NCBI GenBank assembly: GCA_026395315.1
Contig: JAPLYY010000024.1
Coordinates: forward strand, 1 to 35,117
Source: Candidatus Shapirobacteria bacterium
GTDB taxonomy: Bacteria > Patescibacteriota > Microgenomatia > UBA12405
Direction of reading: 5' to 3'
Length of the DNA stretch: 35,117 nt
Shown here: one piece after another, positions 1-35,117 of the stretch
Layout: the number at the start of each line of letters is the position of its first letter
How positions within the stretch are numbered: the stretch's first letter is position 1
The notes under the pieces: model-generated
The model's database searches: none
The model's input: only the letters and a program-made list of their open reading frames with translations
Told to the model about the DNA's origin: nothing
Made by a program: the position numbers and the translations under genes

Positions 1-189
1 CATCGCTATCTGTTGATGATGTTGCGAGTATGATTTCAAACCTCTAATTCTTCGAGAGTAAACAGTTTACCAAAATCGAACACTTCGGGAGTCCTTACCT
101 TGTTATATAAACTGGAATATGGTAGGAATTGATAAAGTAGGTTTTAATGGAGTCAATGGTTCAATGCATTCACTCGGCGGTAGCCGAGC

Positions 190-326
190 AAAAATCGCGC
201 GCGCAAAAAATAAAAAATATTAGCGAGGCCGAAGGCCGAGCGAAGATGGCGCGGCGAGTGGCCGGCCGCACTCGCCGCGCCTACCTTTGTTTGAAATCAG
301 TTCGAATTTTTTCGAAAACACTCACC
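190..326. repeat. GC-rich recombinase-associated repeat element, copy A
   Basis: It starts with AAAAATCGCGCGCGCAAAAAATAA (190-213), the same motif as at 30521-30545 and in reverse at 26484-26508. It contains a 13-bp-stem GC hairpin (248-260/269-281). It ends with TTGAAATCAGTTCGAATTTTTTCGAAAAC (291-319), near-identical to 30616-30644. The stop codon of recombinase 297-1994 lies inside it. Confidence 0.75.
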
Positions 327-1994
327 AACTGGTACTGAAGCAGTACCAAAGTGGTGTTTTAGTCCTAAATACGGGGCTAATCTGGGGGTTCCAGAAGTTA
401 AATCTGAGTAGGTTGGCATACCATCAAAAATGAGTCCGAAAAAGGCTGCTCGTTTGAGTGGATTAGCCGTATCTATCAACAATTCTTCGAGGTGTTCCAG
501 AAAGTATCCAATGCGCTCCATGACGTTCTCCATATTAATGGTATAGATTTCCTTGGTTTTTTCTTTCTTCTCATGCTCCAGTTGTTCTATATCCGCCTCG
601 GCTTTTAATAGATCTGCCTCCATATATTTAATAGCAACCTCTGATGATAAAAACTTTATTTTATCGGCAGATGCCTGGGCTGATGCTTTTAGCTCCATAA
701 TTTTTTTATCAATTATCGATCCGTCCTGTATTTTGCTACCCACTCGTTCGTTCCATTTTGCTACAACATATTTTTTCAGATTGTCGATATATTCCTGATC
801 AAACTTTAAGTTTCTAACGAAATCTTCGACCGTCTGCTCTAGCTCTTTAGAAGAGACTCGGAAATAGTGTCCGCGCTTGTTGCAATGATAGGCTGGGTAA
901 TATGTTCCTAAATGACCTCGCGAGGCACTACCAAATAAGGGTTTATGACATTCGGGACACATAATGACGCGCTTGTATGGAAATTTTGGATTGTTAATAA
1001 GTTTCTTGGTCATCCAATCCGGCAATTTTTTCTTCCAGAGTTTTACATCGTCACCAGTTTGAGATAACACCAGTTTACCCTTATTGGCTTTATTAAAAGT
1101 ATCAATAGATATTAATCCTTCGAATTTGCCTTTGACGACTTGGCCCTCTGTCCATTTTTCATTATTTATACCGGCAAATATGGGATTTTGGATATAGCGC
1201 CAAAATTGTTTAATTCTTAGAGGTTTACTGCCTCGTTGTCCGATTACTTTTGTCCGATCGTTCGGGTCACGGACAAATTGTTTTCTCGATTTATAACCCA
1301 TCCGGTTAATCTCATCGACTATTTCCTGGTCAGACATAGTGCCCTGGCAACGTAGATCAAACATTTTTATAATCCATTGAGACTCTTCCGGATTGGGTTT
1401 AAGAATAACTCGTTTGCCATGGGGCGTCTCTATTTTCTCATTCACATATCCAAATGGCGGTTGTCTGACCCGATATCCCATACGGACATATCTGATTTCT
1501 GCTCCGATCATACGGGTCATGATATCCCGCATTTCATCTTTAGCTCGTTCTGCCTCAAGAATCTCTGACTTTTTCGTCGGACTATAAACACTCCATTTAT
1601 ACGAAATATTAAGATGTTCGAGAGTATTTACATCTTTGCTCCCAATAATGCCATAAATATCAACTAACTGAACCTTATGGTTTTCCAGCTGCATTTTAAG
1701 ATGGTCGTATAAGTAAGAGCCACCACGGGTAAAACGATCGATGGATTTAATAATAAATAGCTGAATGTTATTCTTCGGATTTTTACAGTAATCGATTGCC
1801 TCCTGAACCGGCTGTTCTTCTTTGGAGGCAGACTCCATGAAGATAAAGAACTTCTTAACTTTGATATTACGTGCCAAAGCAAACCGTTCTATCTGTTCCT
1901 TTTGGGCTTCCGGAGAATCACCTTCTAATCCTTGTTTAAGGGATGAAATACGTATTGCCGCGACTGCATTTTCTTGAACAGATGTTGGGTTCAT
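297..1994 (-). CDS. large serine recombinase (resolvase N-domain + recombinase domain + zinc ribbon)
   Basis: 565-aa ORF. The N-terminus AAIRISSLKQ carries the catalytic-Ser context, followed by SIDRFTRG. A central FGY-type recombinase domain is present, with a Cys pair CPECHKP...YHCN and a C-terminal coiled-coil. Confidence 0.9.
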   Translation of the reverse strand: MNPTSVQENAVAAIRISSLKQGLEGDSPEAQKEQIERFALARNIKVKKFFIFMESASKEEQPVQEAIDYCKNPKNNIQLFIIKSIDRFTRGGSYLYDHLKMQLENHKVQLVDIYGIIGSKDVNTLEHLNISYKWSVYSPTKKSEILEAERAKDEMRDIMTRMIGAEIRYVRMGYRVRQPPFGYVNEKIETPHGKRVILKPNPEESQWIIKMFDLRCQGTMSDQEIVDEINRMGYKSRKQFVRDPNDRTKVIGQRGSKPLRIKQFWRYIQNPIFAGINNEKWTEGQVVKGKFEGLISIDTFNKANKGKLVLSQTGDDVKLWKKKLPDWMTKKLINNPKFPYKRVIMCPECHKPLFGSASRGHLGTYYPAYHCNKRGHYFRVSSKELEQTVEDFVRNLKFDQEYIDNLKKYVVAKWNERVGSKIQDGSIIDKKIMELKASAQASADKIKFLSSEVAIKYMEADLLKAEADIEQLEHEKKEKTKEIYTINMENVMERIGYFLEHLEELLIDTANPLKRAAFFGLIFDGMPTYSDLTSGTPRLAPYLGLKHHFGTASVPVGECFRKNSN

Positions 1995-2143
1995 AGGTTG
2001 TTAGTTGTTTTAATATTCTCTTTTTCGATAATTCGATCGACGATGAGGTTGGCGATTATTTTTAGTCTCTCTTCTACGGATAATTGAGGACCATTTTGAG
2101 GTAAATTCTTCGATTCTTTTGCTTCTACTCTTATTCGTTTCAT
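1991..2143 (-). CDS. small hypothetical protein (50 aa) translationally coupled to the serine recombinase
   Basis: This ORF is not in the supplied track because it is under 60 aa. It translates as ATG...MKRIRVEAKESKNLPQNGPQLSVEERLKIIANLIVDRIIEKENIKTTNNL. Its TGA overlaps the recombinase ATG (ATGA overlap at 1991-1994). Confidence 0.4.
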   Translation of the reverse strand: MKRIRVEAKESKNLPQNGPQLSVEERLKIIANLIVDRIIEKENIKTTNNL

Positions 2144-2162
2144 AGCAGGTATTTATTACAAA

Positions 2163-2180
2163 CTATCACTATAGTGATAG
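2163..2180. promoter_or_regulatory. perfect 18-bp palindrome, candidate operator in a divergent intergenic region
   Basis: CTATCACTATAGTGATAG is its own reverse complement. It lies between the minus-strand small ORF/recombinase operon and the plus-strand coupling-ATPase gene. Confidence 0.5.
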
Positions 2181-2286
2181 TATAGCAAATACAATGCCGG
2201 TGTCAAGCTCTTTTCCTCAACTAAAACCCTTTGCGAAAACCTTGCCTCTGGAGTATCATTCGAGCAACATCGAATATGGTTACTAG

Positions 2287-4929
2287 ATGATGTTAGCTGC
2301 CCAAACACGGACAGCTATGTGGAAAAATAATATTGTTCTCAAAATCTTCCAGAAAGAATTTGTTTCTTACAGTCATTCTTTAAGTCCGTATTTTCTGTCT
2401 TTTTCTCATTTCATTGTTGTCTATCTGCCTTTTCTTATTTGGCTTGTTGTTGCGCTAACTATTTTCTGGATTTGTTACATCTCAGTTAGACTCTACCTGT
2501 TTTGGAAAGAATCAAACAAACCGGTCACGATATTTGAAGTAGTTCCTCCCACATTAACCGAACAGAGTTCGTTCACGACAACTCAACTGTTTACTTCTGT
2601 TCATGGGTTACTACGCCAGCGATCTTGGATACTCCGTTTATTCGATGTCACAAAGTCGTATGCTTTTGAAATTGTTTCAACAAAAGAAAAAGGTATTTGT
2701 TATATCCTGCGGGTTTCTGCTGATGATGCTCAAATCATCAAGAAAAATTTATTAGCATATTTACCTGGTATTCAGATCAAAGAAACGAATGACTATTTTA
2801 AAGACAATTGTGATCAAGGCCATGTCATTGATATCCATTTAACCAGACATTTCGCTTTCCCACTTAAAAAACAAGACAACCTTGAAGAATACGATCCGAT
2901 TGCCTATATCACCGGATCAATGACTAAACTGGTTGATGATGAAATGGTAGCTGTACAAACGATTGTATCGCCTATAAATAGGTCAACGGCGCACGTTATT
3001 GGACGGCTTCGGTCGCTTTTCCTCGGGGACAAAGATGTTCTTTCTGAATTACAAACGACTAATCCGTTAGGCTCTTTTTTGGTACCGATTATCCATTTGC
3101 TTCTGCAAATCTTATTATTTCCATTGGGCTTATTAATCTGGATAGTTACAGTTGGTCGGGAAGGGCCAATCCTGCCAATTATGTCCTTAAAAGGTCAATT
3201 ACCGGATAGCACTTACAGGGATATTGTTGAAACTCAAATCAAGCAAAAGATAGATCAACAATTGTTTACCGTTTCTTTACGGTTACTCACGGTTTCTAGT
3301 TCTTACTCAAACAAATCAAAAATTGAAAAAGGTTTTATTGCCGCGTTGTCTCCATTTACTAATGCAGGGTATCAATCACTTAGACCCAAAAGATATATCA
3401 AAATCAAAGCAGTAAACAAGATACTGCTTTGGCTCTATCAACATAGATTATTGGGTCTCAGTGGCAATTTGACGCTCTCTATGTCTGAGTTATCCGATCT
3501 CTATCATTTCCCCTATACCAGTACCACTAAAACCGAGAATCTTTCAAAATTACACAGCAAAGAATTACCAGCACCGTTATCCCTGAAACAAAAAACTGAG
3601 TGTGATCTGTATTTTGCCAAAAATACGTATGGAGGAACGGAAACGAAAATTGGATTAACGGTTGATGAACGCCGCCGCCATGTCTATATCTTGGGTGCTA
3701 CCGGTACAGGAAAATCCACAATGCTTCTGTCTATGATCCAGCAGGACATCGAGCACAATAAAGGGTTATGTGTGATCGATCCGCACGGAGATTTAATCGA
3801 ACAGGTCTTATCGGTTATTCCTAAATCGCACATTCCTGATGTGGTCTACTTTAACCCTGATGATATAAGTTTCCCGATGGGAATTAATTTATTAGAGTTA
3901 ACCCCAGGCTTGAATCCTGAAAACGCGGTCAGAGAACAGGAGTTTATTGCTGAAAGCATTATTTCAATTTTTCAAAAAATCTACACCGATAAATACTCAG
4001 GCCCGAGAATGGAATATATTTTGAGAAACACAATACATACTGCTTTTACTATTCCGGACGCAACACTCTTTACCATTTACAAACTTCTCATTAATACAGG
4101 CTTTAGAAAATCAGTGGTACGAAACTTAACCGACGAAAATCTTAAGGACTTTTGGAAGTATGAGTTTGCTAAAGCCGGAGATTATCAAAAAGTTAAAATG
4201 ATTTCGCCGATTACCAACAAGATTGGTCGTTTCCTATTTTCTCCAACTGCCAAACGGATTCTCGAACAGGGAAAATCCACCATTAATTTCGACACTATTC
4301 TTAATGACGGGAAAATACTTCTTTGCAATCTTTCGAAGGGCAAGATCGGAGAGGATAATTCCAGTGTCTTTGGAGTCCTCATTATGGCCAAGGTTCAGTT
4401 GGCTTCCTTAAAACGTGCCAGGATGAAGCAAGAAGAACGCAGGGATTTCTATTTATATGTTGACGAGTTCCAAAACTTTGCCACTCCGGCATTTGCTCAA
4501 ATTCTGTCCGAGGCCCGTAAGTATCGACTTGATGCCATATTAGCTCACCAAACAACTTCACAAATTGAAGACAACTCACTGGTAAATGTAACTCTGGCTA
4601 ATACGGGTACAGTAATCTGTTTCCGAACGGCTAATCCTGAAGATGAGCGGATGATATTGCCGCAATTTAGGCCATATATTGAACAGGGAGAAATTGCCAG
4701 CTTGCCCTCGTATCGTTTCTATATACGGCTTGGAGCTATGAATCCGGAAGAGCCGTTCTCAGGCATTACCGTTCCTGTTCATATCGAATACAGTCAAAAA
4801 CGGATAGATGAAGTCATTGAGTCTTCGCGCCATTTATATGCCAGGGAATGGAAAGAGGAATCTCCTAATACACCACCAATTAAAAGTGAGAAAAAAACAG
4901 CTTCACATTCAACAAGCCTCTTACCTTAG
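2287..4929 (+). CDS. type IV secretion coupling protein-like ATPase (VirD4/TraG/TraD family) with N-terminal membrane domain
   Basis: 880-aa ORF. Hydrophobic N-terminal segments are present. Walker A is GATGTGKST, followed by VIDPHGDL. Walker B is LYVDEFQNFAT, followed by ARKYRLDAILAHQTTSQ. Confidence 0.8.
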   Translation: MMLAAQTRTAMWKNNIVLKIFQKEFVSYSHSLSPYFLSFSHFIVVYLPFLIWLVVALTIFWICYISVRLYLFWKESNKPVTIFEVVPPTLTEQSSFTTTQLFTSVHGLLRQRSWILRLFDVTKSYAFEIVSTKEKGICYILRVSADDAQIIKKNLLAYLPGIQIKETNDYFKDNCDQGHVIDIHLTRHFAFPLKKQDNLEEYDPIAYITGSMTKLVDDEMVAVQTIVSPINRSTAHVIGRLRSLFLGDKDVLSELQTTNPLGSFLVPIIHLLLQILLFPLGLLIWIVTVGREGPILPIMSLKGQLPDSTYRDIVETQIKQKIDQQLFTVSLRLLTVSSSYSNKSKIEKGFIAALSPFTNAGYQSLRPKRYIKIKAVNKILLWLYQHRLLGLSGNLTLSMSELSDLYHFPYTSTTKTENLSKLHSKELPAPLSLKQKTECDLYFAKNTYGGTETKIGLTVDERRRHVYILGATGTGKSTMLLSMIQQDIEHNKGLCVIDPHGDLIEQVLSVIPKSHIPDVVYFNPDDISFPMGINLLELTPGLNPENAVREQEFIAESIISIFQKIYTDKYSGPRMEYILRNTIHTAFTIPDATLFTIYKLLINTGFRKSVVRNLTDENLKDFWKYEFAKAGDYQKVKMISPITNKIGRFLFSPTAKRILEQGKSTINFDTILNDGKILLCNLSKGKIGEDNSSVFGVLIMAKVQLASLKRARMKQEERRDFYLYVDEFQNFATPAFAQILSEARKYRLDAILAHQTTSQIEDNSLVNVTLANTGTVICFRTANPEDERMILPQFRPYIEQGEIASLPSYRFYIRLGAMNPEEPFSGITVPVHIEYSQKRIDEVIESSRHLYAREWKEESPNTPPIKSEKKTASHSTSLLP

Positions 4930-4966
4930 TAATGAAATATAAGACAGTTTATACTACAATCGATTT

Positions 4967-7078
4967 ATGTCAGAAGTAGATTCCCCAATAAAGTTAGAAC
5001 CTGTCTTTTTTGGTAAGGGAGAAGCGGCTTCTCATCTACATCTTTCAAATACACAACGGGAAGCGGTCAAGGCTATTACCCTGGGTATTACTGAAGTAGA
5101 TGAAGCGGTGAGAGCCCAAGCAGTTCCTGATATCATTAATACTCTTGAAAATGGTCATCCACTCAACCGCTTAATTACAGACCCTGAAGGTAAAACGATT
5201 GGCTATATTGCCTGCGAAGATTTTGTTCCTCAAGAAGCATATATAAAATACCTCGGAACAACAAGGAATTCAGGTCGAAGTCTACTTGAGGAAATACCTG
5301 CTTTCTTAAATTTTGCAAAAGATCATGGATACAAGAAACTTAATTTTCATGGTTGGAATGACCGATTAAATCATGTAATGGAACACTACGGTTTTAAAAA
5401 TACTCGGACTGATGCAATGGGAGGACATAATATAAATTATTATGAACGGTCACTACTTTCCCATAAAGGGAAACCGCTAGATGAGGGGCAATTTGAAAAA
5501 GAATACCAAAAGGTCATGAATATGGTTGAACCTGAGGAACGAAGTAAAAAGGAACGGGAAATTACTCGTGTGTTTCAGGAAGTAAGCGGCAGGCTTACAA
5601 GTTATGAAAAAACATTACCGAGAGAGAAACAAAGATTTGAATTTGGTCAGCGTCAGCAGGATATTTTAAAACTGAAACTCGCGCGCCATTTTCAAAACAG
5701 CGAAACCATTGACGCAAACACCCTCTATGACGCCATCATTGAAAGTCCAAAATTTATTGATAATGACAAAGGTTCCCTGAAGCACTTATTTGAAGTTCAT
5801 GAAGTGAAGACGTTACAAAAACTTGCCGAAGCACGCAAAAAATTGGCTGAAAGATCGGGAGATCAAAGTTTTAACCCGTATGAAAATTTATTTACCACCA
5901 CATCCGGCAAGTATTATATGGCAAGGCTTTTAAATATGCCCCATTTAGAGCAAGAGTCCGCATATCTGAAACACTGTGTAGGGACAAGTGATTCCTATAT
6001 TAATCAAATGAAACGGGGAGAAATTGAAATACTTTCTTTTAGAAATGTACCCAAATTTAATCCACTCACCCAGGAGCTTGAAGGTGATACCCCCATTTTT
6101 ACCATTGAGTATAATCTGAAAACAAATATAATTGAGCAAATTAAAGGCAGAAAAATGAGTGATCGTACAGAGCTGCTTATTTCTCCGAATGATGCTTACT
6201 TTAACGATATAATTGATGCATTAAAAACACTGCGGTCAACCAGAACAGATAACGGCAAGTTAAGAAATTTCACCGAGATTTCCCCAAGTGAATTACAAAA
6301 TATTCATGTTGATGTATATCAGGTCTTTACTGAAAATGGACCTGTTTCCTTTAGAGATTTCGACCCAGATTCTGGAGTGTTTGCCTTAAAGATGGGTAAG
6401 ATGTCGATTGACGCAACTATGTCTCATGAAGATGTTGCTAAAATTGTCAGACTGACAAAAGGAGTTAGGTGTTTACCAGAAGAAATTGCTCTGGCTCAAG
6501 AAGAAGTGTCTGCTCAAACCAAAGTGCTGTATGTCGATAAACTTTCTTCAAGGTTTTTTCAGTGGCTACCTGAAAATGTTGAACATGTCTACGACTCTTT
6601 TTCAGAAGGTAAAATTAGTAGAGAGAGTATAGTGGCTGGAGGTATAAGTGCGAAGGTACTGGTAACTGATATGAAACAAAAGGGAATGGAACCAAGCGAT
6701 TATGCCAAATCAATGATGGAAAATTCGGATTTTGTTACATTAAAGCAATCGGAAAAAATAGACTTAATTCATCTAACGGTTGGTGACATGGGTTTTACTG
6801 ATATACCAACGACCGATGAACTTTATCAGAGAGCTTTGGAGTTAGGTCTAGAACTTTGCCCACCAGAAGTTGGTCCAGCACTTCGTTTGAAAGATGAAAA
6901 TCAAGCAATGTGGAGTAGCTATTATATTGGAATGAAGCAAATTTCTGGCTCTGACGGCGGTCCGGACGTGTTCGAGGTCGGACGCGGTGGCGATACCCCG
7001 TGGTTGCGTAGCGTTTGGGCCTATCCGGGCTATCACTGGGCTCTCGACCGTGAGTTTGTCTTCCGTCTTCGCAAGTAA
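4967..7078 (+). CDS. DGR1 target protein, multidomain, with C-terminal variable region
   Basis: 703-aa ORF lying 37 nt downstream of the coupling ATPase. The last ~47 codons are the VR matching TR1. I saw no N-terminal signal peptide or TM segment. The N-terminal region is GNAT-like by eye. The central YLKHCVGTSDSY...GEIEILSFR is reminiscent of PcfJ-like proteins, but both domain calls are tentative. Confidence 0.85.
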   Translation: MSEVDSPIKLEPVFFGKGEAASHLHLSNTQREAVKAITLGITEVDEAVRAQAVPDIINTLENGHPLNRLITDPEGKTIGYIACEDFVPQEAYIKYLGTTRNSGRSLLEEIPAFLNFAKDHGYKKLNFHGWNDRLNHVMEHYGFKNTRTDAMGGHNINYYERSLLSHKGKPLDEGQFEKEYQKVMNMVEPEERSKKEREITRVFQEVSGRLTSYEKTLPREKQRFEFGQRQQDILKLKLARHFQNSETIDANTLYDAIIESPKFIDNDKGSLKHLFEVHEVKTLQKLAEARKKLAERSGDQSFNPYENLFTTTSGKYYMARLLNMPHLEQESAYLKHCVGTSDSYINQMKRGEIEILSFRNVPKFNPLTQELEGDTPIFTIEYNLKTNIIEQIKGRKMSDRTELLISPNDAYFNDIIDALKTLRSTRTDNGKLRNFTEISPSELQNIHVDVYQVFTENGPVSFRDFDPDSGVFALKMGKMSIDATMSHEDVAKIVRLTKGVRCLPEEIALAQEEVSAQTKVLYVDKLSSRFFQWLPENVEHVYDSFSEGKISRESIVAGGISAKVLVTDMKQKGMEPSDYAKSMMENSDFVTLKQSEKIDLIHLTVGDMGFTDIPTTDELYQRALELGLELCPPEVGPALRLKDENQAMWSSYYIGMKQISGSDGGPDVFEVGRGGDTPWLRSVWAYPGYHWALDREFVFRLRK

Positions 7079-7082
7079 CTTT
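6937..7082 (+). repeat. DGR1 variable repeat (VR1)
   Basis: It gives a 146-nt ungapped alignment to the reverse complement of 8521-8666. There are 27 differences, and 25 of them fall at positions that are A in the TR. The segment TGAGTTTGTCTTCCGTCTTCG near the 3' end is identical in both copies. Confidence 0.92.
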
Positions 7083-7114
7083 GACCCTTTGTTCCTTAGT
7101 TCCTCCTTTACTAC

Positions 7115-8212
7115 TTAGGGATTTTGATTCTTTGACTCTTTGTTCTCCTTGTCGCGAAGCGACTCAGTCATAATTTTTTGTGAGAGCTTGTATGTGTTCC
7201 CATGACGCAATAAACCCAAATATGAATTTAATGTTTCCAATGAGTTGTTTTGTCGCAGTCTTTTCAACATGTGGTGTTTGGTGGCCGTACGGAGAATTCG
7301 ATGATGACCAAAATGTACCCAACCTAAAAAATCAATTCCTGAGGCAAGCGTTTTGATAAAGACTTTTTTAGGATGAAGGGAAAGTTTTAAATTTGTTTCT
7401 AAATATTCGGAAAGTTTTGGAATAAGTTCTTCTAAGTATATTTTACTTTGACTAAAGATGAGAAAGTCGTCAGCATAGCGCAAATAATATTTCACTTTCA
7501 ATTTTCTTTTCACAAATTGATCGAATTGATTCATATAAATATTAACGAGAAGCTGACTGGTTAAATTGCCAAGAGGAAGCCCAACACTAAGTTTTCCAAC
7601 AGTTTCAAAACTATCAATGACTTGTTCCAGAAGCCACATGATATCAGGATCTTTAATGGATTCTTTTAAGATATTTTTGAGAACAGCGTGGTCAACACTG
7701 GCAAAAAATTTTCTAATATCACCCTTTAAAATCCAAGTGGTTTTCGTGTTATTTTGAGATGCCTTTCGTCCAAAACTTCTGGCTCTATCCATGGCCTTAT
7801 ATGTGCCCTTACCCATTCTGCAAGAATAGGAATCAAAGATAAATTGACGATCAAAATAAGGATAGAGACTACGGTGAAGAGCATGATGAACGATTCTATC
7901 GCGGAGACTTGCCTTGTGAATATCTCTTGGTTTGGGATCGCTTATTTTAAAAGCAAAATAGCCACCATGTCGATATGTTTTGGTAATCAAGTCTTCATAA
8001 AGAGAAATCAAATTATCGGAAAAATGTAAGATAAATGTAGCAACATCTTTTCTGTTCTTTTTTCCTCGTAAGAATTCCTGCCATGAGGTTAGTAAATTTT
8101 CAAAAGAAACGATATCATTATACCTATGGTTAAAACGCTTTCTTTTAGCAGCGCTTCGATTTTGATTAAAATCAAAGATGGATATTTGCTCTGGACGAGT
8201 ATTGTTTCTCAT
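7115..8212 (-). CDS. DGR1 reverse transcriptase
   Basis: 365-aa ORF. It carries LPLGNLTSQLLVNIYMNQFD (the DGR-type IGxxxSQ motif), the YADD box (LRYADDFLIF), LSLHPKK and GIDFLGW. It is adjacent to Avd and TR1. Confidence 0.9.
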   Translation of the reverse strand: MRNNTRPEQISIFDFNQNRSAAKRKRFNHRYNDIVSFENLLTSWQEFLRGKKNRKDVATFILHFSDNLISLYEDLITKTYRHGGYFAFKISDPKPRDIHKASLRDRIVHHALHRSLYPYFDRQFIFDSYSCRMGKGTYKAMDRARSFGRKASQNNTKTTWILKGDIRKFFASVDHAVLKNILKESIKDPDIMWLLEQVIDSFETVGKLSVGLPLGNLTSQLLVNIYMNQFDQFVKRKLKVKYYLRYADDFLIFSQSKIYLEELIPKLSEYLETNLKLSLHPKKVFIKTLASGIDFLGWVHFGHHRILRTATKHHMLKRLRQNNSLETLNSYLGLLRHGNTYKLSQKIMTESLRDKENKESKNQNP

Positions 8213-8509
8213 ATTCCTAAGTGTGCCCGATATACCATTGGTACACGAATTGAAAATAAATTTTTAGATCTTTTGGAACTTTCCTATCACACCTACTTTA
8301 CAGAGAAAGATAAAAAGATAGAAAAAATTACTGAATGTATCTCAATTCTAGATACCTTAAAATTTTTTATCTATATTTCTTGGGAGGCAAAATTTATTTC
8401 TCCTAAAAGTTATGAGTCAATGACGGTTATACTTGATACTGTTGGAAAAATGTTTGGTGGCTGGAAGAAAAGTTTGGAAATTTTAGAGAAGAAAAAAGAC
8501 ACCTCTTAG
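8126..8509 (+). CDS. avd: Avd-like four-helix-bundle accessory protein of DGR1 (start uncertain; TTG at 8162 gives 115 aa)
   Basis: The core DGYLLWTSIVSHIPKCARYTIGTRIENKFLDLLEL...MFGGWKKSL aligns by eye with Avd2 (YDFILWLYPIINRLPKNHCLIIGKTLEE...MLTGWIG). Its 5' end overlaps the RT1 5' end on the opposite strand. Confidence 0.7.
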   Translation: MVKTLSFSSASILIKIKDGYLLWTSIVSHIPKCARYTIGTRIENKFLDLLELSYHTYFTEKDKKIEKITECISILDTLKFFIYISWEAKFISPKSYESMTVILDTVGKMFGGWKKSLEILEKKKDTS

Positions 8510-8520
8510 GCGTACAAAAG

Positions 8521-8666
8521 AAAGATACTTTCGAAGACGGAAGACAAACTCATTGTCGAGATTCCAGTGATTGTCCGGATTGGCCCAATTGCTATTCAAC
8601 CACGGGGTGTCGTCATTGCGTTCGACCTTGAACACGTTCGGATTGCCGTCAGAGTCAGTTTTTTGT
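8521..8666 (-). repeat. DGR1 template repeat (TR1)
   Basis: Read on the minus strand it has nine AAY codons, and every one of them differs in VR1 (VR1 has G,D,G,R,V,Y,Y,A,R). It is on the same strand as RT1. Confidence 0.92.
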
Positions 8667-9004
8667 ATGAAGTGCCATCTTTGCCACTGTTCCCGGAAAA
8701 TGCCGAAGAACTGTATTGTATGTGTGATATAAAATCAACCAGCACTCCACACCAAGTATATTTCTTTAAAAGACAGGACTGTAAATCCTCTGTAGAAAGC
8801 CGTAACCATCTGCAATCTCAATTTCCAGCTGTCAGAAAGATCTCGAGAAGCCGTAACCGCTCAATATAATCTATCTAACGAAAGTATAACAGAAACATAT
8901 TGTGTATTTTGATCAATTATATAGATGATTATCAGACGATTTATGTCCTGGTTGGTTAGGAATTATTAAGTGGTATTTTTGGTTGATATCATCATGGTAA
9001 TCTT

Positions 9005-9022
9005 TTACCTACCGGTAGGTAA
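9005..9022. promoter_or_regulatory. perfect 18-bp palindrome, candidate oriT or operator upstream of the replication-relaxation gene
   Basis: TTACCTACCGGTAGGTAA is self-complementary. It lies in the 235-nt AT-rich intergenic region upstream of 9105. Confidence 0.4.
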
Positions 9023-9083
9023 TGAGATATTTTTATTTAGGCCGATAGATAGGGTTATTTATTTTTTACTTTTACTTCTTATT

Positions 9084-9097
9084 CCTTATATATAAGG
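9084..9097. promoter_or_regulatory. perfect 14-bp palindrome adjacent to the RBS of 9105-9914
   Basis: CCTTATATATAAGG is followed immediately by GGAGAGG and the ATG at 9105. Confidence 0.4.
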
Positions 9098-9104
9098 GAG
9101 AGGA

Positions 9105-9914
9105 ATGATACAATCATTCCAGATTCTGCACCAACACAATACTATGGACAACAATACTCTTACAGACAAACAACTGACTATTCTCAAACTACTATACCGA
9201 TTTCGATTTTTAACTAGCACTCACATTCAACACTTACTCAATGACAAAACATCACGACTAACAAATTATCATCTTAAAATTTTAACGACTCAAAATTATA
9301 TAAACAAACACTACACACGAACACTCGGATCAGGCAACCAGCCAGCTATTTATTTTCTCTCGTCAGGAAGTATCAAAGCATTACAAAATATTGAGGGTAT
9401 AGAATCAAAAACACTCCAGCGTATTTATCGGGAAAAAATCAGATCACCACAATTTATCTCTCATGCCATATTTATTGCCCAATATTATCTTTATCTACAA
9501 TCTGAATCTGCAAAATCAAAACATACTCTACACTTCTTCACCAAAACAGACTTATTAGCTCACAAATATATTATCCACCCCTTGCCCGACGCCTATTTTG
9601 CCCGAGTTGATGAAAAGAAAGAAACCAAACGCTATTTTGTCGAAGTTATCGACGAGGGCGCGCCACGGTTTGCCTTAAGAAAAAGAATTGAGCAATATAC
9701 CGACTATATCGACAACGGCACATTTGAAAAGGTAACTAAACACCCATTCCCGACAATCCTCTTAATCTGTCCAACCGTTGGAGTACAAATATACTTAAAA
9801 AAATATCTTGCCAAAATGTACGAAGAATCTTCCCTTGATCAAATAGAAATCTTCATTACCACCAAAGAAGGGGCATTCTTGGGCCAGTGGGAAAAAGTAA
9901 ACCCAGAGGAATAG
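9105..9914 (+). CDS. replication-relaxation family protein (putative relaxase-like function)
   Basis: 269-aa ORF. The N-terminal LTDKQLTILKLLYRFRFLTSTHIQHLL is the typical wHTH opening of Replic_Relax proteins. The conjugation-gene neighbourhood supports the call. Confidence 0.6.
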   Translation: MIQSFQILHQHNTMDNNTLTDKQLTILKLLYRFRFLTSTHIQHLLNDKTSRLTNYHLKILTTQNYINKHYTRTLGSGNQPAIYFLSSGSIKALQNIEGIESKTLQRIYREKIRSPQFISHAIFIAQYYLYLQSESAKSKHTLHFFTKTDLLAHKYIIHPLPDAYFARVDEKKETKRYFVEVIDEGAPRFALRKRIEQYTDYIDNGTFEKVTKHPFPTILLICPTVGVQIYLKKYLAKMYEESSLDQIEIFITTKEGAFLGQWEKVNPEE

Positions 9915-9946
9915 TAGATCGCCAATACTATTCTCTATTATTGGAA

Positions 9947-10312
9947 TTACACTTCATTTACGGCTTTACTAATATCACCGGTGTCATACCTTAATTTGCT
10001 TAAGGAAACATCGGCTCTACCTACAGTGTTTGTTGATAAGCCAATTATTTTTATATCTGGATTGGTTGATCGAATAGCTTCAACGATTTCTCGGCCATCT
10101 GTGCCTGAATGGTCGTCACCAGATAAATTTCCATCTACAATCGCTACTTGAATACCGTCTTGCACAAAACTCGTAATTGAAGCCAATGCGTCTTCTTTTG
10201 TTTGTGCCAATCGCTTGAGACTGTGGCCGCCTTTTTCTAAATCATCACTAATAAATTCCTGCCAATCTGGATCATCCTCAGCTACAAAAACACTTGCGTT
10301 TTCAGGTGCCAT
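9947..10312 (-). CDS. stand-alone response-regulator receiver (CheY-like) domain protein
   Basis: Motifs are VFVAEDDPDW, VAIVDGNLSG and IKIIGLS. I chose the start at the ATG preceded by AAGGAGGAAT. The longer track ORF (to 10399) would begin inside the upstream terminator hairpin flank. Confidence 0.55.
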   Translation of the reverse strand: MAPENASVFVAEDDPDWQEFISDDLEKGGHSLKRLAQTKEDALASITSFVQDGIQVAIVDGNLSGDDHSGTDGREIVEAIRSTNPDIKIIGLSTNTVGRADVSLSKLRYDTGDISKAVNEV

Positions 10313-10400
10313 ATTCCTCCTTTTTTGAACAATTAAGAAGGAGGTTACTCTCTCTCTGAAAGTCAAGTTTTGGGCGTCACAACAAGCTTTTTCATACATA

Positions 10401-10435
10401 AAACAGCCTCAGATTTTTGAGACCTGAGGCTGTTT
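10401..10435 (-). terminator. 12-bp-stem hairpin downstream of the DUF2958 gene
   Basis: AAACAGCCTCAG (10401-10412) pairs with CTGAGGCTGTTT (10424-10435). The A/T runs at the stem ends would allow it to work in either direction. Confidence 0.5.
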
Positions 10436-10444
10436 GAGACTGAC

Positions 10445-10759
10445 TTACTTTTTCGTTTGCGGTATTACCTCGCTGATTCGTTTTTCTCCAAAATATCTGT
10501 CTCGCTCAATACCGATTCCAAACTTTCCGCGATAACTTTGAAGCTCAAACAGTGCAAACGAACCCCACTCATCATTCCAATCGCCGAAGATGGAAACATA
10601 GCCAAAAAACTCCTTCGTGATTGGATCAAATTCAGTTGCATACCAGATACCAGCTCCGGCAGGATTAAAAAATTTCGCAATTACCAGAGGATCGCTAACG
10701 TTTTCTTGTCTGCCCACCTTTCCAAATCTTTTTAATAGTTCTTTAGTTAACAGTTGCAT
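10445..10759 (-). CDS. DUF2958 domain protein (conjugative-plasmid associated)
   Basis: 104 aa. The sequence LLTKELLKRFGKVGRQENVSDPLVIAKFFNPAGAGIWYATEFDP...FFGYVSIFG...ELGSF-type pattern...ERDRYF matches the characteristic DUF2958 layout. Confidence 0.8.
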   Translation of the reverse strand: MQLLTKELLKRFGKVGRQENVSDPLVIAKFFNPAGAGIWYATEFDPITKEFFGYVSIFGDWNDEWGSFALFELQSYRGKFGIGIERDRYFGEKRISEVIPQTKK

Positions 10760-10802
10760 TATTTATTCACCCCCTTTCTTTTTGCTGCTTCCGGAAAATT
10801 AA

Positions 10803-12040
10803 TGTATTTGGAAGCATGCCCATGCTTCCAATACTTGGATGTCTTCAAAGCGGGGTGAGGTTTGCAAGGGCAAGCGAAGCACAGTTTATTGGAGTGAAAC
10901 GGAAACCCTTGCCAAACGAGGGGCAAGACCCCTAAATATCAAATTATTTAAAAAAGTGATTAGGACGCGATACATTTCGGACTCTTATACAAAAATATAT
11001 GAGTCACGAGACAGACAGAACAAGACACATTCTTCCAAAGCTGGGCAAGGGTAATTACAATACCCTGATGAAGCTGATTTCAAATAGTCTTACTTTTAGT
11101 GTTTCTGATTGTGCTAAGTTCAGGCTTCATGTATTGGATCATTATTTTAAACATGGCATCAAGTCCACCTGTCATGCTTTTAATCTTCCAAGGAGCACTG
11201 TGTATGGTTGGAGGAAGTCTTTTTTATCCTCAGACAAAAAGATAGTTTCTCTGGTTCCCAAATCCACCAGGCCAATTAGAACAAGGCAGATGGTGCTTGA
11301 TCTAGAACTTCTGGAGTTTATTAAATCAATGAGAGAAGAATATGGAAATCTGTCCAAATATAAAATCAAGCCATTCTTAGATGAATACTCCAAAAAGAAC
11401 AATCTACCTTTATATGGAACAACCAAAATTGGAGTAATTATTAAAAGAAAACACTTTTTCTTTGAAACTAGATCAAAAAGGAGATTTAAAAGAAAACCCT
11501 TTATAGTGAGGCTAAAAAGATCTCCCAAAGAAACTATCCCGGGATATATTGAAATGGACTCTGTAATCATTCAGGTGATTAACAGAAAATATTTCTTTTT
11601 AACAGCAATTGATATTGTTACTAAATTTGCTTGGGTAAAAATGACCACAAACCATTCCTCAAGGCAAGCCAAGCTTGCCTTAATTGAATTCAAAGAAAAT
11701 TACAAATACTGTTTAAGAACAGTCCAAACTGACAATGGATCAGAATTCTTAAGTGAGTTTGATGAGTATTTGCAGGAGATCAAAATCAAACATGAGTTTA
11801 TCTATCTTAAAAGTCCAAAAATAAATGGTGTGGTTGAGAGATTCAACAGAACCATACAAGAGGAATTTATTCAAAGAAATGATAGTTACATTGATGACAA
11901 GTTTAAATTTAATCAAAAACTACAAAATTATCTAATCTGGTACAATACAAAAAGACCACATTACTCACTGGGACAAATTTCCCCCTATGAGTACATGCAA
12001 AGATTTACCTTAAAAGTCTGAAATGTACCCGACCTATACA
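10803..12040 (+). mobile_element. IS481-like insertion sequence (boundaries approximate)
   Basis: It contains a single rve-type transposase ORF. The putative ends are TGTAT... (10803) and ...TATACA (12040), which are only weakly complementary. No flanking direct repeat was seen. The right end abuts the truncated VirB4-like reading frame. Confidence 0.5.
10999..12021 (+). CDS. DDE transposase with integrase core (rve) domain, IS481-like
   Basis: 340 aa. An N-terminal HTH-like region is followed by IEMDSV, VQTDNGSEF, INGVVERFNRTIQEEF and YNTKRPHYSLGQISP. Confidence 0.85.
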   Translation: MSHETDRTRHILPKLGKGNYNTLMKLISNSLTFSVSDCAKFRLHVLDHYFKHGIKSTCHAFNLPRSTVYGWRKSFLSSDKKIVSLVPKSTRPIRTRQMVLDLELLEFIKSMREEYGNLSKYKIKPFLDEYSKKNNLPLYGTTKIGVIIKRKHFFFETRSKRRFKRKPFIVRLKRSPKETIPGYIEMDSVIIQVINRKYFFLTAIDIVTKFAWVKMTTNHSSRQAKLALIEFKENYKYCLRTVQTDNGSEFLSEFDEYLQEIKIKHEFIYLKSPKINGVVERFNRTIQEEFIQRNDSYIDDKFKFNQKLQNYLIWYNTKRPHYSLGQISPYEYMQRFTLKV

Positions 12041-12042
12041 GT

Positions 12043-13218
12043 GAAAACAAACTGGCACAAAAAAGAAACCTAGATAGCTCGAGTGCAGCACTCACTTTCC
12101 CGTTTGTGTCATCGGAATTGGTACAGGAATCTGGAATTCTTTACGGCATCAACAAATCAAATAACTCGCTAGTCATTATTGATCGCTACAGTCTAAACAA
12201 CGCCAACTCCATTATTTTTGCCCAATCGGGAAGCGGGAAAAGCTATACGGCTAAAGTCGAAATTTTAAGACACTTAATGCAGGGTACCAAGGTTATCATT
12301 ATCGATCCGGAGCGGGAGTACAAACAATTGGCGGCGAGTGTTAACGGTACCTATATCAAACTTTCGAGTAGTTCCAAAGAAAAAATTAATCCGTTTGAGT
12401 ATTCCCAACATTCAGTCACTGATGAAAACAATTTGACTGAACATATTCAAGATCTCACTGAGCTTATTTCCCTGATGGTTGGTTCACTAACCTCAGAGGA
12501 GCGGGCATCGGTCGACCGGGCTTTGCTTCTAACTTATAAAAAGATCGGTCTGACTACCCGTAAGAATGCGAGATCGAAAAAAGCAGAGTATCCACTCCTG
12601 AAAGATTTTTACAAAAATCTCAAAGTCATGAAACATAAAGATCTCTGTGACAGGCTAGAACGGTTTGTCAAAGGTTCACTCTCGACTGTTTTTGATTCTC
12701 AAACCAATATTAAACTCGATAACCGTTTAATTGTTTTTGATATTAAGGATCTCAACGAATCCATCCGATCAATCATGATGATGGTCGTGGCCAATTTTGT
12801 AAACAACGAAGTCAAACAAAATCCACAAAAGAGAATGTTGGTGATAGATGAGGGCTGGCTCCTTTTGCAAGAACCGGAAAGCGCTAGGTTTATTTCAGGG
12901 TTGGTAAGACGTGCAAGAAAATATTATTTAGGAGTCACTATTATTACTCAGCAAGCCAATGACTTTTTGAATCAGGAATACGGAAAAGCTATCGCCAGCC
13001 AATCATCCTTAAGAATTCTGATGCGCCAAGATACGACAACAATTAAAAAAGTAGCCAGTGAATTTCATTTATCCGCCTACGAACAGCACTATTTATTAAC
13101 TTGCGACCGAGGGGAAGCTCTCATTATCGCCGATCAAAATCATGTGGCAGTAAAAGTGGTAGCCTCAGATGAAGAACATCCACTTCTGACCACCGACCCC
13201 AGAGAAGTCTACATCTAG
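12043..13218 (+). pseudogene. VirB4/TrbE-like T4SS ATPase, C-terminal fragment (N-terminal half missing)
   Basis: Walker A is AQSGSGKSY, Walker B is MLVIDEGW, followed by RRARKYYLGVTIITQQ. The frame stays open upstream of the GTG at 12106 (..SENKLAQKRNLDSSSAALTFPF..) as far as the IS end. No N-terminal VirB4 portion is found to the left of the IS. Confidence 0.7.
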
Positions 13219-13220
13219 CT

Positions 13221-13847
13221 ATGAACCCCAAGGTAATACTCACTCTTTGGTCATTTCGGAAAGAGTTGAAGTTCGTCCTAATAGCTTTTATTGCTGTGTT
13301 GATGCTGCCTGTAGTTGCCGTCATTCTTCTTACTCAGGTCGGTATCAATGTTATTTCCAACAAACTGGTTGATCAAAATCCAACGAACCAAGCCATCCAG
13401 ATTAAAGATCCTGTGACAGGTAAAGTTGTCAAAGAAATCAACCCGACGATTGTTTGGCCAACCAAAGGAGTGATTACCCTCGAATTTGGAGAAATGAGTA
13501 TTTATCAACCGTTTCATACAGGGATTGATATTGCCGGAAAATTGGATGATCCGGTCAATCCAGCCATGGATGGTACCGTTATTTATGCCGGAGAAATCTT
13601 TTGGGGATTTGGAAAACACATCATTATTGATAATGGCAATAACATTCAAACTATCTATGCTCACTTAGACAAGATCTATGTCTACAAGGGTCAGAAGGTC
13701 ACTACAGACAGTGTAATTGGCGGCCAGGGTGAAACCGGCTGGGCAACAGGTGTTCATCTTCACTTTCAAGTAAACGTTTACGGGATACCAGTCAATCCGA
13801 GGGTGTTTTTAGGCGACGGATCTCCTCCTCTGACAGCCTTGAATTAG
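13221..13847 (+). CDS. membrane-anchored M23 family metallopeptidase (T4SS-associated cell-wall hydrolase candidate)
   Basis: An N-terminal TM helix is present. Motifs are HTGIDIAG (HxxxD) and GWATGVHLHFQV (HxH). It starts 3 nt after the VirB4-like stop. Confidence 0.85.
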   Translation: MNPKVILTLWSFRKELKFVLIAFIAVLMLPVVAVILLTQVGINVISNKLVDQNPTNQAIQIKDPVTGKVVKEINPTIVWPTKGVITLEFGEMSIYQPFHTGIDIAGKLDDPVNPAMDGTVIYAGEIFWGFGKHIIIDNGNNIQTIYAHLDKIYVYKGQKVTTDSVIGGQGETGWATGVHLHFQVNVYGIPVNPRVFLGDGSPPLTALN

Positions 13848-13910
13848 TGCTTGAAATTGGTATATAATGTATGTATTCTATTTATAGATAGTCCTTAAAT
13901 AGGTAACAAT

Positions 13911-14693
13911 ATGGATACCAAAAACACGATTCTATCTCAAAAAGATTTGGCTTTACTTGAGGCTATAGTCCTTAAGTACGGTCGTGTGGTCACGGTGGCT
14001 CAAATACAGGCTGTTATTGGGGAATTTGGGTCAAACGGCGCAATCCGAAAACGGGTAGCCCAAATGAGCAAAGCTGGCTGGCTTATTCGTCTCAAAAAGG
14101 GGTTATATCTCGTAGTTACGGATATCAGTTCACTGGGCTTTTCCGACACCTCAGAGCTAGTGATTGCTCAGGCACTCCAGAATGACTCGTACGTCTCGTT
14201 TGAGAGTGCTTTACAGCACTACAGCATGTTTGATCAACTTCTAGCCAGGATAGACTCAATTTCAGTTAAAGTGACCAAAACATACAACGTGTTGCAAACT
14301 ACCTATTCATTTTTGAAAATAAAGGATGATTTGTATTTTGGATATACGGAAGAAACACTTGGTAACCAAAAGGTAAAAATTGCTGAAAAAGAAAAGGCTA
14401 TTCTCGATATGCTATATTTTCGATCAACTGATTACGTTATAACGCTTACTCTGGAAAAACTAAGAGAATATAAAGACCAATTCGATTTTAAAAAACTTAA
14501 AAATTATGCGGCCAAATATTCACTCTCAATGATTCGGAAAGTAGGCTTCTTACTTGACCAAATTGGAATTGATACCTCAGATCTATTATCCCTTAGTGAA
14601 TCCAGTAAAAAAAGTCACAATAAGTTAACCAAAACCAGTGATCTTTATAGTACAAAATGGCACCTTTACTATGATTCCCACCTTATTGGATAA
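13911..14693 (+). CDS. abiEi: AbiEi-family antitoxin / transcriptional regulator
   Basis: The N-terminal wHTH pattern is LLEAIVLKYGRVVTVAQIQ...KAGWLIRLKKGLYLVV. It is paired with and overlaps the AbiEii gene. Confidence 0.75.
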   Translation: MDTKNTILSQKDLALLEAIVLKYGRVVTVAQIQAVIGEFGSNGAIRKRVAQMSKAGWLIRLKKGLYLVVTDISSLGFSDTSELVIAQALQNDSYVSFESALQHYSMFDQLLARIDSISVKVTKTYNVLQTTYSFLKIKDDLYFGYTEETLGNQKVKIAEKEKAILDMLYFRSTDYVITLTLEKLREYKDQFDFKKLKNYAAKYSLSMIRKVGFLLDQIGIDTSDLLSLSESSKKSHNKLTKTSDLYSTKWHLYYDSHLIG

Positions 14694-15441
14694 ACAAACA
14701 TTACAGCTTATTAACCGAAAGTATCTGAAATATTCTCCGGTGGCTGCCGAAAAAGATTATTTTCTCGCTCTTGCGCTAGAAGTACTTGAAGAATCTTCAC
14801 TTTATAACAAGTTGGTTTTTAAAGGCGGTACGGCGATTCATCATTGCTATCTTTATCTGGGTAGGTTTTCAGAGGATCTCGATTTTACTTCACTGGACAA
14901 AAATCTCAAAAGTGAAGATGTTACAGGAATATTTACCCCAATTCACTTTTTTGAGGTGAAGAAAGTTTATACCTCAAAAGCAACTATCAAAATCGAACGG
15001 CTAAAATATTCGGGTGTCCTTGATCAACCAAACTCACTAAAATTTGAAATTGATTTTATCCAAAATGTGGTGCTACCACCAAAACAAATGAAATACACCA
15101 ATGTTTGGGGAGTAGATGTAATGGTTAATGTTATGGATATCCGGGAAATTTTTGCAGAAAAGTTACGAGCAATGAGTGATCGTGCCCGGTACAGAGACTT
15201 CTACGATTTTTATTTGATCTCAGAAAAATATAATTTGGATATGGCGGAAACAATAGATCTTGTAAAACAAAAGGAAATTAGAAAACCAATTTCAAAAGAA
15301 TCTATTTTACATAATTGGAAGGTGGTATCGGAACAAAAGAAGGAAGAAATTAATTTGATTTACTACAGACAAGACGTGTTTGACAACGAACGGGGAATTG
15401 AAAAATTGCTTAAAGATTTCAACTTTACGGTGATTGAATAA
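14671..15441 (+). CDS. abiEii: AbiEii/AbiGii-family nucleotidyltransferase toxin
   Basis: Motifs are AAEKDYFLALAL, VFKGGTAIHHCY and RFSEDLDFT. The start MIPTLLDKQ overlaps the abiEi 3' end by 23 nt. Confidence 0.85.
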   Translation: MIPTLLDKQTLQLINRKYLKYSPVAAEKDYFLALALEVLEESSLYNKLVFKGGTAIHHCYLYLGRFSEDLDFTSLDKNLKSEDVTGIFTPIHFFEVKKVYTSKATIKIERLKYSGVLDQPNSLKFEIDFIQNVVLPPKQMKYTNVWGVDVMVNVMDIREIFAEKLRAMSDRARYRDFYDFYLISEKYNLDMAETIDLVKQKEIRKPISKESILHNWKVVSEQKKEEINLIYYRQDVFDNERGIEKLLKDFNFTVIE

Positions 15442-15555
15442 ACACCATAACAATCGAAATATATTATCCAGAAAGCTGACTTCACGTTACTCTTAATCAA
15501 CAGATAAATAAAAAAGAACTGATGTTCATCTAAATCCGAGTGTGATCTCGATATG

Positions 15556-15576
15556 ATCGTCTCAAAATGAGACGAT
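15556..15576 (+). terminator. 9-bp-stem hairpin between abiEii and avd2
   Basis: ATCGTCTCA-AAA-TGAGACGAT. There is no clear T-tract after it, so the terminator role is tentative. Confidence 0.3.
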
Positions 15577-15679
15577 GTTGATAAATTGACAATAATTCTT
15601 CATTTAGTCGAAAAATAGGCGATTAATAGTCGATTGTCAACTTGTGAAAACCTATGGATATTTTTGACATAATGGAGTC

Positions 15680-16024
15680 TTGGAAAAATTTGTCCTGCAC
15701 CAAAAAACCTATGATTTTATTCTTTGGCTTTACCCTATTATTAACCGTTTACCCAAAAATCATTGCCTGATTATTGGAAAAACACTTGAAGAATTAGCCG
15801 TATCCCTTCTTTTAGTGTTGATGAAAGCCAACAAATCACGGGGAACGGATAGAGAACGGTTTCAGGAAGAAGCATCAAATACTTTGGACTATCTCTATAT
15901 CATGATTCGGTTGACCAAGGATATACGTCTGATGAGCGTAAAGCAATATACAGCCAGCGCCGAAAAACTCAATGAAATAGGCCGAATGCTGACCGGCTGG
16001 ATCGGAACCGCAAAAAGTGTATGA
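15680..16024 (+). CDS. avd: Avd-like four-helix-bundle accessory protein of DGR2
   Basis: 114 aa with a TTG start preceded by GGAG. It carries LPKNHCLIIGKTLEE...NEIGRMLTGWIG and lies immediately upstream of TR2 and RT2. Confidence 0.8.
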   Translation: MEKFVLHQKTYDFILWLYPIINRLPKNHCLIIGKTLEELAVSLLLVLMKANKSRGTDRERFQEEASNTLDYLYIMIRLTKDIRLMSVKQYTASAEKLNEIGRMLTGWIGTAKSV

Positions 16025-16060
16025 TAAGAAAAGTGGGAAAGATAAGTCATAACGCAACGT

Positions 16061-16177
16061 GCTTTCTCCGCGGTGGCAATTGGAATAATGGCGACAACTC
16101 CGGGGCATTCGCAGCGAAATTGAATAACGCGCCGGGTGATTCGAACAACAATATTGGCTTTCGTTGCGCCAGCGATC
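16061..16177 (+). repeat. DGR2 template repeat (TR2), FGE/C-type-lectin type
   Basis: It lies between avd2 and RT2 and translates as FLRGGNWNNGDNSGAFAAKLNNAPGDSNNNIGFRCASD, with nine AAY codons. It is homologous to 18953-19069. Confidence 0.75.
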
Positions 16178-16373
16178 GTATTGTTTTGCTAGGTACCCGC
16201 AAAACAAACGCCAGAACGAGTGGTATATGTCTACGGACACATATCCAGGGTTTTATGATCACAGCTGTCTTTTCCTTTCCGAAATTTTTTTGGAAAAACA
16301 TAATGCCTGTATTTTCATTATTCTCGGCAAGCGGATAATGAAGTAAATGGGTGATAAACAGATTGGGTACGAG

Positions 16374-16406
16374 AGACAAACCCTGCCCTCAAAGCGGGGT
16401 TTGTCT
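16374..16406 (+). promoter_or_regulatory. 10-bp-stem hairpin ending 1 nt before the likely RT2 start codon
   Basis: AGACAAACCC (16374-16383) pairs with GGGTTTGTCT (16397-16406), and the ATG is at 16407. It lies in the TR-to-RT spacer. Confidence 0.45.
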
Positions 16407-17492
16407 ATGTTTGAACAAATTTATGATTTGGAGAGTTTGTGTGCCGCCTTCAAACGGGCACAGTTGGATAATCGCTATAAGCGAAAAATCTGTGCCTTTT
16501 GTTTTTCCCTTGAAGAGAATTTATTGCGTTTGAACTGGGAATTGCAACGAGGTTCATATGTGCCAAGCCCTTATACCTATTTTATGCTCCACGACCCAAA
16601 AATCCGAGCCATTGCGGCACCGGATTTTCGTGACCGGGTGGTACAACACGCCCTGGTCGACTGTATCCAGCCGATTTTAGAAAAACAATTCATTTATGAC
16701 TCCTTCGCTTGTAGAGAAGAGAAAGGAACACATTTTGCCGCCCGAAGAGTAAAACGATTTCTTATGGCAGCAAGATCTTTATACGGAAGTCAAACACCAA
16801 TTTATGTGCTTCAGTGTGATATCAGGAAATTTTTTCAGAGCGTTTCTTGGGATATTCTTCTTGGTATTGTTCAAAATACCATCACCTGTCCGAAAACATT
16901 TGCTCTGATTAGAACAATTGTGACTACTCATTACAACGCGTTACCGCCGACAAAGACTGACTCTTGCCAAATGTCTCTCTTTTCGAAAAGTTCAGTCGGA
17001 ATAGATGCGAGTATTTCCGTGGCAACGCGGACAGGATTACCAATAGGAAACCTCACCAGTCAACTGCTTGCTAATGTTTACCTCAATGAACTGGATCACT
17101 TTATCAAAGACAGATTAAGATTACGTTGGTACGCCCGGTATATGGACGACTTCTTGGTAATACATCCCGATCGCGTTTACTTAAAGCAACTCTGTGATCA
17201 AATAAACATATTTCTTAAAGACACATTACATCTTTCCTTACATCCGAAAAAATTAACTATCAAAAACGTCTCAGACGGAGTTCCCTTTGTCGGATATCGG
17301 ATTTTTTATGACCATGTACTGATTCGTGGAAATACGCTTCGTCGAATTGAAAAAAACTACCGCTCAAAAACAAAACAACTGAAAAACGGGCGTTTCACTG
17401 AAGAAAAACTGGATCAAACTAAGGCGTCTATTACCGGTCATCTTAAGCACGCTAACAGTTACGGATTAACTAAGAAGATATTTTCAAAATAA
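16407..17492 (+). CDS. DGR2 reverse transcriptase
   Basis: I chose the start MFEQIYDLESL; the track ORF begins 20 codons earlier, at 16347. Motifs are LPIGNLTSQLLANVYLNELD, YMDDFLVIH, LSLHPKK and VPFVGYRIF. Confidence 0.9.
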   Translation: MFEQIYDLESLCAAFKRAQLDNRYKRKICAFCFSLEENLLRLNWELQRGSYVPSPYTYFMLHDPKIRAIAAPDFRDRVVQHALVDCIQPILEKQFIYDSFACREEKGTHFAARRVKRFLMAARSLYGSQTPIYVLQCDIRKFFQSVSWDILLGIVQNTITCPKTFALIRTIVTTHYNALPPTKTDSCQMSLFSKSSVGIDASISVATRTGLPIGNLTSQLLANVYLNELDHFIKDRLRLRWYARYMDDFLVIHPDRVYLKQLCDQINIFLKDTLHLSLHPKKLTIKNVSDGVPFVGYRIFYDHVLIRGNTLRRIEKNYRSKTKQLKNGRFTEEKLDQTKASITGHLKHANSYGLTKKIFSK

Positions 17493-17594
17493 ATGTATAC
17501 GGATATCTTGTGTTGTGCGTCTTCATACACTATTATGATATATAGATGAACTGGGTATCGGCCTAGTTTGTTTGCATAGAAAAAAGGATTGATT

Positions 17595-17717
17595 ATGATT
17601 ATGGTAACAGAGCCTAAAATATCCACTAAGATAGCAATCTTTAAAGGTAAGAAGGTTCGAAAAGTTATCTTCCAAAATCGAATAGATTCAAATAGTTTTT
17701 CTCTTACCCCAAATTAA
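17595..17717 (+). CDS. small ORF (40 aa), possible Bro-N/antirepressor-like N-terminal fragment
   Basis: AAGGA lies 6 nt upstream of the ATG. It translates as MIMVTEPKISTKIAIFKGKKVRKVIFQNRIDSNSFSLTPN. Its stop is 1 nt before the ATG at 17719. The family call rests only on the IAIFKGKKVRKV pattern. Confidence 0.25.
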   Translation: MIMVTEPKISTKIAIFKGKKVRKVIFQNRIDSNSFSLTPN

Positions 17718-17718
17718 C

Positions 17719-20700
17719 ATGAAACCATTATTAAAAAACCTAAAAGCATACCTGTTTGTCCCACGCTGGCACTTGTCACGGTTTCAGTTTAATCTCTTTT
17801 CGATTTTATTTTTGTCTATTGGCCTTATTGGCGGAACGTATTTGACGCTTCTTAAAGTTTTTCCTAACGTTTTTGCCATAAACGACACAACTCAAATCTG
17901 GACGTTTGACGCCGGACATGCAACTGATTACACCACCGCTTCTACCATCATGACGGTTGATGCCAATGGCGCCCATCCGACAGGCGGCGTAGATGGAGCC
18001 AATGAAATCACTAACTCAAGCTTTACGGCAAATAATAACTCCTGGACACTGACGGCCCTGCAAAGCGCTACTAATACTCCGGCTGGCTGGGTAGTTGTTC
18101 CGGGAAACAGTAATTTTGTAGCGACCGGCTCGGCGTTTTTGGCCATGAAATATGAAGCAAAATGCGCCAATTCCGCAACCCCCACAGTTGGACTGACCAG
18201 TCCGGCGGATACAAGCTACGAGGTTTACCGTGATGACGGAACGGCAACGGCGGCCAATAACTGTACAGCGGCCAACGGCAGGGTGGTAACTTCGCTTGCC
18301 TCGGGATATCCAATTACTTATCTTTACCAAACAGAGGCGGCCACTCGCTGCGCAACAGTAACTGTGGGTGGCGCCGCTGCCCACTTAATCACCAATGACG
18401 AATGGATGACAATTGCCAATGACGCGGAACAACAGGCTGGTAACTGGACAGGGGCGGCGGTGGGTTCCGGCTATTTATTTGCCGGCCACAATGATAACAC
18501 TCCGGCTAAGGCCAGGGTTGCCTCAACCACCGATACCGGAAATTACCGCTGCGCCTATACCGATGCCAGTCCGGGCACGGAAGCTCCGAGTGCCTGCCCA
18601 ACCAAGACTGCCCTTGGTGAATCAGGGCTTGTAGGAAACCAGGTTCGTGTTTTGACATTATCAAACGGCCAACCTATTTGGGATATTGTCTGAAACGTCT
18701 GGGAATGGACAAATAATACGGTTCCGGCTAATCTGCAACCAACATCTTGGAACGGAACGACAGATGCGACAACCGGAGATTGGTCCGATTATGCAAGCGG
18801 ATCATTGCCGAGATATCTCCATAGCTACGTAAGCGGTTCACCGGTAACAAAACTAAAATCAGAACCAACAAGTTCTTCTTACACCCACAATGCTACATAC
18901 GGTATCGGAAGAATATGGAATTATTCTCTGTCAAGCAGTTCAACGGCTTACGGCTTTCTCCGCGGTGGCGATTGGAATAATATTGGCAACGCCGGAGCGT
19001 TCACATTGTATCTGAACATTACGCCTGTCTACCGGAACTACAACCTTGGCTTTCGCTGCGCCAGTGATCCCGTAGCCCTCTCCCAATCTCAGTCCTCTAG
19101 CATAGGCCGCGGAGCGGCCGGCGGCGAAGTTTTGGTGGTCCCTGCGGTAGCCGACGCCAAATTTACCCAGAGCATAAATCTGGGTGAAGTTGCCAGTTAT
19201 GATTTTTCCGCTTATGTCTACGACACCACAAGTAGTGGCGGGGCGGTGAGTGAAACGGTGGCCCAGTTGTATTTCAATGGCGCGGTGGTTAACCCAACCA
19301 CTTATACAGCGGTAACAGGAGAAACCGGGTGGTATAAGCTGACCGGAACCGTTACTAGCACCAACAGTGCTGTTGAATACGGATTATTTGTCAAAGCCGG
19401 AAAAACCGTTCGTGTCGATGACTTTACTTTATCCAAATCCGGAACTGCTTACAGTGTTTTCACCAAAAACGGTTATTTCAAAAACGACGTTTCCTCATGG
19501 GATTCGTTTTCAGCCAGTGTTACGAATAACGGCACTAACGGCTCGGTTGTCTACCAACTCTGCACTGATGACTTGGGGGATGCTGCCGCCGTTGGACAAG
19601 GAACTGCCTGCCAAGCCCAAAACAAATGGAAATGGTGGAACGGGAGCGCTTGGGTGTATGCCACCAACAGTACCACAGAGGTAAACACTGCCGCCCAATT
19701 AACACAAGCAGTGATGCAACACGCCTCGTTGGGAACATCTTCTAAAAAAATCAGTGTTAAGGCAATTTTGAGCTTCGGCGGAGTAGATTACCCCAAAATC
19801 GCGACCATTACCCTGGGACTGACCACAGACACGACGCCCCCAACCAATGCCACAGGACTGTACATGAATAACGAAAACGGCGTTACTTGTACCGATACTG
19901 ATAACTGCTGGACAAAATTGACCGGACCAACATTCTCCTGGACTGCCGGAAGCGACACTCAGTCACCCACTGTCCGATACTGTGTCTATTTGGGTACAGA
20001 CGCGGCTGGGGAGCCGGCAACGGACAAAGGAAAGCTGGGAACTTCTCCGGTAACCGTTCCTGTCGGCTGGACCTGCCAATTTTTGATTTCTGCCACCTCT
20101 TTGGATCTCTCAACTGCCGGATATTTGGCAACTGCACTGTCAAATGCTGACGTATTTACCACTACTGCAAATACTTACTATTTGAAAATAAAGGCTGTTG
20201 ATAACGGCGGAAATACGTCAACAACCAGTCTTTCTATGAAATTTAGGTATGACGGAACCGCACCAACTAATGTAACCTCGATTAATCCGGCGTCGGGAAA
20301 TTTTTCTAATGTCAGCGATATGAATTTTTCCTGGCCGGTTTCTCCCGCGATAGCAGCTTCCATTGATAACGAAAGCCAGGTATTAGGCTGGCAGTATCAG
20401 ATAAACCCAAGTGTGGATACCAACGGCGTTACAACGAGCGCCTGGAAAGGGACAACCCACTCAACAAACTTTAATCTTGACTATATTCCGGCAACAGCTT
20501 CTGCATATACATTTGTAACTTCCCGCGATAGCGATGGAAGCTCGGTGGGAGTGGGAAAGGTTAGTTCGGGCACTAACCAGATTTATTTCAGAACGGTTGA
20601 TAATGTGGGTAATTTTTCCTCAAACGCCACCATCAGAACCGGCTCTATTTCTTTCGGTGGAATTGCGCCGTCATTTATTCAAACAGACTCAGTGACTATT

Positions 20701-22560
20701 ACTCCCGATTCGGCAACAACAAACTCTTACGCCCTTTCCTGGCCCGCGGCAACAGCGACCACAAATAAAACGGTGACTCACTACTATTACATGATTAATG
20801 CGTCCCCGCCGACAACCTTAGCTACTTTGCAAGGAAACGCCTCGACTTATATCGATAACGGCACAGCCACAACCGTGGCCGTTCGCGCCCTGCCAAATGT
20901 TAATAAAGGCACAAACACGGTGCGGGTGGTGGCAATAGATAGCGCCACCGTTCCCAATTATTCATCCAGTAATGTTATCAGCGGAACTTTTGTACTGGAT
21001 TCGGATATCCCGGACAATGTCGGTAACCTGGTTGCCTCAGATTCCTCAATTAAATCTCAATCACAATGGAATGTTACCTTAACCTGGACGGCACCGGTCT
21101 ATCAGGGAGCGGGAAATCTTACCTATATTGTCAAACGCTCAACCGATAATGTTACCTTTACCCAAGTTGGAACCAGTACCGGCCTTTCCTATGTAGATAA
21201 CGCCCCTGCCTCTGCCTTGTACTACTACGAGGTTATAACCAAAGACAACACCGCTGACGGCTATTCAAGTGGCACCAACGCGGTTTCCATTACCCCAACG
21301 GGTAAATGGACAACCGCCCCAACCCTTGACTCAGGCCCCGATGAAGGATCAATCACCACTATAAAAGCCACAATTTCGTGGTAGACTTCAAGTACCAGCG
21401 ATTCCAAAGTACAATATGGAACAACGAGTGGCAGTTACAGCGCCGACGAAGTATCCAATTCATCTCAGGTAAGTAGCCACACAGTGAATCTAACCAACCT
21501 TAAAGCCGGAACGACATACTATTACAAGGTGAAATGGACGGATGAAGACGGCAACACCGGAACCTCTGACGAGAACAGTTTTACCACCGCTTCGGCACCC
21601 ACCATTAAGGATGTGACTGCCGGAAGTATCGGTTTATCCTCGACAATTATTCAATATACCGCTAAAGACGCCTCAAAGGTGAAAATTTACTACGGTAAAA
21701 CCACATCTTTTGGCGGCCTTAAAGAAGTTTCTACCTCTACATCGGAAACAACCTATACCACTCAGCTATCTGACTTAGATGACGGCACTAAATATTACTA
21801 CAAAATTAACTCTTTTGATTCAGAAGGAGCCGAATACGAGGGAACAATTCTTGATTTTACGACTCTCCCGAGGCCAAAAATCTCCGGCGTACGCCTAGAA
21901 ACGGTGGCTAATACCGCCCAGACAACTATCCGTGTGACATGGACAACTAATACGGAAGTTTCCTCAATCGTGACTTATTACCCGGAGGGTAATTCTGCCG
22001 CTGTCCGCGATGAAGTCAAGGTGACCTTGGAAAAGGGCGCGCATTCACTCATGATCCGGGGTTTATCTACCCAAACCAGATATTTGTTGGTTGTCCGAGG
22101 TCGAGACAAGCTAGGCAACGAAGCTATTTCTGATACCCAACGCTTTACAACTGCCACAGATACCCGTCCGCCGACGATCTTAAACCTTAAAGTTATTGGC
22201 GGCACAATTTCGCCAGTTGGATTTGCCGCAGGCGACGTTAAAGCTCAGCTGATTATTACCTGGGATACAGATGAACCGGCTACCGGACAGGTTGAATTCG
22301 GACAAGGTTCTGGCACCACTTATTCCCAAAAATCGCAGTTTGACGGCAACATGGCCAGTAACCACACCGTTATTTTATCCGGCCTAATACCAAGCCAGGT
22401 ATACCATCTACATGCGCTGTCTCAGGACGCTTCGGGCAATCCCGCAGTCAGCATTGATTTGGTCACTATCGCGCCCAAAGCAACCCGCTCGGCACTTGAT
22501 TTGGTAGTCAAAAATTTATCGGAGGCATTTGGGTTTATCGGTTCCATTCAACTGAAATAA
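17719..22560 (+). pseudogene. giant surface protein (signal anchor, FGE/C-type-lectin domain with VR-like segment, Ig/Fn3-like repeats) in one frame with two in-frame stops
   Basis: Track ORFs 17719-18693, 18805-21384 and 21484-22560 share one frame and are separated only by TGA (18691-18693) and TAG (21382-21384). The TGA replaces the Gly of the conserved motif, reading WDIV*NVWEWT. Four tandem Fn3-like units of the pattern (..TW.T....S.V.YG......YYYK) occur in the last ~400 codons. Confidence 0.7.
18953..19069 (+). repeat. VR-like scaffold homologous to TR2 (not adenine-specific)
   Basis: It translates as FLRGGDWNNIGNAGAFTLYLNITPVYRNYNLGFRCASD. It is the same length as TR2 with no gaps, and the first 17 nt are identical. 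Of 32 mismatches, only 8 fall at TR adenines. Confidence 0.7.
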
Positions 22561-22562
22561 CT

Positions 22563-23324
22563 ATGATGGAAACAACTAAAACCACGATCATCGAAGTAAA
22601 AAACCTTAATAAAACCTTTGAGGTTAAGTCAACACAAATACCGGTGTTGAAAGATATTAACGTGGAGATTAAAAAGGGCGAGTTTATCATTATTACCGGC
22701 CCGTCCGGCTGTGGCAAATCCACCCTCTTACATATCCTGTTGGGACTTGAACCGCCAAGTTCGGGCTCTGTTGTCTTTTTGGGTAATAATCTTTACGGTG
22801 GCATGACCGAGGATGAACGCACAGAAGTGCGAAAAACCGAAGTCGGCATGGTGTATCAACAACCCAACTGGATTAAGGCTTTAACCGTTTTGGAAAACGT
22901 GATGTTTGCCCTCCGGATTAACGGAGAAACGGATGAAGATGCCCGCAAAAAAGCGATTGAGGTTCTGACTATGGTGGGTATGGATAAATGGCAAGATTAC
23001 ATTCCAACCGAGCTATCAAGCGGGCAACAGCAGAAAGTGGCTTTAGGACGGGCTGTTGTCACCAACCCCCAGATTATTATTGCCGATGAACCGACGGGGA
23101 ACCTCGACTTTAAATCCGGTCAGGAACTGATGGAACTTTTAAAAAAACTGAATAATGAAAACCGAACGATTATCATGGTGACACACGACCTGGAATATCT
23201 GACCTTTGCCACCCGGTCGTTTATTATGTTTGACGGCAAAATTGTCGGATCGGCACATGAGCATGAACTGGCGGGAAAGTTGGGCGGTTTCAAAAAATTA
23301 ATGGCTTCAGTCACCAAACAATGA
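22563..23324 (+). CDS. ABC transporter ATP-binding protein (MacB/LolD/FtsE-like)
   Basis: Walker A is GPSGCGKST, the signature is LSSGQQQKVALGRA, and Walker B is IIIADEPTGNLD. Confidence 0.9.
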   Translation: MMETTKTTIIEVKNLNKTFEVKSTQIPVLKDINVEIKKGEFIIITGPSGCGKSTLLHILLGLEPPSSGSVVFLGNNLYGGMTEDERTEVRKTEVGMVYQQPNWIKALTVLENVMFALRINGETDEDARKKAIEVLTMVGMDKWQDYIPTELSSGQQQKVALGRAVVTNPQIIIADEPTGNLDFKSGQELMELLKKLNNENRTIIMVTHDLEYLTFATRSFIMFDGKIVGSAHEHELAGKLGGFKKLMASVTKQ

Positions 23325-23325
23325 T

Positions 23326-25299
23326 ATGAAAATACTAGTGGTACCAAAAATTAAACAAACATTCAAACAGTCTCTCCGTTCCATTGGCGAGATTGCAAGC
23401 TTCTTGATTCTGGTAGTTCTCTATTCATTTTCCTTATTTGTTATAAAAATAAGTCAGAAATGGAAAAAATTGGGTACGGTGACAACACGGTTTGACCGCT
23501 GGGTTAAAGGACTGGACAAAAAAGACCAGAGCGGCGTCAGCCGTTTGTATCTTATTGAAATTGCCTTCAAAAACATGGCTGCTAAAAAGACCCGAACGAT
23601 TATTACGATCGGCGGCATGGCCATCGGCATTTCCTTTATTGTATTTCTGGTCTCTGTGGGCTACGGCTTACAGCAATTGGTCGTTTCCCGGGTGGCGCGT
23701 TTGGACGAGTTGAAACAAGCAGAGGTTGTCCCGGGACTCTCCAAAGATTTGAGCCTAACCGACGCTACAATCGCAAAATTTAAAGAGATAAATAATGTCA
23801 CTAATGTTTTGCCCCTTATAGCCGTGGTCGGACGCATCTCCTATCAAAACTCGGTGTCGGATTTAGCTGTTTACGGAGCTACCTCCGATTACCTGAAATT
23901 CTCCGCCCTACAACCAGTAAAAGGAACGTTGTTTGAGAGTAACACCATTAGTTTTGACACTTCATCTCTTGGGGCGGTAGCAGGGGCAGAGACGCGTGTC
24001 GGAGAAAAGGGTGAGGAAATCGGCGCTATCTCCTACGCCATAGATACTGATACTTGGCTTAAAGTCCGTGAAGGGCCAAGTACCACAGCCAAAATTATTG
24101 GCTACACCAAACGCACCGAAGGCCACACAAACGGCACGGAAGTTTGGGGCGATACTTATATCACCGATACCAATGCCGGGAAATCCGGAACGAACGGAAA
24201 AGGAGATCCAATGGGCAAGTGGGTAAAAGCAACTTATTTACTTTGGGAAAAGAAGACGTGCACAACAGAAGGAAGCGGCGACTGCGAAAACGGATCGTAT
24301 ATGGTTTTACGGGATAAAGACAATCTTCAATTGCAGCAGGAAGGCTATATGGCAGAAATTTCAATGACTACTACACTTCAGGACCAGGTTACCCAGGTTT
24401 TAGGGGTAACAACAGCAAACACCTCGGGTTCCTTGCCGGTTGTGGAGGTGGCTAGTGAGTCTGCGTCGGCGCAAAATCAGGCAATACAAAAAGTGGAAGT
24501 TAAAAGTACGGAAAAGAAACAAATTGTGGTTAACCGTTCCGTCCTGCAACTTTTAAATATTCCCGAATCAGAGGCGGTCGGGAAAGAACTGAATCTTTCC
24601 ATGGTAGTAGTAGGGGAACTTCTGGATGATTCAAACATGCGTATTGAATCGACACCTTTGGCATATTCCATTGTCGGCGTAATCCCCGATGAAGGCACGC
24701 CGGTTGTCTATGTGCCATTTATTGATGTCCGGTCTTTGGGGGTTAATAAATTTTCTCAGGCCAAAGTTATTGTCAAAGATAAACAGGATTTGGCCAGCGC
24801 TCGCGCCTCAATTGAATCGGCAGGATATGGCACAGTATCGGTTGCCGATACCGTTGCTCAGATTGATACACTATTTGCCAATTTCCGTTTGATTTTATCA
24901 ATTCTCGGGATGGTGGCGTTATCGGTTGCGGCTTTGGGTATGTTTAACACACTTACGGTGTCACTTCTTGAACGTACACGGGAAGTAGGGCTGATGAAAG
25001 CCATGGGTATGAAATCGGATGAAGTTAAATCTCTGTTTTTGACTGAATCAATGATAATGGGACTTTATGGCGGAATTTTAGGACTTATTTTGGGAGTTAT
25101 TGTTGGGAAAATATTAAGTATTGTTTTGTCCGCTCTCTCTTTGATAAAAGGTGTGGGATTTGTTGATATTTCCTACGTGCCACCTGTCTTTGTTCTGGTG
25201 GTTCTTGCGCTTTCCGTACTGGTCGGAATTGCCACCGGCTACTTCCCAGCCAAGCGGGCAACCAGAATTTCCGCCCTCAATGCATTGCGCTACGAATAG
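23326..25299 (+). CDS. ABC transporter permease, FtsX/MacB-like, with a large extracytoplasmic insert
   Basis: It starts 1 nt after the ATPase stop. The C-terminal FtsX-type region carries LLERTREVGLMKAMGMKSDEV plus TM helices. The insert contains an SH3b-like stretch, WLKVREGPSTTAKIIGY. Confidence 0.85.
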   Translation: MKILVVPKIKQTFKQSLRSIGEIASFLILVVLYSFSLFVIKISQKWKKLGTVTTRFDRWVKGLDKKDQSGVSRLYLIEIAFKNMAAKKTRTIITIGGMAIGISFIVFLVSVGYGLQQLVVSRVARLDELKQAEVVPGLSKDLSLTDATIAKFKEINNVTNVLPLIAVVGRISYQNSVSDLAVYGATSDYLKFSALQPVKGTLFESNTISFDTSSLGAVAGAETRVGEKGEEIGAISYAIDTDTWLKVREGPSTTAKIIGYTKRTEGHTNGTEVWGDTYITDTNAGKSGTNGKGDPMGKWVKATYLLWEKKTCTTEGSGDCENGSYMVLRDKDNLQLQQEGYMAEISMTTTLQDQVTQVLGVTTANTSGSLPVVEVASESASAQNQAIQKVEVKSTEKKQIVVNRSVLQLLNIPESEAVGKELNLSMVVVGELLDDSNMRIESTPLAYSIVGVIPDEGTPVVYVPFIDVRSLGVNKFSQAKVIVKDKQDLASARASIESAGYGTVSVADTVAQIDTLFANFRLILSILGMVALSVAALGMFNTLTVSLLERTREVGLMKAMGMKSDEVKSLFLTESMIMGLYGGILGLILGVIVGKILSIVLSALSLIKGVGFVDISYVPPVFVLVVLALSVLVGIATGYFPAKRATRISALNALRYE

Positions 25300-25323
25300 G
25301 TAAACCTCTATAATACAGTTTGT

Positions 25324-25524
25324 ATGCCTGAGAAAATTGGTAAAAAATTAAAAGAAGCTCGATTAAAACTTGGGTTGAAACAAATTGATGTTGCTAAAAA
25401 AGCAGATGTTAGTATAAATTATTATGCCCGCATTGAGCGCGATGAAGAAAATCCGACACTGGAAACTATCAAAAGAATACTCAAAGTCTTGAAAGTAAAA
25501 TCTTCTAACATTCTGCCGTTTTAA
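25324..25524 (+). CDS. XRE-family helix-turn-helix transcriptional regulator
   Basis: 66 aa, with LKEARLKLGLKQIDVAKKADVSINYYARIERDEENPTLETI. Confidence 0.85.
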   Translation: MPEKIGKKLKEARLKLGLKQIDVAKKADVSINYYARIERDEENPTLETIKRILKVLKVKSSNILPF

Positions 25525-25754
25525 TCTTTTTTTAATTTTACCGGATCAATTTTTCCACTTTGTTCATCCTCAACAATTTTGTGAGAGAGTATATGAGCCG
25601 CGTCGGCGTTTTCTTCGAGAAATTTGATTGCATCTTCACGGGTAGCGTTTTTGTCTTTGTTTGTCCGTAGGTACCAGAGGATTCCTTCGATATCCTTTTC
25701 AGTTATTTGGTAACCAACGTTCTTTGTCATATGGTCGAAGTATAGCACTTTCAT
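25521..25754 (-). CDS. small hypothetical protein (77 aa) co-operonic with the HKD nuclease
   Basis: Its ATG overlaps the stop of 25751-26197 (4-nt overlap). I recognised no family. Confidence 0.55.
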   Translation of the reverse strand: MKVLYFDHMTKNVGYQITEKDIEGILWYLRTNKDKNATREDAIKFLEENADAAHILSHKIVEDEQSGKIDPVKLKKD

Positions 25755-26197
25755 ATGTACCTCCCGAAATTTAAAAAATTAAACATATCTACGGCGAAGC
25801 CGCCGCCTTCAAGGCGGCGCATAATCTCACGGCTATGTATTTGCGATAAGATATTCAAACTGCCCTCCCAGAGGATCGTACGGTCAATGATAGCCAGTTT
25901 CCGATGATGATTACCTGTGCAGAGTAAAACCTGTATCCCCATGTCCTCCAGAGCCTCTATTGCGCTTTCAGACTGATCATCGTAACTATCTATGTGTTCT
26001 TTAGGGTCACGGGTAACAATAAAGATTTTAACGCCTTTTACATACAGTCTTCTTAAAATCGACCAGAGTGTTTTCATCCGTTCCGAGGTTATGAAAGGGC
26101 TTTCGATAATTACTTCCTTTTGGCACTGTTCCAAATCCCTCAAGAAAGCCTTATAAAATGTCTTCTCATCATGAAGAGAGGAGGTAAGGTTATTCAT
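25751..26197 (-). CDS. single-HKD phospholipase D-family protein (Nuc-like nuclease)
   Basis: 148 aa. GNHHRKLAIIDRTILWEGSLNILSQ contains H-x-K-x4-D followed by the GS.N pattern. A GGAGG RBS is present. Confidence 0.8.
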   Translation of the reverse strand: MNNLTSSLHDEKTFYKAFLRDLEQCQKEVIIESPFITSERMKTLWSILRRLYVKGVKIFIVTRDPKEHIDSYDDQSESAIEALEDMGIQVLLCTGNHHRKLAIIDRTILWEGSLNILSQIHSREIMRRLEGGGFAVDMFNFLNFGRYI

Positions 26198-26306
26198 GGT
26201 TTACCTCCATATTATCAATAAATACGATTTTTCCGTCTACCTCTGTGATTCCTAATTCCCCGAGCTTATAATATGTCTTGATTACACTCTCGAAAAGAGG
26301 TTCCAC
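26190..26306 (-). CDS. small conserved ORF (38 aa, GTG start) upstream of the HKD nuclease; paralogue at 31015-31191
   Basis: MEPLFESVIKTYYKLGELGITEVDGKIVFIDNMEVNHE is ~53% identical over 38 aa to the translation of 31015-31191, and many of the nucleotide differences are synonymous-type. There is no obvious RBS, and the frame is open upstream into the repeat. Confidence 0.3.
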   Translation of the reverse strand: MEPLFESVIKTYYKLGELGITEVDGKIVFIDNMEVNHE

Positions 26307-27820
26307 CGGTGGTACAATTGGCTCACCAAAAGGGAAATCGAGTCGGAAGTGGGGGCAGCGCTGGCTGCGCCCCCCTTCGCAGACAGCGCTGCAAAGGCAT
26401 AATTCAAATCCGCCGAGAGCCGCCGATTCATTAAAAAGAAGTTCGAGCCGACTTTTTTTACCATGATTGACAAATCATGGCAATTATTTTTTGCGCGCGC
26501 GATTTTTTGCGCCTGTAAGGCGCAATTTACGAATTCTCTCATAGGTTCGAGCCAAACAGTTCCGTTTTTCTTAATTTGGGATTTTCTTTCCTCTAACTTT
26601 AGTTTTTCGTCAAACAATTCATTCTTCTTCTGTTTGTAAATTCCCGGTTCGATAACCTGATCGAGATAACCGTCAAGAAGCCTATTTAGTTTTACTTCGG
26701 ATTCTTGGATTTGTCCGTCAAGCTGTTTTTCTTCTACTTCGGCAACTAATTTATCTTTTTCTTCGGCTTGGGTGATCCACTTATCAAAATACGGTTCCCA
26801 GCCTTCGTGCAAGCCGCAATCATGAACAATTTTTCTTACTTGTTCTTCTGTATCAGATTCAGAAATATATTTTTGATTACATGGTTTTAGTTTTTTAGTG
26901 CAACGATAGTAAATAAAAGTTTGTCCAGTTCCATTTTTATATTTCTTGACGTGTTGTTCTGCGGTGATTGCGGCGCCGCATTCGCCGCAGGTCGCCAGAC
27001 CTGCAAAGGCGAAATTGTGGCCTTTTTGTCTTGGTCTTTCGATTCTCTCAACTTGTTTTTGGACTTCGTCAAACAGCTTTTTGCTGATAAAAGTTTTGTG
27101 AGAACCTTGATAATATTCGTCAGCATATTTGAGAATGCCTAAGTAGAATTTATTTGAAAGCATATTTTTTACTTGGCCAACTTTTACGAGTTTTTCTCCC
27201 TCCCGCTTAATTCCAAACTTAAACATAAATTGAGAAATGGCCGTAAATGAAGAATTGCCTTCAGCAAAAAGCTGAAATGATTTTTTGACGATTCGTGATT
27301 TTTCTTCGTCAACATCTATTCCCCTCGTTTTGGGATTATTGGAATATCCGTAAGGTGCTTTACTTGGCCAAACTCCGTTACGGAGTTTTTGCCTATTACC
27401 TCGTTTGACATTTTCGCTTAGATTATCAACATAATACTTGCTTTGGCCAAAGGCGATTGAAAGCATAAATTTGCCTTGCGGGGTGCTTTCAAACCAAAAT
27501 GAGGGGAATTTTAAATCAAGGAGTTTGCCGGTATCCAAAAGATAAATTATTTTTCCTCCGTCAATACTGTTTCTAGCCAAACGATCGGGATGCCATGAAA
27601 GAATGGCGTTAGCCATTCCTTTCTCGATTTTCCTTAAGACTTCCGCAAATTGCTCTCGCCCAGGAACCTTAGCGGTTTTCGCTTCGGTGATAAATTCGGT
27701 GATAGTTAGATTTTCTCGTTTGGCAAACTCCTTGAGTTCGGCAATTTGGGCTTCAATAGACAAAACTTGTTTATCCTTTTCATCTGTGGATTTTCGACAA
27801 TAGGCAATATATTTGATCAT
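26282..27820 (-). CDS. large serine recombinase
   Basis: 512 aa. Motifs are AYCRKSTDEKDKQVLSIEAQ, HPDRLARN, APYGY and the zinc ribbon CGECGAAI...YYRCTK. The last ~45 codons run through the 103-bp repeat and beyond, so the natural C-terminus is uncertain. Confidence 0.9.
   Translation of the reverse strand: MIKYIAYCRKSTDEKDKQVLSIEAQIAELKEFAKRENLTITEFITEAKTAKVPGREQFAEVLRKIEKGMANAILSWHPDRLARNSIDGGKIIYLLDTGKLLDLKFPSFWFESTPQGKFMLSIAFGQSKYYVDNLSENVKRGNRQKLRNGVWPSKAPYGYSNNPKTRGIDVDEEKSRIVKKSFQLFAEGNSSFTAISQFMFKFGIKREGEKLVKVGQVKNMLSNKFYLGILKYADEYYQGSHKTFISKKLFDEVQKQVERIERPRQKGHNFAFAGLATCGECGAAITAEQHVKKYKNGTGQTFIYYRCTKKLKPCNQKYISESDTEEQVRKIVHDCGLHEGWEPYFDKWITQAEEKDKLVAEVEEKQLDGQIQESEVKLNRLLDGYLDQVIEPGIYKQKKNELFDEKLKLEERKSQIKKNGTVWLEPMREFVNCALQAQKIARAKNNCHDLSIMVKKVGSNFFLMNRRLSADLNYAFAALSAKGGAASAAPTSDSISLLVSQLYHRWNLFSRV
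26323..26425. repeat. inverted repeat IR1, left copy (103 bp)
   Basis: It is the exact reverse complement of 27868-27970, checked base by base. It is GC-rich with an internal hairpin (GAAGTGGGGGCAGC..GCTGCGCCCCCCTTC). Confidence 0.9.
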
Positions 27821-27867
27821 AGTTTTGTTTCTCTTAAAATTTTTTCGTTTTTCTTCATTCTTTTTTA

Positions 27868-27970
27868 CGGCGGCTCTCGGCGGATTTGAATTATGCCTTT
27901 GCAGCGCTGTCTGCGAAGGGGGGCGCAGCCAGCGCTGCCCCCACTTCCGACTCGATTTCCCTTTTGGTGA
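27868..27970. repeat. inverted repeat IR1, right copy (103 bp)
   Basis: It is the exact reverse complement of 26323-26425. It lies 47 nt upstream of the recombinase start codon. Confidence 0.9.
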
Positions 27971-28070
27971 ACGTTTTTGAAAAAATTCGAACTCATTTCA
28001 AGTCAAACTGTTAGCTTGCCGCTTTGCGGCTCGCTACTCCAGCGCGGCGCCCCCACCCGCCGCGCTTCCG
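27967..28070. repeat. inverted repeat IR2, left copy (104 bp)
   Basis: Its reverse complement matches 30546-30649 at 103/104 positions. It overlaps the IR1 right copy by 4 nt (GTGA). It contains a 9-bp-stem GC hairpin, AGCGCGGCG..CGCCGCGCT. Confidence 0.9.
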
Positions 28071-28157
28071 AAAAAGTCGGCTCGAACAGGACAAAATCAG
28101 ATATGATTTTGTCCAAAGAAAAACGCAAAAATTTTAAAGAACTTTTATATAACTCAA

Positions 28158-28245
28158 ATGGCGCAACCGGTGGTCTCAACAAGAAATTGCTTTCTGTTGT
28201 CCGATTGCGCCATTAAAAAAAGCAATTTCTTGAATTGTTGAGACC
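28158..28245. other. compound inverted repeats capable of two mutually exclusive hairpins
   Basis: ATGGCGCAA (28158-28166) pairs with TTGCGCCAT (28205-28213). GGTCTCAACAAGAAATTGC (28172-28190) pairs with GCAATTTCTTGAATTGTTGAGACC (28222-28245, with a 3-nt bulge). The left arm of the second pair lies inside the loop of the first. Confidence 0.5.
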
Positions 28246-28286
28246 AATAACAATATACCAAAAACTACAAGTGGAAAACAAGAGGG

Positions 28287-30008
28287 TTAAATATAGTTCA
28301 ATTGTCTAAGTTTTGTTGCTGCTCGCGCAGAAATAGCTTGCATTGCTTCAGGAGTGAGAGAATCATATTGGCCTGAAAGTTCACCACAAGACTCAGCAAT
28401 TGTTTTAGTTATTCTACTGGTGTAACTTTCACCCTTTTTCCCTGATTCATCTCTTGTATCTTCAACAAAAGAAACACCTTCCGCTATTTGATTTGTAAAG
28501 AAAGACGATCGGGGTCTTAATGCGTCTTGAGGCAATCTTCCCATTCCGTCTTTTACCACACCAAGCCACTGATCTGAATTTGCCTTTTGCTCAGGAGTTG
28601 TTGCTTCAGGCATATATAAATATGCTACACAAGTATCTGTTCTTGTGTATTCTTCAAAATCTTTTCGGAATTTGAATTGCAAACGCATTCCATATTGATC
28701 CAGCTGATCAGATATCCTTGCTAGCTTTTCGGCCACTGTTGAACTACCTTCAGGACTTGCGTTAATGTAAAATCTTACCTCTCTAGCATTTGGAGGTCTG
28801 GGGGCATTACCCTTGAACCAAACAAAACCAGCTGCTTGATCAGGCTGGCCCCCATCAATCAATTCTTGCTCTGTAATCTGTCTAACTTTAGACGTACTTG
28901 CGACACGGTCTCTTAATCTTTGAGGGTTTTCAGAGTCAAATGTTTGGATATACTCATCAACATTAGGGGCATGAAGAGAATCTATTAGCGCTTCTCTCGG
29001 CATTCCTGATTTATGAATAACCTCATACATTGATTGAGCCATTTTTGCCAGAATTTGCATATCTGTTTCTGTAGTTTTTGTTTTTTCTCTGTAAACCTGC
29101 AATGTCCTTTGTAATGTCGGATCACTAGAAACAACTCTTAAAAAGGACTCAATTTGTTGCTGAAATGCCTGAGTTTTTTCATCAGCTTCTGTGGTTTCCG
29201 GTTTTGTTTTTTCTTGTACGGTCTGTTCTGATGCTTTTGGAGTAGATTGCTGATCTTTACCTTCTTGAGCAGGAACGATATTCACGCCTTGTGCTTCCAA
29301 GGCGGATTTAATTCTATCAACCGAAACTCCAGCAGCTTTTGCTTCATTAATTACAGTTTGTAACTGAGATTGAGTTAAACTACCCTCTTTTACTTTAGGA
29401 ATTTGGAGAGAAATTTCAGATAAATATGCCTTTATTCTATCTTCGCCTAAAATATTTTTGCCTGATTCCGGCGCAGTTGTTCCTGTTGCCGATTGAGTAG
29501 CTACTTGTTCGCGAGAGACAGCAGTTATCCCAAGTGATTTTAAGTGTTCGCTTATTTTTTCTCTTGGTACTCCCGCAGCTATTGCAGCATCAACTATTTT
29601 TTGAACATTTTTCTGTCTGTCCGCAATCGGAACCTCTTGTTTTCCACTAGCACTTGTAATTGCTGACGACAAACCTCTTTCTTGAGCCGGTTGAGGTGAG
29701 GTTTCTCCCACTTTTATTGCTGTTGGAGAGATAATTTCGCCACCTACTATGGATGTTTTATCTCTCGCAGCTTCATCATTTAAAAATTGTTCAAAGGGAG
29801 TTTTCCCTGTCTCACTTTGAGGTGACTGCTCTCCAGCAATATCTCGTAAAACTTGATCAGGATTGCCATCTTCAACTATTCTCTCGATAATTTTTTGTTC
29901 ACCTTGGCCAATAGGCTTTTCAGGCGCTTTTGCCTCGGGCGGTTTTAGAGCCGCTGGTTTTTCTGGTTGTTTTATCGTTGGTAATTCTGTAACTGGTCCA
30001 TCGGCCAT
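28287..30008 (-). CDS. hypothetical 573-aa protein, cargo of the IR2-bracketed segment
   Basis: The N-terminus is Pro/Lys/Glu/Gln-rich and looks disordered. Two ~33-aa internal repeats occur (..AAGVPREKISEHLKSLGI.. and ..AAGVSVDRIKSALEAQGV..). The C-terminal ~200 aa (VRFYINASPEG...LQFKFRKD...YTRTDTCVAYLY) is reminiscent of HopA1-family proteins, but that is recollection only and unverified. Confidence 0.6.
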   Translation of the reverse strand: MADGPVTELPTIKQPEKPAALKPPEAKAPEKPIGQGEQKIIERIVEDGNPDQVLRDIAGEQSPQSETGKTPFEQFLNDEAARDKTSIVGGEIISPTAIKVGETSPQPAQERGLSSAITSASGKQEVPIADRQKNVQKIVDAAIAAGVPREKISEHLKSLGITAVSREQVATQSATGTTAPESGKNILGEDRIKAYLSEISLQIPKVKEGSLTQSQLQTVINEAKAAGVSVDRIKSALEAQGVNIVPAQEGKDQQSTPKASEQTVQEKTKPETTEADEKTQAFQQQIESFLRVVSSDPTLQRTLQVYREKTKTTETDMQILAKMAQSMYEVIHKSGMPREALIDSLHAPNVDEYIQTFDSENPQRLRDRVASTSKVRQITEQELIDGGQPDQAAGFVWFKGNAPRPPNAREVRFYINASPEGSSTVAEKLARISDQLDQYGMRLQFKFRKDFEEYTRTDTCVAYLYMPEATTPEQKANSDQWLGVVKDGMGRLPQDALRPRSSFFTNQIAEGVSFVEDTRDESGKKGESYTSRITKTIAESCGELSGQYDSLTPEAMQAISARAATKLRQLNYI

Positions 30009-30009
30009 A

Positions 30010-30363
30010 TTATTCCTTTAATTTAACTTCTTTATTAGCAGCTTTCTTTAATAAAACATTTGCTTCTTCAATTTTTCCTTGTTTCAAAAGGATTCCTACA
30101 TGATTAACGACAGCGTTTTTTACTTTTTCATCATAATCTCTGGAAACTTCTAAAACTACTGGTACTAATTCTGAAAAATGGTCATCGAAGTTTTGAACCA
30201 CATCATGAATTTGATTTAATGTCATGTGGGGATGGAGGGAACTTAATATATACCTTGCTAGTTCCCTCGCTCGGTTGGCATCCATTTGATGAGCCTTTAG
30301 ACCATCTTCAATAATTTGCAATATTTCAAGCTCTATTTTTTTGCGATATTCCTCATTGTCCAT
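30010..30363 (-). CDS. hypothetical 117-aa helical protein, co-operonic with the 573-aa protein
   Basis: Its stop is 1 nt from the downstream ATG. There is no SD, and a TATACT box lies 6 nt upstream of the ATG, so the transcript may be leaderless. Confidence 0.55.
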   Translation of the reverse strand: MDNEEYRKKIELEILQIIEDGLKAHQMDANRARELARYILSSLHPHMTLNQIHDVVQNFDDHFSELVPVVLEVSRDYDEKVKNAVVNHVGILLKQGKIEEANVLLKKAANKEVKLKE

Positions 30364-30545
30364 ATTTACAGTATATCAAAATTGGGGTTTATTTTTTATG
30401 GCCAAAATAGTGGAAATTGGCCAATGGTTTTTGGTATCATATAGGGAGTTTCCGTGTCCACGCACGGGCGGGTGGGGCAAGGACACTATAAATTCCTTCC
30501 TTGCTCGAACGAAGTGAGAGAAAAAATCGCGCGCGCAAAAAATAA

Positions 30546-30649
30546 CGGAAGCGCGGTGGGTGGGGGCGCCGCGCTGGAGTAGCGAGCCGCAAAGCGGCAA
30601 GCTAACAGTTTGACTTGAAATGAGTTCGAATTTTTTCAAAAACGTTCAC
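30546..30649. repeat. inverted repeat IR2, right copy (104 bp), preceded by the CGCGCGCG end motif
   Basis: It is the reverse complement of 27967-28070 with one mismatch (30557). AAAAAATCGCGCGCGCAAAAAATAA lies at 30521-30545. Confidence 0.9.
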
Positions 30650-31082
30650 AAATCAACATTTCAAGGCTATAGTGCTTTGCTCGTTTTCTTCGAGAGTCGA
30701 TTTTAAGGCTAAAAAAGTTCCATACCCAGTGAGCGGAATCTATGAGCTTAGACATGAATAAAGAGAGATAAAGTCCCTTATATATTATTGAAGATAATTT
30801 TTCTAAGTGATAATATGCATTCATATGGGTGAAAAAATTGGACCAAGTATTTTTGACGAACATAAACCAGTCGAACCATATCGCCCCAGCACTTTTTTGA
30901 TGGGTGATTTCTATTTGACCCCTCAAGAGAGGTCTGTGTATAGAGTGTTTGGAAGATTTTTCAAGAAAATGAAGGCATTGGAAGAAAAAGATCCAGAGCA
31001 GCCAGTTGCTCCACCTACGGGCCAGGAAAATTCTGAATAAAGATTTCTTTTCGTTGTAGTGCTGGTTTGTAAATTTGGTCAT
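30636..31082 (-). pseudogene. ORF whose first ~20 codons are homologous to the HKD-nuclease N-terminus and whose remainder is unrelated
   Basis: MTKFTNQHYNEKKSLFRIFL compares with MNNLTSSLHDEKTFYKAFL, and the upstream arrangement is the same (GAGGAG RBS inside a conserved small ORF). The remainder is W/F-rich, resembling antisense translation, and it ends inside IR2. The competing plus-strand ORF 30807-31040 is equally unsupported. Confidence 0.3.
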
Positions 31083-31191
31083 TTTCTGTCTCCTCAGTAT
31101 CAATGACTACAATTTTCCCGTTATAGTAGGTGAAACCAAGCTCTTTCAATCTTTCGTAGGTTTTGAAAATACTCTCGAGTAGGTGTTCCAC
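31015..31191 (-). CDS. small conserved ORF (58 aa, GTG start), paralogue of 26190-26306
   Basis: The translation is MEHLLESIFKTYERLKELGFTYYNGKIVVIDTEETENDQ... A TAA lies 8 codons upstream of the GTG in frame. Confidence 0.3.
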   Translation of the reverse strand: MEHLLESIFKTYERLKELGFTYYNGKIVVIDTEETENDQIYKPALQRKEIFIQNFPGP

Positions 31192-31239
31192 CTGTGGTAC
31201 AGTGAGCTCACATTTTTATTTTTTTTGTTAAACTAATTT

Positions 31240-32019
31240 ATGTTCCTGCTTTTATTTTTCACTTTGTTTTTCACTCAACCTTCAATCGCTCAAGAACCAA
31301 CCACCATCGATCAATTTACTCAATTTAAAAACAACTATACCTTCCAATATAATCAATATTTAACTGCCTATTCCAAATATCTCGAAAAAAAGGATGTCAA
31401 TACTAAATATGGTTCCGTTACCACCGAAGCCGACAAGCTCGCCACCGCCAAAGATGCCATTAATGCCCGTAATTTAGCCCTAAAAACCTATCTTCAGGCT
31501 CTCCGGGTTTATCTAGACAAATATAAATCAGCCGATCCGGCCACCACCGATAAGTTCCAAACCGAGCTTCAAAATTGGGAAAATTGGTTTAATGAACAAT
31601 TATTAATCGTTCCCAATTTTAATAACGCCAATGACCTCAATAATTGGGTAAAAGATTTTATAATCAAATATATTGACATCCAGCAATCCATCTATTCTGC
31701 CCTGGTTTACAATCAAATCAATCACCAAAAATATACCCTTGGTTTACTTAATTCTCTCATCGACACCGCTAAAGCTGATCCTAATATTAAACCGGAAAAC
31801 CAGCTCTGGCTGAATAATTTTACCGTCCGTTCCGATTTAGTGAACACCAGTCTTGAAGAGACTGCCTCACTTACCATCAAAAAACAATACCAAACCAGAT
31901 TCGATAATTTTTATCCGGATGCCAAATCCGGTCTGAATACTGCCAATAACTACCTCCGTCAAATTTATGACAATCTTAAAATTATTATTGTTAAATCCAC
32001 CAATCCAGATGGAAACTAA
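31240..32019 (+). CDS. secreted hypothetical protein
   Basis: 259 aa with an N-terminal signal-like sequence, MFLLLFFTLFFTQPSIAQE. I recognised no family. Confidence 0.6.
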   Translation: MFLLLFFTLFFTQPSIAQEPTTIDQFTQFKNNYTFQYNQYLTAYSKYLEKKDVNTKYGSVTTEADKLATAKDAINARNLALKTYLQALRVYLDKYKSADPATTDKFQTELQNWENWFNEQLLIVPNFNNANDLNNWVKDFIIKYIDIQQSIYSALVYNQINHQKYTLGLLNSLIDTAKADPNIKPENQLWLNNFTVRSDLVNTSLEETASLTIKKQYQTRFDNFYPDAKSGLNTANNYLRQIYDNLKIIIVKSTNPDGN

Positions 32020-32323
32020 CCCGCTATTTCAACCAACGATTACACCTGTCAAACCACTTAACAAAAAAGTTCTGATTTTGATTATCTTATCCGCCATTAT
32101 TTTCGTTCTCTTACTTGCCAGCCTGTTGGTCACCAGCCTCCGCCAACATCAAAAAATAAATAATCTTAAACCTACACCAACCGGAATTCCTATTACTCCC
32201 ACTATTGAAGTTAATCAAGCCGTCCCCACCCAATACCAACTACCTCTAAATCAAATTGATACTGAAATCAAAACTCAACTCGAATTTGCTCCACCGGAAA
32301 TTGACCAGAACATCGGCCAATAA
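32008..32323 (+). CDS. small membrane-anchored hypothetical protein
   Basis: The start METNPLFQ overlaps the upstream stop. It has a single TM helix, LILIILSAIIFVLLLASLLV. Confidence 0.5.
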
Positions 32324-32881
32324 TTACTTTCTTGATAAATATCCACCTGTTTCCGTACTAATCGAAATTTCTTCTCCGACTTTAATAAACAATGGCACCA
32401 ATACCTTGGCTCCGGTATCTAAAACCGCATTTTTCATCGCTGATGTGGCCGTATCGCCCTTAACCGAATTTTCCGCTTCTACCACTGTGCAAATTATCGC
32501 CTTGGGCAAAGTTACTCCCACCGGTTTTTCATCATAAAATTTTATCCGGTAAAGCAAACCCGCTTTAATATAAATCTTATCATCACCAATAACCTCCGAT
32601 GGTACTGCGTATTGTTCAAAAGTTCTCGGTTCAATAAACACATAAGCTGATCCGTCAAAATAAGAATATTCCGCTTCCTGGGTTTCAACCAAAACTTCCT
32701 CAATTTTTTCTCCCGATTTATAGGTAAATTCAACTACTCTACCAGTATACAATGATTTCAACTTAGTTTTATAAAAAGCACTGCCTTTCCCCGGGCTGAC
32801 AAAAGTTATATCCACGACCATATATGGCTCTTCGTGAAAAATTATATACATCCCTCGTTTTAGCTGTGCGGTTGATATCAT
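32324..32881 (-). CDS. efp: elongation factor P
   Basis: I chose the start MISTAQLKRG. It carries the VSPGKGSAFYKTKLKSL loop motif, is ~185 aa long, and has a C-terminal OB-fold pattern. Confidence 0.85.
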   Translation of the reverse strand: MISTAQLKRGMYIIFHEEPYMVVDITFVSPGKGSAFYKTKLKSLYTGRVVEFTYKSGEKIEEVLVETQEAEYSYFDGSAYVFIEPRTFEQYAVPSEVIGDDKIYIKAGLLYRIKFYDEKPVGVTLPKAIICTVVEAENSVKGDTATSAMKNAVLDTGAKVLVPLFIKVGEEISISTETGGYLSRK

Positions 32882-32892
32882 TCCCATAGGCC

Positions 32893-33189
32893 CTATTCTA
32901 TCACTTGTTCCCAATCCCTTCTACCCATAAAAGTATAATTACCCGCATTATACGCCGCAATTTTATCCCAATTAAATACCACTTGCCTCACCAACGGAGT
33001 GTTTGGAGCTAACCCGCCTAAACTTTCAAGCTGATTCAATAATTTTATTGTATGTTGCTGATTAAGATTCATTCTTGTCCCTTTTTTCTCCACATAACCC
33101 AAAATTAATCTATGACGAATTCCCTCAACCTGTTTTAGTCTTTCAGTTTGATATCTTTTCTCTGCTTCTGGAGTCCGTTGATTAACCAT
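32893..33189 (-). CDS. hypothetical protein (98 aa)
   Basis: This is an ORF only. It lies just upstream of efp on the same strand. Confidence 0.45.
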   Translation of the reverse strand: MVNQRTPEAEKRYQTERLKQVEGIRHRLILGYVEKKGTRMNLNQQHTIKLLNQLESLGGLAPNTPLVRQVVFNWDKIAAYNAGNYTFMGRRDWEQVIE

Positions 33190-33422
33190 TATATTTTAAA
33201 CTTTTATCGTTTCTATTGTAACTTACCGCTTTTATTTTTTCAATAGAGTAAAAATTTTTGAAATTGGTTCTTTATTGGTTCTTTTTGGTATTTAGTCCAA
33301 AAAAAATCCCAGAGTATGCTTTTTAGAGGAGCCACCCCGGGATCTAAGTTAGTAATATATCAAAATATATAAGCCAAGTCAACATATCTCACCAGTGTGT
33401 ACCCACCTAGCGCCAGGCAAGA

Positions 33423-34028
33423 TTAAAAACTCCCACTCTCGATTTCCTGGATAAATTGATTTACTCCGTAAGCCCACGAGCCATTTGAATGAGGACAGTA
33501 TTTTTTCATTATTAGCTCCGGTGTGTTCAAACCCTTATCAAAATAATTCGTCTTCAGATACTCTGCATAGCTCTTCAATGCTAGCTCATAATTATCAAAT
33601 TTTAACGTTCCGGCTGAATTGATCCCGTAACCCCAGCAATTATGACTATTATCGGGAATTTTTTTACATAAATTCGATTCCTGCTGGGCAATCGCCACTA
33701 TCCAGTAATAATCAAAACCATATGTTTGCGATAATTGAAAAATCATATCAGAATAGGGAGCCAATGGTGACTTATATTTTTCTAAATATTTTTTAATCAA
33801 TATCGGTCGGGCATCATCCGTTATCTCGGTCGTCTTAATATCAGCTGCCGCCGAAACTTCAACCGCCGAATTGATGGCCACTTTCTTATTTTCCAACACC
33901 GTCAGTTGTGCCTGATCATTTGGTATATTTTTATGGTTTATTAACCATACTTCCAATGATATAAACACAGTTATCGCTAAAGCAAAACCAAAAAACACCC
34001 GACTAATTTTGATAATTAAATCTTCCAT
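33423..34028 (-). CDS. membrane-anchored putative peptidoglycan hydrolase (SLT/glucosaminidase-like)
   Basis: An N-terminal TM helix is present. WIVAIAQQESNLC resembles the catalytic E-S motif region of lytic transglycosylases. The call is tentative. Confidence 0.4.
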   Translation of the reverse strand: MEDLIIKISRVFFGFALAITVFISLEVWLINHKNIPNDQAQLTVLENKKVAINSAVEVSAAADIKTTEITDDARPILIKKYLEKYKSPLAPYSDMIFQLSQTYGFDYYWIVAIAQQESNLCKKIPDNSHNCWGYGINSAGTLKFDNYELALKSYAEYLKTNYFDKGLNTPELIMKKYCPHSNGSWAYGVNQFIQEIESGSF

Positions 34029-34062
34029 TTTGTCTCTATTTTCATGATATCATAAGGCCACT

Positions 34063-34824
34063 ATGAAAACTGATAAGTCCTTCACTCTCACTTTTACCTT
34101 TACTCCCGCCGAAATTGCTTCTACCAAAACTCAGGTCCTGGCTGAAATCCAAAAAAACTTTAGCCTCAAAGGCTTTCGTCCCGGTAAAGTTCCTCTCGAT
34201 ACTGTCGAAACTAACACCGATCCGGCCCATCTTATCGAACACATTTTAACTGACCTGCTGAATTCTACCTATCCAAAAAAACTTACTGAAAACAAACTTC
34301 ATCCTATTATTGATCCCAAAATTTCCATTTTAAACCCGCCTCTAGCTCTTGATAAAGACTGGCAAATTAAAGTGGAAAGCTGCGAAATTCCCGAAATCAC
34401 CATTAATCCTGACTACCAACCGCAAATTAAAGCTGCCAAAACTCAAGATTTAAACAAAATTTTGGACATTTTAATTAAAAATTGCCAAGTTGAACTGCCG
34501 CCAATTTTACTTGAGACTGAACTTAACCGTCAGCTGTCCAAACTGGTAGACCAAACCCAGCAAGCCGGGCTTAGCCTTAATGACTATTTAAAATCCAAAA
34601 ATCTCAATCTTGATCAATACAAAGATCAAGCTAAAATCGATATTCAAAATGAATGGACCATCAATTTAGCCATCAGCCGAATTTCCGTCGACCAAAAATT
34701 AGCCCCCACCGAAGTGGAAATTAATCAGTATCTGGAAAAACAACCTCAATTTAAAACTAATCCATCTTTGGCAAATTACATAGTTACTCAACAAAAAGTC
34801 ATCGATTTTCTCAAAAGTCTGTAA
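34063..34824 (+). CDS. tig: trigger factor-like chaperone (short form lacking an obvious PPIase domain)
   Basis: The N-terminal ribosome-binding signature is GFRPGKVP, and the N- and C-domain architecture is helical. Confidence 0.65.
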   Translation: MKTDKSFTLTFTFTPAEIASTKTQVLAEIQKNFSLKGFRPGKVPLDTVETNTDPAHLIEHILTDLLNSTYPKKLTENKLHPIIDPKISILNPPLALDKDWQIKVESCEIPEITINPDYQPQIKAAKTQDLNKILDILIKNCQVELPPILLETELNRQLSKLVDQTQQAGLSLNDYLKSKNLNLDQYKDQAKIDIQNEWTINLAISRISVDQKLAPTEVEINQYLEKQPQFKTNPSLANYIVTQQKVIDFLKSL

Positions 34825-34895
34825 TTTTTGTTACCCCGTAACTTATCTTATAATCTAAAGTATTTCTGGTTTTTTGTGCTATAATAGAAGTCAAA

Positions 34896-35117
34896 TGGCA
34901 GGTGGTATCGGGGGAAAGCTCGACCCCAAACTTCAAAAATTGCTGAAAAATGGCTTTGGTAGCGAAGTTCTCAAAGACTCCCAAGGGGCTCCTTCTGCTC
35001 CAAAACTAGAAACTAAATCAATTTTCAGCCTCAAAGGCATTCTCAATCTCGGTCAAACTGCCGAAATCAGTAAAAGTGCTGATAGCCTCCAAAAATCCGG
35101 TGAGAAATTATTTTCCG
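34896..35117 (+). CDS. hypothetical protein, 5' partial (runs off the window)
   Basis: The frame is open from the ATG at 34896 (MAGGIGGKLDPKLQKLLKNGF...) to the window end. Confidence 0.35.

Follow-up and report, generated by a model that had tools for sequence, protein, structure and literature searches.

The Locus and Its Repeats

The window analyzed here is a stretch of 35,117 nucleotides from a Candidatus Shapirobacteria contig (JAPLYY010000024.1, assembly GCA_026395315.1). Two genes for serine recombinases of the LSR type lie on its minus strand. Recombinase 1 (297-1994; 565 aa) has the Pfam domains Resolvase and Recombinase (PF00239, PF07508), and recombinase 2 (26282-27820; an ORF of 512 aa) has Resolvase (PF00239, 5e-21), Recombinase (PF07508, 2e-11) and Zn_ribbon_recom (PF13408, 8e-10). 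The closest solved structure to recombinase 2 is that of the SPbeta integrase, with an alignment over residues 4-416 only.

Three short modules recur around these genes, at the positions reported by the initial annotation and far beyond chance. M1 (AAAAATCGCGCGCGCAAAAAATAA) is found at 190-213 and 30522-30545 on the plus strand and at 26484-26507 on the minus strand; a TTCGAA-centered end (GTTCGAATTTTTTCRAAAACRYTCAC) at 300-325 (+), 27967-27992 (-) and 30624-30649 (+); and M3 (AAAAAGTCGGCTCGAAC) at 26441-26457 (-) and 28071-28087 (+). These 3, 3 and 2 matches compare with 0.00, 0.00 and 0.14 in shuffled sequences. A further sequence, TGTACCACNGGTGGAAC, is present in two copies (26300-26316 and 31185-31201). 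Folding bore out the GC-rich hairpins with 9-13 bp stems between the modules, which are variable filler within attachment-site arms. The modules had been taken for one GC-rich repeat family, a description that does not hold: M1 and M3 belong to the coding sequence of recombinase 2 and recur as non-coding copies beside the cargo. The proposed link to the recombinases stands, as both genes adjoin such junctions and both ORFs end inside repeats, 297-1994 (-) in the TTCGAA module and 26282-27820 (-) after running through M1, M3 and the next repeat.

Two pairs of long inverted repeats are also present. Pair A (26323-26425 and 27868-27970; 103 nt, 100% complementary) flanks recombinase 2, and pair B (27964-28070 and 30546-30652; 107 nt, 98% complementary) flanks a 2.5-kb cargo region; the two pairs meet at TTGGTGA. 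Neither these long repeats nor the tRNA target and tandem island described below figured in the initial annotation.

A Probable Tandem Island of Integrative Elements

The window very probably represents a tRNA-linked island of elements in tandem, in the order E0, E1a, E2, an E1b remnant and the chromosome. Each junction in the window consists of the P arm of the left element, NCAC, and the P' arm of the right element. Five junctions fit this half-site scheme (322-325, 26323-26326, 27967-27970, 30646-30649, and 31208-31211), and within the window all module copies are at these five. The pentamer (G/T)GTGA noted earlier at several junctions (326-322, 26327-26323, 27966-27970, 30650-30646, and 31212-31208) is the reverse complement of the NCAC crossover core. 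The two alternative right halves described next to it are real but are not variants of a single site; they are the P arms of two recombinase families.

Only the right end of E0 (186-325, +), a recombinase-2-type element, is included, its body lying to the left of the window. From left to right it is built of an M1 copy at 186-213, variable GC hairpins at 214-290, which were folded, and the P arm "T" at 291-321. Units in four other loci (L020, L002, L016, and L015) match it with 94-98% identity, as do the inverted-repeat arms of L024, a canonical element with a 174-aa recombinase fragment that shares 96% identity with recombinase 2. The left boundary of E0 is beyond the left edge, and so is the tRNA itself; ARAGORN finds no tRNA in the window, and the tRNA must therefore be to its left.

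Junction J1 (core TCAC, 322-325, +) separates the E0 P arm from the P' arm of E1a (326-26322), a 26-kb ICE-like element whose bounds are set by J1 and J2. The 3' end of the recombinase-1 gene forms this P' arm (about 326-380), and its last eight codons lie inside the E0 T module. Pfam results give E1a, besides recombinase 1, genes for VirD4/TraG-like and relaxase-like proteins, a TraG/VirB4-type P-loop ATPase, an M23 peptidase, AbiEi/AbiEii and an ABC transporter, along with a DGR and a PLD-like gene accompanied by a small gene of 38 aa. When a second reverse transcriptase and a 117-nt repeat were examined as a candidate second DGR pair, the mismatches proved not to be adenine-specific. The interior of E1a holds no further T-type or P1-type arm. 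At its right end, P1a (GGTTCCACCGGTGGTACAATTGGC; 26299-26322, +) is assigned as the putative P arm of the recombinase-1 element from its position, recurrence and motif spacing, GGTTC being 23 nt from the core vs 18 nt in tRNA. This arm recurs at 31184-31207 and in another locus (L036), each time followed by TCAC and then unrelated sequence; the J2-type junction of L036 has a different Ao arm.

Comparison of attL, attP and attR identifies J2 (core TCAC, 26323-26326, +) as the attL of E2 (26323-30649), with the E1a P arm in place of a tRNA. The P' arm of E2 is the distal arm of repeat A (26323-26425, +), arranged as Ao, a variable hairpin and Ai, and its minus strand codes for the final stretch of the recombinase-2 tail; the ORF continues across J2 into the E1a P arm. 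Recombinase 2 has a C-terminal extension of approximately 70 aa encoded across the P' arm, and M3 (26441-26457, -), a hairpin (26461-26480, -) and M1 (26484-26508, -) are also coding segments of it. M1 encodes KIARAKNN and M3 encodes KVGSN; together with Ai they specify a conserved extension that reads across attL. Neither module shows relaxation at the third codon position, and among 51 sequences residues 426-500 of the tail are free of indels, with the motifs kept at the amino-acid level. On the opposite strand, antisense to recombinase 2, the hairpin and T-run at 26441-26508 (+) resemble a terminator.

Upstream of recombinase 2 lies the proximal arm of repeat A (27868-27970, +), with a promoter-like TTCGCA-16-CATAAT inside Ai on the minus strand, followed by a repeat B arm with a T module (27964-28070, +). 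On the cargo side come the non-coding M3 copy (28071-28087, +), a hairpin (28089-28114, +) and M4 (28116-28137, +), an inverted copy of the recombinase-2 leader at 27834-27855. The cargo genes encode a 573-aa HopA1-like protein (28287-30008, -; Pfam HopA1, E = 1.3e-9) and a 117-aa protein (30010-30363, -). The right end, attR (30518-30649), is made up of the non-coding M1 copy (30518-30545, +), the second repeat B arm with its T module (30546-30645, +) and a TCAC core (30646-30649, +). No directionality factor, conserved second gene or replication module was found in the 4.3-kb E2.

E1b (30650-31211) is the degraded remnant of a recombinase-1-type element. Within it lie a minus-strand paralogue of the small gene (31015-31191), its P arm P1b at 31184-31207 (+) and a distal core (31208-31211, +); its left part weakly resembles a recombinase-1-like 3' end, of which it may be a remnant. 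The flank from 31212 (TTTTTTTTGTTAAACTAATTTATGTTCCTGC) is chromosomal: in island-free Shapirobacteria relatives, found via EF-P, its homologue comes right after tRNA-Leu(tag) or tRNA-Lys(ctt), where the tRNA ends in CAC (..GGCAC followed by TTTTTTTGCTACACTATTTTATG).

Logan contigs from the same population were all occupied and broke in repeats, and yielded neither an empty E2 site nor an unambiguous circle junction. Exact look-ups of the HopA1-like, PLD-like and 259-aa flank proteins matched only short Logan contigs from one study, and those of recombinase 1, an 880-aa protein and a 77-aa ORF gave no record. A search for relatives of the 259-aa protein found none, and literature searches for these elements returned nothing specific.

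Two Recombinase Families at tRNA Genes

Are such junctions found elsewhere? Recombinase 1 has 137 relatives in the genome collection, and in 24 of 30 loci examined the recombinase gene has a tRNA 3' end directly at its own 3' end, with P' sequence following the tRNA (..GGGGTCACCA then ACGGGAAC..). The P' arm in the window is homologous to that of these relatives but is preceded by a T module and not by a tRNA. For recombinase 2, at least 216 relatives were found and 80 loci examined, chiefly from CPR/Patescibacteria MAGs although many records are titled as other taxa. In 52 of 62 loci the arm on the recombinase 3' side overlaps, at its outer end, with a tRNA gene of the opposite strand. These tRNAs cover ten amino-acid specificities, and recombinases 92-95% identical to one another are found at different tRNAs. 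Identity to annotated phage or plasmid enzymes is at most 28%. Cargo is diverse, with no two related elements alike, and non-autonomous cassettes with E2-type ends also occur at tRNAs (L004, L023, and L010). In all likelihood both LSR families use tRNA 3' ends in CPR/Patescibacteria as their integration targets.

The site of exchange can be delimited by aligning attL, attP and attR from 28 related elements, in which only an NCAC core of 4-7 nt, NCAC corresponding to tRNA positions 71-74, is common to all three. Automatic analysis resolved the core in 19 of the 28 triplets as 2-7 nt, nearly always on CAC (TCAC, GCAC, or CCAC). Repeated site-specific recombination at a short common core with swapping of half-sites, as the initial annotation proposed, is supported by these triplets. 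The P arms of both families contain a T-loop-like GGTTC located 4-5 nt further from the core than in tRNA. In the recombinase-2 triplets 18 nt separate GTTCGA from the core on the tRNA side, compared with 22 nt for the T arm, and the shift is exactly 4 nt in 16 of 19 scored triplets; the other three are mis-hits of the motif finder and also give 4 nt by eye. The downstream (B') half of the target is not conserved, which is unusual for LSR attB sites. The elements have the traits of LSR integrative elements: resolvase and recombinase domains in both enzymes and a zinc-ribbon domain in recombinase 2, att sites related by half-site exchange at a tiny core, and a motif nearer the center in attB. 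In LSR sites the motif bound by the zinc-ribbon domain is shifted by 5 bp between attP and attB (PMC3783163), a rule with which the 4-nt shift of GTTCGA agrees.

The repeats scattered through the window are thus, with a high degree of confidence, attachment-site half-sites and flanks of integrative elements moved by two unrelated LSR families. An excised circle would carry attP as P arm, NCAC and P' arm, and the recombinase would pair attP with a tRNA gene, crossing over within NCAC at positions 71-74. The universal T-loop GGTTCGA would most likely be read as the zinc-ribbon-domain motif, the GGTTCGA-type motif of the P arm lying 4-5 nt further out as predicted for attP vs attB in LSRs. The P' arm lies within the 3' end of the recombinase gene, so that each recombinase ORF crosses attL. 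A new element would insert either at the same tRNA or into the P arm of a resident one, which resembles a tRNA, and elements would so pile up head to tail, giving the observed mosaic of a left element's P, NCAC and a right element's P' at each junction. The sequences themselves show the anatomy, the linkage to tRNAs, the core, the motif spacing, the coding tail, concerted evolution and the empty site at the distal end by comparison, and we infer catalysis by recombinases 1 and 2, circle formation and the order of insertion. Insertion of E2 into a non-tRNA pseudo-site was also considered and was dropped once it became clear from the recombinase-1 loci that the neighboring element's P arm serves as the site.

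An Internal Inverted attP Copy

Elements of the recombinase-2 type contain two attP copies of approximately 210 bp, inverted relative to each other. In E2 the internal copy (27868-28070, +) consists of the proximal arm of repeat A, the core GTGA (27967-27970, +) and a repeat B arm, and the same internal junction is present in canonical loci. Integration would split one copy into attL and attR and leave the other intact between cargo and recombinase; two inverted copies account for the two pairs of long inverted repeats. The module order conserved in the family is T< var M1< cargo M4< M3< var T>, then Ao> var Ai> M4> rec M1> M3> Ai< var Ao<. The paired repeats recur across family members; in a few the repeat flanking the recombinase is absent or decayed to approximately 80%. 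Arms within one element have median identities of 97.7 and 98.5%, compared with 61-93% between elements; they are held identical by concerted evolution across the family.

What is the role of the second attP? Our best guess is a putative operator/promoter of the recombinase which, being intact, survives integration. It may also be a splint, by which a single-stranded element folds back, brings its ends together and recircularizes after uptake or conjugative transfer, or it may allow the C-terminal tail of the recombinase to be switched via inversion of the recombinase unit. It is conceivable, though on balance doubtful, that promiscuous tRNA targeting and a deliberately carried, functional second attP together make up a new design of serine-recombinase element. 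In such a design the enzyme would read a structural constant of tRNA, the T-loop and CAC at 72-74, and as this is constant in all tRNA genes almost any of them could serve as a landing site.

Inversion, Dispersed Repeats or Structured RNA?

The near-perfect inverted repeats around both units could also belong to a phase-variation switch in which recombinase 2 flips its own gene and/or the cargo. Inversion at shared cores would keep the junctions and swap the recombinase tail and gene orientation relative to the tRNA, and rare other arrangements do occur, in two loci (L097 and L099) and in three metagenome contigs with an M3-arm-T adjacency. However, order and orientation are identical in all of the approximately 25 close relatives with both repeat pairs resolved, and 52 of 62 loci agree in the side of the recombinase on which the tRNA lies, the alternative being confined to L097 and L099. 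The alternative contigs may be assembly chimeras formed via a collapsed repeat; one metagenome scan for circle-junction or flipped adjacencies gave three contigs indistinguishable from such chimeras. LSRs normally do not pair attP with attL or attR (PMC3783163), and tRNA-linked attL/attR logic explains the element ends without inversion. We therefore regard an inversion switch as improbable. Separate excision of the units as circles with palindromic joints was likewise discarded, because a unit has its two cores in opposite orientations and the core sequence is no palindrome.

It is very unlikely that the modules are a generic REP/MITE-like intergenic repeat of CPR genomes, spread by an unrelated mechanism and only incidentally close to recombinases. 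Such a family could account for M1-hairpin-T units of 110-210 nt that have no recombinase-2 homologue in the fetched stretch of up to 8 kb (L002, L004, L006, L015, L016, L020, and L028) and for tiny derivatives in L026 and L110. Yet where context was looked at the placement is not random: in L004, L023 and L026 a tRNA gene of the same orientation stands just upstream of the recombinase-less copy, the array in L010 has the junction structure of the elements, and the recombinase-less units share the P'...P end structure of autonomous elements, to whose arms their own are 94-98% identical. Copies elsewhere are thus not random and unlinked, the outcome against which the initial annotation wished its recombinase link checked, but lie at tRNA 3' ends beside these recombinases. 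The REP/MITE explanation is largely refuted, and the most fitting reading of the recombinase-less units is as non-autonomous cassettes belonging to the attachment-site system.

Could the modules instead be structured RNA or transcription signals, such as terminators or processing stems, duplicated around genes by chance? Local hairpins in several units fold better than shuffled sequences (z -3 to -4.7), the hairpin and M1 T-run antisense to recombinase 2 are terminator-like, Ai contains a promoter-like hexamer pair, and every codon position of M1 and M3 is under constraint. Against this, the window has no Rfam match at the gathering threshold, the GC hairpins lack T-runs, and no classical terminators were flagged in them. 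Arm mismatches show no G:T bias (19 vs 25; 11 vs 19), about half being other, non-wobble changes; this spectrum gives no hint of an RNA stem, and an RNA-stem reading of the long repeats was rejected on it. RNA or transcription signals may coexist with attachment sites but leave the tRNA linkage and the attL/attP/attR relations unexplained, and as the whole explanation they have very little probability. An integron, which would have a tyrosine IntI integrase, an attI site and cassettes that each end in a folded attC, is ruled out by the serine recombinase, the P'/P half-sites that form the cassette ends at tRNA genes and the attP-type junctions of the L010 array.

Relation to Known Systems

The attachment-site system described here shares with the LSR systems of phiC31, Bxb1, A118/LI and SPbeta the same domain set, short sites, a tiny common core and a half-site motif at differing distances in attP and attB (by 4-5 nt here). 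Unlike phiC31, Bxb1, A118 and SPbeta, which use one protein-coding gene, it targets the 3' ends of many different tRNA genes, and the downstream attB half is not conserved. Recombinase 2 further differs in its C-terminal extension of approximately 70 aa, and its element in the second inverted attP and in that no directionality factor was found there.

Targeting of tRNA genes is a textbook habit of tyrosine integrases. In Prochlorococcus, Tycheposons are small elements at tRNA genes that carry diverse niche-gene cargo and form islands in which older, degraded copies lie on the side away from the tRNA; 910 of 937 have tyrosine recombinases, with a single tRNA for each integrase clade (bioRxiv 10.1101/2020.12.28.424599). 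The elements described here likewise pile up into islands at tRNA sites and carry diverse cargo, a functional resemblance only: they use LSRs, have recombinases 92-95% identical at different tRNAs, occur in another host phylum and, in E2, lack a replication module. Enzyme class and the absence of tRNA specificity rule out membership of the Tycheposons.

Head-to-tail accretion also resembles that of ICE-CIME arrays. In Streptococcus, ICESt1/ICESt3 and CIMEs share att sites at one locus in head-to-tail arrays that include att-bounded non-autonomous cassettes, and rely on tyrosine integrases and on att repeats that are long and identical; the two unrelated LSR families described here have only a 4-nt core in common. 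Tn4451 (TnpX) and Tn5397 (TndX) are small LSR elements with a circular form, a dinucleotide-scale overlap and no known directionality factor, which are not known to target tRNA genes or to contain a long inverted copy of the joint internally; E2-type elements resemble them as small LSR elements. The res-resolvase system of Tn3/gamma-delta is autoregulated, and by analogy a serine-recombinase site just upstream of its gene, as the internal site is, could serve as an operator, although, unlike res, it is a full attP copy with arms of approximately 100 nt. We know of no explanation in current serine-integrase knowledge for a conserved, homogenized internal inverted attP.

Two unrelated serine-recombinase families would thus target tRNA genes in CPR with a 4-nt overlap and a T-loop look-alike, placed where the LSR attP/attB rule predicts. 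The system puts the half-site spacing model of serine integrases to the test in nature and is a possible source of enzymes with a compact, near-universal landing site. It also points to a route by which episymbionts with tiny genomes gain accessory genes, through small interchangeable cargo cassettes and an ICE stacked behind one tRNA.

Modules and inverted repeats in the window

Domain searches identify ORFs 297..1994(-) (rec1) and 26282..27820(-) (rec2) as large serine recombinases (LSRs). BLASTP detects no similarity between the two proteins; rec2 can be aligned to the SPbeta integrase across residues 4-416 only, and annotated phage and plasmid enzymes are at most 28% identical to it. The initial annotation had proposed a mosaic repeat family in which serine recombinases swap half-sites at a common crossover core. 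Half-site swapping was the right idea, and the resulting attL/attP/attR triplets share only a short core. The “repeat family” itself gives way to the attachment-site arms of two tRNA-targeting LSR families in a tandem island, together with coding modules of the rec2 tail and relics thereof.

The three short modules that had been placed in the window are there, with a chance expectation of practically none: M1 (three matches vs 0.00 expected), a TTCGAA-centred end termed T (three vs 0.00) and AAAAAGTCGGCTCGAAC (two vs 0.14). Folding bore out the GC-rich hairpins with 9-13 bp stems between them, and two copies of the degenerate “right half” TGTACCACNGGTGGAAC lie at 26300-26316 and 31185-31201. 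Two long inverted-repeat pairs, not visible in the initial annotation, enclose the modules. Pair A (26323-26425/27868-27970; 103 nt, 100% identity) flanks rec2, pair B (27964-28070/30546-30652; 107 nt, 98%) flanks a 2.5-kb cargo, and the two meet at TTGGTGA.

The rec2 family and its tRNA targets

A scan of one genome per species yielded at least 216 rec2 relatives. Eighty loci were kept, mostly from MAGs of CPR/Patescibacteria and chiefly Microgenomates lineages, although many titles name other taxa. Records titled Gammaproteobacteria, Pseudomonadales, Methanoperedens etc. (L002, L019, L020, L035, L208 and many more) carry CPR-type elements and CPR housekeeping genes, and their taxonomic titles look unreliable. 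With rec on the plus strand, close relatives share the module order T< var M1< (cargo) M4< hairpin M3< var T> / Ao> var Ai> M4> (rec ... M1>) hairpin M3> Ai< var Ao<, where var is a variable GC hairpin. Self-comparison revealed a recombinase-flanking repeat of ~100 nt with a gap of ~1.4-1.5 kb in about 50 loci, and a cargo-flanking repeat of 75-160 nt with a gap of 0.6-5.7 kb in about 36. These abut with an overlap of 3-10 nt, and in a few family members the former is absent or decayed to ~80%. The cargo is very diverse (methyltransferases, transporters, kinases, DNA methylase, proteases, nucleases), and cassettes that share these ends but are non-autonomous lie at tRNAs elsewhere (L004, L023 and an array in L010).

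ARAGORN placed a tRNA on the strand opposite to rec in 52/62 loci, its 3' end overlapping the outer end of the arm that adjoins the rec 3' end; the targets are tRNA-Lys, Glu, Val, Leu, Gln, Arg, Ile, Tyr, Trp and Ser. When the tRNA-side, internal and far junctions were aligned for each of 28 elements, they took the form tRNA-core-Ao, T-core-Ao and T-core-flank, respectively, and on their sequence are textbook attL, attP and attR triplets. Common to all three is only a short core, 2-7 nt where automatic comparison resolved it (19/28) and nearly always built on CAC (TCAC, GCAC, CCAC), which is made up of the last acceptor-stem bases, the discriminator A and C74 of the tRNA. The (G/T)GTGA pentamer noticed earlier is real, and is the reverse complement of this core. 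Among the 28 aligned elements, no conservation is seen in the target's downstream half.

GTTCGAA, the T-loop sequence of tRNAs, is always 22 nt away from the core in the T arm, compared with 18 nt in the tRNA. Serine integrases are known to recognise a shared outer motif that in attB is 5 bp closer to the centre than in attP (PMC3783163), and the T arm thus behaves as an attP-type version of the tRNA half-site. Recombinases of the family that are 92-95% identical are found at different tRNAs, which fits recognition of generic tRNA features by these enzymes. Integrative elements at tRNA genes are already known as a kind, and the literature searched held no description of the rec1 or rec2 families; what distinguishes these elements is the class of enzyme used at tRNAs, a T-loop look-alike spaced as in attP, their promiscuous use of tRNAs and an internal inverted attP.

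An internal inverted attP

Each rec2-type element carries two ~210-bp copies of the attP region, inverted relative to each other, and this arrangement accounts for the two inverted-repeat pairs. Integration would split one copy into attL and attR while leaving the second intact between cargo and rec. What is the role of the intact copy? A promoter-like TTCGCA-16-CATAAT is present in Ai of both arms and places the internal attP just upstream of a putative rec2 promoter; our preferred guess is that it serves as an operator/promoter that survives integration. Free flip-flop of the element is unlikely since one arrangement dominates among the loci. Selection for an RNA stem is argued against by arm mismatches, which have no G:T bias. 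Arm identity within an element is high (medians 97.7%, n = 50, and 98.5%, n = 36) and far exceeds that between elements (61-93%, though the recombinases are 83-96% identical), indicating that the copies are homogenised within each element.

Two loci depart from the dominant arrangement. In L097 (5802-8750) a tRNA-Glu lies upstream of a rec truncated just after M1 and followed by a second cargo cassette, and in L099 (5802-7588) the rec unit is flanked by two convergent tRNA-Glu genes; these are either rare rearranged forms or assembly errors. Three metagenome contigs with M3-arm-T adjacency could be circle junctions, isomers or assembly chimeras.

The rec2 C-terminal tail

The rec2 ORF runs on through the modules without any indel in 51 homologues. 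M1 encodes KIARAKNN, the hairpin CHDLSIMAKK, M3 KVGSNFFL, Ai NRRLSxNLNFPFAAL, the variable GC hairpin an Ala/Gly-rich stretch and Ao SISLLV, after which the tail crosses attL into the tRNA antisense, GFEP being the antisense of the T arm. The motif GSN[FY][FS]L..[RK].L....[GP]F..L is retained in homologues of 55% identity. Ai, like the gene body, is relaxed at third-codon positions; M1 and M3 are not, and must therefore carry an extra constraint at the DNA level. One candidate for this is a terminator-like signal antisense to rec2, formed by a hairpin (26461-26480) and the T-run of M1, which would block read-through coming from the tRNA. The M1, M3 and M4 copies adjoining cargo are non-coding.

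rec1 and the tandem junction

Of rec1, which has 137 relatives, 30 loci were examined, and 24 of them have a tRNA abutting the gene's 3' end, mostly Glu but also Gln, Lys, Ser and Asn. The attL of these relatives reads tRNA..GGGGTCACCA joined to ACGGGAACTAAGG...TTTTAGCCCTAAATATGGGGCTAAT. Its counterpart in the window is CAACTGGTACTGAAGCAGTACCAAAGTGGTGTTTTAGTCCTAAATACGGGGCTAAT preceded by ..GAAAACACTCAC, the T module (291-325). Because this rec1 P' sequence (the attachment-site arm beyond the core) is preceded by T, a rec2-type P arm occupies the usual place of the tRNA and 322-325 is a tandem junction. The unit at 186-328 has counterparts elsewhere with 94-98% identity, among them the cargo-flanking arms of a canonical element that has a recombinase fragment 96% identical to rec2, and on this identity the unit represents the right end of another rec2-type element (E0), the body of which lies left of the window.

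Organization of the island

With the plus strand as tRNA-sense, the island reads E0 (186-321; M1, var and T, right end only), core TCAC (322-325), E1a (326-26322), core TCAC (26323-26326), E2 (26323-30649), core TCAC (30646-30649), E1b (30650-31207), core TCAC (31208-31211) and, from 31212, the chromosome with a 259-aa gene, EF-P and trigger factor. E1a is a 26-kb block of a Shapirobacteria genome and, from its gene content, resembles an integrative conjugative element. Besides rec1, a PLD-like gene and a small gene, it encodes a VirD4/TraG-like protein (2287-4929), a relaxase-like protein (Replic_Relax, 9105-9914), an IS3-type transposase (10999-12021), a TraG/VirB4-type P-loop ATPase (12106-13218), an M23 peptidase (13221-13847), an AbiEi/AbiEii pair (13911-15441) and, within a higher-GC block (18000-25000; 0.45-0.52), a MacB/FtsX ABC transporter.

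E1a also holds a diversity-generating retroelement (6938-8665), with its reverse transcriptase at 7115-8212(-), template repeat at 8521-8665 and variable repeat (6938-7082) in the C-terminus of a 703-aa PcfJ-like protein; 24/26 mismatches between the repeats fall at template adenines. Immediately upstream of a second reverse transcriptase (16347-17492(+)) is a 117-nt repeat (16061-16177), of which a 74% identical copy lies within an 859-aa ORF (18953-19069). The two repeats are not obviously an active template/variable pair, as their mismatches are not adenine-specific (8/30).

E2 comprises rec2, the internal inverted attP and, between the second repeat pair, the cargo (28287-30363): a 117-aa protein with no family match in the domain search, then a 573-aa protein with a HopA1 effector-family domain (E = 1.3e-9). 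E1b, a remnant with a rec1-like 3' remnant, a paralogue of the small gene and a P arm, is the most distal element and the most degraded. This fits an order of events in which newcomers insert beside the tRNA, as in tycheposon islands, where degraded older copies likewise lie distally.

[quoted passage not shown]

The sequence GGTTCCACCGGTGGTACAATTGGC joined to TCAC at 26299-26326 forms the far end of the block that starts with the rec1 P' arm. It is repeated at 31184-31211 and also found in L036, where the rec2-type element joined to it differs in its Ao arm. The distance from its GGTTC to the core is 23 nt, +5 relative to the tRNA, and we read GGTTCCACCGGTGGTACAATTGGC as the probable P arm of rec1-type elements. 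Next to the copy at 31184-31211 comes TTTTTTTTGTTAAACTAATTTATGTTCCTGC. Shapirobacteria relatives that lack the island, located via EF-P as the neighbouring gene, have the homologous flank TTTTTTTGCTACACTATTTTATGTTCTTGC right after the ..GGCAC end of tRNA-Leu(tag) or tRNA-Lys(ctt), and its distance from EF-P is as predicted.

At one such locus (L214, 5650-5835), between tRNA-Leu and the conserved flank lie ~70 nt and then a duplicated 3' piece of a tRNA (GGGGTTCGAGTCCTCTCAGCGGCAC), possibly the scar of a lost element. The Leu(tag)/Arg(tct)/Arg(tcg)/Lys(ctt) tRNA cluster beside EF-P in Shapirobacteria relatives (L205-L232, about 4600-6300 in each) is found in either orientation and with several internal orders, which suggests repeated inversions between tRNA genes. 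Recombination of an element-borne attP with a second tRNA would give such inversions as its expected product.

What the first reader, a model, noticed from the sequence alone, without database searches (positions are those of the whole stretch)
2287..7078. The DGR-diversified protein is embedded in a conjugation module and looks cytoplasmic
The DGR1 target lies 37 nt downstream of, and on the same strand as, a VirD4/TraG-like coupling ATPase. It sits in a cluster with replication-relaxation, DUF2958, VirB4-like and M23 genes. I could not see a signal peptide or TM helix. The N-terminal half looks like an enzyme or adaptor (GNAT-like, PcfJ-like motifs, both tentative). Most characterised DGR targets are surface-displayed ligand binders. 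A diversified partner or substrate of a T4SS coupling protein would be an unusual use of a DGR, for example as a transferred effector, an exclusion or recognition factor, or an anti-defence protein.
Basis: inference. Interest (0 to 1): 0.75.

Follow-up and report, generated by a model that had tools for sequence, protein, structure and literature searches.

The report
DGR cassette inserted in CPR mobile element
A hypermutating (DGR-diversified) enzyme-like protein sits beside a conjugation ATPase only because its 4-kb cassette was inserted there as cargo, so it is an ordinary member of an already catalogued family of targets and not a partner of the secretion machine.

Summary
ORF 4967-7078 (703 aa) is a real DGR target: 24 of 26 TR/VR mismatches fall at template adenines. 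It starts 37 nt after a T4CP-like gene. It has no hydrophobic N-terminus, TM segment or lipobox. It has a GNAT fold, a PcfJ domain and a C-terminal variable module.

The functional link to the coupling protein is not supported. In 27 of 38 related elements from many CPR lineages, the T4CP gene is followed directly by the Replic_Relax gene. The window, and one 84 %-identical contig, carry a discrete 4.07-kb insertion at that spot (target, RT, Avd, TR; 4930-9004). Of 51 genomic loci encoding the target family, one has an adjacent T4CP. The rest lie among housekeeping genes (dnaA, recA, nusA, secY, rpsL), and about 40 % have their own DGR. The window's T4SS is also decayed: an IS replaces the pilin and PrgI genes and the first 206 codons of virB4.

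PcfJ-like CPR DGR targets (Wu 2018) and signal-less CPR targets (Roux 2021) are already described.

Most likely function, by inference: a cytoplasmic GNAT/PcfJ enzyme whose C-terminal recognition module is retargeted by the DGR, here carried as integrative-element cargo.

The parts
297..1994 (-). Large serine recombinase, left-hand gene of the mobile element
   Evidence: Pfam Resolvase and Recombinase. Found in the same position, upstream of and divergent from T4CP, in many related loci.
2287..4929 (+). T4CP-like (VirD4/TraG/TcpA-type) ATPase with two N-terminal hydrophobic segments
   Evidence: Pfam TrwB_AAD_bind, T4SS-DNA_transf, TraG-D_C, DUF87. NCBIfam conjugative coupling-protein models match only below their cut-offs. 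56-83 % aa identity to 38 loci across CPR lineages.
4930..9004 (.). 4.07-kb DGR1 cargo block inserted between the T4CP stop and the palindrome/Replic_Relax region
   Evidence: Blastn to 30 or more canonical elements stops at about 4826-4856 and resumes at 9005. In those elements the two points are 0-100 nt apart in most, and up to about 1.4 kb in a few. Only L098 shares the insertion.
4967..7078 (+). DGR1 target gene, 703 aa: GNAT fold, helical linker, PcfJ domain, C-terminal variable module
   Evidence: Full-length homologues are 40-57 % identical and confined to CPR/Patescibacteria.
5048..5452 (+). GNAT-fold domain (aa ~28-162)
   Evidence: AlphaFold model pLDDT ~85-95 in this region. Foldseek against PDB gives 78 hits with E<=1e-3; the top 50 listed are almost all GNAT-fold acetyltransferases. 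No Pfam GNAT model matches at E<=0.01.
5780..6154 (+). PcfJ-like domain (aa 272-396), with an invariant NMPHLxxES...HCVGTSDSY...EI.S.R...T.EY...Q.K core
   Evidence: Pfam PF14284, 29.4 bits (cut-off 25). Invariant columns. Foldseek BFVD hits to phage PcfJ-like proteins.
6464..7075 (+). C-terminal ~200-aa module carrying the VR. It is a reusable unit found alone or at the C-terminus of many other CPR proteins.
   Evidence: Representative search: many proteins match only profile positions ~492-694. Alignment A6. No Pfam or PDB sequence match. Weak C-type lectin fold signal.
6938..7082 (+). Variable repeat VR1 (last 47 codons plus the stop)
   Evidence: The variable codons have family-wide entropy of 2.83 bits, against 1.62 for the other VR codons.
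7115..8212 (-). DGR reverse transcriptase RT1
   Evidence: Pfam RVT_1. YADD and LGNLTSQ motifs. Orthologues sit next to the target in 18 of 51 family loci.
8126..8509 (+). bAvd accessory gene, divergent from RT1 and overlapping its 5' end
   Evidence: Pfam bAvd, 49.4 bits. The same Avd-opposite-RT arrangement occurs in the family loci.
8521..8665 (-). Template repeat TR1 (sense on the - strand, same strand as RT1)
9008..9019 (.). Palindrome CCTACCGGTAGG, which in canonical elements lies a few nt after the T4CP stop. Homology resumes here.
9105..9914 (+). Replic_Relax protein (candidate relaxase/replication protein), normally the gene right after T4CP
   Evidence: Pfam PF13814. Synteny.
10445..10759 (-). 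DUF2958 gene of the element
   Evidence: Pfam. Conserved in related loci.
10999..12021 (+). IS transposase (rve) that replaces about 4-5 kb of the canonical element
   Evidence: Pfam rve, rve_3, HTH_28. Synteny gap against L063, L066, L072 and L073.
12040..13218 (+). VirB4 remnant: only residues 207-599 of the 599-aa canonical protein
   Evidence: tblastn, 93 % identity over L063 VirB4 residues 207-599. No pilin or PrgI homologue anywhere in the window.
13221..13847 (+). M23 peptidase of the element
   Evidence: Pfam. Synteny.

Best explanation
ORF 4967-7078 belongs to a large protein family specific to CPR/Patescibacteria and mostly encoded on chromosomes. The family combines a GNAT-fold domain, a PcfJ domain and a C-terminal variable module of about 200 aa.

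In this window the gene and its own DGR (RT1, Avd, TR1) form a 4.07-kb block. That block was captured as cargo in the spacer between the T4CP gene and the Replic_Relax gene of a widespread integrative, conjugative-type element of CPR bacteria. The adjacency to the coupling ATPase therefore comes from an insertion. It is not evidence of a functional partnership.

Shown: the DGR is real and stayed active after capture. It rewrites about 17 codons at the protein's C-terminus through adenine-specific mutagenic retrohoming.

Inferred: the protein works in a cytoplasm, because it has no export signal and a GNAT enzyme needs acetyl-CoA. The hypervariable C-terminal module would act as the recognition part, directing the conserved GNAT/PcfJ part to changing protein or nucleic-acid ligands. 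Those ligands most plausibly arise in conflicts with phages, other mobile elements or the host bacterium. The catalytic activity and the ligand are unknown.
For: DGR authenticity.

Insertion: blastn synteny to canonical elements breaks at about 4829-4856 and resumes at 9005. Junction sequences share the palindrome CCTACCGGTAGG. Of 38 T4CP loci, 27 have Replic_Relax as the next gene and none has the target. Only the 84 %-identical contig L098 shares the T4CP-37 nt-target arrangement.

The family is chromosomal. Neighbours are nusA/tig, dnaA/dnaN, recA/recX, rny, rpsL/fusA and secY/adk/map. An RT lies within 3 kb in 14 of 35 assessable loci. A T4CP is adjacent in 1 of 51 loci, even with profile HMMs.

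Activity after capture: the window and L098 VRs differ at 24 positions, 20 of them at TR adenines.

Domains: GNAT fold; PcfJ. The GNAT and PcfJ cores are the most conserved parts, with entropy about 1.0-1.2 bits against 2.8 at the variable codons.

The binding end is modular. The C-terminal module recurs on many other proteins. Relatives of the PcfJ core carry pentapeptide or LRR repeats in its place, or a second GNAT.

No export signal.

Literature: PcfJ-like CPR targets (PMC5758913); CPR targets lack TM domains and signal peptides (PMC8144416); about 2 T4CP genes per Patescibacteria genome, mostly away from virB4 (PMC12102498).
Against: No activity, ligand or localisation was measured.

No Pfam GNAT model matches. 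The acetyl-CoA loop is only partly canonical: [RK]-x-x-G-R-[SN] in place of Q/R-x-x-G-x-G/A (read from the alignment).

The PcfJ domain has no known function and no solved relative.

The C-type lectin assignment of the variable module is weak (E 0.08).

SignalP and TMHMM were not run, and non-classical export cannot be excluded.

Two independent juxtapositions with T4CP-like genes exist (the window/L098 event, and L033). This is slightly more than the roughly 0.4 % per locus I estimate for chance adjacency. Some bias towards T4CP neighbourhoods, for example through shared residence in mobile regions, is therefore not excluded.
Confidence: 0.72

Rival explanations
1. The diversified protein is a substrate, adaptor or specificity factor of the T4SS coupling protein. 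It could be a translocated effector, an exclusion or recognition factor, or an anti-defence protein delivered with the DNA. On this reading its placement right after the T4CP gene reflects co-expression and physical interaction.
For: A 37-nt spacer on the same strand, with no terminator-like site between the genes. The arrangement is conserved in L098. A second, independent juxtaposition with a different T4CP-like gene occurs in L033. The PcfJ domain is named after a gene of the conjugative plasmid pCF10 and is common in phages. The Patescibacteria T4SS is proposed to serve host interaction and not conjugation (PMC12102498).
Against: None of 38 related T4CP loci encodes the protein, and 27 have Replic_Relax in that position. 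Only 1 of 51 family loci is adjacent to a T4CP. Neighbourhoods are housekeeping. The block is a discrete insertion. In this window the pilin and PrgI genes and the first 206 codons of virB4 are missing, so there is no complete channel in cis. In L033 the T4CP-like gene sits in a ribosomal-protein/secY/adk/map/ndk context, not in a transfer module.
Confidence: 0.07
2. Like classical DGR targets, the protein is exported by a route that needs no recognisable signal, or released by lysis. Its variable C-terminus would then bind structures on the host bacterium's surface, supporting the episymbiotic lifestyle of CPR cells.
For: Most characterised cellular DGR targets are surface binders (PMC8144416). 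CPR bacteria depend on attachment to hosts. Some relatives replace the variable module with BspA-type LRR repeats. Type IV pilus ATPase genes lie nearby in two loci. There is a weak C-type lectin fold signal.
Against: No signal peptide, TM segment or lipobox in the protein or in 120 homologues. The GNAT fold implies dependence on acetyl-CoA, a cytoplasmic cofactor. PcfJ domains occur in phage and plasmid proteins with no known surface role. Other relatives carry pentapeptide repeats, which are typical of cytoplasmic proteins.
Confidence: 0.15
3. The cassette is an inert passenger. The DGR no longer functions and the target gene is drifting, so neither its position nor its variability has current biological meaning.
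For: The surrounding element is decaying: an IS insertion, a truncated virB4, and a second DGR whose target carries an in-frame stop and a TR/VR pattern that is not adenine-specific.
Against: The target ORF is full length relative to its homologues. RT1 and Avd are intact and RT1 carries its catalytic motifs. 24 of 26 TR/VR differences are at adenines, with no frameshift. The VRs of the window and L098 differ almost only at TR adenines.
Confidence: 0.06

Closest known systems
CPR DGR targets of category 'g' (PcfJ-like motif upstream of the VR) in Wu et al. 2018, Nucleic Acids Res 46:11 (PMC5758913)
   Same: CPR host. The target has a PcfJ-like Pfam motif N-terminal to a C-terminal VR that cannot be assigned by sequence to the CLec or Ig classes. 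The DGR has avd, TR and RT with variant avd/TR orientation, the feature by which that survey separates its architecture-B subtypes; one subtype, B3, makes up 90 % of CPR DGRs. I could not check which subtype this cassette belongs to.
   Different: That survey gives no function, structure or genomic-context analysis for this class. Here the GNAT fold, the modular C-terminal unit, the mostly housekeeping contexts and one capture by a mobile element are documented. I could not check whether the exact loci overlap, because the supplementary tables are not held.
Legionella pneumophila Corby DGR on an integrative conjugative element, target LdtA (as summarised in PMC5758913)
   Same: A DGR and its target carried as cargo of an integrative conjugative element. 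The VR is at the C-terminus.
   Different: LdtA is a lipoprotein with an export signal, displayed on the outer membrane. This target has no signal, TM segment or lipobox, and carries GNAT and PcfJ domains.
DGR targets fused to intracellular signalling or enzyme domains (P-loop NTPases, kinases, proteases, nucleotidyltransferases) in cyanobacteria and others (PMC7517822; PMC5758913)
   Same: A C-terminal hypervariable binding domain is appended to conserved cytoplasmic enzyme or regulator domains. The proposed role is retargeting of recognition inside the cell.
   Different: The enzyme partners differ (GNAT plus PcfJ). The VR module is not recognisable as FGE-sulfatase/CLec by sequence.
PcfJ-like proteins (Pfam PF14284) of plasmid pCF10 and of many tailed phages
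   Same: They share the PcfJ domain: Pfam above cut-off, and Foldseek probability 1.0 to predicted phage PcfJ-like structures.
   Different: The phage and plasmid proteins are not known to be DGR targets, and they have other flanking regions. The function of the domain is unknown in all of them.
Patescibacteria T4SS of MPF-FATA type (PMC12102498)
   Same: The surrounding element has VirB4, VirB2-like pilins, PrgI/VirB3 and a VirD4-type T4CP in its canonical copies.
   Different: That paper describes mostly chromosomal T4SS clusters without relaxases. This element has a serine recombinase and a T4CP-Replic_Relax pair, and shows 65-84 % nucleotide identity across CPR classes. It therefore looks like a true mobile element. 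The window's copy is truncated.

Membership tests
Diversity-generating retroelement (DGR) | TR/VR pair whose differences fall almost only at template adenines | tested here: met
   145-nt repeat, 26 mismatches, 24 at TR adenines. 22 of the 26 are at codon positions 1 and 2, and the TR has AAT/AAC codons.
Diversity-generating retroelement (DGR) | DGR-type reverse transcriptase next to the TR | tested here: met
   RVT_1 at 81.5 bits. YADD and the (I/L)GxxxSQ signature (LGNLTSQ) are present. The RT is on the same strand as the TR.
Diversity-generating retroelement (DGR) | Accessory variability determinant (Avd) | tested here: met
   bAvd at 49.4 bits, cut-off 40.
Diversity-generating retroelement (DGR) | VR at the 3' end of an intact target ORF, followed by an invariant IMH-like stretch | tested here: met
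   The VR covers the last 47 codons. The last ~35 nt of the repeat are nearly identical between TR and VR. IMH function itself was not tested.
Diversity-generating retroelement (DGR) | Ongoing mutagenic retrohoming | tested here: inconclusive
   Indirect only. The VRs of the window and its 84 % relative differ at 24 sites, 20 of them at TR adenines. No read-level data are available.
PcfJ-like protein (Pfam PF14284) | Match to the family HMM above the gathering score | tested here: met
   29.4 bits against a cut-off of 25, aa 272-396. Many homologues carry the same precomputed hit.
PcfJ-like protein (Pfam PF14284) | Fold shared with other family members | tested here: met
   Foldseek against BFVD: 13 hits with E<=1e-3, most of them annotated PcfJ-like. 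TM-scores are low because only one domain aligns.
GNAT acetyltransferase superfamily | GNAT fold | tested here: met
   Foldseek against PDB: probability 1.0, E down to 6e-6, TM-score normalised to the target up to 0.72 (Ard1/Naa10, PA4866 and others).
GNAT acetyltransferase superfamily | Sequence match to a GNAT family model | tested here: not met
   No Pfam or NCBIfam GNAT model at E<=0.01.
GNAT acetyltransferase superfamily | Acetyl-CoA binding loop Q/R-x-x-G-x-G/A and transferase activity | tested here: inconclusive
   The family has [RK]-x-x-G-R-[SN] at the beta4-alpha3 junction (alignment). Activity cannot be tested here.
C-type lectin-fold DGR variable domain | CLec fold carrying the VR | tested here: inconclusive
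   Only weak Foldseek matches to Mincle and MCL CRDs: E 0.08-0.4, probability 0.3-0.8, TM-score normalised to the target 0.32-0.43. No sequence match to PDB or Pfam.
T4SS substrate / T4CP partner | Conserved genomic linkage with T4CP or T4SS genes | tested here: not met
   0 of 38 T4CP loci carry it. 1 of 51 family loci is adjacent to a T4CP. Pfam contexts are housekeeping.
T4SS substrate / T4CP partner | Complete cognate T4SS available in cis | tested here: not met
   Pilin and PrgI genes are absent. VirB4 lacks residues 1-206.
T4SS substrate / T4CP partner | Translocation signal, or T4CP-dependent transfer | not testable with these tools
   The C-terminus is basic (…FVFRLRK), but it is also the invariant end of the TR/VR repeat.
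Integrative conjugative element (surrounding element) | Integrase, T4CP, relaxase candidate and VirB4-based mating channel | tested here: inconclusive
   The serine recombinase, T4CP and Replic_Relax are present. Canonical copies add two pilins, PrgI, a full VirB4 and M23. The window's copy lacks the pilins, PrgI and the VirB4 N-terminus. Relaxase activity of Replic_Relax, and transfer, are untested.

The most novel reading that the evidence does not exclude
The GNAT-PcfJ protein is a DGR-programmable intracellular acetyltransferase. Its hypervariable C-terminal module would select new protein or nucleic-acid substrates, such as phage, plasmid or host-bacterium factors. This would make it a diversifying defence or counter-defence enzyme that CPR mobile elements have begun to carry. 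In the most extreme version it would be delivered into the host bacterium through the repurposed Patescibacteria T4SS.
Probability: 0.15. Interest if true: 0.75.

Novelty: new member of a known kind. Interest (0 to 1): 0.3.

Why it matters
The result removes a tempting guilt-by-association inference. The diversified protein is not tied to the coupling ATPase. It came with a DGR cassette that inserted into a hot spot of a mobile element.

Three things of value remain.

(a) It is a concrete, high-confidence structural description (GNAT fold, PcfJ domain, reusable variable module) of one of the signal-less CPR DGR target classes. Roux et al. 2021 list the role of these classes as an open question.

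(b) It is evidence that DGR cassettes travel together with their targets as cargo of an integrative element shared among CPR lineages. This fits the idea that mobile elements spread DGRs.

(c) It shows a conserved T4CP-Replic_Relax pair on that element. This bears on the reported scarcity of relaxases in Patescibacteria.

Tried and rejected
(1) Rfam gathering scan of the window: no hits.

(2) Sequence searches of the whole protein, the PcfJ core profile and the C-terminal module profile against PDB: nothing meaningful.

(3) NCBIfam: no family for the target. PHROGs: only a weak family of unknown function over the PcfJ region.

(4) Foldseek of aa 225-703 against PDB: no hit at E<=1e-3. A restriction-endonuclease-like (PD-(D/E)xK) reading of the PcfJ core came from the pattern E330...D374...E381...Q391-x-K393 and the helix-plus-strands order of the core. 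No hit supported it, so it stays speculation.

(5) Pfam on ten other proteins that end in the same variable module: no domains.

(6) Promoter and terminator scan of 4700-9200: counts within the shuffled expectation.

(7) Genetic code 25 was considered because an in-frame TGA sits at the Gly position of a GNVWEW motif in the DGR2 target. It was rejected: seven other genes end sensibly in TGA.

(8) One literature search for 'PcfJ' alone was swamped by C. elegans pCFJ plasmids. PF14284 gave no papers. Paul et al. 2017 is not held, and the Wu 2018 supplements are not held.

(9) I planned a bulk Pfam scan of all 289 flanking ORFs. I dropped it because the tool returns only the 25 commonest families. 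I used home-built profile HMMs of the element's genes instead.
Full report
**1. What is at the coordinates**

The ORF table shows an 880-aa ORF at 2287-4929 (+) and a 703-aa ORF at 4967-7078 (+), separated by 37 nt.

The first ORF matches TrwB_AAD_bind, T4SS-DNA_transf, TraG-D_C and DUF87 above Pfam cut-offs. It matches conjugative coupling-protein models of NCBIfam only below their cut-offs. It has two strongly hydrophobic segments. It is a T4CP-like ATPase.

The last 47 codons of the second ORF form an inverted 145-nt repeat with 8521-8665. Of the 26 differences, 24 fall at adenines of the 8521-8665 copy. Of the 26, 22 are at codon positions 1 and 2, and the template has AAT/AAC codons.

Between the two repeats lie an RT (7115-8212, -) and a bAvd gene (8126-8509, +). 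The RT carries YADD and LGNLTSQ. DGR1 is therefore real, and the 703-aa protein is its target.

Downstream are Replic_Relax, a receiver-like ORF, DUF2958, an IS transposase, a VirB4-like P-loop fragment and an M23 peptidase.

**2. The protein**

Hydropathy gives a maximum 19-residue mean of 0.75. There is no Cys before residue 83. Only one of 120 homologues exceeds 1.6 (1.64), and that segment is internal, near residue 500. No classical signal peptide, lipobox or TM helix is therefore visible. SignalP and TMHMM themselves could not be run.

An AlphaFold2 model built on 104 homologues has mean pLDDT 86.9. Foldseek against PDB assigns residues ~28-162 to the GNAT fold, with probability 1.0 and a TM-score normalised to the target of up to 0.72. 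No Pfam GNAT model matches.

Residues 272-396 match Pfam PcfJ above the cut-off. A second model of residues 225-703 (pLDDT 88.9) matches predicted structures of phage 'PcfJ like' proteins with probability 1.0. It matches no solved structure at E<=1e-3. The only other signal is a weak similarity of the C-terminal part to C-type lectin CRDs (E 0.08).

Across the family, the GNAT and PcfJ cores are the most conserved regions. The TR-adenine codons are the most variable: 2.83 bits, against 1.62 for the other VR codons.

**3. The family**

A search of 5.8 billion proteins finds 249 relatives. Nearly all are about 700 aa and 40-57 % identical. All named ones come from CPR/Patescibacteria, and some are labelled 'PcfJ domain-containing'. 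Only one, P0002, is close (84 %).

An exhaustive profile search finds 5,811 proteins at E<=1e-3. Many match only profile positions ~492-694. The C-terminal ~200 aa that carries the VR is therefore a reusable module. It occurs alone, or at the C-terminus of otherwise unrelated proteins with no Pfam domain.

Conversely, relatives of the PcfJ core carry pentapeptide or BspA-type LRR repeats in place of this module. One carries a canonical GNAT domain at the C-terminus. The architecture is thus a conserved GNAT/PcfJ part joined to an exchangeable binding part.

**4. Is the linkage to the T4CP conserved? No.**

(a) I examined 51 loci encoding the family in GTDB representative genomes. I searched their six-frame ORFs with the window's proteins and with profile HMMs built from the element's genes.
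- Only L033 has a T4CP-like gene adjacent.
- L032 and L045 have weak P-loop hits 1-9 kb away.
- By contrast, an RT1/Avd1 pair lies within 3 kb in 14 of the 35 loci that have at least 3 kb downstream.

(b) Pfam-annotated neighbourhoods of six members are housekeeping: nusA/tig/clpP; dnaA/dnaN/ftsH; recA/recX/rny; rpsL/rpsG/fusA; a DUF4268 gene next to a phage-like island; yceG. In L033 the target and its DGR sit between map and a T4CP-like gene inside the ribosomal-protein/secY/adk/map/ndk cluster.

(c) In the reverse survey I examined 38 loci encoding relatives of the window's T4CP, at 56-83 % aa identity. Their record titles name Parcubacteria, Nomurabacteria, Gottesmanbacteria, WWE3, Levybacteria, Shapirobacteria and others.
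- They share the order serine recombinase (-), T4CP (+), Replic_Relax (+), DUF2958 (-) ... VirB4, M23.
- None encodes the target.
- In 27 of them the gene after T4CP is Replic_Relax.

(d) Blastn shows that homology between the window and these elements stops at about 4826-4856 and resumes at 9005. That point is the palindrome CCTACCGGTAGG, which in canonical elements follows the T4CP stop codon within a few nucleotides.

The 4.07 kb in between (target, RT1, Avd, TR1) is therefore an insertion. In a few elements the same spacer holds about 1-1.4 kb of other DNA, so it appears to tolerate cargo. Only L098, the 5.6-kb contig encoding P0002, shares the insertion, with the same 37-nt spacer.

**5. 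State of the 'conjugation module' in the window**

A canonical copy (L063) encodes two T4SS pilins, PrgI and a 599-aa VirB4 between DUF2958 and M23. The window has an IS transposase at that place. It retains only VirB4 residues 207-599, and it has no pilin or PrgI homologue anywhere in its 35 kb. The element is thus decayed, and no complete channel is encoded in cis.

**6. Is DGR1 alive?**

The target ORF is full length, and RT1 and Avd are intact. The VRs of the window and of L098 differ at 24 positions, 20 of them at TR adenines. The preceding 600 nt are 79 % identical. Diversification therefore continued after the cassette entered the element. This evidence is indirect, because read-level data are not available.

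**7. Literature**

- Wu et al. 2018 (PMC5758913) already list CPR target genes with a 'PcfJ-like protein' motif upstream of the VR (category g). They note VR classes in CPR that cannot be assigned by sequence. [quoted passage not shown]
- Roux et al. 2021 (PMC8144416) state that CPR targets, unlike most cellular targets, typically lack recognisable TM or other domains. They leave open whether these are genuine non-membrane targets.
- The Legionella DGR on an ICE is a known precedent for DGRs as ICE cargo.
- A 2025 survey of Patescibacteria T4SS (PMC12102498) finds 5,713 VirD4-type T4CP genes in 2,918 genomes, mostly far from virB4, and few relaxases. With about two T4CP genes per ~1,000-gene genome, I estimate chance adjacency of any given gene at about 0.4 % per locus. 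One adjacency in 51 loci is not significant enrichment.

**8. Interpretation**

Shown:
- a real DGR that was active after capture;
- a target with a GNAT fold, a PcfJ domain and a modular variable end;
- no export signal;
- insertion of the whole cassette into the T4CP-Replic_Relax spacer of a mobile element;
- no conserved linkage to T4SS genes.

Inferred:
- The protein acts in a cytoplasm. GNAT enzymes need acetyl-CoA, and PcfJ domains occur in phage and plasmid proteins.
- The variable module supplies changing target recognition for the conserved enzymatic part.
- Because PcfJ domains are typical of phages and plasmids, and the binding end is exchangeable, a role in conflicts with mobile elements or the host bacterium is the most plausible. 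It is unproven.

Rival readings are T4SS substrate or partner, surface binder exported without a signal, and inert passenger. I rate them at about 0.07, 0.15 and 0.06.

**9. Verdict**

The 'cytoplasmic, enzyme-like' reading is supported. The proposed functional link to the coupling protein is not.

The object is a new member of an already catalogued class of CPR DGR targets, here riding on a decayed integrative element. Interest is modest. The remaining open question is what signal-less CPR DGR targets do. That question is real, but this locus does not make it newly testable beyond supplying a good structural model and a clear hypothesis.

Noticed in passing
window 15680-21384 (Avd2 15680-16024, TR2 16061-16177, RT2 16347-17492, VR2 18953-19069): A second DGR lies in the same element. 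Its TR/VR pair has 30 mismatches, only 8 of them at TR adenines. VR2 (GGDWNN...LGFRCAS, FGE-sulfatase/CLec type) lies in a reading frame in which ORFs 17719-18693 and 18805-21384 are separated by a single in-frame TGA. That TGA sits at the Gly position of a GNVWEW motif (…DIV*NVWEWT). It looks like a GGA-to-TGA nonsense mutation, making this target a pseudogene. Genetic code 25 was excluded because seven other genes end in TGA.
   Followed up: partly
L060-L095 (for example L063 3448-16174) and window 297-13847: An integrative element is shared by many CPR lineages at 65-84 % nucleotide identity. Its gene order is serine recombinase, T4CP, the palindrome CCTACCGGTAGG, Replic_Relax, DUF2958, two VirB2-like pilins, PrgI, VirB4, M23. 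The tight T4CP-Replic_Relax pair may be the 'missing' relaxase of Patescibacteria T4SS elements. MOB-class searches reported finding few relaxases (PMC12102498).
   Followed up: partly
window 10937-12043: An IS (rve-family transposase, 10999-12021) replaces about 4-5 kb of the canonical element, namely the pilin genes, PrgI, one ORF of unknown function and VirB4 codons 1-206. The T4SS of this copy cannot be complete.
   Followed up: yes
L083 4376-11857; L076 17751-18251: Other copies of the same element carry DGRs at other positions. L083 has the DGR2 cassette and its two target ORFs directly after DUF2958. L076 has an RT1-like fragment at its contig end. DGRs seem to be recurrent cargo of this element family.
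   Followed up: partly
window 26282-30652: A second serine recombinase gene (26282-27820, -) is bracketed by perfect 103-nt inverted repeats (26323-26425 / 27868-27970). Immediately next to it, a 98 %-complementary 107-nt inverted pair (27964-28070 / 30546-30652) brackets a HopA1-like gene (28287-30008) and a 117-aa ORF. This looks like one or two invertible segments.
   Followed up: no
window 18001-25000: G+C rises from about 0.35-0.41 to 0.45-0.51 over the DGR2 target, an fn3/purple-acid-phosphatase-N protein and an ABC/FtsX (MacB-like) transporter. This suggests DNA of different origin.
   Followed up: no
window 7115-8665; L002 and most family loci; L059: In this DGR type, avd lies on the strand opposite to RT and TR, and the two stop-to-stop reading frames overlap at their 5' ends (87 nt in the window). 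In most family loci the TR-avd-RT block has the RT on the target's strand. In the window, L059 and L017 (Woesebacteria) the whole block is inverted relative to the target.
   Followed up: partly
L017 9989-12093; L059 9507-11602; proteins P0082, P0098 (533 aa): In a Woesebacteria subgroup the GNAT part and the PcfJ-plus-VR part are separate adjacent ORFs. In L017 the upstream ORF hits the target's N-terminus at E 7.5e-58. This is either a natural split or recurrent frameshifts.
   Followed up: partly
L033 5292-16675: A family member with its DGR is inserted between map and a 914-aa T4CP-like gene, inside the rpsE/secY/adk/map ... ndk cluster. This shows that T4CP-like genes can sit in core chromosomal contexts in CPR.
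   Followed up: partly
proteins P0152, P0164, P0151: Relatives of the PcfJ core end in pentapeptide repeats and/or BspA-type LRR repeats in place of the DGR module. One carries a canonical Acetyltransf_3 GNAT domain after the variable module. The recurrent pairing suggests a functional PcfJ-GNAT partnership.
   Followed up: partly
window 13911-15441: An AbiEi/AbiEii toxin-antitoxin (abortive infection) pair lies between the M23 gene and DGR2.
   Followed up: no

Follow-up and report, generated by a model that had tools for sequence, protein, structure and literature searches.

A probable CPR-type diversity-generating retroelement and the conserved folded RNA beside its template repeat

The stretch of Candidatus Shapirobacteria DNA analysed here (the window, 35,117 nucleotides) very probably carries a complete diversity-generating retroelement (DGR) of the type found in CPR bacteria (Patescibacteria), a reading to which we give a probability of about 0.87. 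This element, DGR1, has the layout TR-(avd)-RT, and its template repeat (TR) would be transcribed into an RNA of about 400 nt that serves adenine-mutagenic retrohoming into a variable repeat (VR). The element itself is ordinary and of a kind already catalogued in CPR bacteria; both the layout and PcfJ-domain targets are already known from CPR DGRs (Wu et al. 2018). What comparison with its relatives adds to this ordinary element is a conserved folded RNA beside the template.

The repeats carry the clearest evidence. The reverse complement of 8521-8666 (the TR, on the minus strand with the RT) aligned directly to 6937-7082 (the VR, plus strand) over 146 nt, without gaps and with 27 mismatches. 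The computed alignment agrees with the initial annotation, made from the letters alone, in placing 25 of these 27 differences at TR adenines (hypergeometric P=1.7e-14, with 43 A among the 146 TR positions). The changes were 15 A>G, 6 A>T and 4 A>C, and 25/43 TR adenines (58%) were substituted in the VR. VR adenines carried just one of the 27 mismatches, which makes the direction, from TR to VR, unambiguous. The two non-adenine differences were a synonymous C>T at 6994 (GAC>GAT) and a T>A at 7078. The VR covers codons 657-703 and the stop codon of ORF 4967-7078 and is in frame with it, the adenine-derived substitutions spanning 6937-7072. Codon positions 1 and 2 hold 38 of the 43 TR adenines and 22 of the 25 that were substituted, and all nine AAY codons of the TR are recoded in the VR, with exactly the outcomes claimed earlier (G, D, G, R, V, Y, Y, A and R). 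GC content is 0.59 in the VR and 0.38 in the remainder of the target gene. The substitutions at 6942-6944 and 6948 are common to a homologue from another lineage (locus L036) and may be fixed differences at the 5' edge rather than recent mutagenesis.

An inverted repeat could also arise as a duplicated gene fragment, or as a gene-conversion tract, that then diverged by ordinary mutation. Nothing specific points to such an origin, although both copies are more GC-rich than their surroundings, which is possible for duplicated fragments. Ordinary divergence would not put 25 of 27 differences at the adenines of one copy, would not favour the first two positions of AAY codons, and would not repeat the same pattern beside homologous RTs in about 20 other genomes. 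The adenine bias and its recurrence in relatives effectively refute this origin, and we give it almost no weight.

The RT and avd genes next to the repeats are both intact, as first annotated. The RT gene (7115-8212, minus strand, 365 aa) is convergent with the target gene and matches Pfam RVT_1 at 9e-23. Its motifs, LPLGNLTSQ and YADD, are of DGR type and fit the pattern of the DGR clade, a motif 4 of the form [LIV]GxxxSQ and a YxDD box; the YADD had been read correctly, but the other motif is LGNLTSQ and not IGNLTSQ. The protein is 44-70% identical to the RTs at 27 loci, mostly from Patescibacteria MAGs, and 21 of the 27 have an A-biased TR/VR pair; the closest RT relatives all adjoin such pairs. 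The avd gene (8126-8509, plus strand) lies opposite to the TR and RT. It probably starts at ATG 8126 or TTG 8162, and its 5' end overlaps the 5' end of the RT gene by 51-87 nt. The product matches Pfam bAvd (7.2e-13, 49.4 bits, cutoff 40) and NCBIfam DivGenRetAVD (3.3e-16, residues 12-115 of the 127-aa ORF), the latter with 59.5 bits, below the curated cutoff of 80. The start chosen by gene callers, TTG 8273, would remove the conserved IPKxxRYTIG helix.

The order TR (8666-8521, minus), avd (8126-8509, plus) and RT (8212-7115, minus) is architecture B3 and is found likewise in about 20 relatives, where the inversion of avd relative to TR and RT is kept. Architecture B3 (TR, reverse-strand avd, RT) accounts for 90% of CPR DGRs, and PcfJ-like targets make up category g (Wu et al. 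2018, PMC5758913), to which the DGR1 target, with its PcfJ-like domain upstream of the VR, belongs. CPR DGRs of this architecture and category (PMC5758913; DGR clade 2 of Roux et al. 2021, PMC8144416) share with DGR1 the core order and orientation, a PcfJ-like target, a C-terminal VR ending in ..FVFRxRK* and the host lineage. They usually have the target upstream on the same strand, whereas that of DGR1 is downstream of the RT and convergent with it, as in only three of the loci examined (L009, L034 and L039). DGR1 also differs from them in its setting: its neighbours are genes of conjugative and mobile elements (T4SS coupling-protein, relaxase and recombinase). A neighbouring element in the same window, DGR2, has a decayed look.

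A mis-join during assembly might produce both the convergent target and the inverted avd, and two short Logan contigs do break off at the repeats or inside them (L007 at 7072, L008 at 8632). However, six independent assemblies span target, RT, avd and TR at 99.9-100% identity, the convergent layout recurs at the three loci just named and the inverted avd is present in all relatives, making an assembly artefact hardly credible.

The target gene (4967-7078, plus strand) is intact and encodes a protein of 703 aa. The protein is predicted to have a GNAT-like fold at its N-terminus and, at its C-terminus, a C-type-lectin-like domain containing the VR; between the two lies a PcfJ-like domain (PF14284, residues 272-396), which scores 29.4 bits with the cutoff at 25. 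Its homologues number over 249, the majority being CPR proteins some 700 aa long, many of them with a precomputed PcfJ annotation. The AF2 model of the full-length protein had a pLDDT of 85.5, and its best Foldseek matches were GNAT acetyltransferases (E=7e-6, TMt up to 0.72). The Foldseek output came without aligned residues, and the topology of the model suggests that these matches belong to the N-terminal part; Pfam and NCBIfam profile searches gave no GNAT match there. Residues 560-703 were modelled with a pLDDT of 95.4, and nearly all of their top 21 Foldseek matches in the PDB were C-type lectin CRDs, at weak scores (E 0.03-0.9, TM 0.35-0.47). The resemblance to a lectin fold that the initial annotation had proposed to look for is seen, but even the best match (E=0.03) is weak, and no match to a solved DGR variable protein (Mtd, TvpA or similar) was found. 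The adenine-restricted TR/VR pair, the intact RT, the Avd, the roughly 25 RT relatives with A-biased pairs of their own and the lectin-like C-terminal model together bear out the description of DGR1 as a bona fide DGR.

Comparison with about 25 relatives identified a covarying RNA domain, some 210 nt long, that borders the TR on its 5' side. A covariance model built from it detects a single copy for each DGR of this clade; the domain has no match in Rfam and no description in the literature searched. The part that abuts the first TR base is a three-way junction (8664-8753, minus strand) with helices P1 (8753-8742 with 8675-8664), P2 (8739-8724) and P3 (8711-8689). In an alignment of 20 loci (A3) its 23 pairs were 96.1% paired, against 32-55% with the partners slid, and 21 of them showed compensatory changes; none of 500 shuffles reached the observed values. 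Covariance model R1 scored 114.4 bits at 8659-8801 of the window, as high as in relatives, and 85-123 bits at the held-out loci L039, L038, L037 and L032, with no stray matches in 362 kb. The single-sequence MFE structure recovered P1-P3, and all helices are intact. The upstream half of the domain (8779-8875, minus strand) consists of a hairpin, Pa (8875-8839), and nested helices, Pb (8828-8779), and 26 of its 30 predicted pairs showed compensatory changes in an alignment of 14 loci (A4).

Signals that may delimit a separate RNA lie on either side. Upstream of the domain is a -10-like box, TATACT (8883-8888, minus strand), from which a separate TR RNA might be transcribed. Similar boxes (GATATACT, TATAAT or TAAGAT) stand near the same alignment position in most of 22 loci, judged by eye and uncounted; a sigma-70 scan did not call the box in the window and found no -35 match with it. 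A stem-loop, ACGCCT-AAG-AGGTGT (8513-8499), lies 7 nt past the TR end and has a U-run behind it (8498-8486); the stop codon of avd falls within this stretch. This feature (8486-8513, minus strand) was the sole terminator-like site that a terminator scan found within 6700-9200, and a hairpin and T-run follow the TR at 20 of 22 loci, compared with 5% of random windows. Its position agrees with that of the Avd-binding stem-loop reported just downstream of the TR in 207 of 278 DGRs (bioRxiv 10.1101/2023.10.23.563531).

The two sides of the TR are also predicted to pair with each other. The TR 3' end and flank (AAGTATCTTTCTTT, 8517-8530, minus strand) can form a duplex with a purine-rich strand immediately 5' of P1 (AAAGAAAUAUACUU, 8754-8767, minus strand), with 13 of 14 positions paired (RNAduplex -10.3 kcal/mol). 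Across 20 loci this complementarity was lineage-matched (-7.2 vs -5.4 kcal/mol, permutation P=2e-5). The purine-rich strand, which we call the 'anti-IMH' strand, is complementary to both the TR 3' flank and the CAAGTA box of the VR. In relatives the 7-mer before P1 matched the VR better than the TR at 13 loci, worse at 2 and equally at 5 (Wilcoxon P=0.0017), and at loci L013 and L020 the changes were compensatory, AAUCG facing CGATT or CAATT. In the window's own 7-mer VR and TR tie, at 6/7 each.

The IMH-like 3' end of the VR (7051-7082, plus strand) begins with a block of 21 nt identical to the TR, which the initial annotation had noticed near the 3' end and which we place at 7051-7071 (TGAGTTTGTCTTCCGTCTTCG), followed by CAAGTAACTTT. 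The block is not GC-rich, unlike the IMH of BPP-1. Past it the VR reads CAAGTAA and the TR AAAGTAT, the VR-specific bases being C at 7072 (TR A) and A at 7078 (TR T). The second of these, thought to lie immediately after the stop codon, is in fact its third base, TAA in the VR and TAT in the TR. The idea that these differences discriminate IMH from IMH* is reasonable, and it is strengthened by the relatives: a GCAAGTA[AG] box that includes the stop codon is conserved at their VR ends, while their TRs diverge there.

Just past the target stop begins an array of six CTTWG pentamers, read from the sequence (7079-7142, plus strand; starts at 7079, 7087, 7095, 7114, 7130 and 7138), which overlaps the terminal codons of the RT ORF on the other strand. 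At 22 loci CTTWG occurred 2.9 times per 90 nt after the VR, against 0.18 after the TR and 0.30 after 410 other ORF ends (Mann-Whitney P=8e-16 for the enrichment after the VR), with spacing peaks at 7-8 and 16 nt. The held-out loci L038 and L039 had 5 and 7 copies. Beyond the array, inside the antisense RT 3' end, a hairpin (GTCGC-GAA-GCGAC, 7151-7163) and a T-run (7174-7179) form a possible terminator of the target gene (7151-7179, plus strand). The assignment is weak because the terminator scan did not call the site. The hairpin is also found in L009 and L039, and a terminator-like hairpin follows the array in most relatives.

The initial annotation called the element apparently active, and for the past this holds. 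The L036 homologue is 82% nucleotide-identical overall. Its VR has just 3 differences from the window's TR at non-adenine TR positions, and 24 differences from the window's VR, 20 of them at TR adenines. The 136 nt of the window's VR up to 7072 contain one non-adenine substitution, which is synonymous. As two lineages have different A-site outcomes on a near-identical scaffold, and the VR has a single non-A change, the comparison shows evolutionarily recent retrohoming. For the present the claim fares less well: the VR is exactly the same in six independent assemblies of a clonal strain, whose contigs run through it unbroken, so ongoing diversification is not seen at the consensus level. The TR is identical across seven assemblies. 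CPR DGRs (clade 2) are reported to have lower-than-average activity (PMC8144416), and present-day activity in the sampled population appears low or absent.

The repeats might therefore record past retrohoming by a relic, now non-functional in this strain and with its VR fixed. The six assemblies with identical VRs come from different samples, all eight contigs match the window at 99.9-100% identity, CPR-clade DGRs tend toward less active scores (PMC8144416), and the state of DGR2 indicates that decay occurs here. Against this, the three ORFs (RT, avd, target) are intact, the VR has only its one synonymous non-adenine change, and the TR-linked RNA domain, at 114 bits, scores as high as those of relatives, with every helix preserved. 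Minority variants would moreover not show in consensus assemblies, and the samples seem to have one clone in common. We think a relic unlikely and favour a complete DGR.

The DGR of Legionella pneumophila is reportedly carried on an integrative conjugative element, has a surface lipoprotein as its target and is said to be of the avd-TR-RT type. On that account it resembles DGR1 as a cellular DGR tied to a conjugative or mobile element, but differs in target and architecture. The DGR of Bordetella phage BPP-1 (mtd-avd-TR-brt), in which about 50% of TR adenines are substituted per event (PMC6182149), is like DGR1 in its RT and Avd, in A-specific mutagenesis that hits about half of the TR adenines, and in a VR at the C-terminus of a C-type-lectin-like domain with an IMH-like 3' boundary. 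In both, a stem-loop follows closely on the 3' side of the TR, and a duplex joins the two TR sides (PMC6182149; bioRxiv 10.1101/2023.10.23.563531). In BPP-1, however, the structured essential RNA (Sp, 140 nt) is 3' of the TR and extends into brt, whereas DGR1 has a large covarying domain 5' of the TR, a hairpin and U-run after it and an antisense avd. With the domain at its 5' side and the hairpin and U-run after the TR, the DGR1 RNA thus appears permuted and separately transcribed relative to that of BPP-1. DGR1 also lacks the GC-rich IMH and nearby cruciform of BPP-1, and has the CTTWG array after the VR instead. The msr-msd RNA of retrons offers an analogy only: it too is a structured ncRNA 5' of a templated segment in the same transcript, with a duplex closing the template, but retrons have an RT of another clade and neither VR nor retrohoming. 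No retron homology of the DGR1 RNA was detected, Rfam again giving no match.

We propose that a minus-strand transcript of about 400 nt, with ends probably at roughly 8880 and 8490, would carry the folded domain (about 210 nt) at its 5' side, then the template of 146 nt and, on the 3' side, the stem-loop with its U-run. RT and Avd would copy the template into cDNA, misincorporating opposite adenines; by analogy with BPP-1, cis-priming may take place near 8754 on TR A8531. The cDNA would then replace 6937-7072, the last 46 codons of the 703-aa GNAT-like/PcfJ/C-type-lectin-like protein, recoding up to about 20 surface positions. Since the TR has TAT in place of the TAA stop that the VR retains, transfer would end short of that codon. 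The RNA strand before P1 may help to select VR over TR, and the RNA domain, the anti-IMH strand and the hairpin and CTTWG features suggest a model of how the two are discriminated.

More tentatively, and at well below even odds, the RNA of CPR-type DGRs in general might be a separate transcript, permuted relative to that of Bordetella and with a 5' domain of about 210 nt, in which the strand before P1 (UACUUG and a purine tract, 8754-8767) is an antisense copy of the CAAGTA/stop box of the IMH. If cDNA is primed from 8754-8767, the resulting chimera of RNA and cDNA would align colinearly with the antisense strand across the VR and its flank. Were this true, it would provide a base-pairing explanation for the flow of information into the VR and never into the TR, and the CTTWG array that follows the VR would count as one more element on the target side.

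Read as its reverse complement, the segment 8521-8666 aligns to 6937-7082 over 146 nt with no gaps and 27 differences, as the initial annotation had stated. This was confirmed by direct comparison, and an independent repeat finder returned the same two segments as the longest inverted repeat of the window. The adenine bias claimed for the pair held when the alignment was computed: 25 of the 27 differences fall where the 8521-8666 copy, the template repeat (TR), has an adenine on the minus strand (15 A>G, 6 A>T and 4 A>C), and 1 of the 27 lies at an adenine of the 6937-7082 copy, the variable repeat (VR). The TR has 43 adenines in its 146 positions, giving a hypergeometric probability of 1.7e-14 for the adenine excess. 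The VR reads in frame with the target ORF (4967-7078, plus strand), and where the template has its nine AAY codons the gene encodes G, D, G, R, V, Y, Y, A and R, as described. The 21-mer identical in the two repeats lies at 7051-7071. One detail needs amending: the T>A difference said to follow the stop codon is at 7078, the third base of the stop codon itself (TAA in the gene, TAT in the template). The original observation of this diversity-generating retroelement (DGR1) is correct and well described.

Both of the adjacent genes named in the initial annotation are present. The reverse transcriptase (RT) ORF, 7115-8212 on the minus strand, matches RVT_1 (9e-23) and has the YADD box; the motif previously read as IGNLTSQ is LPLGNLTSQ in the sequence. 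The adjacent avd ORF, 8126-8509, matches bAvd (7e-13) and, below the NCBIfam cutoff, DivGenRetAVD (3e-16). TR and RT are on the minus strand, with avd between them on the plus strand. The Avd profile already matches from residue 12 of this ORF, which implies a head-to-head overlap of 51-87 nt between the coding regions of avd and RT (8126-8212). Public assemblies call avd as a 78 aa protein from a TTG at 8273, which would lose a conserved helix.

Searching one genome per species recovered 27 related loci with RTs 44-70% identical, mostly from Patescibacteria MAGs; the record titles of four loci say 'uncultured Gammaproteobacteria'. Of these 27, 21 have an A-biased TR/VR pair recognised by a small scanner, and avd was inverted between TR and RT in every relative where it was detectable. 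The target lies upstream on the same strand in most relatives, and downstream and convergent in the window and in loci L009, L034 and L039. The core order TR-(avd)-RT is architecture B3, which accounts for 90% of CPR DGRs, and PcfJ-like targets are category g (Wu et al. 2018, PMC5758913), while DGRs restricted to Patescibacteria fall in clade 2 (Roux et al. 2021, PMC8144416). DGR1 is therefore one more CPR DGR of a catalogued class.

DGR1 had been called apparently active, and this can be upheld for the recent past but not for the present. The outcomes at adenine sites, with a single, synonymous non-adenine change inside the VR, indicate recent retrohoming. We also count as evidence the 58% of TR adenines that are substituted in the VR, given that roughly 50% are substituted per event in BPP-1 (PMC6182149). 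A homologous target from another lineage (L036, 82% identical overall at nucleotide level) was compared against the window's TR, its contig stopping at the stop codon and leaving no TR of its own to compare. At non-adenine TR positions the L036 VR differs from that TR at only 3 sites, while it differs from the window's VR at 24 sites, 20 of them at TR adenines, so the two lineages carry independent adenine-site outcomes. Current turnover, by contrast, was not seen among assemblies. Eight Logan contigs with identical RT, from different runs, are clonal (99.9-100% identical to the window), and the VR is exactly identical in all six that include it. No VR variant of the same element was found in the target's 90% cluster, which holds only the window sequence. 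With this single-member cluster and the clonal contigs sharing one VR, there is no direct evidence of current activity. Two low-coverage Logan assemblies end at window position 7072, the 3' edge of the VR (L007), and at 8632, inside the TR (L008). Such breaks may arise where the assembly graph branches at the repeat, or because the VR is heterogeneous in the two samples.

The target carries a PcfJ-like domain, whose HCVGTSDSY motif is nearly invariant across 81 homologues. The family has more than 249 homologues, most of them ~700 aa long with 42-57% identity, and a C-terminal consensus that closes with ..FVFRxRK; the positions opposite template AAY are unconserved. Modelled at full length with AF2 (pLDDT 85.5), the protein resembles GNAT acetyltransferase folds, and this match appears to belong to the N-terminal part of the model (4967-5500, residues ~25-165), where neither Pfam nor NCBIfam detects a GNAT-like fold in the family. 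Because this domain dominates the full-length fold search, we modelled the C-terminal domain, residues 560-703, separately (pLDDT 95.4). A C-type lectin fold had been suggested for this region; C-type lectin domains make up nearly all of its 21 best PDB matches, though the similarity is weak (E ~0.03, TM 0.35-0.47). Searching the PDB with a sequence profile of the target family gave no match, nor did an NCBIfam scan of the target, and a BFVD fold search gave no significant one. On the predicted structure a C-terminal lectin fold is likely, though not proven.

The target gene follows a type IV coupling protein gene both in the window (2287-4929) and in the L036 contig, which carries an 84%-identical homologue; other family members lie in ordinary chromosomal contexts. 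The region 297-15441 also encodes a serine recombinase, a Replic_Relax relaxase (9105-9914), an rve transposase (10999-12021), a TraG/VirB4-like ATPase (12106-13218), an M23 peptidase and AbiEi/AbiEii. This gene content points to a mobile element, and such an element, conjugative or integrative and hosted by a CPR bacterium, appears to contain DGR1. The GNAT-like, PcfJ and lectin-like target family, beside a type IV coupling protein in two lineages, hints at a diversified conjugation-associated protein.

A second element, DGR2, occupies 15680-19069 in the order avd (15680-16024), TR-like repeat (16061-16177) and RT (16347-17492). Its only VR-like match, 18953-19069, is 74% identical, and the lectin-like reading frame around it has an in-frame stop. 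As only 8 of the 30 mismatches fall at adenines, we rejected both 18953-19069 as an active VR and the DGR2 TR as a second donor for the DGR1 VR. The DGR2 target looks decayed, or its real VR lies elsewhere. Further along are two adjoining pairs of long inverted repeats (26323-26425/27868-27970, 103 nt, 100%; 27964-28070/30546-30652, 107 nt, 98%). They bracket the gene for a serine recombinase (26282-27820) and a HopA1-like gene block (28287-30639), and the segments between them may be invertible. Foreign origin is possible for 18000-25000, where the GC content is 0.45-0.51 against 0.35-0.41 elsewhere and the genes encode an ABC/FtsX transporter and large proteins that look secreted.

Upstream of every TR lies ~250 nt of conserved non-coding sequence. 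In DGR1 this holds a folded RNA domain of ~210 nt (8664-8875, minus strand), a three-way junction plus two further helical elements with strong covariation, which is likewise found upstream of the TRs of L009-L039. The junction is the TR-proximal part, closed by a helix that runs up to the first TR base. In the 20 aligned loci 96.1% of cells are paired, compared with 32-55% once the partners are slid, and compensatory changes are seen at 21 of 23 pairs, values that no shuffle out of 500 attained. In the distal part, 26 of the 30 predicted pairs have such changes. Run over 362 kb, a covariance model built on the junction (R1) finds one copy per DGR of this clade, including loci left out of model building (L039, 123 bits; L038, 111; L037, 98; L032, 85). 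Its single match in the window is at 8659-8801 (114 bits), with none at DGR2. Rfam at gathering thresholds gave no match in the window; a permissive scan of 8400-9150 returned only FTX_2 and a sub-threshold RAGATH-32 (20.5 against 41.8 bits), both of which we dismissed as chance. We found no description of this 5' domain in the searchable literature, although an earlier account is possible. The comparative evidence for the fold is robust, and R1 could improve DGR annotation in CPR genomes.

On the other side of the TR, a GC-rich hairpin with a T-run follows on the TR strand in 20 of 22 loci, compared with 5% of random windows. In DGR1 it lies at 8513-8486 (minus strand), overlapping the avd stop codon. 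It was considered as a terminator for avd and rejected, because the U-run is found on the TR strand only. In 207 of 278 DGRs, Handa et al. (bioRxiv 10.1101/2023.10.23.563531) reported a stem-loop immediately 3' of the TR, which they equate with BPP-1's Avd-binding element; their analysis was confined to the 40 nt before and the 100 nt after the TR.

Other comparative features bear, suggestively, on how the target is discriminated. The purine-rich strand at 8767-8754 (minus), directly 5' of P1, the closing helix of the junction, complements the 3' end and flank of the TR at 8530-8517 (minus; -10.3 kcal/mol), a relationship that is lineage-matched (permutation P=2e-5). Relatives usually have UACUUG as the last 7 nt before P1, and these match the VR-specific CAAGTA box, which contains the stop codon, better than the corresponding positions of the TR at 13 loci versus 2 (P=0.0017). 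L013 and L020 have compensatory variants between the pre-P1 strand and the VR box, and the match to the VR flank extends to 11-14 bp in L017, L019, L024, L012 and L009. In the window itself the strand matches TR and VR equally (7072-7083, plus strand, versus the TR flank). The better VR match in relatives suggests an RNA-guided discrimination of VR from TR. Directly after the VR stop codon is an array of six CTTWG pentamers (7079-7142, plus strand). CTTWG is about ten-fold enriched after VRs over other ORF ends (P=8e-16) and likewise over TR flanks, with copies mostly 8 or 16 nt from one another; the array is present after the VRs of L009-L039 and essentially absent after TRs.

From these sequence relationships and the covariation, which are the observed part, we infer the following steps. 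A separate transcription unit probably makes the template RNA, running from a -10-like box near 8885 through the folded domain and TR to the hairpin and U-run; a sigma-70 scan called no promoter for it, so the box is only an alignment-based suggestion. The predicted product is a minus-strand RNA of about 400 nt, from about 8880 to about 8490, distinct from the RT mRNA. This unit would converge on avd, and RT and avd would diverge with overlapping 5' ends. On the BPP-1 analogy, the 8767-8754/8530-8517 duplex would offer the TR 3' end for cis-primed reverse transcription, with the predicted priming nucleotide near 8754. Templating would begin at A8531, which fits the A>C change at 7072 and the stop codon kept beyond it. 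The RNA-cDNA product would then be colinear with the VR antisense strand and its CAAGTA box, which would give a base-pairing reason for one-way transfer.

We know of no resolution of DGR target recognition and one-way transfer (IMH versus IMH*), even for the Bordetella phage, and of no experimental work on the TR-(avd)-RT class. Other DGRs have been reconstituted in E. coli (PMC12875486). DGR1 itself mainly confirms the accuracy of the first reading, and its value lies more in the comparative RNA features. The covarying 5' RNA domain, the strand that covaries with the stop-codon box and the VR-specific pentamer array provide elements that can be mutated in a reconstituted system.

What the first reader, a model, noticed from the sequence alone, without database searches (positions are those of the whole stretch)
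7115..8666. DGR1 has a non-canonical architecture, with avd inverted between TR and RT and overlapping the RT start antiparallel
The canonical order is target-avd-TR-RT on one strand. Here TR1 and RT1 are on the minus strand, while the target/VR and avd are on the plus strand. avd sits between TR1 and RT1 in antisense. The only start codon available for RT1 is at 8212. The conserved Avd core needs a start at or before 8162. The two 5' ends therefore overlap on opposite strands by at least 51 nt. Any contiguous TR-spacer-RT transcript would be antisense to the whole avd gene. This implies either separate TR RNA and RT mRNA or antisense coupling of avd expression.
Basis: partly seen in the sequence, partly recalled or inferred. 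Interest (0 to 1): 0.7.

Follow-up and report, generated by a model that had tools for sequence, protein, structure and literature searches.

The report
CPR-type DGR with head-to-head avd/RT

Summary
VR1 (6938-7082, +) and TR1 (8521-8665, -) differ almost only at TR adenines. RT1 (7115-8212, -) and avd1 (8162 or 8126 to 8509, +) sit head to head and overlap by 51 nt (range 27-87).

The interpretation as a non-canonical architecture does not hold. TR-(avd)-RT is architecture B3 of Wu et al. 2018, which covers 90% of CPR DGRs. All 76 related loci with a detectable Avd have it.

The overlap is shared with the closest relatives: 33 of the 59 nearest RT clusters start at the same ATG, which is the complement of Avd's conserved His codon.

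- An extended -10 promoter-like motif lies about 230 nt upstream of TR.
- A roughly 210-nt structured RNA follows it, with strong covariation and no Rfam match.
- A hairpin plus U-run follows TR and overlaps the avd stop codon.
- No conserved structure is predicted antisense to the rest of avd.

In most relatives, but not in this window, the avd/RT junction carries a length-polymorphic G8-12 or (AG)n tract.

Verdict: a new member of a known kind, with leads beyond the original finding.

The parts
4967..7078 (+). DGR1 target gene (703 aa) with a PcfJ-like domain in the N-terminal half and VR at the C-terminus
   Evidence: ORF; PF14284 PcfJ E 8e-7; same gene next to RT in L001
6938..7082 (+). 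VR1; diversified positions span about 6948-7072, target stop codon at 7076-7078
   Evidence: Inverted repeat I1; alignment with TR1
7115..8212 (-). RT1, DGR reverse transcriptase of 365 aa, start ATG 8212-8210
   Evidence: RVT_1 E 9e-23. YADD and LGNLTSQ motifs are visible in the translation. It is the only canonical start upstream of the conserved N-terminal region. The same start is used in 33 of 59 nearest homologue clusters.
8162..8509 (+). avd1, probable TTG start at 8162 (alternatives ATG 8126 and TTG 8186), stop 8507-8509
   Evidence: bAvd PF22296 E 7e-13, profile positions 16-106 at residues 25-116 of the 8126 ORF; TTG conserved at this position in relatives
8162..8212 (.). Antiparallel, codon-aligned overlap of the RT1 and avd1 5' coding ends (51 nt; 87 nt if avd starts at 8126, 27 nt if at 8186)
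   Evidence: The ATG at 8212 is the complement of the His codon in Avd's conserved H-I-P-K, a triplet present in the nearest relatives.
8521..8665 (-). TR1 (template repeat); clear homology with VR runs from about 8658 to 8521
   Evidence: 24 of 26 mismatches at TR adenines
8490..8513 (-). Hairpin ACGCCU-AAG-AGGUGU (8513-8499) followed by CUUUUUUCU (8498-8490), directly 3' of TR and overlapping the avd stop codon. It is terminator-like and sits where the Bordetella Avd-binding stem-loop lies.
   Evidence: Scan hit; an equivalent hairpin plus U-run in 38 of 41 loci; the only conserved structure 3' of TR
8666..8876 (-). Conserved structured non-coding domain directly 5' of TR. Helices: P1 8864-8843, P2 8814-8791, P3 8752-8741 paired with 8676-8665, P3a 8737-8725, P3b 8711-8689.
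   Evidence: nhmmer; alignment of 38 loci. RNAalifold gave 41 pairs, 37 with compensatory changes. 94.8% of cells are paired versus 40-47% when slid, and 0 of 500 shuffles reach the observed value. Coordinates. The covariance model hit is 8651-8785 (-), 100.9 bits. No Rfam match.
8883..8891 (-). Extended -10 promoter-like motif TGTTATACT, 226 nt upstream of TR
   Evidence: TGnTAnnnT lies 190-300 nt (mostly 223-246 nt) upstream of TR in 28 of 41 loci, against 0.13 expected per window

Best explanation
DGR1 is an ordinary member of the CPR (Patescibacteria) DGR lineage with architecture B3, TR-(avd)-RT. Here the target lies downstream of RT on the other strand, and the cassette sits inside a conjugative or integrative element.

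It most likely works as three transcription units (inferred, not shown):
1. A discrete template RNA of about 380 nt on the minus strand. Its parts are an extended -10 promoter (8891-8883), a 210-nt structured 5' domain (8876-8666) whose 12-bp helix P3 ends 7 nt before TR, TR itself (8665-8521), and a hairpin plus U-run (8513-8490).
2. avd on the plus strand.
3. RT on the minus strand.

avd and RT are read divergently from a junction so compact that their first 17 codons overlap codon-for-codon on opposite strands. The RT start ATG at 8212 is the complement of Avd's conserved His codon.

In most relatives the junction holds a hypervariable G or AG repeat. In the window's lineage that repeat has decayed to AAAAGAAAG, which leaves RT fixed in frame with this ATG.
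For: Architecture:
- All 76 related loci with a detectable Avd have it on the opposite strand directly upstream of RT.
- TR is on the RT strand, 2-30 nt from the avd stop in nearly all of 40 loci.
- The layout is published as B3, 90% of the CPR set.

Overlap:
- ATG 8212 is the only canonical RT start.
- The same M-R-N-N-x-N-P-x-Q-I-S-L-F-D start opens 33 of 59 nearest RT clusters.
- A conserved TTG avd start is seen in relatives.
- The junction alignment shows the shared AGGAATATG and the repeat lost in the window, L001 and L031.

Separate TR RNA:
- Promoter-like motif in 28 of 41 loci versus 0.13 expected.
- Covarying 5' domain.
- One full-length covariance-model hit per locus, always just 5' of TR on the RT strand: 66 hits, with a single window hit at 8651-8785.
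- Hairpin plus U-run after TR in 38 of 41 loci.
- Consensus folding energy 3' of TR is only -1.9 kcal/mol, against -45.7 for the 5' domain.

Context: serine recombinase, T4SS coupling protein, Replic_Relax and a transposase.
Against: - There are no transcript data.
- The window's own post-TR hairpin is weak: 6 bp including one G-U.
- Promoter-like hits in 6900-9200 are not above chance (11 versus 7.4 +/- 3.5), and no RT or avd promoter could be placed.
- The AGGA before ATG 8212 is only 2 nt from the start, too close for a typical Shine-Dalgarno.
- Conservation of the RT N-terminal peptide is forced by avd on the other strand, so it does not prove translation.
- Antisense-stop codons are not detectably avoided (0/17 here, but also 0/17 in most relatives without overlap).
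- In Bordetella the primer and RT-binding RNA lie 3' of TR. If B3 elements need the same, the RNA must run on into antisense avd.
Confidence: 0.62

Rival explanations
1. TR and RT are made as one read-through transcript, as in Bordetella. That transcript is antisense to the whole of avd, and this antisense RNA tunes Avd production. The hairpin after TR would be only an Avd-binding stem-loop, not a terminator.
For: - In the prototype, avd-TR-brt RNA carries essential elements 3' of TR (PMC6182149; bioRxiv 10.1101/2023.10.23.563531).
- That study reports stem-loops just 3' of TR in 207 of 278 DGRs, CPR included.
- The window's hairpin is weak.
- No independent RT promoter was found.
Against: - The hairpin is followed by a U-run in 38 of 41 loci, the signature of an intrinsic terminator.
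- No conserved structure is predicted in the 130 nt beyond it.
- The segment just 5' of TR pairs with an upstream strand, not a downstream one.
Confidence: 0.22
2. There is no real overlap, because one of the two genes starts elsewhere. Either RT starts at a downstream or non-canonical codon, or avd starts beyond 8212.
For: - The stored gene call for the window's RT is 298 aa, and Avd is called as 81 or 78 aa in L001 and L002, so gene callers avoid the overlap.
- 3 of 60 RT ORFs and 11 of 60 avd ORFs in relatives have no ATG/GTG/TTG at all, so unusual starts may occur in this clade.
Against: - A start at codon 68 deletes the N-terminal region conserved in all homologues.
- RT codons 18-30 contain no ATG/GTG/TTG/ATN/CTG.
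- An avd start beyond 8212 would delete the first helix, which the bAvd profile and Avd2 both include.
- 33 of 59 homologue clusters keep the same open frame from the same ATG.
Confidence: 0.1
3. The inverted avd is an assembly or scaffolding error in this contig.
For: None found.
Against: The same order and strands occur in 76 independent related loci from many assemblies and in the published B3 class.
Confidence: 0.01

Closest known systems
Architecture B3 DGRs, TR-(avd)-RT, of the CPR set (Wu et al. 2018, Nucleic Acids Res 46:11, PMC5758913)
   Same: - Order and strands of TR, avd and RT.
- Patescibacterial relatives.
- A target with a PcfJ-like domain upstream of the VR (their category g).
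   Different: - The target lies downstream of RT on the opposite strand. Only 4 of 40 relatives here share that; 34 of 40 have it upstream on the same strand.
- The RT and avd coding starts overlap by 51 nt.
- In the text I could read, that paper does not describe the overlap, the 5' RNA domain or the junction repeats.
Bordetella phage BPP-1 DGR (mtd-avd-TR-brt) and its DGR RNA (Handa et al. 2018, PMC6182149; bioRxiv 10.1101/2023.10.23.563531)
   Same: - Adenine-specific TR-to-VR transfer.
- An RT plus Avd pair.
- A stem-loop immediately 3' of TR, where Avd binds in Bordetella.
- A duplex that involves the segment immediately 5' of TR, the position of the cPRT stop duplex.
   Different: - avd is on the other strand, between TR and RT.
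- No 140-nt spacer with conserved structure lies 3' of TR.
- The partner strand of the duplex next to TR, and about 200 nt of conserved structure, lie 5' of TR.
- The RNA looks like a separate unit with its own promoter and terminator.
Simple-sequence-repeat phase variation at promoters or 5' coding ends (poly-G tracts of Campylobacter and Neisseria, e.g. PMC8355987 and PMC5084427)
   Same: In 53 of 60 non-redundant loci (the window included), a G6-12 (mostly G8-12) or (AG)6-20 tract sits exactly at the avd/RT junction. It differs in length between otherwise identical sequences.
   Different: The window's DGR1 has no such tract. The link to expression is inferred. No paper found ties such tracts to DGRs.
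Divergent overlapping transcription units ('excludon'-type arrangements; from my own knowledge)
   Same: Two genes on opposite strands whose 5' ends overlap, so their mRNAs would be complementary.
   Different: The two products act together as a complex, and no transcripts have been mapped.

Membership tests
Diversity-generating retroelement | Reverse transcriptase of the DGR type | tested here: met
   RVT_1 E 9e-23; YADD and LGNLTSQ motifs in the translation; 8000 homologues, with named ones from Patescibacteria
Diversity-generating retroelement | TR/VR near-repeat whose differences fall on TR adenines | tested here: met
   24 of 26 mismatches at TR adenines
Diversity-generating retroelement | VR at the 3' end of a protein-coding target | tested here: met
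   VR 6938-7082 ends at the stop of ORF 4967-7078
Diversity-generating retroelement | Avd accessory protein | tested here: met
   PF22296 bAvd, 49.4 bits against a cut-off of 40
Diversity-generating retroelement | IMH / IMH* pair at the 3' ends of VR and TR | tested here: inconclusive
   The 3' ends share GAGTTTGTCTTCCGTCTTCG and then diverge. The function of this segment was not tested.
Diversity-generating retroelement | Ongoing diversification of VR in the population | not testable with these tools
   Needs read-level metagenome data.
Architecture B3 (Wu et al. 2018) | Core order TR-(avd)-RT with avd on the reverse strand | tested here: met
   definition
Architecture B3 (Wu et al. 2018) | CPR host lineage | tested here: met
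   Indirect: the nearest loci are mostly titled Patescibacteria, Nomurabacteria, Saccharibacteria, Staskawiczbacteria and similar. The window's own organism is not given.
Bordetella-type DGR RNA (avd 3' end - TR - Sp) | Stem-loop immediately 3' of TR | tested here: met
   Window 8513-8499; 38 of 41 loci
Bordetella-type DGR RNA (avd 3' end - TR - Sp) | About 140 nt of structured spacer 3' of TR carrying the stop-duplex strand, thumb ring and RT-binding stem-loop | tested here: not met
   The region is antisense to avd, and its consensus folding energy is -1.9 kcal/mol with only the first hairpin predicted.
Bordetella-type DGR RNA (avd 3' end - TR - Sp) | Duplex formed by the segment just 5' of TR | tested here: met
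   12-bp helix P3, with 10 of 12 pairs showing double changes, but the partner lies about 65 nt upstream rather than 3' of TR.
Simple-sequence-repeat contingency locus | Hypermutable homopolymer or dinucleotide tract at the promoter or 5' coding end | tested here: not met
   No tract at 8126-8212. The only such repeat in the window is (CT)5 at 10348-10357. The feature is met in 53 of 60 non-redundant loci.

The most novel reading that the evidence does not exclude
B3-type DGRs use a rearranged, effectively circularly permuted, template RNA. The strand that closes the duplex next to TR, and the RT-binding structures, have moved from the 3' spacer (Bordetella) to a 210-nt domain 5' of TR. Only the Avd-binding hairpin and a U-rich 3' end remain downstream. 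This would be what allows avd to sit antisense right behind TR.

In most members of the clade, the divergent avd/RT junction carries a slippage-prone G or AG tract that switches the mutagenesis machinery on and off. The window would represent a lineage locked ON after losing the tract.
Probability: 0.3. Interest if true: 0.75.

Novelty: new member of a known kind. Interest (0 to 1): 0.45.

Why it matters
The architecture itself adds nothing new. Three consequences are useful.

1. Gene callers systematically truncate either RT or Avd in these loci, so catalogues of CPR DGR proteins carry wrong N-termini.
2. The covarying RNA domain 5' of TR, absent from Rfam, gives a concrete candidate for the missing cis-acting RNA of the most common DGR type in CPR bacteria. 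It also gives a defined roughly 380-nt RNA to test in vitro with RT1-Avd1.
3. If the junction repeats in relatives gate RT or Avd expression, hypermutation in these organisms would itself be phase-variable. That bears on how DGR activity is controlled in nature.

Tried and rejected
- Rfam, at gathering threshold on the whole window and at E<=5 on 8100-9150, returned only chance-level hits.
- The sigma-70 and terminator scan of 6900-9200 gave promoter-like sites no more often than in shuffles. Only the post-TR hairpin was of interest.
- A single-sequence fold of 8490-8900 (-) was not more stable than shuffles, z = -0.59. Structure emerged only from the comparative analysis.
- I tested whether avd avoids codons that would be stops in the RT frame. 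There is no signal: 0/17 in the overlap, but also 0/17 in most relatives without overlap.
- I searched for conserved structure in the antisense-avd region 3' of TR and found none beyond the first hairpin.
- Paul et al. 2017 (Nat Microbiol, PMC5436926) is not held, so I cannot say whether it mentions the overlap, the 5' domain or the repeats.
- Literature searches combining DGR with homopolymer, poly-G, phase variation or RNA-structure terms found nothing relevant.
- I tried to read a -35/-10 pair around the G tract and an RT promoter inside avd by eye. Neither was convincing, so I dropped both.
- DGR2 was only glanced at.

Full report
**1. The observation**

The window holds an inverted repeat, 6938-7082 against 8521-8665 (145 nt, 82% complementary). 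When the second copy is read on the minus strand, 24 of the 26 differences fall on its adenines. That copy is therefore the template repeat (TR1, minus strand). The first copy is the variable repeat (VR1) at the 3' end of the plus-strand ORF 4967-7078.

Between them lie two genes:
- RT1, 7115-8212 on the minus strand (RVT_1, E 9e-23).
- An Avd homologue in the plus-strand ORF 8126-8509 (bAvd PF22296, E 7e-13).

**2. The start codons and the overlap**

On the RT strand, ATG 8212 is the first start after a stop. The next ATG/GTG/TTG is at codon 68. Residues 23-67 align with every homologue and with RT2 of the same window, so they must be translated. The 298-aa gene call stored for this window (P0002) is a truncation.

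For avd:
- The Pfam profile places the family's first position near residue 10 of the 8126 ORF.
- Avd2 aligns from there.
- In the relatives a TTG at the position of 8162 (or three codons earlier) is the commonest start, and in several loci the only available one.

The overlap is therefore 51 nt. It would be 87 nt if ATG 8126 is used and 27 nt if TTG 8186 is used. RT codons 18-30 hold no start-like codon, so the overlap cannot be removed from the RT side.

**3. The architecture is conserved and already named**

I fetched 104 related loci through the RT protein.
- In all 76 loci where an Avd homologue could be detected, it lies on the opposite strand directly upstream of RT. The rest mostly end at a contig edge.
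- In 40 of 40 loci with a detectable TR/VR pair, TR is on the RT strand, and in nearly all of them its 3' end lies within 2-30 nt of the avd stop codon.
- The named records are Patescibacteria.

Wu et al. 2018 (PMC5758913) define architecture B3 as TR-(avd)-RT, with parentheses meaning the reverse strand. [quoted passage not shown] They also list PcfJ-like targets among CPR DGRs.

It is neither an artefact nor new. One less common trait is the target lying downstream of RT on the other strand. Only 4 of 40 relatives, the closest ones, share it. MyDGR calls opposite-strand TR/VR rare.

**4. Where the overlap comes from**

A nucleotide alignment of the junction shows that the triplet ATG at 8212 and the AGGAAT before it are the complement of Avd's conserved H-I-P-K codons. 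They are present in the nearest relatives whether or not the RT frame reaches them.

Among the 59 nearest RT clusters in the protein database:
- 33 begin with the same M-R-N-N-x-N-P-x-Q-I-S-L-F-D, that is, at this ATG.
- 20 begin in another frame of the same stretch.
- Most read through an (AG)n tract as ERERER or RERERE.

So RT starting inside antisense avd is a shared property of this subclade. The peptide's conservation is forced by avd, however, and does not by itself prove translation.

In more distant relatives RT usually starts at an ATG equivalent to residue 23. There the two starts are 0-50 nt apart, or overlap by a few bases.

**5. The junction in relatives**

Of 60 non-redundant loci (the window included), 53 carry a simple repeat exactly between the two starts, usually G8-G12 and in some (AG)6-20.
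- Runs of eight or more G or C occur 44 times in the 6.2 kb of junctions and twice in the other 316 kb.
- (AG)6 or longer occurs 7 times in the junctions and never outside.
- Seven pairs of loci from different assemblies are identical over 250 nt on each side and differ only in tract length.

In most loci both genes have a start between the tract and their core, so the tract lies in the leader or promoter region. In a minority it lies inside the RT or avd frame.

The window, L001/L002 and L031-33 have no tract. The window reads AAAAGAAAG there. I read this as a decayed repeat that leaves RT fixed in frame. That is inference. I found no paper linking such tracts to DGRs.

**6. The template RNA**

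The 230 nt directly 5' of TR on the TR strand are conserved in sequence across the clade.
- RNAalifold on 30 loci predicts 41 pairs, 37 with compensatory changes.
- On the named structure, 94.8% of cells pair, against 40-47% when partners are slid. There are 332 double changes against 48-90, and no shuffle of 500 reaches the observed values.
- A covariance model of the 3' half finds exactly one full-length match per locus, always on the RT strand just 5' of TR. That gives 66 matches. There is one match in the window (8651-8785, 100.9 bits) and none at DGR2.
- Rfam has no match.
- A TGnTAnnnT motif lies 190-300 nt (mostly 223-246 nt) upstream of TR in 28 of 41 loci, against 0.13 expected. In the window it is at 8891-8883.
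- Directly 3' of TR, 38 of 41 loci have a G+C-rich hairpin followed by a U-run that overlaps the avd stop codon. The window's hairpin is at 8513-8490.
- Beyond that hairpin, the 130 nt antisense to avd show no conserved structure.

**7. How it most likely works**

*Shown:* the parts, their order, their conservation and the covariation.

*Inferred:* the template RNA is its own unit, running from the promoter through the 5' domain and TR to the hairpin and U-run. It meets avd tail to tail and does not need to cross it. avd and RT are transcribed divergently from inside each other's 5' ends.

The main rival is read-through from TR into RT. It rests on the Bordetella precedent, where the primer, the stop-duplex strand and the RT-binding stem-loop lie 3' of TR, and on the weakness of the window's own hairpin.

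In the B3 loci, the segment just 5' of TR pairs with an upstream strand (helix P3). Short hairpins and conserved single strands lie inside the loop that P3 closes. This suggests that the elements found 3' of TR in Bordetella have been relocated 5' of TR. That is a hypothesis only.

**8. Context and verdict**

DGR1 lies in what looks like a conjugative or integrative element. Its neighbours include a serine recombinase, a T4SS coupling protein, Replic_Relax, DUF2958, an IS481-type transposase, a TraG-like ATPase and AbiEi/AbiEii. L001 and L002 share the synteny.

The finding as written is a correct description of a known architecture, so its novelty is low. The antiparallel overlap is real and shared by the closest relatives. 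The follow-up produced two leads that a DGR specialist would want tested: the structured RNA 5' of TR, which is in the window, and the junction repeats, which are only in relatives.

Noticed in passing
Relatives, e.g. L014:3964-3972, L038/L039, L040/L005, L051/L052, L003:845-866; absent at window 8126-8212: A G8-G12 homopolymer or an (AG)6-20 tract sits exactly between the divergent avd and RT starts in 53 of 60 non-redundant loci. There are 44 G/C runs of 8 or more in the junctions against 2 elsewhere. Seven otherwise identical locus pairs differ only in tract length. This looks like a slippage switch on the DGR machinery.
   Followed up: partly
window 8666-8891 (minus strand): A conserved structured RNA domain lies directly 5' of TR, with an extended -10-like motif in front of it. 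Covariation is strong and there is no Rfam match. It is present once per related locus.
   Followed up: yes
window 8490-8513 and the same place in 38 of 41 loci: A hairpin plus U-run on the TR strand overlaps the avd stop codon, so the last Avd codons are encoded by a terminator-like or Avd-binding stem-loop. The consensus in relatives is CTCTCCC...GGGAGAG TTTTGTTT.
   Followed up: yes
Protein clusters P0003-P0060; loci L003, L043, L084, L090, L004, L035: RT ORFs of the nearest subclade run through the (AG)n tract in two different frames: 33 start M-R-N-N..., and 20 start in the ..KIEALxRERERE.. frame. Near-identical L043 and L084 differ by three AG units, which keeps the frame. L004 has no in-frame canonical start and L035 only a GTG at the edge of the conserved core.
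   Followed up: partly
Relatives: 11 of 60 avd ORFs and 3 of 60 RT ORFs (L004, L038, L062) have no ATG/GTG/TTG upstream of the conserved core. Either non-canonical starts are used or these are OFF states.
   Followed up: partly
window 7115-8212; L001:617-862; L002:1976-2212: Automatic gene calls truncate one partner to avoid the overlap: RT to 298 aa in the window, and Avd to 81 or 78 aa in L001 and L002.
   Followed up: yes
window 15680-19069: A second DGR has the same-strand order avd2 (15680-16024), TR2 (16061-16177), RT2 (16347-17492). Its VR2 (18953-19069) lies near the 5' end of an 859-aa ORF (18805-21384), and many TR2/VR2 differences are not at adenines.
   Followed up: no
window 297-4929 and 9105-15441: The neighbours suggest a mobile element: serine recombinase, T4SS coupling protein, Replic_Relax, receiver domain, DUF2958, IS481-type transposase, TraG-like ATPase, M23 peptidase, and the AbiEi/AbiEii toxin-antitoxin pair.
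   Followed up: partly
window 26323-26425 / 27868-27970 and 27964-28070 / 30546-30652: Two long inverted repeats (103 nt at 100% and 107 nt at 98%) flank ORFs 26282-27820 and 28287-30363. A 38-nt related copy lies at 291-328.
   Followed up: no
L003, L009, L022, L026: Contigs titled 'uncultured Gammaproteobacteria' carry this CPR-type DGR cassette, which probably reflects mis-binned or mislabelled MAG contigs.
   Followed up: no

Follow-up and report, generated by a model that had tools for sequence, protein, structure and literature searches.

In the diversity-generating retroelement (DGR) of Bordetella phage BPP-1, a variable repeat (VR) is rewritten at adenines from a template repeat (TR) by mutagenic retrohoming, and this tail-fibre system is described with a single cognate TR/VR pair (PMC3240598). 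Remote or non-adjacent targets are described for Treponema denticola and for 45 of the 372 DGRs surveyed by Wu et al. 2018 (PMC5758913); avd, TR and RT then act in trans on a VR away from the cassette. As presented in that survey, remote VRs differ from a known TR solely by A-to-N changes and are included only when they belong to no other DGR. In the DUSEL4 Nanoarchaeota, several related DGR cassettes and fragments occupy one small genome as a result of duplication (Paul et al. 2015, PMC4372165); the available text of that report describes no VR beside one cassette that is served by the TR of another. Canonical Patescibacteria DGRs with VRs of the FGE-sulfatase/C-type-lectin type, such as Ga0194063_10002473 (L031) and Candidatus Daviesbacteria JACPKL010000012.1 (L010), contain adjacent TRs and VRs that are cognate, with 0–2 non-adenine differences. 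Across six canonical pairs of this family (L010, L031, L016, L021, L022 and L019) we counted 10–23 mismatches, 0–4 of them at non-adenine sites.

Here we describe a cassette of the same family that lies next to a VR for which it is not the template. The window, by which we mean the entire stretch of 35,117 nucleotides from Candidatus Shapirobacteria bacterium, an uncultured member of the Patescibacteria (CPR) (contig JAPLYY010000024.1), resembles the DUSEL4 genome in that it contains more than one DGR, in this case two. In DGR1, 21 of the 23 TR/VR mismatches fall at adenines. DGR2 (Table 1) shares with the canonical loci L031 and L010 the avd-TR-RT-target order, the 117-nt repeat length, the repeat end sequences and the VR 3′ end CAGTGATCCCGTAG, which is the usual VR-type end in this family. 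The RTs of the family are 51–87% identical to RT2.

Table 1. Features of the DGR2 locus (window coordinates)
Feature	Position	Strand	Remarks
avd2, accessory variability determinant, 114 aa	15680–16024	+	Pfam bAvd, E = 9.6e-20
avd-TR spacer, non-coding	16025–16060	+	94% identity to relative L048
TR2, template repeat	16061–16177	+	28 adenines, mostly in AAC/AAT codons; 97.5% identity to L048 TR
TR-RT spacer	16178–16346	+	91% identity to L048; contains hairpin and family motif
RT2, DGR-type reverse transcriptase	16347–17492	+	RVT_1, E = 1.5e-22
Target gene, one frame of ~1613 codons	17719–22560	+	interrupted in window by TGA 18691 and TAG 21382
In-frame TGA	18691–18693	+	at conserved Gly of motif IWDIV[G]NVWEWT
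VR, variable repeat	18953–19069	+	24 adenines in window allele; 30 mismatches to TR2, 22 non-adenine
VR hypervariable core	18970–19043	+	19 sites, window allele vs L005 allele
GC-rich inverted repeat GGCCGC-GGA-GCGGCC	19105–19119	+	36 nt downstream of VR; candidate target-recognition hairpin
Second in-frame stop, TAG	21382–21384	+	same-frame ORF resumes at 21385 and runs to 22560; only the window contig covers this stop

Judged by sequence, Avd2, TR2 and RT2 are intact, as a preliminary description of this DNA had stated: both proteins match their profiles, and RT2 contains the motifs IGNLTSQ (residue 233) and YMDD (residue 265). The true start of RT2 is likely M21 at 16407, which would give a protein of 361 aa. 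The identical RT2 protein is encoded on 7 further contigs, and the majority of its 4483 homologues at E<1e-30 belong to Patescibacteria. In the window avd2 starts with TTG (T at position 15680), whereas every other contig has ATG, A being the base at 15680 in L001–L004 and L052–L057. Since TR2 and the spacers are closer to the relative L048 (Table 1) than are the surrounding avd (85% identity), RT (82%) and target 5′ end (75%), TR2 and the non-coding spacer look functional. The TR-RT spacer, likely to be the structured 3′ portion of the DGR's RNA, contains an inverted repeat (16181–16189/16199–16207) and the motif CGCCAGAACGAG...CTACGGA, which also occurs in the sequences flanking the L036, L050 and L010 TRs.

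TR2 and the VR form a gap-free direct repeat with 87 identities over 117 nt. This similarity is far above chance, because the next best ungapped match of either repeat to the rest of the window, on either strand, reaches only 52/117. Re-alignment reproduced the colinearity, the mismatch-free first 17 nt, the two mismatches in the last 22 nt (repeat positions 104 and 113) and the scaffold FLRGG.WNN...GFRCASD encoded by both repeats, all as originally described. The mismatch counts needed correction: 8 at TR2 adenines stands, while the total is 30 rather than 32, with 22 rather than 24 at non-adenine sites, and the central 78 nt contain 28 rather than about 30. Adenines account for 24% of TR2 bases and 27% of the mismatches, which are therefore without any adenine bias. 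With 22 of 30 mismatches at non-adenine sites, against at most four in the canonical pairs, TR2 is not the template of this VR.

The conserved flanks had been taken as evidence against decay. In 41 loci of other genomes and metagenomes the flanks are the same, and they code for the invariant scaffold and the homing end; because they are conserved across the whole family, their sparing does not discriminate between models. Position 113 is C in TRs and T in VRs, the usual TR/VR difference of the family, with the Daviesbacteria TR in L010 as the exception. Nor is the 17-nt identity at the 5′ end a general feature of the locus, since TR2 has two population alleles there. The window allele, GCTTTC-TCCGCGGTGGC, equals the VR 5′ end exactly, whereas L004, L052 and L053 differ from the window within these 17 nt; the L004-type allele, GCTTTCATCCGCGGCGGC, agrees with L048.

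Evidence for recent diversification of the VR came from contig L005 (sample ERR15302191). Over 4.7 kb (16148–20848) it is identical to the window except for positions 17642 and 18691 and 19 substitutions, all of which lie within 74 nt (18970–19043). At 16 of these 19 sites one allele has A (p = 5e-4 against a null of 0.45). This is the adenine-specific pattern of rewriting known from BPP-1, and the VR is a live, genuine and recently diversified DGR target. Contig L052 stops at 18969, immediately short of the first variable site, which fits a mixture of VR alleles in that sample; in these k=31 metagenome assemblies contig ends are no more than a proxy for heterogeneity, and long-range phasing is unreliable. 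Four samples have the window allele without any change, so turnover is not fast.

Relative to TR2, the two VR alleles known to us have 22 differences in common, of which 18 lie at non-adenine sites, and 9 codons are changed synonymously; the VR was therefore written from a paralogous template, here called TR3, and not from TR2. The proposal that the VR was last written from another TR is borne out by these shared differences together with the adenine signature. A reconstruction of TR3 from the two alleles, GCTTTCTCCGCGGTGGCAAATGGAATAATATTGACAACGCCGGAGCGTTCACATTGAATCTGAACAATACGCCTGACTACCAGAACTACAACCTTGGCTTTCGCTGCGCCAGTGATC, contains about 31 adenines and differs from TR2 at 27 positions; the 9 synonymous codon differences are counted between TR2 and this reconstruction. 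Foreign family TRs agree with the VR more often than with TR2 at the 18 fixed non-adenine sites (for the L019 TR, 12 times against 3), and over the full repeat the VR is closer to the TRs of L019 (100/117) and L036 (97/117) than to TR2. At positions 78, 87 and 93, sites at which A is usual in family TRs, both alleles read T, T and C, which means either an atypical TR3 or incomplete independence of the two alleles. TR3, or any other TR explaining the non-A bases of the VR, was found neither in the window nor in 41 family loci from GTDB genomes and JGI metagenomes, in the full set of 62 collected loci, in IMG/VR, in loci retrieved via RT or target homologues or among 1.84 billion protein representatives. 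A VR differing from TR2 only at adenines was likewise not found in the searched collections, including the 62 loci.

The target protein consists of an N-terminal TM segment, an FGE-sulfatase/C-type-lectin-like domain that includes the VR (residues 412–450) and a long Ig/Fn3-like C-terminal extension. Its FGE matches are weak and lie at the GNVWEW motif. Most homologues have 380–450 aa and end just past the VR, several with PF03781, whereas the extension of the window protein comprises ~1160 aa. Both in-frame stops noted earlier are present if the gene is read as 17719–22560. TGA 18691 is private to the window assembly: six contigs from six samples (L001, L003, L004, L005, L006 and L052) have G there (GGA, Gly), so that the gene is intact at this position in other samples. 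Five X-to-T differences are private to this assembly, this one among them, which suggests a sequence error; in other genes of the window TGA is a genuine stop. TAG 21382 splits an Fn3/purple-acid-phosphatase-N-like domain, with the Pur_ac_phosph_N match starting at profile position 24/93, residue 3 past the stop. The homing elements, namely the VR 3′ end and the GC hairpin, are intact: 24 nt around the hairpin are identical in L031, where the RT shares just 73% identity with RT2. The BPP-1 system likewise has a directional difference between the TR and VR 3′ ends, and a GC hairpin lies downstream of its VR; both elements reportedly play a role.

DGR2 and the adjacent VR are non-cognate neighbours, and the VR is templated from elsewhere. 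As the most probable explanation (about 55%) we propose that DGR2 is intact, that its live neighbour is written by TR3 in trans and that TR2 serves another VR. DGR2 (avd2-TR2-spacer-RT2) belongs to a large Patescibacteria DGR family. It sits immediately upstream of a large surface-protein gene and is carried by an integrated conjugative-type element. Mutagenic retrohoming from TR3 would write the VR. TR3 may persist in the cell, most likely elsewhere in the same genome, acting like the TRs of remote-target DGRs through its own RT or through RT2/Avd2, and TR2 would be under purifying selection, presumably for a VR outside the contig. Unlike the remote VRs as described in PMC5758913, this VR lies right beside an intact cassette other than its own, and its template has not been located; unlike BPP-1, the locus concerns a surface protein of a CPR cell, lies on a conjugative-type element and has a neighbour that is not cognate.

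It is possible, though clearly less probable, that the VR is an orphan that has not yet decayed. TR3 would then have been lost or replaced recently, here or elsewhere, the alleles would represent older standing variation and DGR2 would merely be a neighbour. The absence of TR3 from everything searched and the presence of TR2 at the locus in all 13 population contigs agree with this idea; the recurrent window allele is no proof of current turnover, and the TR2 5′ allele shared with the VR may represent a remnant or else a conversion tract. On the other hand, the near-identical backgrounds of the two VR alleles both include the TR2 3′ end, so that diversification is apparently younger than any cassette change. 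The adjacency of cassette and target is also old, because avd-TR2-RT and the 5′ end of this target are both present in L048, at 75–98% identity and without an abrupt island of 100%. The conservation of TR2 fits selection (the L031 and L041 TRs differ at 3/117 positions at a similar RT distance), and the break in L052 suggests that alleles coexist in one sample. Since neither another TR nor a remote VR for TR2 was found, current templating in trans and recent loss or replacement of the cognate TR are inseparable here. We consider it unlikely that the alleles were imported by homologous recombination from close strains, or from paralogous targets with a TR3-type DGR, instead of being made in this cell line. 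The ends of VRs are conserved in nucleotide sequence from one organism to another, and related VR-bearing genes coexist in the samples, since assemblies break or become chimeric right past ...GATCCCGTAG(C): L004 and L051 end there, and the tail of L006 resembles a Daviesbacteria VR flank. Yet the L005 allele is joined to window-identical sequence for 2.6 kb upstream and 1.8 kb downstream, the 5′ conserved block of 17 nt is a poor recombination substrate, and imported alleles would remain products of a TR3-type template.

That DGR2 lost its target, leaving a pseudogene whose differences from TR2 are decay, could account for the two stops and the 22 non-adenine mismatches. This alternative, raised in the preliminary description, is weakened by the private TGA and now largely refuted: differences between alleles are confined to the 74-nt core and carry the adenine signature, the codon changes relative to TR2 include 9 synonymous ones with the scaffold intact, and the hairpin and VR 3′ end are conserved. 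The joining of one strain's cassette to another strain's target gene during assembly is refuted. It is true that conserved TR/VR ends lead to graph branches in these metagenomes, but three independent contigs from different samples (L001, L003 and L004) span TR2 to VR with the same non-matching pair, and L052 spans TR2 through the first 17 nt of the VR. Equally untenable is low-fidelity copying of TR2 by RT2 at all bases. Non-A-to-N substitutions occur in 23% of the 372 surveyed DGRs and are commoner in CPR, with a stated maximum of 11 per target, ascribed to low fidelity or later mutation (PMC5758913), against 22 here. Random misincorporation is ruled out by the 18 non-adenine differences that are identical in alleles differing at 19 adenine-type sites, and many of these fixed differences are states of sister TR lineages.

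The noncanonical TR/VR pairs described in that survey, frequent in CPR, break the adenine-only rule as DGR2 and its neighbour do. What sets the present pair apart is that two alleles identify 18 of its 22 non-adenine differences as fixed template differences. This suggests that some of the surveyed "noncanonical" pairs may be mispaired neighbours.

There is nothing out of the ordinary about the three components of the DGR2 cassette (avd2, TR2 and RT2), which belong to a very large Patescibacteria DGR family. RT2 matches RVT_1 (E = 1.5e-22), and IGNLTSQ at residue 233 (type [ILV]GxxxSQ) together with YMDD at residue 265 (catalytic YxDD) identifies it as a DGR-type reverse transcriptase. As usual for a DGR, an Avd gene lies beside it (avd2, bAvd match with E = 9.6e-20), and the non-coding repeat between the two has the character of a DGR template, with 28 adenines mainly in AAT/AAC codons. 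We compared this locus with an 84%-identical relative (L048, JGI Ga0209777_10011448) that has avd-TR-RT and the beginning of the target gene in common with it. The two are identical at 85% of positions in avd, 94% in the avd-TR spacer, 97.5% in TR, 91% in the TR-RT spacer, 82% in RT and 75% in the 5' end of the target, which makes the non-coding template RNA region the most conserved part of the locus. Such conservation is expected of a functional template, and there is no sudden island of 100% identity of the kind that would indicate recent import. A non-coding motif occurs family-wide 30-60 nt 3' of the TRs. It comprises CGCCAGAACGAG, a short hairpin and CTACGGA/CTAAGGA (in the window within 16178-16346; also in the relatives L010, L036 and L050) and is probably a spacer RNA element used by RT/Avd; a search of Rfam gave no match anywhere in the window, this motif included.

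Features of the two DGRs and of the surrounding element (window coordinates)
Feature	Position	Strand	Remark
Integrated conjugative-type element	297-27820		contains both DGRs
Serine recombinases	297-1994, 26282-27820
Coupling-protein-like ATPase	2287-4929
DGR1	4967-8658
PcfJ-like gene	4967-7078
VR1	about 6944-7081		3' end of PcfJ-like gene
RT1	7115-8212	minus
bAvd-like ORF	8126-8509
TR1	8521-8658	minus
Relaxase	9105-9914
rve integrase	10999-12021
TraG/VirB4-like ATPase	12106-13218
M23 peptidase	13221-13847
AbiEi/AbiEii toxin-antitoxin pair	13911-15441
avd2	15680-16024
TR2	16061-16177
RT2	16347-17492
Target gene	17719-22560
VR	18953-19069		within target gene
C-terminal extension of target	19070-22560		Ig/Fn3-like repeats
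GC inverted repeat	19105-19119		3' of VR
EF-P and trigger factor	32324-34824		chromosomal

TR2 and the VR form a direct repeat of 117 nt without gaps and with 87 identical positions, and both encode FLRGG.WNN...GFRCASD; the best other match to either repeat on both strands of the window reaches at most 52/117. The 17 nt at the 5' end are identical, the final 22 nt contain two mismatches (repeat positions 104 and 113), and the middle 78 nt contain 28. Eight of these 30 mismatches fall on TR2 adenines and 22 on other bases. The preliminary description was right about the gap-free alignment and the eight adenine mismatches, but its totals of 32 mismatches and 24 non-adenine sites were each too high by two. 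Since adenine makes up 24% of TR2 and receives 27% of the mismatches, there is no adenine bias, and the pair lacks the hallmark of cognate repeats, which differ almost solely at TR adenines.

A flank-based pattern retrieved 41 family loci, 10 from GTDB genomes and 31 from JGI metagenomes. Many of them belong to Patescibacteria (Daviesbacteria, Gottesmanbacteria and others) and use the same 117-nt unit. Pairs with both repeats on one contig are cognate, with zero to four non-adenine differences in six pairs: none of 10 mismatches in L010 (Daviesbacteria JACPKL010000012.1), two of 15 in L031 (Ga0194063_10002473), two of 16 in L016, two of 13 in L021, two of 15 in L022 and four of 23 in L019. The TR2/VR pair is far beyond this range. 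Its 22 non-adenine differences are also more than in a survey of 372 DGRs (PMC5758913), where no target had over 11 non-A-to-N differences. The VR even resembles foreign TRs (L019, 100/117; L036, 97/117; L010, 93/117) more closely than its neighbor TR2. TR2 is almost certainly not the template of this VR. The sparing of the flanks, which had been put forward as an argument against uniform decay, does not contribute to this assessment: the flanks are conserved throughout the family and are therefore uninformative on decay versus rewriting. Position 113 shows the usual directional end difference: throughout the family VRs have T there and most TRs have C, the TR of L010 being an exception.

Exact look-ups of RT2 and Avd2 provided a population set of 13 contigs from 12 sequencing runs. 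Since L001, L003 and L004 of this set span TR2 through the VR, each with the same non-matching pair, we can essentially exclude an assembly chimera. Another contig of this population (L005, sample ERR15302191) carries a second VR allele. It equals the window over 16148-20848 save for positions 17642 and 18691 and 19 substitutions, all within 18970-19043. In 16 of these 19 one allele has A (p = 5e-4), the pattern left when one template is copied independently with mutagenesis at adenines; hypervariation at this repeat, seen in two alleles only, is confined to the VR and bears an adenine signature. The end of contig L052 at 18969, one base 5' of the first variable VR site, fits a mixture of VR alleles in that sample.

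Both alleles share 22 differences from TR2, and 18 of these lie at non-adenine sites. The hypothetical template TR3, reconstructed from the two alleles, contains 31 adenines and departs from TR2 at 27 positions, including nine synonymous codon differences. Of the 18 fixed non-adenine sites, the TR of L019 agrees with the VR at 12 and with TR2 at three. These shared differences and the states in L019 mark the VR as the product of a sister template lineage rather than of TR2 or of low-fidelity copying, and the 18 fixed sites bear out the earlier proposal that the VR was last written from another TR. The VR is very probably a DGR target that a TR3-type template has recently diversified at adenines. 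At VR positions 78, 87 and 93 (window 19030, 19039 and 19045) both alleles read T, T and C, respectively; nearly all family TRs carry A at these positions, in AAC codons. This points either to an atypical TR3 with TAC/TAC/CTT codons or to alleles that are not wholly independent copies. A four-gamete test on contig haplotypes was dropped because phasing of metagenome contigs is unreliable.

Two in-frame stops had been reported for the target gene, and both are present in the window, but the first is not shared by the population. This TGA (18691-18693) occupies the Gly site of a conserved IWDIV-G-NVWEWT motif, and 18691 is G in six other contigs (L001, L003, L004, L005, L006 and L052). GNVWEW is an FGE-type motif with weak Pfam and PDB (FGE/SUMF) matches: the stop-repaired protein matches PF03781, a domain present in many target homologues, with E = 0.0077, weaker than the cut-off, and its residues 384-448 correspond to the C-terminus of the profile. 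We rejected genetic code 25 (TGA = Gly): TGA works as an ordinary stop in this genome and closes nine of the 34 long ORFs listed, in some of which the stop overlaps the next start in the typical way. Compared with 6-12 other contigs, the window has five private differences (14854, 14856, 14858, 15680 and 18691), which turn KQ into YL in AbiEii, ATG into TTG in avd2 (15680) and the Gly codon into TGA. All five are changes to T, a pattern that suggests systematic errors in the sequence or consensus of this assembly rather than biology; 21382 is possibly another case. The second stop, TAG 21382-21384, splits an Fn3/purple-acid-phosphatase-N-like domain, and the reading frame runs on to its end at 22560; the window is the only contig that covers this stop. 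The C-terminal extension that follows the VR comprises about 1160 aa, whereas the 120 closest homologues of the target are mostly 380-450 aa long and end just 3' of the VR. For this DGR family, so large a surface protein with its VR in the first third is unusual.

The VR has CAGTGATCCCGTAG at its 3' end, like the VRs of L010 and of the family relatives L049 and L051, and is followed by the GC-rich inverted repeat GGCCGC-GGA-GCGGCC. The 24 nt around this hairpin are nucleotide-identical in L031, whose RT is 73% identical to RT2. The target thus retains the features expected of a live VR, with a putative function by analogy with established DGR work. Contigs L004, L006 and L051, which come from different assemblers, stop or become chimeric just past ...CAGTGATCCCGTAG(C) (window-equivalent 19076), and the final 14 nt of L006 are similar to a Daviesbacteria VR flank. 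Since the VR 3' end is highly conserved among coexisting organisms, metagenome assemblies break there, so that these target genes will be systematically truncated. We had considered the breaks at 16148 and 19076 as a sign of extra genome copies and downgraded this idea, because relatives share the 31-mers at these sites (the TR 3' end in L048; the VR 3' ends in L010, L049 and L051) and coexisting organisms explain both breaks.

TR2 itself occurs with two 5' ends. L004, L052 and L053 have GCTTTCATCCGCGGCGGC, identical to L048, and the window, L001-L003, L054, L055 and L057 have GCTTTC-TCCGCGGTGGC, identical to the VR 5' end and different from the other allele by a 1-nt deletion and a C>T change. 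Contig L056 ends at 16066, precisely at this indel (the alleles differ within 16066-16074). The identity of the first 17 nt noted previously is therefore true of the window but specific to one TR2 allele. Two changes within 9 nt, both to the VR state, suggest that the derived allele arose by short gene conversion from the VR or TR3.

The missing partners would fit degenerate patterns, RMWWWMWMMRMRRWRRMAAAWRRAAWAAWAWWRAMAAMRMMRRARMRWWMAMAWWRAAWMWRAAMAAWAMRMMWRAMWAMMARAAMWAMAAMMWWRRMWWWMRMWRMRMMARWRAWM with fewer than 45 adenines for a TR3-type template and GCTTTCTCCGCGGTGGCNNTTGGNNTNNTGGCGNCNNCTCCGGGGCNTTCGCNGCGNNNTTGNNTNNCGCGCCGGGTGNTTCGNNCNNCNNTNTTGGCTTTCGTTGCGCCNGCGNTC for a VR cognate to TR2. 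A TR explaining every non-adenine base of the VR was not found in the window, the 41 family loci, IMG/VR, RT- or target-homologue loci, the 62 collected loci or 1.84 billion protein representatives. Likewise, no VR with adenine-only differences from TR2 was found in the window, the 120 target homologues or the 62 collected loci. Both strands of the window, read with or without adenine tolerance, contain no further copy of the repeat, and neither phage and plasmid BLAST nor exact look-ups of 21484-22560 and 22563-23324 for additional VR alleles gave a match. The RT homologues whose TRs are nearest to the VR, P0219 (L049) and P0222 (L050), come from other samples with other TRs, and the closest target homologue, P0002 (L051), has a cognate-type TR of its own; none was retained as the source of TR3. 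A search of the protein representatives with the VR peptide returned many family TR-spanning ORFs, the best of which is 8 of 38 residues off the reconstructed TR3. An IUPAC pattern of "VR base or A" matched only poly-A runs in IMG/VR (at least 111 of 117 A) and is useful solely if adenine content is capped.

The reading we prefer, with a probability of about 0.55, is that TR3 remains active in trans at another place in the genome. Its main rival, which we consider rather unlikely, holds that the cognate template was lost or replaced recently and that the VR alleles are standing variation. Decay of a dead pair is essentially excluded, since the TGA is private to the window and the differences between the window and L005 are restricted to the VR core and show the adenine signature, where decay should leave fixed disabling mutations and unbiased substitutions. 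Non-adenine mutagenesis by low-fidelity copying of TR2 is essentially excluded as well, because the fixed differences are common to two alleles. Distinctly improbable is a scheme by which two paralogous templates compete for, or hand over, one VR, with the TR2 5' conversion as a possible retargeting step. The 5' 17 nt of TR2 in the window would have been converted from the ancestral L004/L048 allele to the VR/TR3 sequence, which could help to retarget DGR2 to the adjoining target; since the VR 3' end and the GC hairpin are common to the family, specificity would rest on end homology only. If this scheme were true, short conversions of the ends would be the way in which cassettes gain targets, with adjacent non-cognate pairs as intermediates.

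DGR1, the second DGR of the same element, is canonical, with 21 of 23 TR1/VR1 mismatches at TR adenines. Its bAvd-like ORF, located between TR1 and RT1 and overlapping the 5' end of RT1, is encoded on the opposite strand, an unusual orientation. The order TraG-M23-avd-TR-RT recurs in L050, there with T4SS pilin genes ahead. The AbiEi/AbiEii pair sits between the M23 peptidase gene and avd2 and is absent from the corresponding place in L048 and L050. The window comprises a complete contig of 35,117 nt. Its right end is chromosomal, and other contigs continue beyond EF-P and trigger factor with ThrRS, IF3, L35, L20 and PheRS.

This locus is a variant of known DGR behavior, as both targets at a distance and genomes with several DGRs have been documented. 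In DGR surveys the nearest similar repeat is taken as the partner of a TR, and non-adenine differences are put down to low fidelity or decay. The locus presents a third case, in which an intact cassette adjoins a live VR that was written from another, paralogous template, and some "noncanonical" CPR pairs may therefore be mispaired neighbors. For annotation, adjacency of TR and VR is no evidence of partnership. If the trans template were confirmed, related DGRs in one small genome would share recognition elements and yet keep separate targets, and this natural multi-DGR example would make the basis of TR-to-VR specificity directly testable.

Follow-up and report, generated by a model that had tools for sequence, protein, structure and literature searches.

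The DNA at positions 26323-30652 of the window (the whole 35,117-nucleotide stretch that was analysed) probably holds a small integrated mobile element. Its driver would be a large serine recombinase (LSR), and its repeat pairs would represent a single duplicated attachment region. The element lies on the minus strand, spans 4,330 bp and contains two pairs of long inverted repeats, one around the recombinase gene and one around a two-gene cargo. Together the pairs make up an attP region that is present twice, once intact within the element and once divided by integration between attL and attR. The family of the element, within the Patescibacteria (Microgenomates), is very large (at least 578 confirmed metagenome stretches); its members occur widely in Patescibacteria and usually insert into tRNA genes. 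The layout of two ends and an internal back-to-front copy of the joined ends appears to be undescribed. Indeed, as the original prediction had supposed, a literature search found no description of a double inverted-repeat layout with a large serine recombinase.

An inverted-repeat search returned IR1 at 26323-26425 / 27868-27970 (103 nt, 100% complementary) and IR2 at 27964-28070 / 30546-30652 (107 nt, 98% complementary). Since the third longest inverted repeat of the 7-kb region measures only 25 nt, chance is excluded as the origin of IR1 and IR2. The first pair had been predicted with exactly these limits and with identity at 103 of 103 positions; the second had been placed at 27967-28070 / 30546-30649, which falls within the 107-nt pair. 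The predicted 4-nt overlap of the two pairs, GTGA, was also found, and corresponds to the crossover core common to three att-type sites. Likewise, the 3' coding region of the recombinase gene includes the left IR1 copy, the last 48 codons running through it. The original prediction had further tied the repeats to recombination and to the serine recombinase, which is supported, and its suggestion of a mobile cassette with its own cargo holds for the whole unit.

Read in the direction of the recombinase gene, the element runs from attL/B+ through m25, the cargo, an RNA module, the internal inverted attP and the recombinase gene to A+/attR. IR1 (referred to as A) consists of the P arm and ~80 nt, and IR2 (B) of the P' arm and ~80 nt. 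The left IR1 copy (A+, 26323-26425, minus strand) contains the last conserved 34 recombinase codons and the P arm of attR. The internal attP ('M'), which is intact and inverted, takes its P-arm half from the right IR1 copy (A-, 27868-27970, plus strand) and its P'-arm half from the left IR2 copy (B-, 27964-28070, plus strand), which contains a T-loop-like AAATTCGAAC and two G+C-rich hairpins. The right IR2 copy (B+, 30546-30652, minus strand) provides the P' arm of attL, with the crossover at TCAC (30646-30649). One A/B copy is therefore intact at 27868-28070, 47 nt upstream of the recombinase start codon, and the other is split between attL (30546-30652) and attR (26323-26425). Junctions L, M and R have only the core GTGA in common, of which the last two bases are the crossover dinucleotide GA (26324-26323 in A+). 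A promoter-like site is present in A (27917-27890, mirrored at 26376-26403).

Short conserved motifs accompany the repeats. An invariant 25-nt motif, m25, lies directly inside B+ (30521-30545, minus strand). Its inverted copy (26484-26508, plus strand) forms part of the recombinase coding sequence (QKIARAKNN) and lies 58 nt ahead of A+; this coding-region copy is 96-100% identical and its position is kept in nearly all loci. Adjoining B-, a conserved non-coding stretch (28071-28139, minus strand) comprises rc(m17) GTTCGAGCCGACTTTTT at 28071-28087, a hairpin at 28089-28114 and m30 at 28116-28137. The inverted copy of m30 (27834-27855, minus strand; inverted-repeat pair I4) lies in the 47 nt that separate A- from the recombinase start codon, and recurs in relatives. 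The G+C-rich repeats were also considered as a known RNA gene (tRNA, tmRNA or intron), and gave no match in Rfam (gathering threshold; E<=10) or with ARAGORN. A separate small ORF through A'B was rejected, as this frame has no start codon.

The recombinase, rec1 (26282-27820, minus strand, 512 aa), displays Resolvase, Recombinase and Zn_ribbon_recom domains, with Pfam matches to PF00239 (E = 5e-21, residues 5-151), PF07508 and PF13408. The catalytic motif YCRKST is found at residues 7-12, and residues 4-416 align with the SPbeta integrase structure 9dxh (E = 6e-17). This is the architecture of an integrase-type LSR, with a resolvase catalytic domain, a recombinase domain and a zinc ribbon with coiled-coil insert in more than 400 aa, and it is unlike that of a ~190-aa invertase with a C-terminal HTH; against the Mpi invertase model rec1 reached 22 bits for a cut-off of 272. 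Homologues were numerous (7,948 scored, many of them named Patescibacteria), and no exact rec1 record was present in the contig index. The rec1 gene occupies the extreme right end of the element, its last conserved codons forming the P arm (A). The C-termini of homologues are kept up to ...SISLLV (...SISxLV) and diverge completely beyond that point. Their tails past the conserved end are mostly antisense translations of tRNA 3' ends, and a few read A into B.

Short-read assemblers handle inverted repeats of ~100 nt poorly, and the ends of many related contigs coincide exactly with A- or B. An assembly artefact, or a contig that is chimeric at the repeat boundaries, was thus a possibility that the original prediction had itself raised. 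It can be given practically no weight, since the same architecture, with locus-specific repeat sequences, was recovered in >100 independent loci, obtained by many projects with various assemblers. Among them are contigs of 100-1,000 kb, the complete genome CP011210.1 (L036) and, altogether, 29-32 fully resolved genome loci. The canonical double inverted-repeat layout was present in 106 of the 133 distinct related loci.

The junctions attL (host/B), attP (A/B) and attR (A/host) were aligned for ~25 loci and the window. Only a short core of 2-7 nt is common to the three; it is GTGA, GTGC, GTGG or GC depending on the locus, and GTGA in the window. In this three-way alignment, the tRNA arm carries TTCGAA at +12, whereas the B arm carries it at +16. 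An intact tRNA gene adjoins attR in 92 loci and overlaps the last 4-6 nt of A+ (36 of the 40 loci scanned for this overlap). The host tRNAs have at least 12 identities, and their last 4-6 nt (TCACCA) are supplied by the element. Neither a target-site duplication nor matching terminal repeats of the mobile unit were found: its ends B+ and A+ are unrelated and have only the 2-7 nt core in common.

ARAGORN detected no tRNA in the window. There, the host-side arm of attR (26280-26322, minus strand) reads GTGA followed by GCCAATTGTACCACCGGTGGAACC and belongs to a recurrent, non-tRNA 'class-2' target, a type that also flanks elements in L004, L084, L032 and L086 and into which P0002 and P0065 read. 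An unoccupied paralogue of this target, AATGTGA followed by GCTCACTGTACCACAGGTGGAAC, lies 550 nt outside the element (31185-31214, minus strand), and in L004 an element is inserted at the homologous position. A possible gene interrupted by the element, the 155-aa ORF at 30636-31103, was taken as spurious: although in frame with the right flank, it has no Pfam match and a non-coding-like composition.

The two repeat pairs might instead delimit two independent, abutting foldback/TIR transposons, an IS-like A-rec-A unit with a serine transposase and a non-autonomous B-cargo-B unit. Each unit does have its own terminal inverted repeats, A-units and B-units alternate in chains in L081 and L159, and a recombinase-less B-unit lies beside a tRNA gene at L003 (3958-5947). 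However, this last unit retains both A-end remnants, indicating a deletion derivative rather than a separate element. Moreover, the two units co-occur with fixed order and orientation in 106 loci, and by the established mechanism, to our knowledge, DNA lying between inverted sites is not open to excision by a serine recombinase. Finally, L088 (at a tRNA-Lys gene) and L092 (at a tRNA-Glu gene) are 99.7% identical over 3,762 nt, from the B+ outer end to the A+ outer end, and their flanks are unrelated. The same element thus sits at different tRNA genes, indicating that the whole stretch from B+ to A+ moves as one unit. Two separate transposons are therefore quite improbable.

Two contigs bear on the form in which this single unit moves. 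In L082 (a k127 contig), the recombinase 3' end, A, B, m25, the cargo and the RNA module are joined, with breaks at the repeat boundaries; as assembled, this structure apparently fits a circular or tandem form. In L081 (121 kb), the internal attP of one element contains a second element, with hybrid A/B junctions. These are the only reasonably safe cases of A reading into B. Protein tails reading from A into B were rejected as proof of circles, as those in L166 and L165 are explicable by graph fold-back or by misorientation at the repeat.

The original prediction had likened the two segments to an invertase or shufflon. In such a switch, the recombinase or RecA would flip the recombinase segment, the cargo segment or both as a regulated phase variation (Hin/Gin/Cin- or shufflon-like). 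The repeats are perfect, real crossover sites in inverted orientation mark their outer limits, and a flipped recombinase arc would place the gene downstream of the tRNA promoter. Contigs with the opposite orientation do exist: the tRNA adjoins A- on the recombinase 5' side in L135, L147 and L150, the arcs are in opposite relative orientation in L165, and L114 and L133 have a reversed RNA module. The comparison with relatives, proposed as a check for alternative orientations, nevertheless argues against a switch. The recombinase segment was oriented as in the window in 106 of the 133 distinct loci and reversed in 2-3. The RNA module, which belongs to the cargo segment, was co-oriented with the recombinase in 68 of its 72 matches, and of the four opposite matches, two are due to adjacent elements that run the other way. 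Every flipped case comes from a short contig of low coverage whose repeat equals or exceeds the assembler k-mer in length, making misjoins likely.

Inversion had also been expected to alter the relationship between promoter and gene. Flipping the recombinase segment would change only its last ~13 codons and the outside promoter facing it; as either segment carries its own upstream region, inversion would probably leave the pairing of promoters and genes as it is. That of the cargo lies within its arc and would be kept, and cargo genes stand on either strand among elements. In addition, the enzyme is a 512-aa LSR of the integrase type and not a small invertase. With both segments fixed in ~95% of loci, a phase-variation switch is not supported by the sequences compared, and we regard it as unlikely.

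The two-gene cargo predicted inside IR2 was found there (28287-30363, minus strand) as co-directional ORFs of 117 aa (30010-30363) and 573 aa (28287-30008). The 573-aa ORF gave a weak HopA1-like match, and the cargo gave no NCBIfam match. Across the family the cargo is hypervariable. No replication genes were found in it, and no conserved accessory or RDF-like gene was found among 89 cargo arcs. The smallest elements measure ~2.4 kb. The cargo protein of the window was found only on ~2-kb Logan contigs, which hold little beyond the cargo arc and thus provide no orientation information. A single informative pair, L103 and L107, has different cargo at the same tRNA-Lys site. Cargo exchange exactly at the att cores was rejected for this pair, the breakpoints being inside the conserved flanks, ~100 nt from each B copy; judging from their position, the difference looks like homologous recombination rather than site-specific exchange.

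A conserved pseudoknotted RNA motif (28140-28264, minus strand; covariance model R1) comprises a TATATT box (28252-28260) and three helices, P1 (28237-28245/28172-28180), P2 (28222-28231 and its partner) and P3 (28201-28214/28157-28170). The model gave 72 matches (100 sources). Both sides change in 29 of 33 pairs, and helix P3, which had been left out of the model, is 96.8% paired. With no Rfam match for 28140-28264, this covariation predicts a new pseudoknotted RNA.

The repeats could also act at the RNA level, the A- leader pairing with the A+ mRNA 3' end and B+ with B- so as to control stability or translation, with pairing under selection. A single transcription unit has A- in its leader and A+ where its coding region ends, a structured RNA lies just upstream, and the A'B region folds somewhat better than shuffled sequence (z -2 to -2.9). 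However, mismatches between the repeat copies display no G.U bias, with G.U-compatible against A.C changes at 71 vs 68 for A and 39 vs 33 for B. With cargo genes on either strand, B+ and B- often do not share a transcript, and the repeat boundaries match the DNA crossover cores. This role is very unlikely. Repeat copies are 94-100% identical within an element and 70-93% identical between elements. Their near-identity would be maintained at the DNA level, by gene conversion, or the copies may be young.

For the integrated LSR-driven element that we favour, attL x attR recombination would yield a circle in which the ~210-bp attP region is present twice, in inverted orientation, with a recombinase arc and a cargo arc between the copies. 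Integration would use the attP copy flanked by the m25 motifs, and the second copy would stay intact in the chromosome. We do not think that this internal attP is a phase-variation switch. Tentatively, it may be a high-affinity integrase-binding operator, placed before the integrase gene for autoregulation, as well as a docking site for sibling elements building arrays. Against the operator role, ~50 bp would be enough, and not ~210 bp of near-perfect identity.

Other observations fit this scheme less easily. In textbook accounts, attP x attB is the only reaction of serine integrases. The internal attP should therefore be either inert or a danger to the chromosome, and the insertion that L081 suggests (attP x attP) would be irregular. 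Moreover, two identical attP copies on the circle should both serve integration, yet ~95% of integrants used the same copy; only the differing flanking motifs (m25 vs m30) or selection could explain this bias. The position of the window copy away from any tRNA gene also counts against our best explanation.

More speculatively, and with a low probability in our view, the internal attP, the m25, m30 and m17 motifs and the pseudoknotted RNA might together form a self-contained control device, with which the LSR would integrate, excise and swap cargo while needing no separate directionality factor. The device could take the form of a three-site attL-M-attR synapse, of an isomerising circle with two att sites similar to the 2-micron circle, or of cassette exchange between the inverted att sites bracketing the cargo. 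In each of these, almost any tRNA gene could serve the integrase as a landing site.

The element resembles several known systems in part. It shares its resolvase/recombinase/zinc-ribbon/coiled-coil architecture with large serine integrases (SPbeta SprA/YokA, phiC31, Bxb1, A118; TnpX of Tn4451; CcrAB of SCCmec), as well as short att sites with only the central dinucleotide in common and P- and B-type half-sites with the same motif at shifted spacing (here TTCGAA at +16 vs +12). It differs from them in that the integrase gene itself ends in the P arm, many different tRNA genes are targeted instead of one site, no RDF-like gene is conserved, and every integrated copy keeps an intact inverted attP within ~210 bp of duplicated sequence. 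We know of no large serine integrase with such an internal copy.

The C segment of P1 (Cin) and the G segment of Mu (Gin) have long inverted repeats, crossover sites at the outer borders and an adjacent serine recombinase gene, all of which are found here. Those systems use small invertases and a Fis-bound enhancer, their orientations coexist, and inversion swaps the C-terminal ends of tail-fibre genes, whereas the element has an LSR and a fixed orientation and is a mobile unit. The shufflon differs by its tyrosine recombinase (Rci), its multiple short sfx repeats and its several segments; the element has a serine recombinase and only two repeat pairs.

In the yeast 2-micron circle, Flp and FRT operate within 599-bp inverted repeats. 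The circle that we infer would be similar, with two inverted repeats containing the recombinase target and two unique arcs, one carrying the recombinase gene. Unlike the 2-micron circle, the element has no replication genes, its isomers are unequally represented and its recombinase is of the serine type. SSV-type archaeal integrases, which are tyrosine recombinases, have attP inside the integrase gene, so that integration alters the gene; in the element the integrase gene likewise runs into the P arm, but only the last ~13 recombinase codons change on integration. In DIRS retroelements, which use a tyrosine recombinase, the internal complementary region is an internal copy of the joined element ends. 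The element has such a copy as well, but it is not a retroelement and uses a serine recombinase.

Tycheposons and other tRNA-targeting cargo islands have, like the element, an integrase beside a tRNA gene whose 3' end is restored, small hypervariable cargo and arrays at tRNA genes. In tycheposons, 910 of 937 use tyrosine recombinases and many carry replication genes; the main text of that study is silent on an internal inverted att copy, and 'inverted repeat' occurs only in its reference list (10.1101/2020.12.28.424599). Tycheposons are also flanked by direct tRNA-derived repeats, unlike the element.

Large serine integrases are leading tools for the insertion of large DNA, limited by fixed targets and by the separate protein needed for reversal. 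This family offers useful features in this respect: its huge size, at least 12 tRNA genes as targets, no conserved accessory gene, an intact second attP that is always kept beside the integrase gene and, usually, a new structured RNA. The roles of the second site and of the RNA could reveal a new directionality control or cassette exchange. Little is understood of how the Microgenomates, with their tiny genomes, acquire accessory genes; in this group the family seems to be the main single-gene shuttle.

A repeat search over 25000-32000 recovered two long inverted repeats, IR1 (26323-26425 and 27868-27970; 103 nt, 100% complementary) and IR2 (27964-28070 and 30546-30652; 107 nt, 98% complementary), the next longest being only 25 nt. 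The double inverted repeat around a serine recombinase gene described in the original prediction was thus confirmed as written. This gene, rec1 (26282-27820, minus strand), encodes a 512-aa large serine recombinase (LSR) with Resolvase, Recombinase and Zn_ribbon_recom domains; its residues 4-416 align with the solved structure of the SPbeta large serine integrase, and its final 48 codons traverse the left IR1 copy. Between the IR2 copies lie two co-directional ORFs of 117 and 573 aa, a weak HopA1-like match being the only annotation found for the latter. No tRNA genes or Rfam families were found in the window. Below, A and B denote IR1 and IR2, with + for the orientation of the recombinase gene and - for the inverted one. 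Within A, a sigma-70-like TTCGCA-16-CATAAT (26376-26403, plus strand; 27917-27890, minus strand), a consensus match only, aims into the recombinase arc from both sides, in sense from A- and antisense from A+.

A homology search retrieved 7,948 relatives of rec1, many of them from Patescibacteria. Homologues 85-92% identical have a common C-terminus (...KKVGSNFFLMNRRLSANLNYAFAALSAEGGAASAAPTSDSISFLV) and diverge completely beyond it. The motif G[FLI]EP, present in the majority of the divergent tails, is what the tRNA T-loop GGATTCGAACC encodes in antisense, and a few tails read ...LLVNVFxKIRTHFKxxC, as the window would encode if A' ran directly into B. These shared and then divergent ends show that the recombinase gene forms the extreme end of a mobile element, with the crossover located just past its 'LV' codons. 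The 4-nt GTGA overlap already noticed between the repeats coincides with this position.

In about 25 loci and the window, the junctions R (A/host), M (A/B) and L (host/B) were aligned. They have 2-7 nt in common and nothing more; the core is mostly GTGA, with GTGC, GTGG or GC in some subfamilies. Such a short core is the signature of serine-integrase sites, where matching is needed only at the central dinucleotide, here the final two bases of A. At tRNA targets, the 3'-terminal TCACCA of the tRNA comes from the element's TTGGTGA. TTCGAA is located at +12 from the core in the tRNA arm and AAATTCGAAC at +16 in the B arm, so the P' arm mimics the T-arm at a shifted spacing. Shifted spacing of one motif is typical of attP versus attB half-sites. 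R is therefore attR, L attL and M an intact attP; M is inverted, and the recombinase start codon follows 47 nt downstream. Together, the abutting repeat pairs represent one attP region of some 210 bp in duplicate, and integration has split one of the two copies.

Locus order was derived, by self-comparison of each locus and feature mapping, in 162 loci from scans of species-representative genomes and metagenomes. A single order recurred: B+, cargo, B- abutting A-, recombinase, A+. Of the 133 distinct loci, 106 have the A- outer end adjoining B-, 13 have it as the contig start and 2-3 have it next to a tRNA gene; in 92, the A+ outer end overlaps the 3' end of an intact opposite-strand tRNA gene. 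Target identities include Lys, Glu, Val, Arg, Tyr, Leu, Pro, Trp, Gln, Ile, Ser and Met. Since the layout recurs in this way, is kept at recombinase identity as low as 53% and is also found in a complete genome (CP011210.1, locus L036), it is no isolated case and no artefact; the possibility of misassembly raised with the original prediction is excluded.

Most elements also carry a structured RNA just upstream of B-, adjoining the internal attP. In the window this module (28140-28264, minus strand) combines a TATATT box with a downstream RNA, about 95 nt long, that has two helices, P1 and P2, and a pseudoknot, P3. With a covariance model based on P1 and P2, 72 copies were found in 100 sources (hits in loci L001-L149). 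Covariation is strong: both-sided changes occur in 29 of 33 pairs, and 89% of cells are paired, versus 69% in shuffles and 30-45% with partners slid; P3 is paired at 96.8% though absent from the model. One conserved U.G pair sets the transcribed strand, which is that of the recombinase. No Rfam match was obtained. In the subfamily of the second recombinase of locus L081, the module lies between A- and the recombinase gene. It thus travels with the recombinase, as a leader or small RNA.

If the recombinase arc (between the A copies) and the cargo arc (between the B copies) flipped freely, as formerly proposed, both orientations should be present in assemblies. This was not seen: the recombinase arc is canonical in 106 and reversed in 2-3 of the 133 distinct loci, and the RNA module of the cargo arc is co-oriented with the recombinase in 68/72 matches, two of the four opposite ones being neighbouring elements in opposite orientation. 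Six contigs appear flipped (L135, L147, L150, L165, L114 and L133), but all are short and often of low coverage, with a repeat at least as long as the likely k-mer length, and L147 shows a second anomaly and a duplicated end. These cases, all from short-read assemblies, may be genuine rare inversions or misjoins. Inversion would also alter little, since both arcs bring along an upstream region of their own; cargo genes occur on either strand, varying by element. The orientation of the arcs is fixed, and an invertible switch is therefore improbable.

What moves is a larger unit. Two loci, L088 in a tRNA-Lys and L092 in a tRNA-Glu gene, share 3,762 nt at 99.7% identity, between the B+ and A+ outer ends, but have unrelated flanks; the moving unit is thus the entire B+...A+ segment. 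In L082, a contig built at k = 127, exceeding either repeat, the recombinase 3' end, A, B, m25 (see below), cargo and RNA module are joined in order, and the contig breaks exactly where the second repeat copy is expected to start, as a circular or tandem form would give. L081 (121-kb contig) contains an element inside the internal attP of another element of a different subfamily, which produced hybrid A/B junctions. This nested array (L081 5322-11000) runs tRNA-Lys/A, a recombinase of another subfamily, A/B, cargo, B/A, recombinase P0044 and then A fused to a diverged B-like arm, with a type I restriction-modification system beyond; it looks like one element inserted into another's internal attP. 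A derivative without recombinase (L003 3958-6068, same as L091) comprises B+, cargo, RNA module and B-, after which come some 20 nt from the A- end, some 35 nt from the A+ end and a tRNA-Gln gene; this is apparently a copy that has decayed or is non-autonomous.

Of the cargo arcs, 89 were resolved; they span 0.58-7.4 kb and usually hold 1-3 ORFs of 80 aa or longer (range 0-6), and the smallest elements are about 2.4 kb. The 131 cargo proteins fall into 91 clusters and include a methyltransferase, MFS, VTT/DedA and EamA transporters, an EEP nuclease, an aldo-keto reductase, an ABC1 kinase and a GNAT acetyltransferase. No conserved gene fit to be a directionality factor was found in these arcs. 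Loci L103 and L107 occupy the same tRNA-Lys site and are 97% identical on the recombinase side, with different cargo and breakpoints inside conserved flanks; cargo is thus swapped in place, apparently by homologous recombination.

A and B copies within one element are mostly 95-100% identical (perfect in 22/99 A pairs and 26/72 B pairs, with a decayed tail down to 73-86%), versus 70-93% between elements. Selection for RNA pairing was ruled out, since G.U-compatible mismatches are as frequent as A.C ones (71 vs 68 in A; 39 vs 33 in B). Repeat identity is a DNA-level property, arising through gene conversion or young copies.

The only feature found that could tell the two attP copies apart is their different flanks. 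The 25-nt motif m25, TTATTTTTTGCGCGCGCGATTTTTT, has T tracts on both sides of an alternating GC core; family-wide it is 96-100% identical, even within coding sequence (QKIARAKNN). It lies directly inside B+ (30521-30545) and, inverted, within the coding sequence of the recombinase, 58 nt ahead of A+ (26484-26508), so that an attP formed by excision would be bracketed by an inverted m25 pair. The internal attP is bracketed by an inverted m30 pair (27834-27855 and 28116-28137). The T-loop-like m17 lies 15 nt before A+ (26441-26457), with its complement directly beside B- (28071-28087). Contig L147 resembles a recombinant or misjoin exactly at m25.

The right flank of the window element, GTGA/GCCAATTGTACCACCGGTGGAACC..., is not a tRNA gene. 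Elements in L004, L084, L032 and L086 adjoin this class-2 target too, and the reading frames of homologues P0002 and P0065 run into it. The occupied copy (26280-26322; ORF about 26198-26311, minus strand) precedes a PLD-like nuclease gene (25751-26197); a vacant paralogue lies at 31185-31214 (ORF 31015-31191, minus strand), and L004 has an element at the equivalent position. Each flanking copy begins a short conserved reading frame (VEPLFESVIKTYYKLGELGITEVDGKIVFID and VEHLLESIFKTYERLKELGFTYYNGKIVVID) with the common pattern VE[PH]L[FL]ES...GK[IV]V[FV]ID.

Elsewhere in the window, a second LSR, rec2 (297-1994, minus strand; 565 aa), has about 21% identity to rec1 over a short stretch only. It reads through an intact A2/B2 junction (186-345), TTGGTGA/GTGTTTTCGAAAAAATTCGAAC, then hairpins and m25 (motif site 190-213); this junction has no inverted duplicate, and its B arm and the 3' flank of L147 are nearly identical. 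The window may belong to a plasmid or ICE in the attP state. A diversity-generating retroelement (6938-7082, 7115-8212 on the minus strand, 8126-8509 and 8521-8665) comprises a reverse transcriptase, a bAvd-like accessory gene and a 145-nt pair of template and variable repeats with 26 mismatches, 24 of them at adenines of the template; the variable repeat forms the C-terminal end of a 703-aa PcfJ-like protein (4967-7078). A T4SS coupling-protein-like ATPase (2287-4929), a Replic_Relax relaxase-like gene (9105-9914), an rve-family integrase (10999-12021) and a 7-kb stretch (18000-25000) of G+C 0.45-0.51 vs about 0.38 suggest that the window as a whole lies in a conjugative or other mobile setting. 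A 117-nt direct repeat (16061-16177 and 18953-19069) is 74% identical.

Altogether, this is an LSR element integrated through crossover at the GA core, which keeps an intact inverted attP upstream of its recombinase gene. Recombination of attL with attR would yield a circle with two inverted attP repeats parting the recombinase arc from the cargo arc, and the m25-flanked copy would be the one used for integration. The likeliest single role of the internal attP, at less than even odds, is that of a putative integrase-binding operator before the integrase gene at which sibling elements would also dock, L081 being an example. A putative essential third site for RDF-free excision or cassette exchange is doubtful, and a putative inversion switch slightly more so. 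By the textbook rule, serine integrases join attP to attB alone and depend on an RDF for reversal (PMC11722253, 10.1101/2025.05.02.651858, PMC12286644), which is a difficulty for all these roles. Full-text literature searches found no account of the element family, of LSR elements with an internal inverted attP or of a structured RNA associated with an LSR. Tycheposons come closest as a concept, but most of them are tyrosine-recombinase elements. The unit is mobile as a whole, with many tRNA genes among its targets, and the family is a variant of LSR integrative elements at tRNA genes, previously undescribed in the full-text literature searched.
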